Source: Microthyrium microscopicum
Taxonomy: Eukaryota
Assembly (NCBI GenBank): GCA_010405405.1
Contig: MU004234.1
Span: 2,109,441-2,142,025 of the forward strand
Reading direction: 5' to 3'
DNA: 32,585 nt
Shown in pieces: positions 1-32,585 of the stretch. The notes under the pieces are model-generated. The model worked only from the letters and a program-made list of their open reading frames with translations. It ran no database searches and was not told the origin of the DNA. The position numbers and the translations under genes were made by a program. Within the stretch, counting starts at the first letter, position 1. The number at the start of each line of letters is the position of its first letter.

Positions 1-166
1 TAATATCTTTAATATCTTTAATATTTAAAATATTTATTATGTTTCTTATATCTACTATATTTATAATATTCTAGATACTAATATAGGTATAATATAGTAG
101 ATAGCTCTAATTACTATATATAGAGCTACTCTAGAAACTAGCCTTACTAAAATAATTACCTAAATA

Positions 167-202
167 CTTAGAATTATCTAGGATTATCTAGAATTATCTA
201 GA
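167..202. repeat. 10-bp-period array of TCTAG(A/G)ATTA
   Basis: TCTAG at 177, 187 and 197, with a degenerate copy at 167. Confidence 0.85.
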
Positions 203-239
203 AGGATTAGAAGCCTCTACTCGTCCTTATTAGAATTAA

Positions 240-3200
240 ATACTTTACTACGTTATAGTATTAGATCTTAACTTTATAGACTACCTTATTATAGGCGTAT
301 TAAGATTAAGTTTTATAATGCTATACTCTTTTTACTATTATCTATAATCTATACTTCCTTCTCTTAGCTTAAGTCCTTACCTATAAGATAGAATAATAGG
401 GTATAATTTAGATCTTTCTTATTATTAGTAGTATCTATAATATTCTAAGGAGTTAGAAAGCTCTTAAGGTTTAGTAGCTTAGTTTCTATCTATTCTAGTT
501 TAGTAAACTAAATATATATCCTCTCTAGCTAGTCCTTATTACTAGGTTCTATTTATATAATTTATTAGTAATTAGAGCCTATATATTTACTTAAATATAT
601 AAGATTTATCTATTAAGTCTATATAATTAGGATTATTCTACTTATTATCTACTTTATATCTATTATTAGTTAAGAACTTGCTATATAATACTACTTTCTT
701 AGGCTATAAGGTATATCCTTTATATCTATATTGCTTATTAAACCTAGCTTTAGAACTACTTTACTTACGCCCTAAATATTATAGTAGCTTAGAGGAGTCC
801 TAGTTCTTATTATTTTCTTAAGTAGGTAGATTATAATTATCTTTCTATATAAGCTAGGGTTTTGCCTAAATAGTAATATTAGTAAGATTATTATTAGTTT
901 TTTAAAGAACGTACTTTATAAAGCTTATTAATATTATTATAGTTAAAAGTATATATATCTAGTATTAACTCTTATTACTCTTTATATTATACCCTAGTTT
1001 TATATAATATAAAATCTCTAATAGTTTTTTAAATAAGTAAGCTTATTTTTTATTTTAAATAAGGTAGTTATAAGTTCTATTATTTAAGCTATTTTTAATA
1101 ACTTGCTATAGTTACTAGTTAGTATTATATTATTTATTTAATAATCTAAATTACCTTAATATATAGGTAGATTATACTAAAAATTATTAACTTTTTAGAT
1201 AATAGTCTCTATATATAGCTTAATAAGTATATAGATATATATAATAAGTTTACTTAAAAATAGCAATTCTATAGTCTTTATAACTTAGTAGTTTCTAGAA
1301 TATTTCTTATTCTAGCTAAGTATAAGGATTTTATACTTATAACTAGTATGCAAATAGAATAGTAAGTTATTAATAAGAAAGAAGATTATCTTGTTAGTAA
1401 ATAATATATATTCCTAAAGGTATTATTAATATATAGTTATAATTTAGTCTTATTTAAAAATATAAACTTATATAAGGTTTACTCTCTCTATTTTTACTAT
1501 GTTTATATAATCTAGTAAAGTTACTATCTTTTCTTAGTTACTTAGTAAACTTCTATATATCTAGTTTCTTAGTCTTAGGTAATCTTAGAAACGTAGAGTT
1601 AAATAGTACTAACTAGTATATATCTTACTTAATCTAGATATTTAGTAATAATACTTTTAACTATTTAGATATAGTAATTCTATACTAACTAATATAGTAT
1701 TATATTTAAGTAGTTTTTAAAGTTAGCTAAATTCTATATATACTATATTTAAGAAGATATAAGAATAAACTTATATTCCTATAAAATTAATTATATTTAG
1801 ATATAGTTAGTACTTCTAGAATATTAATTACTATAGTTAGGAACTTAGGTAGTACCTTTTCTAGATATACTTTATAATAATAGTTCTAGAGCTTATTACC
1901 TATTATACTTTATTTATTAGTACTATTTTAATAATCTAGCTAGGGATCTAAGTTATACTTACTATTAAGAGTAGCTAAGGTTAGTTTATTTATAGTTAAT
2001 CTAATAACTCTATTATTATATAGACCTTAGCTTAGTATAGGTTCTTATTTACTTTTTCTTATAGGTAAACGTAAACCCTATAATAGACTAGATTTATTAA
2101 TAAGGTTATTAGTATTATAATAATAAGCTTAGAGAGAAATAGTTGTTTAAAGGCTATATATAGCTACTAAGGTATAGAAATTAGTAGACTAGATTATATA
2201 GATTATAAAGAAAGCCTATCTATATTTATACTATATATAAAGTAATTACTAAGAAGATAATTACCTAAGCTAAAAATAGATATTTAGTTTATATTAGAAG
2301 GTAGTAGGTTATATATTTATACTTATCTTAGTTTTTATAAATAAAAATAACCTAATATAGTATCTTTATTATTTATAACTTAAAAAGAGCTATAGTTAGA
2401 AGAATTTATTTTAATACTATTATATTAGCTTATATATATAATAAGGTAGAGGCAAAATAGAATAAAAGAGATAGATACTAGTATATTATATAATACTATA
2501 TTACTTATTAAGCTTTTTTAAGTAATTACGTTACTATAACTAGTAAGGTAAAGAGAAGAAGTTTCTAGAATAGTCTAAAACTTATATATCTATTAGTATT
2601 TATTAGCTTTCTAAATAAATTTAGATAAATAAATAGTAGAAATACTTAGCTACTACTAAAAGACTTATCTAAGGTACTTATAGGTCTTATATCCTAGGTA
2701 GCTTTTAGAGCTTTATTAGAAGTAGTATTTAATACTATATAGGAATTACGACTTAGTTAATATTTAATAGGAATTATTCTTTTAGAAATTATTAAGCTAG
2801 TTTTTAGATAGTTAAATAAGCCTAACTTAGAATTTAAGGCTTAGAGTTTATTAGTGCCTCTAGATTTATAAGCACTATTTTACTTAATAGTAGTACCTTT
2901 AACTTATATCTACTTAGTTAGGTCTAAAAACTCTATTTATTTATCTAGCTAGTAGGCAATTATTATATTAGCTAATATTTAGTTTAGTAAGTATATTTAG
3001 AATATATTATATTAGTATTAGACGTTTACTTTATAAAGTTTATTCTATTTTATTTATTATAGCTTAAAAGGTCTTAAGCTGTAGGGTCTTATAATAGAGG
3101 TCTACTATTCTTAGTAAAGAAGAATATATAAATTAGAATTTAATAAAAGTAAATTATAGGCTAGGAAAATATATATAGTAGTTTACTTAACCTTATTTCT

Positions 3201-3300
3201 CTTTATACCTTAACCTTTATAAGCTCTTATAAGCTTATTCTTCGTCTTACTTTTTATAATATTACTTTACTCTACTAAATTTATTATAGTTTTATTAACT
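240..3300 (-). pseudogene. RIP-degraded ORF(s) of unknown product
   Basis: Minus-strand frames read protein-like for hundreds of codons when TAA/TAG are treated as Q/W (e.g. 2940-2100 and 2040-1260). No family motif was recognised, and frame changes or introns are likely. Confidence 0.4.
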
Positions 3301-3689
3301 TAGTATAGGCTTACTTAAGAAGTTATATTATATATAAAATATATTATTAAAATTTAAATATTAAAGTAAAGTAGTAGTAAGAATTTAATAAGTATAATAT
3401 TATAATAAAGATTACTAGGTATATAGATATTCTAATAGAAATATATAATTAGTAGAATTTTAGATAAGTATAGTAAAGAATAAGAAGTAGATTGTATAGA
3501 ATAATAAAGAAAGAAAATAATATTTTAAAAGTTATACTATATAATATATAAAAGATATTAGTACTAGGACTAATCCTAGTAGCGTTTCTTATTACTTTTT
3601 AACTCTTAACTAACGTAGTATATGCTAAGTATACGTAAAGGTTATATTCTTAAAACTTGTTTAGCTATTATTATTAGTTTTTATTAAAT

Positions 3690-4170
3690 AGGCTATTCTA
3701 AGGACTATATAAAAGGGGTAAGAGAAGGTAAGTTATATTAAGCTATTTCTATATTACGTTATATTAATATAAGAGGTTAAACTAAAGTAGATTATAGGAT
3801 CCTATTTAGCTATTACTTTCTATTATTATTAGATTTATTAATTCTAAGGCTATATAAAAGGGGCTAGAGATTATTAAGTTATACTAAGTAATTTCTATAC
3901 TATATTATATTAAAGTAGAGGCTAGGTAGTAATTCTATATTATAAAATTAGGTTTAGCTTACTATTATATTTAATTATTATCTAATGCGTTAATTATTAT
4001 ATATACTAATTCTTAGGCTATATAAAAAAGGCCTAAGATTATAAGCTTATACTAAGCTATTTTTATATCTCCTTATATTAAAGTAGAGGCTAGGTATTAA
4101 TCTATATTATAAAGTTATATTTAGCTATATTAATTTATATTATAAAGTTGTATTTAGCTATTATACTAAT
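3690..4170 (-). repeat. Three diverged repeats of about 145-170 bp
   Basis: The anchor CTATATAAAA occurs at 3705, 3850 and 4018. Each is followed by similar TAAG(C/T)xATTT and TATATTAA...AGAGG blocks. Confidence 0.7.
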
Positions 4171-5354
4171 ATATTATTAAATATATAAATAAGCTTAAGT
4201 ATTATATAAGGTAGGTAGAAGATTTATAGTTTATAGTTAGTAATAATAGGATAAGCTAAATCTAAATAGTTAAATAGAAGTTAGTATTAGACTTATACTA
4301 TTTCCTATAAGAATATCTTAATTGCTACTCTATTAAGCTACTAAAAGTTTATATTCTTTTTTATTACTATTATACTACTATAATAAGTAAAATACTAGCT
4401 ACTACTATTACTTCTCTTATATAAAATAAGTTAATTATTTACTAAATTATTCTAGAAATATATAAATATATTTAGCTACTAACCTTTACTAGCTAGAGTA
4501 AGCTTATCTAGTTTATATAAGGGGATACTTTTAATAAAGAGGCTAGTATTAAACTTCTTAATTACTTTATTTAAGTAACTAGTTTATTAGTAATTACTAT
4601 TACGTTATTTTATAATGACTAGTTTATTTTTCTTAATTATAAGTAAGCTATAAAAGCTACCTTTATTACTAATTAAGCTAATATAGAGTCTAAACTTATA
4701 GAGTTTATAAGTCCTAAAGTACTATATTAGTTATTATCTTTATATATATTAATAAATAATAGTTAGATACTAGGTATTGCTATGCTTATAGTTTACGCTT
4801 ATTTAATAAGTTTAGACCCTTCTATTATTATATAATAGTTTAATTTTAATTCTATATATTAAACCTAGTAAGATATTAGTTAATTATTATAGTACTAATT
4901 ATAGGCACTATTCTAACCTTCTATAGATAATTGCTTAATCTATATATTATATAACTATTTACTTTCTTATAAATATAGTAGTAAATATATTAACTATATA
5001 TAGACTAGCTATACTTTAATAAGTTATATTAATTCTATAGAAACTTGCTATAAGGTATATAAGAGGATGCTAAAGAATAGTATTCTAATAATTCTATAAT
5101 ATATAGATAATCCTCTATATATATAAGCTTATTAGCTAGTTAGTACTATTAGATAGAACTTAATATTTATAATACTATAGAATACTATTTCTTAGTTAAA
5201 TCTTACTAGTATATAGAAAATAGGTAATACTTTCTAGTTTTATTAGACAAAACTACTAAACCTAGCTAATATATACTAAAAGTCTAATTAAGATACTTTC
5301 TTAGTATTAGAATTACTAATAATTATTAACTCTAACTTATTAGATACTACTTTA

Positions 5355-5712
5355 AAGTTAGAGTTATAGGCTTCTTCTATTATAAAGCTTAAGGCTTCTA
5401 TTAAATAATTACTAGATTAGGAATTATAATAAGTACTTTATTTTATAATTCTTATTAAATAACTTTTAGAACTAGAGTTATAAGCTTTATTTATTATAAA
5501 GCTTAAGGCTTCTATTAAATAAGCTTTAGACTTAGAGTTATAGGCTCTTTTCTTTATAAAGCTTAAGACTTTTATTAAATAAGCTCTAGATCTAGAGTTA
5601 TAGGCTCTTTCTATTATAAAGCTTAAAGCTCCTATTAAATAAGCTCTAAGCCTAGAGTTATAGGCTACTTTTATTATAAAGCTTAAGGACTTTATTAAAT
5701 AAGCTCTAAAGT
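5355..5712 (-). repeat. 60-bp (20-codon) tandem repeat, four in register plus one displaced copy
   Basis: ATAAAGCTTAA at 5496, 5556, 5616 and 5676, plus a displaced copy at 5382. Confidence 0.92.
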
Positions 5713-6559
5713 ATTTTATTAAAACTAAGTTATAATTATTTCTTTAATCTAAGATAGAGGCTAGCTCTTAAGTTTTATTAAAAGCTTCTATTAAGCCTAA
5801 TATAGAGCTACTTTTTAATACTAAGCTTAAGGCATTTTTTAAAGCTAGAATAGATACTACTATATTAAGAATTAAAATATAGCCTAATCCTTAGGTATTT
5901 AATAAACCTATGCCTAATTAACTTATAGTACTATCTACTATCTATATTAAGTAGCTAGTAGACTCTAAATACTATTAATTTAATAGATATATATAGATAT
6001 ATTAAGAAGATAACTAGTTTACTATATAGAAGTAGTAAAATAAGTAATATACTCTAGAAAGTAAAAAAGTACTTAAATTAAAGCTAAGGTTTAGATTAGT
6101 ATATATAGAGATTTAATATTTAAGGCTAACCTATTCTACTAAGCTATTAAGATCTAATACTAATTTATTTTGCCTAAAGAATATTTACTTTATTAATTAT
6201 AAAATTATAAAGCTAAGTTTTAACTTAGGAATTAAGTATTCTAGTATACCTTAGTATCTTACTTATAATAATTAATATTATGCTTTATTTTAATTATTAG
6301 TATATTTCCTAAGTTAAAAAGGAAGAAAGAACTTATAATAGTCTAAAGATTATATAGTAATAGATTATATTTTATCTCTTAATTTATTTTATTACTTTAA
6401 ATTTAGTAGTTTGTTACCTAATTAATATAGTACTATTAATTACTCTATAAAATAAAACTTTACTATTAATAAGAGTTCTCTTTATTTAATTAAATTTATA
6501 AAAAAGTAAAAGCTCTTTATATTACCTATACTTAAAGAATTCTCTAAGGAACTTAACTA

Positions 6560-7270
6560 TAGTATTATAATTTAGAGTATTAGTATTTTTCCTAGAACTA
6601 TTATAGCTACTATTTATAAACTTTCTATAGTCTAGAGTATAAATATAGTTACTTACTACTTTATAAATATATATTTATATATTTATAACTATTAAGAAGG
6701 AGTTAGAATCTAGAAGTATATATAGCTATATCTTAGGTTGCGTATTATTATAATCCTAAGATTATTTTAATTCTTTTAGCCTTAAGCTCTAGGAAGATAC
6801 TAATAGAGTTTTATTAGTAATAGACTTTATCTATTATTAATAGATACTTAAAGTTAGAATAGGGGTTTACTTATATATATTCTAAGTTTAGGCTTTTATT
6901 TATTTTTATTAGTATATATTTTATTAATAATAATAGACTAATATAAGAAGTAATCTTTATTATTTATCTTTATATATAGCTTTATTATGCCTTATACTTA
7001 GCTAACGTAATCTTCTAATATATAGATAGCCTTATTTAGCTAGTAGTTATATACTTAGGTATTATATAATATTAGTAATTATCTTTTACTTTTCTTTATA
7101 TATATTATAGTTATTAAGACTATAGTATAAGTCTTAAAGTTACTTCTTTATAGCTATAGCTAATTAGATATATTTATTTAAGTTTATATTAAGTTGTTAT
7201 ATTAGCTCTTTTTTAGTTATATTTAGATACTTCTTTAAGCTATTCTACTATTTAACTATATTATCTTTTA
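6560..7270 (-). pseudogene. Possible small RIP-degraded ORF, unknown product
   Basis: Protein-like minus frame across 7260-7020. No motif recognised. Confidence 0.25.
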
Positions 7271-7688
7271 AAAGTCTAACTATAATATAAAGAAGTTATT
7301 AAGTAAGGAGAATAGTATAAGATTAGAGTTAGAATAGAGAGAATATACTAAAGATTAATAATAAGTATATTATAAGGATTAGGAGTTATAAATTTATTAT
7401 AATATAGAAAGGGAAATATAAGGAAAATATATTATAGTAGTACTTAAATAGTTAGAAATGCGTTATTACTTAGGACTATATACTACTTATAACTAGATTT
7501 ATTAGTTCTAAGGGCCTATATATTAAGCCTATAAATATTTTTATACTACTAGAAGAAGACTTATAGACTTATATTTAGGTTAGTAGCTATAGTTAGATTA
7601 TATTTATATATAAGATATAAAGTAAGTAGTAGTATTTAGTATTAATAATATAATAAAGTAAATATTCTTTAAGATTATATAAGATATT

Positions 7689-7733
7689 TTTAAAAATTTC
7701 TAAACTTATCTAGACTTTTTAGACTTTTTTAAA
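7689..7733. repeat. 9-10-bp-period array of T(C/T)TA(G/A)A
   Basis: TTTAAA 7689, TCTAAA 7699, TCTAGA 7709, TTTAGA 7718, TTTAAA 7728. Confidence 0.55.
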
Positions 7734-7739
7734 TATACT

Positions 7740-8450
7740 ATTATTTAAGACCTATATACTTTTAGGGAAGGTTACTTTATAAATATATTTATAGCTTAGA
7801 ATTACTACCTTTATATTTCTTATATTATAATATATAGTATTATAGATTTTATTCTCTAGTATAATAAGTTAGCTAATAGTTATAACTATTCTAATACTAT
7901 AGAGTTATAGCCTTTATATTATTATAGTTTTATTTTATAACTTATTATTTAGTATATTTACTATACTTAGATAGTAACTAAGTCTAGTATATAAATTCTA
8001 AAGAGTAATATCTATTTTAGATATAGTTAAGGTATTTTATATCTTATTATAATAAAGGTCTAAATAGTAGATTATTCTTAGCTTTTTCTAGTAACTAGCT
8101 TCCTATATATTAATATCTTATAAGCTTCTATTATTAATATAAAGTTTCTAGTAATAACTTACTTACTAGTCTTATAATTTAAAGAATTATATATTTATAA
8201 AATAGACTATGCTTACTAGGATAAAGAGGATTATATAGATAGTAGTTTAGATATTCTAGCTTATTTATTATTAGCTCTTTATATTTAAAATTGTTAATAG
8301 CTATATAGTTTTACTTATAGGATTATTATTCTTATTTCTATTAAGTTAAGGAATATTAGTACTAAAAGATATATTATAATAATAAAGCCTCTAGTTATAA
8401 TCTTCTACTTCTAAGAGTAAATCTATAGTAATAGCTTTAGGTTTAGTAAC
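7740..8450 (-). pseudogene. Possible RIP-degraded ORF, unknown product
   Basis: Protein-like minus frame across 8220-7740. No motif recognised. Confidence 0.25.
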
Positions 8451-9239
8451 TCTAATAAATTAATAAAGGAGTTAGTAATTATTATTATTATTCTATTCTT
8501 ATTTAAAAGTAAGGTAAGTAAATTAAGAGTACGCTATAAAGCTTAAGAACTATTTATAGCTATCTATATATAGTTACTACTATATAATAAGTTTATCTTA
8601 AATAGATATTATTATAGGCTTTAATATAACTAGTTTATTTATAATTAGTATTAATTAAATAATAAGAGGTAGTATAAATAAAATAAAAGTCTAATAGCTA
8701 TTTTATATAAAGTAGACTTATAATAAGATTATATCTTTTCTTTATTATAGTAATTAAAAGCCTTAATATATTACTTAAGATACTATATTACGTTCTAAAT
8801 TTTATATTATATAATTTATTATAAACTCTATAGCTTCTTATAAATATAATTCTACTAAGTACTTTATTTATAAAGTGCTAAAGGTAAGTACCTAAGTACG
8901 TATAGTTTTTAATATTTTTTAAGTTATTTCTATTAAGGTAAATAAAAAGTATACCTACTTAGAGGTAAATAGGAATAATATAAGAAGAAAATATAATATA
9001 CTTAAATATTTTAGATTTAATAACTTTAGTTAATATTATACTTTCTTAGTAAAAATTAAAAGCTTTTTTATTTTTAATAGATAATAATATTTTATAATAT
9101 AGACTAGGTTATACTAATTAATTTATAAAGTATACTAATAAAACTAAATAGTAATAATTACTATTTAGTTCTTTACTTAAAGCGCTAATCTTTTCTATTT
9201 TAATTTCTAGCCTAAATATAATTAATAGTAATAATTTAG

Positions 9240-10450
9240 ACTTTTATTACTCTTAAATTATTATATTAGCTTAGTTTTATAGCTAATTATAATAGTCTAG
9301 TTATTCTTTACTTTTATTTACTATATTTCTTCTTTTTTTACTTTCTATTTTACTTATTTCTTTTTCTTTTCTTTCTTTTTCTTTTATTCTTTATTTTTCT
9401 TACTTATAATTTTTTTTTTCTTTTTTTTCTTTTTATTTACTACTCTAAGATATAGGTAAAGAAAATAGTAGTAATAGTATTAATATAGTAAATAGTTTTA
9501 TAATTAAGGCTTATCTTATCTTAGTAGACTCTACTCTTCTTTTCTTAAGAATAATATCTTAATCTTTATACTAATTAATATATATTTAATATAAAGGTAT
9601 AGTTACTATAAATAGAAAAAGATAAGTAGTAGAAAAGAGAATAAGAAACCTTAAAGCTTAGTAGTAATTTTAAGTTTAGAACCTTATATAACTTTTTTAA
9701 TAGTTAATTAGATTCTTAGATTTTAAGAGTAGTAAGGTAATCTCTCTTATTAAATATACCTATAGCTTAAGATTCTATTTCCTTTAATTGCTACTTTTAA
9801 TTATTATCTCTTTTATAACTTATCTTATTGTTTACTATATATCTTCTATAGATAAGTATATTTAGAATATTTAAGGTTATATTAGAGAGCTTTCTAATAT
9901 AGAGATTAGAATCTTTAAAATAAAAAAGTATAGATAAAGAAAATTATTTAAGCTTTTAGAACTAATATTATTAATTAACTTTAATATAGTAATTATAGGT
10001 TCTATATAATAACTTTTAGTTTCTACTTAGTAAAGAGTATTTTATATCTTAAATTCTAGACCTTTTTAGCCTTTTTAGCTACTACCTTAACCTTATTTTT
10101 AAGTATAGTTTTCTTTAATAAGTTAGTAACTTTTTTTATCTTAGTTTTCTTCTTTAACTAAGCCTTCTTTATAGCCTTTTTTATAACCTTTTTTACGTAC
10201 TTCTTTATTTTCTTTACGTTCTCTAGTTTCTTTATATTCTTAGCCTTTAAGTAGAGATATAAAATATAGTAAGCTTATTCTTAGTAGAGTAAATAATTAC
10301 GTAGCTATAGCTTTATATTTATAGGATAATTAGTTTATACTTAATTATTTTAAAAGATTATAGTTCTTACTCTTAATTTTATTTATATCTTAAGTATTAC
10401 TTTACTCTTCTTTAGACTTCTTAAAAATTAGCCTAGGGTATTCTAAGTAG
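9240..10450 (-). pseudogene. RIP-degraded ORF with a K/E/A-rich predicted coiled-coil
   Basis: Minus strand 10260-10020 reads LKAKNIKKLENVKKIKKYVKKVIKKAIKKA... (many K are probably former E). A purine-rich minus-strand tract lies at 9320-9440. Confidence 0.4.
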
Positions 10451-13400
10451 GTCTAATTAAAGTATAATAGTATCTACCTAAGTAAATTTTAATAAGAAAT
10501 ATAAAAAGGATAGGTTACTATAACTAGAATAAGTATATATTAAAGTATGTATCTAAATAAAGCTAATTATAGAGAAGTATAATTATAGTTAATATATTAA
10601 GATTAAATGCTATTTAAATCTAGATACTATATTAAGTTTCTTAAGGTTTATATATTTATATAAGCTTATTAAGTTTATAGGAGCTTAACTAAGTTTATAG
10701 ATTATTTTAGTATAAGAAATAATATAATATTTATAATTATTAGTAATAGATATAATACTAAAATAGATAAAGATATTAGGTATAAAGATAGAGTTAAATA
10801 AGTAAGCTAGGAATTAAAACTAGTAATAGTTATTATAAGTAAGTCTTAGATTTAGATAGTAAAGTTACTTAGACTAATAGTTTATTATTAAGGTTATAAA
10901 AGGATATAGCTTTTCTTATCTAATTAAATAGAACTTAATACCTTAAGTTTAAGCCTTCTTAATCTCTAGTTCCTTATCTCTATTTTTTTTTATCTTTCCT
11001 TTTTTTATTATCTTTTCCTTAGCTTTTAGATATAGATAAAGTAGATAATAGAATTAATTCTAGTAAAGAAGATAGTTATATAACTAGATTTTTTTTAGTT
11101 TATCTAAGTATATTAATAATACTAGTATTATAATATAGTATAATTTATTAACCTTTTACTAATAAAGATAATAGATTTATTTATAAAAAAGCTAAAGTTA
11201 AAAGACTAAATTACTAATTTTTGTTTTTAAAGGAGTTCTAATATTATAAATAAATAGGAGGAAGATTAATAGAATACCTTATTAGAATGTTAGCTTAGAT
11301 TATTAATTACTTAATAGTATAGATAATATAGCTTTATAATTCTTTCTAAGCTTTTTACTTAAGATTCTAGTAGGAGCTATAGAAACTAATAGTACTATAT
11401 TATTTATTTTATAAGTTAATATTATTAGGAAGGAAGGATATAAGTAGAATAGTATTTATAAATAAATATAGCTAAGTTATATCTTATAGATATATATTAA
11501 AAGATATTTAGCTAAATAGATACTTTATAAGCTATAAGGTATTATTATCTATCCTTATTATTTTTTTATCTCTCTCTAGATTCTTTTAGCTACTAGATAT
11601 ATCTATTAGTCTAGTTAAGATATTTAGATTTACTATAAAGGTATATTTTATATATTAATAGTAATAATATTAACTTTAAGTATATTTTCTAATATTCTAT
11701 ATTATTAATAATTTAATAGTAGTACTTTAATCCTTATTATAAACTAAATTAATTATATATAAAGTTGTTTATTAAATTTGTTATTTCTAAGCTTTGTCTT
11801 AATTATAACTAAACTCTTTTTAATATTTTAGTATATATTATTTTTAATATTCTTTAGGTATTTTTATATCTCTTTTATAAATAGAGAAGCTAGGGCTTCC
11901 TTAGGTTAAGATACTAGTTTAGTTAACTTAGACTAAGTTAGTCCTAATTTAAGATATATCTATAAATTTTTAAGTCTTATTAGTTATACTACTTAACCTT
12001 TAGAATAAGCCTTTATAAAACCTATAGTATTTAACTAAAGCTTATTAATATTCTATAATAGTATATTAATTAGATTATTATCTAAGTATAATACGTTAAT
12101 TAAGATATACTTTACTATATTACTTACTTAAAGAACTTTTTTAATACTCTAAGTCTAATTACTTAGTAATATTAGAATAGACATTATAATTAGATACTTT
12201 ACTTACTACTAGTTACTTCTAGTACTATAGCTACTATATATTTTAACTAAAACCTAAATATTCTTATTAAAGAAGTATTTACTTACTCTTAATAGCGTTT
12301 AATTACTTATAGTAGACTTTAGAATATTTTAGAAGAAGTAATAGATATTAGCTTTATTATATAAGGACGAGCTAGTTCTTAAATAGCTTACTTTAATTAA
12401 AAATAACTTTTTACTTAATATACTAGTTTTGCTAAAATAAAGTACTTAGAAATTAAATTTCTTAATTATATATTAAAGTGTTACTATAATTATACTAGTA
12501 GAAGTAGGATACTTTATAATAATTAAGACCTTACCTTATTATAAGCCTTATTTTTTTTACTCTCTATTAAGAAAGTACGTTTCTAGGTTAGTATAGACCT
12601 TTTTAATAATATTTACTATATACTATATTTAAATGCTTATTTTTAGAAACTAAGGAGCTTTTTTAATAAAGAGATTATTCTTAGGCTTAGCTAGTTTCTT
12701 AGAGTTAAGCTTTAGAAATAGGCTACTATTAATTCTTACTAGTACGTAATAGAGATTATCTTTAGCTTATTCTTTAATTTTCTTTACTTATTTTAATATT
12801 AATAGATAGGGTACCTTAATAATAAGTCTATAATATATAATCTTAATAAAGGTTTAGTAGACTATATAGTTAGCTAGCCTAGCTTATATTTATTTAGCTT
12901 AATATAGTTTACTTTTATACTAAGTGCTAAAGTTATTAATAGTAGTTATTCTTAGTTTATTTATTTATATTACTATGTATTTATTAAGCTTATTTATAAA
13001 CTATATTATCTCTAAGTCTATTATATTAATAATAATAAGTCCTATTTTATTTAAAAGTAGTATAATATACTTTTAACTAAAAAGCTCTATATTTATTATA
13101 TAGTAGAATTTAAATAAGGTATATATACTAGCTAAAGTAGCGCTTACTTAGGCTTATTCTCTTATAAGCTATTTCTCTTCTCTTTTATTAAGATACTTAT
13201 ATAATCTTATATTTTTTATAATAAGTATAATAATCTAACTAGAAATAGCATTAAGTAATAAAAGAGTAAATAATATATAGTTATTAATAAAGATTACCTA
13301 ATCTTTCTTTAATTTCTATTTAAGAAACTCCTTAATGTCTTTATTAGTATTAGAGAAGTAAATATATTATATATTTACTAAGTAAGTAATTAGGTTTAGT

Positions 13401-15489
13401 TAGCTTACTATAGTATTATAATATATCTTAGATTAACCTAATATAGTAGCTTTAAACTATATACTATAATAGTACTTTAATAGTATATAACTAAGTATAT
13501 AGGTTTTTTTATTAATATTAGAATAAGTTAGGTTATTTAGTATTTAATATCTATAAGACTTATCTAAGACTAAAACTCTAACTATAAAGTATCTTTAACT
13601 ATATAGGTATTTACCTTTATTTACTACTAATTCTATATTAGTATAGAGATAGTTCTTAAGTTCTAGAGTTTTATAATATCTAGTTTTCTATTCTTCTAAC
13701 TACGCTTATAAGAGTCTTATAATTAGTTATAAGACTTAGGATATATATAAACCTAATATTATTAGTATAATAATACTAGTCTACTTAAGTATTCTAAAAT
13801 TAGTTTTAAAATTAGTAAAAAGTCTATATATATAGGAGACTTTATTTAGGAATATAAACTTAGGTTTTGCGCTTAAATAGTTAATATAAAAGGTAAATAT
13901 CTAGTTAAGCTTACTTTTATATTTTAAGGTATTAATTACTTTTTCTTATTTATCTAATTAAACTAAGATTATAGATATAATTATTTATATATAGTTTATA
14001 CTAATAGTAAGAGTACTATACTAGTAGTTATTAGGATTAATATAAGTTATAGTAAATAATAACTATACTAGCAATTTCTTAGAATAATAGTATATTATAA
14101 GTTAGTTAAGATTCCTTAACTATATATAAGGACCTTTCTCTTTATCCTTAGGGCTCTAATAACTAGGAACCTAAACATCTAATAGATATTCTTTAAGAAG
14201 CTTAGGTTTCTTTTTCTTTATAAGGCGCTACTTCTTTATATATATTACTATACTTTTAGTCTATTAACTATTTATCTAAATAGTAACTAGTATTTAGATA
14301 GTCTTTCCTAAGCTTAGAATATTTATAATATAAAGGCTTTATATAAGGATAATATACTTATATATAATTATTACTCTAATAGCTTAATAAATTTAAATAT
14401 TAACTTTAAATTTAGGAATAATAAAGTCTAATATATTACTTTTATCTTTATAGTTAAAGAATATATATATCTCTTTCTAGTTTTTAAGTATTAAGTACTT
14501 ATAAGTTTTATTCTATAGTAGTCCTATATAGAAGCTTATAGTAAAGAAAGCTTTTAAATTCTTATTTTTAACTATTTTAGACTCTCTACGTTCTATATAT
14601 ATATTATAAAATAGTTTAACTTATAAAGCTTTAGTATATAGAGCTTTACTTATTATAAAAGACTTAAGTATAATAGATTTACGTTTAGTATAGTTAAAGT
14701 AATTAATAAAGAAACTAGTTCATTCTTAGATATATTTATTTTTAGAAGTTTTTAGTATATAAAAACTAATAGTATTAGGTATTAGTTTATATATATTAAA
14801 TAGATAAGATTTAATTTGTTTTTTATAAGCTTACTATATATTAATTCTTATATTACTATCCTTACTATTATAGTTATACTATTACTTATCTTTATAAAGT
14901 TATAACTCCTAAAGGTATTTTACTTCTATACTATATAATATATTTACTTTATTTAATAAAGAAAATAGTAAGTTTAGTAACTAAGGTTTAAATAGCGTAG
15001 TAATCTTTTTTATAGTTAAATTATTTACTTTAGTAGCTATAAAGTTATCTAGTATAGTAATATCTTTCTTAGTTAAGTCTTTAATATTTATAAAAACGTT
15101 TACTATAAGTAGTAATAATTCTAAGTTATTAGTAGTAAGATTAATAATATCCTTAGTACTAGTAAAATTAATAATATACTTAGAAGAACTTAAAGGTTTA
15201 GTATAGCTAAAAGAAAATAGCTTATTTTAAGAAGATAGTATAGTTAAAGAAGCTAGCATACTTAGAAAGCTATAATATTTTTTTAAGTAATTAAGAGGAA
15301 GTTTAGCTATTATTAGATAACTTAATTTTTATAGAATAAAGAGTAATATAATATAATCTAGAGTAGTAGAATTAGGTTTCTATAAATAATATATTTTAGA
15401 TAGATAATTAATATTTATAGAAATTAGCGCTTATACTTTATTATTTTTTATTTATATATTGCTAGTAGGAAGCTTAAGACTTTAAAGCT

Positions 15490-16085
15490 ATATAAGTCTA
15501 TTACTATCTAGAAGTAGTACTTAATCTTATTATATATTCTCTATTTCTAGCTTAATAATATACTCTTTAAGTCTTTAAGAAGATATAGTAGTAGTATTTA
15601 TAGGTCTAGCGCTATCTAGAAGTAATACTTAATCTTATTATATACCTCCTATCTCTAGCTTAATAATACGCTCTTTAAGTCCTTAAGAAAATATAGTAGT
15701 AGTATCTATAGGTCTAGTACTATCTAGAAGTAATACTTAATTTTATTATATACCTCTTATCTCTAGCTTAATAATATACTTTTTAAGTTCTTAAAAAGAT
15801 ATAGTAGTAGTATTTATAGGTCTAGTGCTATTTAGAAGTAGTACTTAATCTTATTATATACCTCTTATTTTTAGCTTAATAATAGGCTCTTTAAGTCCTT
15901 AAGAAGATATAGTAGTAGTATTTATAAGTCTAGTACTATTTAGAAGTAGTACTTAATCTTATTATATGCCTTTTATCTCTAGCTTAATAATATACTCTTT
16001 AAGTCCTTAAAAAGATATAATAGTAATATTTATAGGTTTAGTACTATTTAGAAGCAATACTTAATTTTATTATACGCTCTTTATT
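15490..16085 (-). repeat. 108-bp (36-codon) tandem repeat, about 5.5 units, in frame with the SNF2 ORF
   Basis: The anchor GAAG(T/C)A(G/A)TACTTAAT occurs at 15511, 15619, 15727, 15835, 15943 and 16051. The SNF2 frame reads approximately SARPIDTTTISS*GLKERIIKLEIGGI**D*VLLLD. Confidence 0.95.
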
Positions 16086-16509
16086 TTTATATTAGTAATA
16101 ATATTTTAAAATTATAATATTTAGACTAGTAAGCTTAGAGGAGTATAATATTCCTAGCTATTATTCTTATTAATTACTTTTAAAATTAGAGTTAATTTTA
16201 TCTTTATCTCTTTATATTTAGACTTACTTTTATTTTTTCTACTAGATAGGCTTATTTATACTAAAGTTTATTATTCTTTATAATTATAAGAACTAGATTT
16301 ATTTTTAAATTTTTTTTTATTTATAAATACTAAAAGATTATAGCTACTATTAACTCTTTTTATATTATCTTTATTATTATAGTACTTCTACTTTATTTTA
16401 TTAAGTAGTACTAGTAGAAATTCTAAGTCTTCTTCTTTAGAATTATCTAGATTACTATTTAAATTTATTTTAGAATCTTTAACTAAGCTATCTTTAGAAT
16501 CCTTATTTA

Positions 16510-16605
16510 AACTATCTTTATTATCTTTAGTAACTTTACTATCTTTATTATCTTTAGTAACCTTACTATTTTTATTATCTTTAGTAACCTTACTATCTTT
16601 ATTAA
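16510..16605 (-). repeat. 27-bp (9-codon) tandem repeat, about three units, formerly acidic
   Basis: TTATCTTTAGTAAC(C/T)TTACTAT(C/T)TTTA repeats three times. The SNF2 frame reads NKDSKVTKD (de-RIP approximately DEDGEVAED). Confidence 0.85.
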
Positions 16606-17259
16606 ATTAGTTAGGAATAGGATCTTTATATATATTACGTTTATATATTAATAGTTTAGTAGTAAAGGTAGGTTAAGTAGTTAGCTAGGGATTTATATAA
16701 GGTTAAGTATAAGGTTTCTTATTATATCTATTTTAGAGTAAAGGAAAAGGGCTTAGAGTAGAAGTAACTAAAGTCTTATACTTTTATTTACTAGTATAAG
16801 TTTTCTTTAAGGGAGATTTAACCTAGGTAATCTTAAAAGTAATTTTTTTTAGCCTATAGAGATTATTATAGGTAACTTTAGTAAAATTATATATATTTAA
16901 ACTTATTAAAATAGTTTAATTATTTTATACTTAATCTATATTATAAATTATATTTAAACTTTTAGATAAGTCTAACTTTAGGCTTATTATACTTTTAAAG
17001 TACCTTATACTAATCTTAACTATATATTTATAAATATCTATATTTATTTTAGATAAGTTAAAAGGGCTTAGTTTATATATATTTTTTAGGTCTAGTATAA
17101 CTTATTTTTATAAAAAGTCCTTAGTAAATACTAGTATAATTGTATTAAGGTCTTTATTATTCTAAATGTTAGTTTCTTAAAAGGTAGATAAGGACTATTA
17201 GGTTTTATAGTATTTCTTTAAAGTAGGCTTTTTCTTTTTTAATTATATATATATAGGAG

Positions 17260-17423
17260 AGTCTAGTAGAGCTAAAGGAAGTAGCTAGGTAAATTTAGGT
17301 AGTATATAGCTATTACTAGAGATATATATATAAGATTAGGAAGAGTTTAGTAGAGCTAAAAGAGGTAGCTAGGTAAATCTAAATAGTATATAGCTATTAC
17401 TAGAAGTATATATATAAGATTAG
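17260..17423 (-). repeat. 84-bp (28-codon) direct repeat, two units
   Basis: TAGTAGAGCTAAA at 17264 and 17348, each followed by GTAGCTAGGTAAAT...TATATAGCTATTACTAGA...TATATATAAGATTAG. Confidence 0.9.
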
Positions 17424-17599
17424 CTATACTATAGCGTATTACTATAATAATCTCTTAAGGTACTTTAGAAGAAGTTATTATTATCTTTATTAATATAGCT
17501 TAGCGCTATATTTTTACTAATATTAAATTATTATAGAGTTTAATATAAGCTATAGTTATTAGAACCTAGCTAAGGTGGAATTATACTTTTAAATCTAAA

Positions 17600-18502
17600 T
17601 ATTATAGAGTTATACTAAGTTAGGTTATGCTATATAGATAGTAGAAGTTATATTCTATAATAGCTAGGCTACTACTATAGTTAATAGTAGATATTACTAT
17701 TTTAAAAGCTTAGTAGTAGTATTATATAGTTTTAGTATCTATATTAGTTAAATAAAAGATAAGATATAACTAAACTTAGACTATTACTTTATAGTTATAG
17801 TATATTTAGTAATATACTATTAATAAGGTTTAGATAGTAAGTATAATTTCCTTATAGTCTATTTATAGTCTTATAAAGCTAGTTAGGAAGCTAGGAATAG
17901 TATAGCTAATATCCTTTAAAAGTAGAATTACTATGTATATTTTTATTATTAAATATTATAAATACTTAAGTTATTTATAGAATAATTAGAATTATATTTA
18001 ACTTTAAAGTAAAATGATTATATAGATTATAAGGCTACTTTTACTACTTATATTATTCTTAATAAGCTTATTTATTACTAATAAGATATTATACGTATAA
18101 AAGTATAATCTAGTCTAGAGCTTTATAAGAAGAAATATTAAATATTAATAAGATAATAGCTTAGGAGAATTATAAATTGCGTTTAATAACTTTAATATAT
18201 TTAAGATTATAGCTAATAGTATTAGTAGGCTATCTAATTATACTAAATTAGTTAAGAATATCCTTTTTTATAATAGAGATAATATTAAGGACTATTTTAT
18301 TAGTATAATAGCCTAATTCTATATAAAGGTTTGCCTTAGTTACGTTATTCTTAGTTTTAACTATTTACTTAATCTATTTATAATCTTTCTAATTATACTT
18401 AAAGTTTGCTTTATAAATTGTCTTTACTATATTATTTATAAAGTTAAGTATAGATTTATTAATAGAGTTAATAGCGCTAGAAGAAGAAAATTTATTAGAT
18501 AT
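17600..18502 (-). pseudogene. RIP-degraded ORF of unknown product
   Basis: A putative ATG>ATA start at 18502 gives (M)SNKFSSSSAINS..., and the frame stays protein-like for about 190 codons. A pyrimidine-rich leader lies upstream on the minus strand. The 3' end is uncertain. Confidence 0.4.
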
Positions 18503-18639
18503 AGTAAATTAATAGTAAATTAGAAGTAAAGAGTATTTAGTAAGAATATATTAAAGCTAGTAAGTTAAGTTAGCTAAAATATTTATTTAGTACCTCTAAG
18601 TAGTATTATACTATATTTTTAAAGTTAGTTATTATAAAA

Positions 18640-19150
18640 TATTATACCTATAGGCTACTATTAACTAAAAGTAAGGTTTATACTAAAGAAGAGCTAGTTT
18701 TAGAGATTTATATATAAAATACTAAAACCTTCTAAAGTAAGAGTACTAAAGGAATAGCTTATCTAATATTATAATTAATTTATAAAAGGAAATTATACCT
18801 AGAGGCTTTATTAAAGAAATAGTTAGGTATATAAAAGCTTTAAGCTATAGAATTAAGAATACTAATTTATATCTCTAACTTAAGGAGAAGGATTTAATAC
18901 CTATAGAGCTAAACTAAAGTAATTATTAAGTATATAAAATACTAATAGCTAAAGAATAAATAGATTAAAAGAACTTATTTAATTTAATAATTATAAAGAA
19001 GTAATAAGATAGAAATATAGTAGTAAGAGAAGAAGTATTAAAGGCCTAAAGAAAGAATATTTTAAAGTAGTAAAGTAGAACTTAGTTAATATAAGCTTAA
19101 ACTTAAAAAGAAGTCTTAGCCTATATAAGGTTAGCTAAGTTTCTAACTTA
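18640..19150 (+). pseudogene. Small charged-residue-rich fossil ORF related to the opposing segment at 19300-19890
   Basis: Purine-rich plus strand with an internal repeat TATATAAAATACTAA at 18711 and 18931. It carries AAGAACTTATTTAAT...ATAATTATAAA at about 18969. Confidence 0.3.
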
Positions 19151-19299
19151 ATAGTTATAATATAAGGTTTAGTAGTAATTATAATAGAATAGGAAATTAT
19201 AATTAATATCTATATTTATACTTAATATTTAAGAAAAAAGGAGTAGTTTCTTTTAACCTTAAGAACTATATAATTATTATATATAGGCTCTAGTAAGGT

Positions 19300-19890
19300 T
19301 TCTATCTATTTAACTAGAAGATTCTATATTAAAAGAGAGAATATTTCTATTTTTTTACTATTAAATCTTTCTTACTACTATTTTCTTACTATTATTTTAT
19401 AATTACTAGATTAAATAAGTTCTTCTAAATTTATCTTATACTTAGTTATTATATATAGAATAGTATAGCTTTATAATAACTTTACTAGTAGATAAACTTC
19501 TAATTATATCTTTAGTAGAAAGAGTAATTTCTTACTTTATTCTTATAACTTCTTTCTTACTATTATCTTTCTCTTTTACTACTCTTTATAATTATAAGAA
19601 TTAAATAAGTTCTTTTAAATAATTTCTTAAGTTTATCTTTTTATAGATAGTATAGCTTAGTAATTTAAAGTTTAGGCTAAATAGCTAACTTTTAGTAGTT
19701 ACGCCTTTAAGCTTTAGTATAGTAAGTAAGTTATTATTTTTATTACTATTATTTATCTTCTTTTCTTAATATTTCTTCTTTCTTAAAGAAAATACTACTT
19801 AAATTCTTTATATCTTCTATCTCTTCCTTAGCTTTTACTCTACTTATTATAAGTATAGCTACTTATAATACTTTACGTACTTAGTAATTA
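19300..19890 (-). pseudogene. Small fossil ORF with two internal repeats about 190 bp apart
   Basis: TTAAATAAGTTCTT at 19411 and 19601, each flanked by TTTATAATTA and ATAGTATAGCTT blocks. Confidence 0.3.
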
Positions 19891-22239
19891 GTATATAATT
19901 ATAATAGCTAAATTTATAGCTAAGATATAGGTAAAGATAAAATTTCTACTAAGATTTCTAGTTATCTAGCTATTATAATCCTAAAACTTCTTTCTAATTA
20001 GTATAAAACTTATACTCTTTATAAAGATAGTAAGCTAAATAATTCTAAGATTATTAAAATATAAGTTTAAAGAAATTTATTTCCTTATTTCTAGCTAATT
20101 ACTTATATAGACTAAATTTTATAGCTATCTCTATCTACTTAGCTAAGGAAGATCCTTTATCTATATTCTTAAACTTAAGTAAACAAAATCTTAAAACTAA
20201 AGATAAAGATAAAGTAAAAGTCTAGAATAGTCTAAAAGTCTTTAAATATATTCTTATACTAACGCCTTAAATAGATTCTAAGAATTCTTAATATATTATT
20301 TATAATCTTATAGTAAATCTATCTAATAGTAAGCTCCTAATCTAGTAGATCTATAGCTTATAAGTATATTTAGGTAAGCCTTATCTAGAAAATATACTAA
20401 AGAAAAGTTTAAAAATAGCTCTTAGTAAAAATAATCTAGTTAATAAAGTAAATTAATACTTAAGTAATAGTATTAATAATAAAGTTAATTAAGATAGTAC
20501 TACTAGTAAGCTTAAATATATATATAAATTAAAAAAGAAGTATTAATAGGCTATAGTTTTTAATATTAAAGTATAATTCTTTATAATAAAGAATAATAAA
20601 TAAGTTATCTAGTTTATATTAACCTTAATTATTTACCTATATTTTAAAGATAAAAGAAATACTTTTAAAGTTAATAAGAATAGAAATAATATATAAGAAA
20701 ATATTATAACTTTAATAGTTAAAACTATCTACTTTTTACTAAATAATCTAATTATAAAGAAGAAAAAGATAGACTAGATAGTTACTAAGTTTTCTATAGT
20801 TATTTTAGAAGAGTAACTTATCTAGTTAGCTTATAAGATTAATTAAAATATTAAATACTATAAAAGTATACTAGCTATAAGCTATATAACTATGCTTACT
20901 ATTAAGATATACTCTAACTTATTAAATAACCTTTTTTAAGTCTACTCTACTATAACTAGTAATTTAATAGTTAGTAGTAAAGATACTAAATTTAACCTAC
21001 TTCTTTACTATCTCTAATATATTATTTAGAATTAGTACCTTATAGTCTTTTAATTCTTTAGGGTTAATACTAGCCTAGCTATACTTATAAAAAAGAATCT
21101 TCCTTAGCTAATCTTTTAAGGTATATAAACTAATCTAGATATTATTTCTACTAATATTAATTATTTATTTATAAATAGCGTCTTTAGCTTATAGAAGGAT
21201 TATATTACTCTTCTAGATAATTATAATAATCTTATAAAAGTAAAGAATAATAGAATTATAAGTTTATTATATATAGTCTATTCTTTAATTCTATATCTAT
21301 TTATAGCCTAGAGTATAGATTTAGTAGAATAGCTTTATTAGGCATATAAGTAGAATAAAGCTCTCTATAATGCTATATTATATACTACTAGAATACTAAG
21401 AAGTAAAGATTATAAATTCCTAGTAAGCCTTAATTTTTATACTATAGTAAATAGATATAAATATCCTTATTTTTAAGAAAGTAACGTCTATATAATCTAA
21501 CTTAAGCTAAGAGCTAGACTTAAAGGCTCTTAATTTACTACTAAAGTTATTAACTAAGACTATAATATTTAAGCTACTTATAATATATTTATAATTATAT
21601 ATTATTTTTCTATTATACTTAATAATAGATATACTAATAATACTTAATTTTCTTTATTCTAAATCCCTAAAGAAGTTATTATTTCCTTAGACTATAGCTA
21701 ATTAATTAAGAACCTATATAAGGCCTTCCTTAAACTAAAAGAGCTAGAGGTTAAGGTATATATATATAATTTAGATAAGCCTATTATATACTAAATAAAT
21801 AGTCTTAACTAGATATAGTTAAGATAAAAAGAATATAACCTAGATTACTATTTTATTATAGTACTTAGCTTATACCTAAACTTCTTAGAATATTAGCTTT
21901 TATTAGAGAAGATTTTTACTATTTATACCTTACCTTTATTTCTTAGAAAAGTAGAGTTTAGTATTATATTAAAGTATACTAAAGAAGTATTAATAAATAC
22001 TAATACGCTAAAAGAGTTAACTATAAAGGTTAATAAGGTATAAAAGGATACTCTATTAGATAGCTTATCCTCTAGTAATATTAAGAATAATATATTAAAA
22101 CCTTTAACTAATTAGACTAAAGAAACTTTAAAAAAAATAAGTAGTAGTTCTACTTTATAAAAGCTAATTAATAAGCTACTTAATTTAAATTTATCTAACT
22201 ATATAACTAAATCTTAGTTTAAATAGGAATTTAAAGCTA

Positions 22240-22640
22240 ATAATAATAATACCTCTTATCCTCCTTCTCCTTTTATCTAAGATAATATTAATATAGAATT
22301 TTTAGATACTACTATAGTAGTGCTCCTCTATTCTATTAATAATAGTACTTCTTAGCTTCTCTACTCCTTTATCTAAGATAATATTAATATAGAATCTTTA
22401 GATACTACTATAGTGGCGCCCCTTTATTTTAATAATAATAGTACTTCTTATTCTTTTTTTCTCTCTATCTAAGATAATATTAATATAGAATCCTTAGATA
22501 CTACTATAGTAGTATCCTTCTATTTTACTAATAATAGTACCTCTTATCCTTCTTTCTCCTCTATCTAAGATAACGTTAATATAGAATCTTTAGATACTAC
22601 TATAGTAGCGCCTTTTTATTTTATTAATAATAATACCTCT
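22240..22640 (+). repeat. 96-bp (32-codon) tandem repeat, four units, in frame with the SF1 helicase ORF
   Basis: GATAA(T/C)(A/G)TTAATATAGAAT at 22281, 22377, 22473 and 22569. Confidence 0.95.
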
Positions 22641-22694
22641 TTCTTTATAGAGTCTTAAGCTTAAGATTAATAGACTAAGCTAAAGGTTACTAAA

Positions 22695-22918
22695 GCTAAT
22701 AGTAAATAGGATTAATAATTAAAAGTAGCTAATAATAAATAGGATTAGTAATTAAAAATGGCTAATAATAAATAGGGTTAGTAATTAAATATAGCTAATA
22801 ATGCTAATAATGATAATAATAATAATAATAATACTTATAAAGATATACTTAAAGATATTTTTAATTCTAATAAATAGTTAGATAATAAGATTACGCCTAT
22901 AAAAAATACTAATAATAC

Positions 22919-22955
<37 letters not shown>

Positions 22956-22995
22956 AATACTACTAATGTTAATAATACTAATATTAATAATAATT
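22695..22995 (+). repeat. 33-bp repeat (three units) followed by (AAT)n-rich low-complexity tracts
   Basis: GCTAAT at 22695, 22728, 22761 and 22794. AAT runs lie at about 22800-22833 and 22910-22993, probably former GAT/AAT codons. Confidence 0.85.
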
Positions 22996-25488
22996 AGTAC
23001 TAGTTACTAAGTATTTTTATAGGACTAGATATAGCTACTTTTGTATAATTACTAAAAACTAACTTTAGAATTACCTTAGAAGAGATTTAAAATCTTATAA
23101 AAAAGATAGAATAGATTAGTATTATAAAGGCTTTTTATAAAGATTAAAAAGAGTTTGTTAATATTATTCTCTTAAAAGATAGTAAAGATAGACTTAATAT
23201 TTACTATACTAAACTAGGATATAGTAAGACTAAAACTATAAAAGCTATAATAGTAATATTAATTACTCTTATAATATTTTATTCTAATTTTAAGATAAAG
23301 ATTTTAGCTATATATACTATAAATATATAATTAGATAACCTTATTACTAAGTATATAAATGTCTATATAGAAGTTAATTCTATAAACTTTTTGTAATTTT
23401 TTGCTATCTAAGAATACTTAATTAAGATAGAGAAATCTATTACTTTAAGGAAATTAAAAGAGGTATAAACCTAAGTCTACTAAAATTAAGGTTCTAGTAT
23501 ATAATAGTAGAACATAGATAATATAAATAACTATAGTACTAATATCTTAAATACTAAAATAGTATTACTTACTAAATAATATAGTGCTTACTACTTATAG
23601 TAACTTTATATAAATACTAAACATTAAGACTTTAAAGATATTTATAATTATTATATTAAATATTTTAAATACTTATTTAGAGAATTTATAAGTTAAGCTA
23701 GTAGGATAATTAATATAATTAACTTAGTAATAGGAAAGTAAGAATATAATATAGATATAGCTACTAAAGAGTTACTTAATTATACTTTTAACTTCTAAAT
23801 TCTTAATAAAAAGTATTATAATAAAGAGAAGCTCTTAAAGTTAAAAAGCGCTAATTATAGTAAACTACTACTAGACATAGAGTAATATTATTTATAATTA
23901 ATAATTACTCTTCTTAGTTTTATAAACTATAATGCTTTATAAGAGCTTTTTTAGGTAAATTTTATAGGTATTAACTTATAAATTTATAATAAAGTAGTAG
24001 CATTATATAGACTATAAATAATAGCTATTATATCTCTATATAGACCTTAAATAATTATATAGACTAGAGATCTATTCTAGTCTAGACTTATCTATAATCT
24101 TAAATATAAAAAAGCTATATTTCGTAATAGTTCTTAAATACTATTAATATATAATACTATAGTAAATAGCTTTAGCTAAACTATACTAAAATAGGTATTT
24201 AGATTTAATTTATTATACTATAATCTTCTTAATAATATAGGCTATAAAATTCTTAAATATACTAATAATAATAACTCTAAATTTAACTAACTATAATATA
24301 TTATAGGCTAGCTTTTCTTATCCTTAGAATATAAAAAAAATATGCTACTTATAATATTTATAAATATTAAAGATAGTAAAGTTAAAAAGGATATTACTAG
24401 TTTAAGTTCTAATGCTTATAATACTTATATTATAACCTTTATATAGATTAAACTTCTATTATAGATATAATTAAAAGGCGTTAATACTATAGTTATTACT
24501 CTTTACCTTACGTAAACTAGCCTCTATACTAAAACTAAAGATTAGCTACTTAAATAAGTTACTATATATATTTAGAATAATTATATATATACCTAGTAAA
24601 ATTATTAAGATATACCTTTATAATTTAGCTAAGTTTTAATAACTACCTATAATAATAGCTCTAGTACTAAGCGTAATTAGAATCTTATTAATCTTATTTA
24701 AAAAGATTATACTAGTTTCCTTATAGAAAACCTATAAATAAATACTATAGTATCTTAAGGCTACTTATCCTTATTTTTTAGTAACTTAAAGCTTTATAGT
24801 ACTATAATAGCCCCTAGTACTAAGAAATAAGAAGAGTTTAAACAATCTATACTTAGTAGATTACTAAAGTATTTTATTAATAATAGCTATATATAGTATA
24901 TACTATTTACTAATAATTACTCCTATTAGAATTTAGAGAAACTTAATATTCCTAACTTTAATAAAGTAGTTTCTTATTATAAGAAAGAGCTAAATATACA
25001 TAAGAAGATTAAAACTATTATATTTAAAGAACTAAAAGTAATTAGAGATCTTATAGGACTAACCTTACTTTATAGTTTTAAACTTAAGAGTAAAGAATTT
25101 AAAACTAATAAAGCTAATAAAGAAAGTAAAGTTAGTAAAGATTAGTAGTAAGGAATAGTAATAAAGAAAAGAATAGTAAGAAGGTTTAAGTTTAAAGTAA
25201 GGTTTATTTAGCTAATTAATTAACTAACTTAGATAGTATAATAGTTAGTACTAAATAGAAAAAGAGTTTAGGATAAAAGAGTTATATAAGTAAGAAAATT
25301 TAATAAAAAAAAATATATAAAGGAGTTAGACTAGAAAAATAGATAAAATAGTACTATTACTAGAAAAGTTAACTTACTAAGCTAGTAATTAATAATATAA
25401 AGTTACGTAATACGTTTTTAGTATAATATTATAACCTATTAGTTATATAAGATTAGCTAGTACTCTTACTTAGTCTTAGTATTAGCTA

Positions 25489-25532
25489 TTTAGAATATCT
25501 AGAAATATCTAGTATATCTAGAAATATTTAGT
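25489..25532. repeat. 9-10-bp-period array of T(C/T)TAG(A/T) upstream of the transposase
   Basis: TTTAGA 25489, TCTAGA 25498, TCTAGT 25508, TCTAGA 25517, TTTAGT 25527. Confidence 0.8.
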
Positions 25533-25719
25533 AAATAAAGGTATATTATATATATAATAAAATATTATTAGGTAATATTCCTAGAAGTTAACTTTACTAC
25601 TTAAGCTTTAGAATACTAAGTAAAATTAAACGCTAGTTATTATTAGTATAAATTTAATACTAGATTTACTACTTATATACTAAGAATGTACCTATATCTT
25701 TAAAAGTTAATAAGGATAA

Positions 25720-28700
25720 AATAGGTATAGAAGTTAATATACTAGTATAACCCTTCTAGTATTACGTATAATAATAAAGAGAGATAATTAAATATAGACC
25801 TATTTAACTTATATATTTTAGTCTTTTAATATATATTTAACCTAAATAAGTTATATTACTATTCTTATAGACTAATCTTTTTAAATATAGGTATATTAAG
25901 TCTTTTAAATAGCATATAGTTCCTCTTTACTATAAATCTTTATAATTACCTCTAAAGGCCCTTTAATTAAGTATAAAGATTAGTACTAGTAATAAAAACT
26001 CTAGTAAAAGAACTCTCTATAAATAGTCTCTTTACTAGTATAAGATTTACTACTTATCCTAGTTATAACTATACTATATCTAAAACGTTTATAATAGAAG
26101 ATAAAATAATTACGCCTTTTACTATATTCTTATCTTTAGTTACTCTTAAAGCTATAGAAAGAGTTACTACTCTAATATAGTATAAATATAGTTTATAAGA
26201 TAAAATAAATAAGGCTAATAAGTCTTAAAAGTCTAAAAGTAGTATATAATATATAGTTAATAAAGTTATTATATATTTATAATAAAATCTAGGATATTTA
26301 GTAAGTATACTTATACTAGCTTATAAAACTAATAAAAGCTATAACTAGATTAATAAGTATAAACTACTACTTTAAGATACTATTAAGATAAAGTACTAAT
26401 ATTATTATTTAGAGAAAGAAAAGCTCTATAGAGAAGTAAAGCTATAAAGTTAACTAGAGAAAGAACTAGAGTTTACTAGTTAAGTAGTTTCTAGTAGTAT
26501 ATTAAAGAATAAAATAAATAAGTTATTTTAAGAAATAGCTTTTAGAAGTAAAATATATAACTTACTTAGTTAGAAGGTAAAGGATTATAAATTACTAATA
26601 AAAAATATTAATAATCTTAAAGGCTTTATACCTAGCTAGTAGAAAGTAATACTTAAGAAGCTACTATATAATAAAATAAAAGGTATTAAAAATCTTCTAG
26701 GTAGTAAAGTTAAAGTATACTTTTAAAGTATCTTAGAAGTTATTAAATTCTTTATCTTCTATAGGCCTTTTACTAAAGACCTCTACTTTAAGCTTATAAT
26801 ATAAAAAGATAAAGATAGTAAGTATATCTATACTAATACTTAATTAGTAGAAAGGTAGTAGAAATTATAAGATAAGGTTAATTTAGATATTATGCTTATT
26901 CTTATCTACTAGGAGTTAGATAAGACTATAATATCTAAATAATATAGTAATAACTATATATAGGCTTGCTATATAACTATTTTTAATCTATTAGGAAGTA
27001 TTAGAAGAGCTATAGGAAGACTAAGATTTCTTTTTATTATAGTACTTCCTAAACTAAAAGATATAAATATTAATAGTAAACTTAAGATATTTTATAATAC
27101 TATAAATATTATGTTTAAAGGTTTAATACTACGTATTTAAGTATTATAAAGCTATTTACTAATAAAATATAGAACTTAGAATAATCCTTAAAAGTAGTTA
27201 CGTTATAGTAACTACTAATAGCTAGTTTTAAAGGTATCTTCTAATTCTTACTTATATAAGTATAAATTATAAAGAGCTTATTATAATTATAGATATCTAG
27301 TCTAAATATTACTATTCTATTTACTTAGTACTATAACTATATTAGTAAAACCTTACTAGTAAATAGGCTTATTAAACTTATATAACTTTATAAGAGAATA
27401 TATTAAAATAGGAAGCACTTTGCTATACTAATTAAAAAAGAGAGTATACTAAGTAGCTTACTACTACTAATAATACTAAAGATAAAAACTATATCTATAA
27501 AATTTATAATTTTATTTAGAATTATTCTTTATTAAATATTTATATAGTAATTACTTTTAATTTACTATATATATTCTTTTTAAATAGACTAGTTAAGTAA
27601 GTAATAGACTAGATAGCCTAAATTATTTTAAAAAAGAGAGTACTAGTAATATCTATAATACTAGTAGCTAAAATAAAGAATAATAGAACTATATAGAAAA
27701 CCTATACCTATAAGACGCTAAAGACTAAGAGGAAAGATAGTAATATACTAAAGACTAAGTAAGAAAAGAAAAAGAAGAAGTCTATATTTAGTATAAAAGT
27801 AAAGTCTATAATTAATTATAGGTTTTTATAGTATTCTATTTATCTAGGCTTTCTAAGGATAGCTTAAGGCTACTATAACGTTTAATAAAAGACTAGCCTA
27901 GAATTATAAGTACTTTTAAAGTAACTTATAGCTACCTTAGCTCTACTCTTAAACTTAAAGAACTTAATTATAATAAAATTTATTAAAGCTTTAATAGATA
28001 TTATTATACTTTCTAGCTATAAGTTATATAATAAGAATATACTTAAATATATATAAGTCTATTTATAAATTATAGAATATACTAAAATAGTAATATATAA
28101 GTATAAGACTCTTTAAGCTAAGTTTAAAGAACTTAATTTCCCTAAGTTCTATAACCTAATTTACTTTATACTATCTATTTATATATTTAGTACTATAGAT
28201 AGAACTAGTTCTAGCATTATAGAAAAGTTATATTAAGAGTATACTATACTAGTAATAAAATAAACTAACTTTTAACCTAGTTAGTACGTTTAGATAATTT
28301 ACTATTTTACTAATTATATTAAGAATATAATCTAGAATAATAATAATAATTATAACTATTAAGTCTATAATGTTACTAAGAAGAAGATTATATTTAAAAG
28401 AACTTATCTTATAATTATTCTATTAAGTATACCTAAATATAGTTTATAACTCTAATTATATTATATAGATAAACTATATAATAAAGATATTTATAAATTT
28501 AGTATACTTCTTACTAAAGACATTAATAAATAGGCTAAGCTTAATAACCTTAAAAGTTATTTATATAGCTAGTTAATTAATTACTATAAAGAAAACCTTA
28601 AGAAGCGCTAGTCTTTTCTAAAGCTAATACTATTATATATATAGAGTAAAGAAATATACTTAGATAAAGATCTTATTAATAATAAACTAAACTTTATATA

Positions 28701-29589
28701 CTCTAGTAAAGTATTATATCTTAATACTTTTTAGCTAAGTTACCTTATTATAATACTATATAGTAATATAACCTATATAATAAATAATAATAAGAATAAT
28801 ATATAACTCTTTATAGCTTACTATAAATAGAAATAGCAAAAAAGTAAGAATAATAGTTAATAGTATAATAAAGTCTTAATTAAAAACTACTAGTAATATA
28901 ACTTTATATAGGCTTAAGCCTATCTTATATCTAAGAAAGAGCTTAATAATAATTTTAATCTTTTAGGTTAACTTCTTATATAACTACTTATTATTTATAT
29001 AGTATATAATATAAATTAAATAATAAAAGATTTTAAATTATAACGTAGATATACTAAATTTCTTATAACTTTAGTTTAAGAGTATATACTAATCTTAAGA
29101 AAAGCTATAAAACTTATATTTAATAAACTATTAAGTCTTATATTATTTAAGCTAGTTATAAAGTTAAAAGTATATAAACTAAATAAACTATTAACTATTA
29201 TATATATAGTTCCTTATAAAAACTTAAAGTATCTTAATTACTATTAGTTAAATTTATACTCTAATTATAATAATTATACTAGAATATATAACTTAGTTAT
29301 TTTTAGCAAATAAGGAATTAAGATAACTAAGACTAAAACTATAGCAAGATATAAAGCCCTAGAAAAAAAGAATAGAGAGCTTTATAAAGCTTAGGTTAAA
29401 GTTTATCTTAAGAAGCTTACTAATAAAATAAAGAAAATAAAGTATAATAATAAAAAAGAAGTAGAAAATAAAGAGAATAAACTAGATAGTAGCAAAAAAG
29501 ATAAGTAAGAGACTAGTAAAGATAGTAAAGAAGAGACTAGTAATAATAATAAAAAAAATAGTAGTAATAATAGCAAAAATATATAATAA
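25720..29589 (+). pseudogene. Plavaka-family (CACTA/EnSpm-related) DNA transposase, RIP-inactivated
   Basis: Colinear family motifs: VYF*SILEVIKFFIFYRPF...ER**KL*D (26715-26873); ELDKT...*ACYITIFNLLGSIRR (D at 26919, cf. SDKT...WPVYLTIGNLP..IR); TTNS*F*RYLLIL...INYKE (27265, cf. ADG..R.C.PIL...DYPE); ITFNLLY (27559, cf. PDLLH); LNFPKFYNLIYF...IFSTIDRTSSSIIEKLY (28132-28233, cf. FNIPKLH..HY..FG..DG..TE.LH); a C-terminal IYIVP...*LNLYSN block; and a formerly acidic tail. The 5' end is uncertain. Confidence 0.88.
27121..27172 (+). other. 52-nt spliceosomal intron in the transposase
   Basis: GT at 27121, branch-like TACTAAT near 27157 and TAG ending at 27172. Removing it joins the two motif-bearing frames (MFK-E-LRIILK). 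Confidence 0.7.
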
Positions 29590-30003
29590 AATAAAAGTCT
29601 AATAAACGTTTTATTACCTAAGAATTATATATTTTATAAACTACTAAGTATTATTATTATTATTATAATATTATCTCCTAAATAATTTAGTTTTATTAGT
29701 ATTAGTTATAGACTTAAATATAATAGTTAGTACAATATAGAATATAATAGAATAAATTAACCTAGGAACTTTAGAAATATATATTTATATAGAATAGTAT
29801 ATATATAAAAAGCAAAATTATTTATTCTTTTTAATAGCTTTTAATTCATAATTCTTTAAATAAAATAATAAGCTATTAATTTTAAATTTTTTTTCTTTAA
29901 TACTTATAGTAATTTAAACTTATTTTACTTCTTTACCTTACTTTTAATATATATATCTTCTCTATACTTTATCTTAAGCTTCTATAGAAAGCTTATCTAG
30001 TTA

Positions 30004-30013
30004 NNNNNNNNNN
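30004..30013. other. Assembly gap (10 N)
   Basis: Run of n in the sequence. Confidence 1.
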
Positions 30014-30741
30014 AATATAGTAAAGTCTTAACTAAAAACTATTAGTAATATAACTTTATATAGGCTTAGGCCTATCCTATATCTAAGAAAGAGCTTAATA
30101 ATAATTTTAGTCTTTTAAGTTAACTTTCTATATAACTACTTATTATTTATATAGTATATAATATAAATTAAATAATAAGAGATTTTAAATTATAACGTAG
30201 ATATACTAAATTTCTTATAGCTTTAGTTTAGGAGTATATACTAATCTTAAGAAAAGCTATAGAACTTATATTTAATAGGCTATTAAGTTTTATATTATTT
30301 AAGCTAGCTATAAAGTTAAAAGTATATAAACTAAATAAACTATTAACTATTATATATATAGTTCCTTATAGAGACTTAAAGTATTTTAATTACTATTAGT
30401 TAAATCTATATCTTAATTATAATAATTATACTAGAATATATAACTTAGTTACTTTTAGTAAATAAGGAATTAAAGTAGCTAAGGCTAAAACTATAGTAAG
30501 ATATAAGGCCTTAGAGAAAAAGAATAGAGAGCTTTATAAAGCCTAGGTTAAAGTTTATCTTAAGAAGCTTACTAATAGAATAAAGAGAATAAAACATAGT
30601 AATAGAAAAGAAGTAGAAAATAGAGAAAATAAACTAGATAGTAGTAAAGAGAATAAATAGGAGACTAATAAAGATAGTAAAGAAGAGACTAGTAATAATA
30701 GTAAAAAAGATAGTAGTAATAATAGTAAAGATATATAGTAA
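30014..30741 (+). pseudogene. Second copy of the 3' end of the Plavaka transposase
   Basis: Colinear with 28862-29589. Confidence 0.8.
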
Positions 30742-32585
30742 AATAAAGATCTAATAGATATTTTATTACTTAAGAGTTATATATTTTATAGACTACTAAG
30801 TATTATTATTATTATTATAATATTATCTTCTAAGTAATTTAGTTTTATTAGCATTAGTTATAGACTTAAATATAATAGTTAGTATAATATAAAATATAAT
30901 AGAATAAATTAACTTAAGAACTTTAGGAATATATATTTATATAGAATAGTATATATATAAAAGATAAAATTATCTATTCTTTTTAATAGCTTTTAATTTA
31001 TAATTCTTTAAATAAAATAATAGGCTATTAATTTTAAATTCTTTTTCTTTAGTACTTATAATAATCTAAACTTATTTTACTTCTTTACCTTACTTCTAAT
31101 ATATATATCTTCTCTATACTTTATTTTAAGCTTCTATAGAGAGCTTATCTAGTTACTAGACTTAAATATTACCTAATAATTATTTACTACTTATAGTAAT
31201 AATTAAAATAGTAACTATTTACTTTTATTATATATCTTTATTATCTTAGTTTCTAATAACCTTCTTTATTTATAATAACTTACTTAATTAATTAATAGCT
31301 TTACTACTACTTATTATAATACTATTATATCTTTTGTTTAATTCTATTATAAACTATATACTATAGTCTTTAAGATAATTAAAAACTATACTTAACTCTC
31401 TTAGTACTTTTATTTAAAGTATACTCTTATTTAAAAAATATAAATTATAAATACCTAGAATTCTAGACTACTCTTTAACTTTTTAAAGTTATTATACTAA
31501 CTAAATTAATCCTTAAGCTAGAAAAGAATAATAATAATACTCTAGACTTAGATATAGAATCTTCCTTAGAAACTAATTAAACTAAACTTAAGTATAAAGT
31601 CTACTTAGACTTCTATACTACTTATTAGCAAAACCTTAGTTCTACTAAATAGACTACTAGCTAACTTATAAATACTATATTATTAAACTCTTCTTAATAA
31701 GATATAGTCCTAAAAGTAAATAAGTAAGTTATTACTATATAAGTATATAAAAACTAGATCTTTAAGTAGAGCCTTAGCGTCTTTCTAAAAATAGTTAAGC
31801 TATTAGTACTAGTACTAATAATAGAAGAGAAAATATAGGTATAGTATTTTAATATATATTAAGATATTTATAGAGCGCTAAATCTATAGCTATTTATATA
31901 ATATATACTATATTATAGTCTAGTTAGAGTATAGTAGAAATCTTCTCTTTTTAGCTATAAATAGTAAAGCTTATAATAAAGAGATAGTTATTATATAAAG
32001 ATATAAGGTATCTTTTTTTAAATAGATAAGGAAAAAGGATAAAATATAGGTATAGATAATACGTTATTTAAGAAAAGTAGGAATAAAAGTTTAATATAGG
32101 CTTAATAGAATTCGTAGTTTTATTAAAATATCTTTAATTTCTCTATTTTTAAGTAAGTAGAACTTTATAGTTAAAGCTTTTAGATCTACTTTTTATATCT
32201 TAGTAGGTATAAAGCTAGGTTTCTTTTAGTATAGTACGTTCTAGATATTAGTACTTAATTTTTTTAAGTTATTATAGATAAGTATATTAATATTAGTTAA
32301 TTAGCTCCTATTTTACTTCTTCTATATATTAAACCTACTCTACTAGTACTACTTATTATCTTCTAGCTAGCTCTTAATTAATAATTACGTTAGCTTTAGT
32401 AACTAATTAATTCTTATCTTACTATAGATAGTAACACTTTTTCTACTTAATACTATAGATGTAGTAGAACTAATTAACTATATTTATAATTAATTTTCTA
32501 GTATATTAGTATAAGATAGAAACTTAAAAAGTATAGCTTACTATATATAGTAGTAGCTAGTATCTAGTTTAATTATTAATTTATA

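Follow-up and report, generated by a model that had tools for sequence, protein, structure and literature searches.

A Plavaka transposase fossil in multi-copy, RIP-saturated DNA of Microthyrium microscopicum

The window analysed here, a stretch of 32,585 nt that is AT-rich throughout, raises the question of whether so long a block of damaged DNA was once a single transposon and, if it was, which genes travelled with its transposase. The original prediction described a giant multi-copy element that carried a Plavaka transposase, a chromatin-remodelling ATPase, a nucleic-acid helicase and a set of orphan ORFs.

Composition and RIP damage

The GC content ranges from 0.165 to 0.229 per 1-kb window and is about 20% overall. 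Across the whole stretch, TpA/ApT is 1.63 and (CpA+TpG)/(ApC+GpT) is 0.050, where values of about 0.89 or more and about 1.03 or less, respectively, are the usual RIP thresholds. In the 32.6 kb, CpA is found 39 times and TpG 90 times, 0.03 and 0.07 of the expected numbers, and a single stop-to-stop frame of at least 100 aa is left in the whole window. By both indices and by the differences between its copies, nearly all of them transitions (see below), the window is RIP-affected sequence. Because this copy is saturated with RIP mutations, its host is a RIP-competent fungus. The predicted similarity of RIP depth throughout is borne out by 2-kb bins, in which GC content varies from 0.171 to 0.209 and (CpA+TpG)/(ApC+GpT) from 0.026 to 0.107.

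1..32585, no strand: RIP-saturated AT-rich repeat DNA, with mutation depth even along the whole length

The Plavaka transposase fossil

RIP introduces transitions only. A protein profile scored against purine/pyrimidine codon classes (an RY-codon profile) is insensitive to such changes and therefore brings out fossil genes that are almost overlooked by standard HMM searches. This approach was combined with six-frame Pfam scans, in which stops were read as X and 108 of 108 segments were covered, and with phmmer searches of PDB using the four best candidate frames.

26457..27122, + strand: Plavaka transposase core fossil, matching PF18759 profile positions about 1-194, with about 15 in-frame stops

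Pfam finds PF18759 only below its cut-off of 26.3 bits (E 0.026, 14.2 bits, and E 0.0067, 16.1 bits). A phmmer search of the region against 1.84e9 proteins returns 14 matches at E<=1e-3, the best at 1.0e-9, and all 14 are PF18759 members. The RY-codon profile of this family scores 127.1 bits, whereas the maxima of 100 permuted profiles average 25.7+-2.3 and reach 33.9 at most. Its traceback spans 214 columns, 52 of them identical and 113 identical or RIP-compatible, and the strings 'PF..DL', 'DKT' and 'YITI.NL...RR' remain legible. As judged by this homology, a Plavaka transposase related to PF18759 is present in the window, at a site other than the one near 25.5 kb that had been predicted for it. 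There is one copy; the second-best RY score, 24.9, is at the null level. The alignable part covers profile positions about 1-194 of 325, and all 14 relatives are fragments that stop there. Word-index searches found no relatives of the X-masked region and, when started from the Plavaka alignment, no longer relatives, the near set consisting only of members of the query alignment.

Inverted repeats around the gene are not significant in base or RY space within the window, where short termini can be rewritten by RIP and whose limits the element ends may exceed. Neither element ends nor TIRs or TSDs were found anywhere in the window, and inverted matches in RY space are at chance level. The gain from 16 bits by Pfam to 127 bits by RY profile makes RY-codon profiling a practical tool for RIP fossils, and one that also yields calibrated negatives.

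Searches for helicases and other mobile-element enzymes

Neither SNF2_N/Helicase_C nor the Upf1-like AAA_11/AAA_12 core has a Pfam match in any frame or a PDB match in the four candidate frames, and RIP-aware helicase motif counts over the whole window are at the null level. Loci from plasmids, genome contigs and metagenomes supplied the training sets for RY profiles of both families. Scanned along the whole window, the SNF2 N-lobe profile peaks at 25.3 bits (null 24.3+-2.7; exceeded by 26 of 100 permutations) and the C-lobe profile 20.7 bits (exceeded by 84 of 100), whereas left-out SNF2 subfamilies used as positive controls score 75-94 bits. The Upf1-like motif II-III block scores 21.3 bits against a null of 21.7; distant Upf1-like members score 32, 55 and 81 bits with this prokaryotic profile, whose power is limited.

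A giant Plavaka element with its own SNF2-type remodelling ATPase and Upf1-like helicase is very improbable on these data, and the model is largely refuted. Two matches speak for it. A RIP-compatible SNF2 motif-I-like string lies at 9187-9216 (-), with a null expectation of 0.15 per shuffle, and a Upf1-like RY match of 36.2 bits at 29269-29712 is reached by none of 80 permutations. However, the RY score of the first is equalled or beaten at 22 of 65106 positions, and the N-lobe profile gives its frame only 14.9 bits; the second is a K/E-rich low-complexity match in which motifs II, III, V and VI are unaligned. A whole-core SNF2 match of 34.2 bits at 9.3-10.0 kb, a score reached by 1 of 60 permutations, was likewise rejected as a K/E-rich stretch lying on the profile's charged linker. 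Weak PDB similarities to pyridoxal kinase (E 0.35-1.3), MJ0690 (0.17) and IQGAP1 (0.86) were treated as chance, and sub-cut-off Pfam hits to DUF6584, CIS_TMP, Ctr, Pox_Ag35, TAFH, POX and Sas-6_C_CC as low-complexity noise. By eye, NW-like and DE.H.IK-like strings occur in the same frame as the 9187-9216 (-) string, at a plausible spacing after motif I.

Of the three fossil genes originally proposed, the transposase stands by phmmer and RY profile, and the two helicases do not. The combination of Plavaka, SNF2 and Upf1-like genes, from which the claimed novelty derived, is thus unsupported, and the data do not uphold the striking idea of a transposon that brought along a chromatin remodeller and an RNA/DNA helicase of its own. 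In the 2025 survey of Plavaka elements (PMC12730594), the term 'SNF2' is absent from the text.

Other enzymes of mobile elements were sought in the same 108 of 108 six-frame Pfam segments. No RT, RNase H or integrase domain was found, at a sensitivity that is low on this DNA, and there is no DUF3435 captain domain, no second TE enzyme domain besides Plavaka and no TET/JBP domain in the window. The prediction that retroelements and a Starship captain are lacking is upheld within the window.

Long ORF relics

Former genes can also be traced by the scarcity of stops in one frame. A 200-codon stop map with two-state segmentation was used; it superseded a strict screen (at most 7 stops per 150 codons) that had overlooked the true transposase frame. 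Three long stretches, 12212-17101 (-), 20058-25142 (+) and 27457-31149 (+), have 0.066-0.074 stops per codon, compared with 0.123 overall; a depletion of stops that extends this far in a single frame is the trace of a former long ORF.

12212..17101, - strand: orphan ORF relic, a low-stop frame of 1630 codons with 118 stops and a 36-aa in-frame tandem repeat
20058..27300, + strand: low-stop frame reaching into the transposase core; its start is divisible by 3 and a 96-bp x4.2 array lies in frame
27457..31149, + strand: low-stop frame 3' of the transposase core and in a different frame, 1231 codons with 81 stops

The frame at 20058..27300 has 13-17 stops per 200 codons, compared with 25-45 in the other + frames, and its part from 20058 to 25142 comprises 1695 codons with 125 stops. 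It probably represents the transposase ORF together with one or more upstream orphan ORF relics; outside the core it has no Pfam or PDB match. The frame at 27457..31149 contains a K/E/N/S-rich stretch, passes through a 1152-bp duplicated unit and gives only low-complexity noise in Pfam. The relic at 12212..17101 matches nothing in Pfam or PDB, and its strand is uncertain because an overlapping + frame, 14397-17162, is also stop-poor. About seven orphan ORF relics had been predicted; the analysis supports three long relics, plus several that are shorter and less secure, but the exact count is not reproduced.

Copy number

Contigs from four runs of one sample were matched at >=80% identity to positions 10004-30003 only. 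The runs contain 3659, 3655, 3388 and 509 matching contigs, and all 30 bins are covered. In run X1, 914 contigs match at >=99%, 972 at 95-99%, 1306 at 90-95% and 467 at <90% identity, and 3128 of 3162 differing places (99%) are transitions. Among the 40 variant sites listed of 3881, each is represented by 3-16 contigs. The 10-30 kb stretch is multi-copy and RIP-diverged, with about 5-16 further copies in the sample (roughly ten). The predicted multi-copy state is confirmed for this stretch by the contig counts and by divergence almost wholly through transitions.

Summed word depth in X1, which is not equivalent to copy number, is 383-1207 over the 30 bins and peaks on a 108-bp tandem array. 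It is 472-874 in 27 of the 29 non-peak bins, the last two having 383 and 394, and the transposase bins (556 and 727) resemble the rest of 10-30 kb. The matched contigs are unitigs of 280-1180 nt, too short to show collinearity over 20 kb.

Internal repeats and competing explanations

3825-4143, no strand: tandem array, 168 bp
5453..5708, no strand: tandem array, 60-bp unit x4.3
10979..11557, no strand: 579-bp segment that other copies lack, with a direct repeat of about 25 nt at its borders
15491..16074, no strand: tandem array, 108-bp unit x5.4
16511-16604, no strand: tandem array, 27 bp
17254-17423, no strand: tandem array, 84 bp
22238..22641, no strand: tandem array, 96-bp unit x4.2; a 33-bp array and TAA-rich simple repeats come after it, up to 22994
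28862..31155, no strand: 1152-bp unit in two copies, 92.6% identical

A comparison of the two 1152-bp copies gives 84 transitions, no transversions and no indels; reduced to purines and pyrimidines, their sequences are the same. Of their differences, 47 of 51 G/A changes follow an A and 21 of 33 C/T changes precede a T. The joint across the 579-bp segment is carried by 1 contig in each of the 4 runs, with a side of 62 nt. Other joints, which skip 2-4 kb, were considered as deletion derivatives and rejected, since most have 20-33 nt on the shorter side. Apart from tandem arrays, the 32.6 kb contain no dispersed internal repeat, no family is represented by more than one fragment, and there are no LTR pairs or long direct repeat pairs in the window, in base or RY space.

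In fungi of this kind, AT-rich RIP blocks are most commonly mosaics of degraded relics. The window could be such a graveyard, in which unrelated repeat relics accompany a normal-sized Plavaka transposon and each family has on the order of ten copies. This explanation is unlikely, yet a serious contender. It is consistent with ORF relics that differ in strand and frame and with the many joints and 778 loose ends (24 listed) of contigs that depart from the window, and relics of other TEs (RT, integrase) could be hidden, since Pfam sees even the true transposase at only 14-16 bits. The fairly flat depth across 20 kb argues against a mosaic, as do the finding of no family twice, even in RY space, and the lack of LTR pairs and of a second TE enzyme.

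Alternatively, a large segment, perhaps a centromeric, subtelomeric or tandem one, that happened to hold a Plavaka relic might have been duplicated about ten times without transposition, through recombination or segmental duplication, and then subjected to RIP. Flat depth over multi-copy DNA fits this scenario, and the 1152-bp tandem duplication inside the block and the 579-bp indel, an event of the recombination type with a 25-nt direct repeat at its borders, point the same way. A transposase within the unit, however, would explain about ten copies more simply, and the spread of identity classes from <90% to 99% suggests, if weakly, copies of differing ages rather than one burst. Block amplification seems rather improbable but, like the mosaic, is a serious contender.

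A proposed large Plavaka element

The reading that we tentatively prefer, while holding it with less than even confidence, is that the window comprises the whole or the greater part of one dead element, a member of a RIP-killed family of large Plavaka/CACTA-type elements with long orphan ORF relics. Flat depth, the absence of a repeated family or second TE enzyme and the single Plavaka copy all count towards a large element. Its enzyme would be a Plavaka-family DDE transposase of the CACTA/EnSpm-like 'CMCT' clade, and the element would have transposed by a cut-and-paste mechanism and multiplied to roughly ten copies. This duplication would have turned it into a RIP target. Successive cycles of C-to-T and G-to-A mutation would then have wrecked every ORF and left inert AT-rich DNA, with CpA/TpG apparently hit first and mostly CpT/ApG now. 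The remaining long ORF relics would be accessory genes, and the 60-170-bp arrays would correspond to the internal or subterminal repeats of large CACTA elements.

A bolder version is possible, though doubtful. In it, a giant transposon driven by Plavaka, at least 20 kb and perhaps more than 32 kb long, would have been amplified as a unit to about ten copies in a RIP-competent host and would have carried several very long ORFs that match no current profile, among them genes for repeat-containing proteins of about 1600 codons.

Relation to known elements

Plavaka transposons were reportedly the subject of an earlier study by Iyer et al. in 2014. The window shares with them a homologous transposase core (14/14 PF18759) and the nature of a multi-copy DNA element, but this copy is dead and RIP-saturated, shows no TET/JBP and belongs to a repeated stretch of at least 20 kb. 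The data hint that the Plavaka family in the window may be unusually large.

Large CACTA/En-Spm elements combine several ORFs with many short arrays, tandem or subterminal, and in plants they can be 10-30 kb long. The window resembles them in its related transposase clade, several ORFs and many short arrays, but no CACTA termini or 3-bp TSD are readable in it. Starships are large cargo-carrying mobile units of Pezizomycotina that are moved by a DUF3435 tyrosine-recombinase captain. A large fungal mobile unit with cargo is also what is proposed here, but the enzyme in the window is a DDE transposase and no DUF3435 is found within it. RIP-degraded isochores and centromeric blocks of filamentous ascomycetes usually consist of nested LTR retrotransposons whose fragments recur. 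They agree with the window in composition, RIP indices, few ORFs and multi-copy relics; unlike them, the window has no retroelement domain or dispersed internal repeat.

According to the available part of the survey by Kojima (2025), PlavakaA and PlavakaB are lineages of the CMCT clade, and the catalytic domain is of the DDE type and carries C(2)C and H(3-4)H in the interval from its second D to the E (PMC12730594). Termini are given there as TGT..ACA or CATCA..TGATG with a 2-3-bp TSD (PMC12730594); such termini are unreadable here because RIP would rewrite motifs this short. In the Plavaka group, the transposase is known to be accompanied by accessory ORFs, which include TET/JBP in some families. 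The families reconstructed in that part of the survey come from Agaricomycotina, where hypermutation was not detected (PMC12730594), and what is firmly recorded here is a transposase of the Plavaka family within DNA that RIP has mutated heavily. If the giant-element reading is true, Plavaka elements would join Starships as carriers of large cargo, seen here only as RIP fossils.

Additional features of the window

The only run of N, at 30004-30013, falls exactly at the junction of the two copies of the 1152-bp unit, and the scaffold may have been joined there from two different copies. One further structure lies between the long ORF relics.

18909..19675, no strand: inverted repeat with arms of about 150 bp (18909-19057 and 19529-19675), 76% identity

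This is possibly a small foldback or MITE-like insert.

Composition and RIP

The GC content lies between 16.5 and 22.9% in all 1-kb bins of the 32,585-base window, and a single stop-to-stop frame reaches at least 100 codons (5438-5743, minus strand, 101 aa). The whole window holds 39 CpA and 90 TpG dinucleotides, 0.03 and 0.07 of expectation, respectively. Its repeat-induced point mutation (RIP) indices are 1.63 for TpA/ApT and 0.050 for (CpA+TpG)/(ApC+GpT). CpA RIP is saturated and even along the window. Because GC content (0.171-0.209) and the second index (0.026-0.107) vary little between 2-kb bins, the original prediction was correct in describing the block as RIP-mutated to a similar depth. 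The source organism is presumably a RIP-competent filamentous fungus.

RIP changes only C to T and G to A, so the purine/pyrimidine (RY) pattern of a codon survives it. In the RY profiles used here, each match state of an hmmbuild protein profile is represented by the probabilities of the eight purine/pyrimidine codon classes, derived from its emissions. They were aligned locally to the six frames, with the same profile with permuted columns as the null.

The Plavaka transposase fossil

Plavaka elements belong to the CMCT clade of CACTA/EnSpm-like transposons. Two Pfam scans of the six frames with stops read as X, one of long frames (plus strand 1-28,002 and the entire minus strand) and one of 108 segments that are at most 700 aa long, overlap and fully cover both strands, returned one biologically sensible family, the Plavaka transposase PF18759. 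The match has an E value of 0.026 (14.2 bits) in a frame of 2000 aa and 0.0067 (16.1 bits) in a segment of 700 aa, and each score falls short of the Pfam cut-off of 26.3 bits. Sub-cut-off matches to DUF6584, CIS_TMP, Ctr, TAFH, POX and Sas-6_C_CC were dismissed as low-complexity or repeat noise.

A phmmer search of 1.84 billion representative proteins with the 1200-aa frame 25203-28802 gave 14 matches at E<=1e-3, the best with E 1.0e-9, 53.9 bits and 25% identity. All cover one part of the query, approximately nt 26,397-27,138, and all 14 carry PF18759 (E 1e-24 to 2e-47). An RY profile built from these 14 sequences reaches 127.1 bits, in the same frame as the Pfam match, against a null maximum of 25.7+-2.3 (highest 33.9 in 100 permutations). 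Its traceback defines the following feature:

26457-27122, plus strand, Plavaka transposase core

Over 214 columns, 52 residues match the consensus exactly, and 113 do so once residues restorable by reverting transitions are included; 'PF..DL', 'DKT' and 'YITI.NL...RR' are legible. The fossil is real, and the predicted Plavaka transposase is borne out by the Pfam family, the phmmer matches and the RY profile alike. Since the next-best frames score only 21-25 bits, the window holds no second Plavaka copy. With RY codon-class scoring the transposase reached 127 bits, compared with 16 bits in Pfam, and this approach may help with other RIPed DNA.

Searches for the SNF2 ATPase and the Upf1-like helicase

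The transposase had been predicted to travel with an SNF2 ATPase and a Upf1-like helicase. An SNF2 profile of 85 exclusively prokaryotic sequences (E. coli rapA, six plasmid SNF2 genes and 78 genome-contig relatives) was divided into lobes. Over the whole window, the N-lobe RY profile reaches 25.3 bits (null 24.3+-2.7; matched by 26 of 100 permutations) and the C-lobe profile 20.7 bits (matched by 84 of 100). A full SNF2 core should have been visible, because a profile rebuilt with RapA and the DUF1156-linked SNF2 genes excluded still recovered these left-out genes in their own DNA (93.6, 90.6, 77.4 and 75.0 bits; nulls 21-30 bits).

A whole-core score of 34.2 bits at 9.3-10.0 kb was discarded as a K/E-rich stretch aligned to the charged linker of the profile. 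In a RIP-aware motif scan, all SNF2 motifs occur at null level, apart from one motif-I-like site at 9187-9216 (minus strand; null 0.15). This site was also rejected: 22 of 65,106 positions are equally good in RY score, and the N-lobe profile in its frame reaches 14.9 bits at most.

The Upf1-like profile is likewise prokaryotic (85 AAA_11/AAA_12 sequences: 7 plasmid genes and 78 metagenome relatives). Its top RY score, 36.2 bits at 29269-29712 (plus strand), is reached by none of 80 permutations. This candidate was rejected, as its traceback is a charged low-complexity stretch in which motifs II, III, V and VI are all unaligned. The motif II-III block scores 21.3 in the window versus 21.7 for the null. 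In the control, left-out members at ~20% identity score 55, 32 and 81 bits, and the test has limited power. A phmmer search of PDB with the four most ORF-like frames, 11250-17000 (plus), 12302-17551 (minus), 20100-27299 (plus) and 6751-9450 (minus), returned no helicase at all.

The analysis thus leaves two of the three claimed genes unsupported, since Pfam, the RY profiles, the motif scan and the PDB search gave neither. These tests argue strongly against an SNF2 ATPase and moderately against a Upf1-like helicase. The specific gene set of the original prediction, in which the transposase is the one gene recovered, therefore appears highly improbable.

For fungal DNA transposons, accessory domains of the helicase, OTU or C48 protease type have served as filters (PMC5751038), and some Plavaka families carry a TET/JBP gene (PMC12730594). 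The text of the latter paper does not contain 'SNF2', and the portion of the literature retrieved for giant fungal transposons with SNF2 comprises Starship and unrelated papers only.

Relic reading frames and internal structure

Overall, 12.3% of codons are stops. Long single-frame stretches have approximately half that rate:

12212-17101, minus strand, low-stop frame, 1630 codons, 118 stops
20058-25142, plus strand, low-stop frame, 1695 codons, 125 stops
27457-31149, plus strand, low-stop frame in a different frame from 20058-25142, 1231 codons, 81 stops

In a sliding stop map, the 20058-25142 frame remains low in stops until ~27.3 kb, and thus it enters the transposase core. None of the three relics has a match in Pfam or PDB. 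Not all strand calls are safe, because in places an overlapping frame on the opposite strand is stop-poor as well. Stop depletion upholds the claim that long ORF relics of unknown family exist; the predicted number, about seven, is not verifiable. A similarity to pyridoxal kinase at ~7711-7990 (minus strand; phmmer E 0.35-1.3 to several PDB entries, no Pfam support) is probably due to chance. The string 'YNY.LT.YTRE' located there resembles the kinase sequence YDYVLTGYTRD.

Comparison of the whole window with itself in base space and in RY space yields few features:

15491-16074, tandem array of a 108-bp unit, x5.4, in frame with a long low-stop frame
22238-22641, tandem array of a 96-bp unit, x4.2, in frame with a long low-stop frame
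18909-19057 and 19529-19675, inverted repeat, arms ~150 bp, 76% identity
28862-30003 and 30014-31155, 1152-bp unit in two copies

Both arrays lie inside long relics. Because their units are in frame and multiples of three, the lost proteins would have carried 36-aa and 32-aa repeats. The inverted repeat, which has an inner second pair (18915-19033 and 19366-19484), resembles a small foldback or an insert of the MITE type.

The 1152-bp copies differ by 84 transitions, with no transversions or indels, and their RY sequences are identical. The differences fall mostly in ApG (47 of 51 G/A) and CpT (21 of 33 C/T) contexts, not in CpA/TpG. CpA is exhausted, and the most recent mutation rounds struck a second-choice context. 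The sole N run of the window (30004-30013) takes the place of exactly 10 bases at the copy junction. The pair is either a true tandem duplication that was RIPed later or the product of scaffolding that joined two separate genomic copies. If the latter applies, the segment 30014-32585 could be discontinuous with the remainder of the window.

Neither base nor RY space reveals LTR pairs in the window or fragments of any family that occur twice within the 32.6 kb. This is unusual for a nest of retroelements.

Copy number and the identity of the block

Shares of 0.54, 0.48, 0.43 and 0.11 of the window are present in four sequencing runs of one sample (X1 to X4). At 80% identity or more, 3659, 3655, 3388 and 509 contigs, respectively, match 10004-30003 and cover 30 of 30 bins in each run. 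The X1 contigs comprise 914 at 99% identity or above, 972 at 95-99%, 1306 at 90-95% and 467 below 90%. Transitions account for 3128 of 3162 differing places in X1, and 3-16 different contigs occur per site among 40 listed of 3881 variant places. From these data it is well supported that roughly 5-16 more copies, diverged by RIP, exist of a stretch of at least 20 kb, and the multi-copy claim of the original prediction holds for this interval.

Summed word depth in X1, which is not a copy number, ranges from 383 to 1207 with its maximum on the 108-bp array. Of the other 29 bins, 27 have depths of 472-874 and two have depths of 383-394. The transposase bins (556 and 727) resemble the remaining bins. 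This is suggestive of one shared copy number for the whole 20 kb, as far as contigs, which cannot show long-range continuity, can indicate. Two rival readings are a mosaic graveyard, somewhat less likely than the reading favored below, and duplication of the block without transposition, which is less likely still.

We tentatively favor a reading in which the window would be a dead member, or most of one, of a large Plavaka-type DNA transposon family. This reading is suggested because there is one DDE transposase with no other transposable element enzyme and no internal redundancy, and because short tandem arrays are numerous, the accessory ORF relics are long and the multi-copy depth is flat over 20 kb. 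The original prediction is confirmed in part as observation and supported in part as interpretation, and what remains would be a RIP-killed transposon of a kind already known, possibly unusually large. Plavaka elements are described as abundant in the mushroom Marasmius oreades (PMC8290104) and as having TGT..ACA or CATCA..TGATG termini with target-site duplications of 2-3 bp (PMC12730594).

Variation among copies

In every one of the four runs, one contig lacks the 579-bp interval 10979-11557 (side 62 nt). A direct repeat of ~25 nt bounds the interval (10971-11000 and 11553-11577), which is a well-supported indel polymorphism among copies. X4 has 0.11 of the words of the window, and its 509 contigs are longer (up to 1182 nt) and mostly at or below 90-95% identity, as if this run contained relatives of the element without the copy in this window. 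At position 13667, two contigs depart from the window in all four runs. Their continuation retains CpA and TpG, and the departure may mark a copy boundary or a less-mutated relative.
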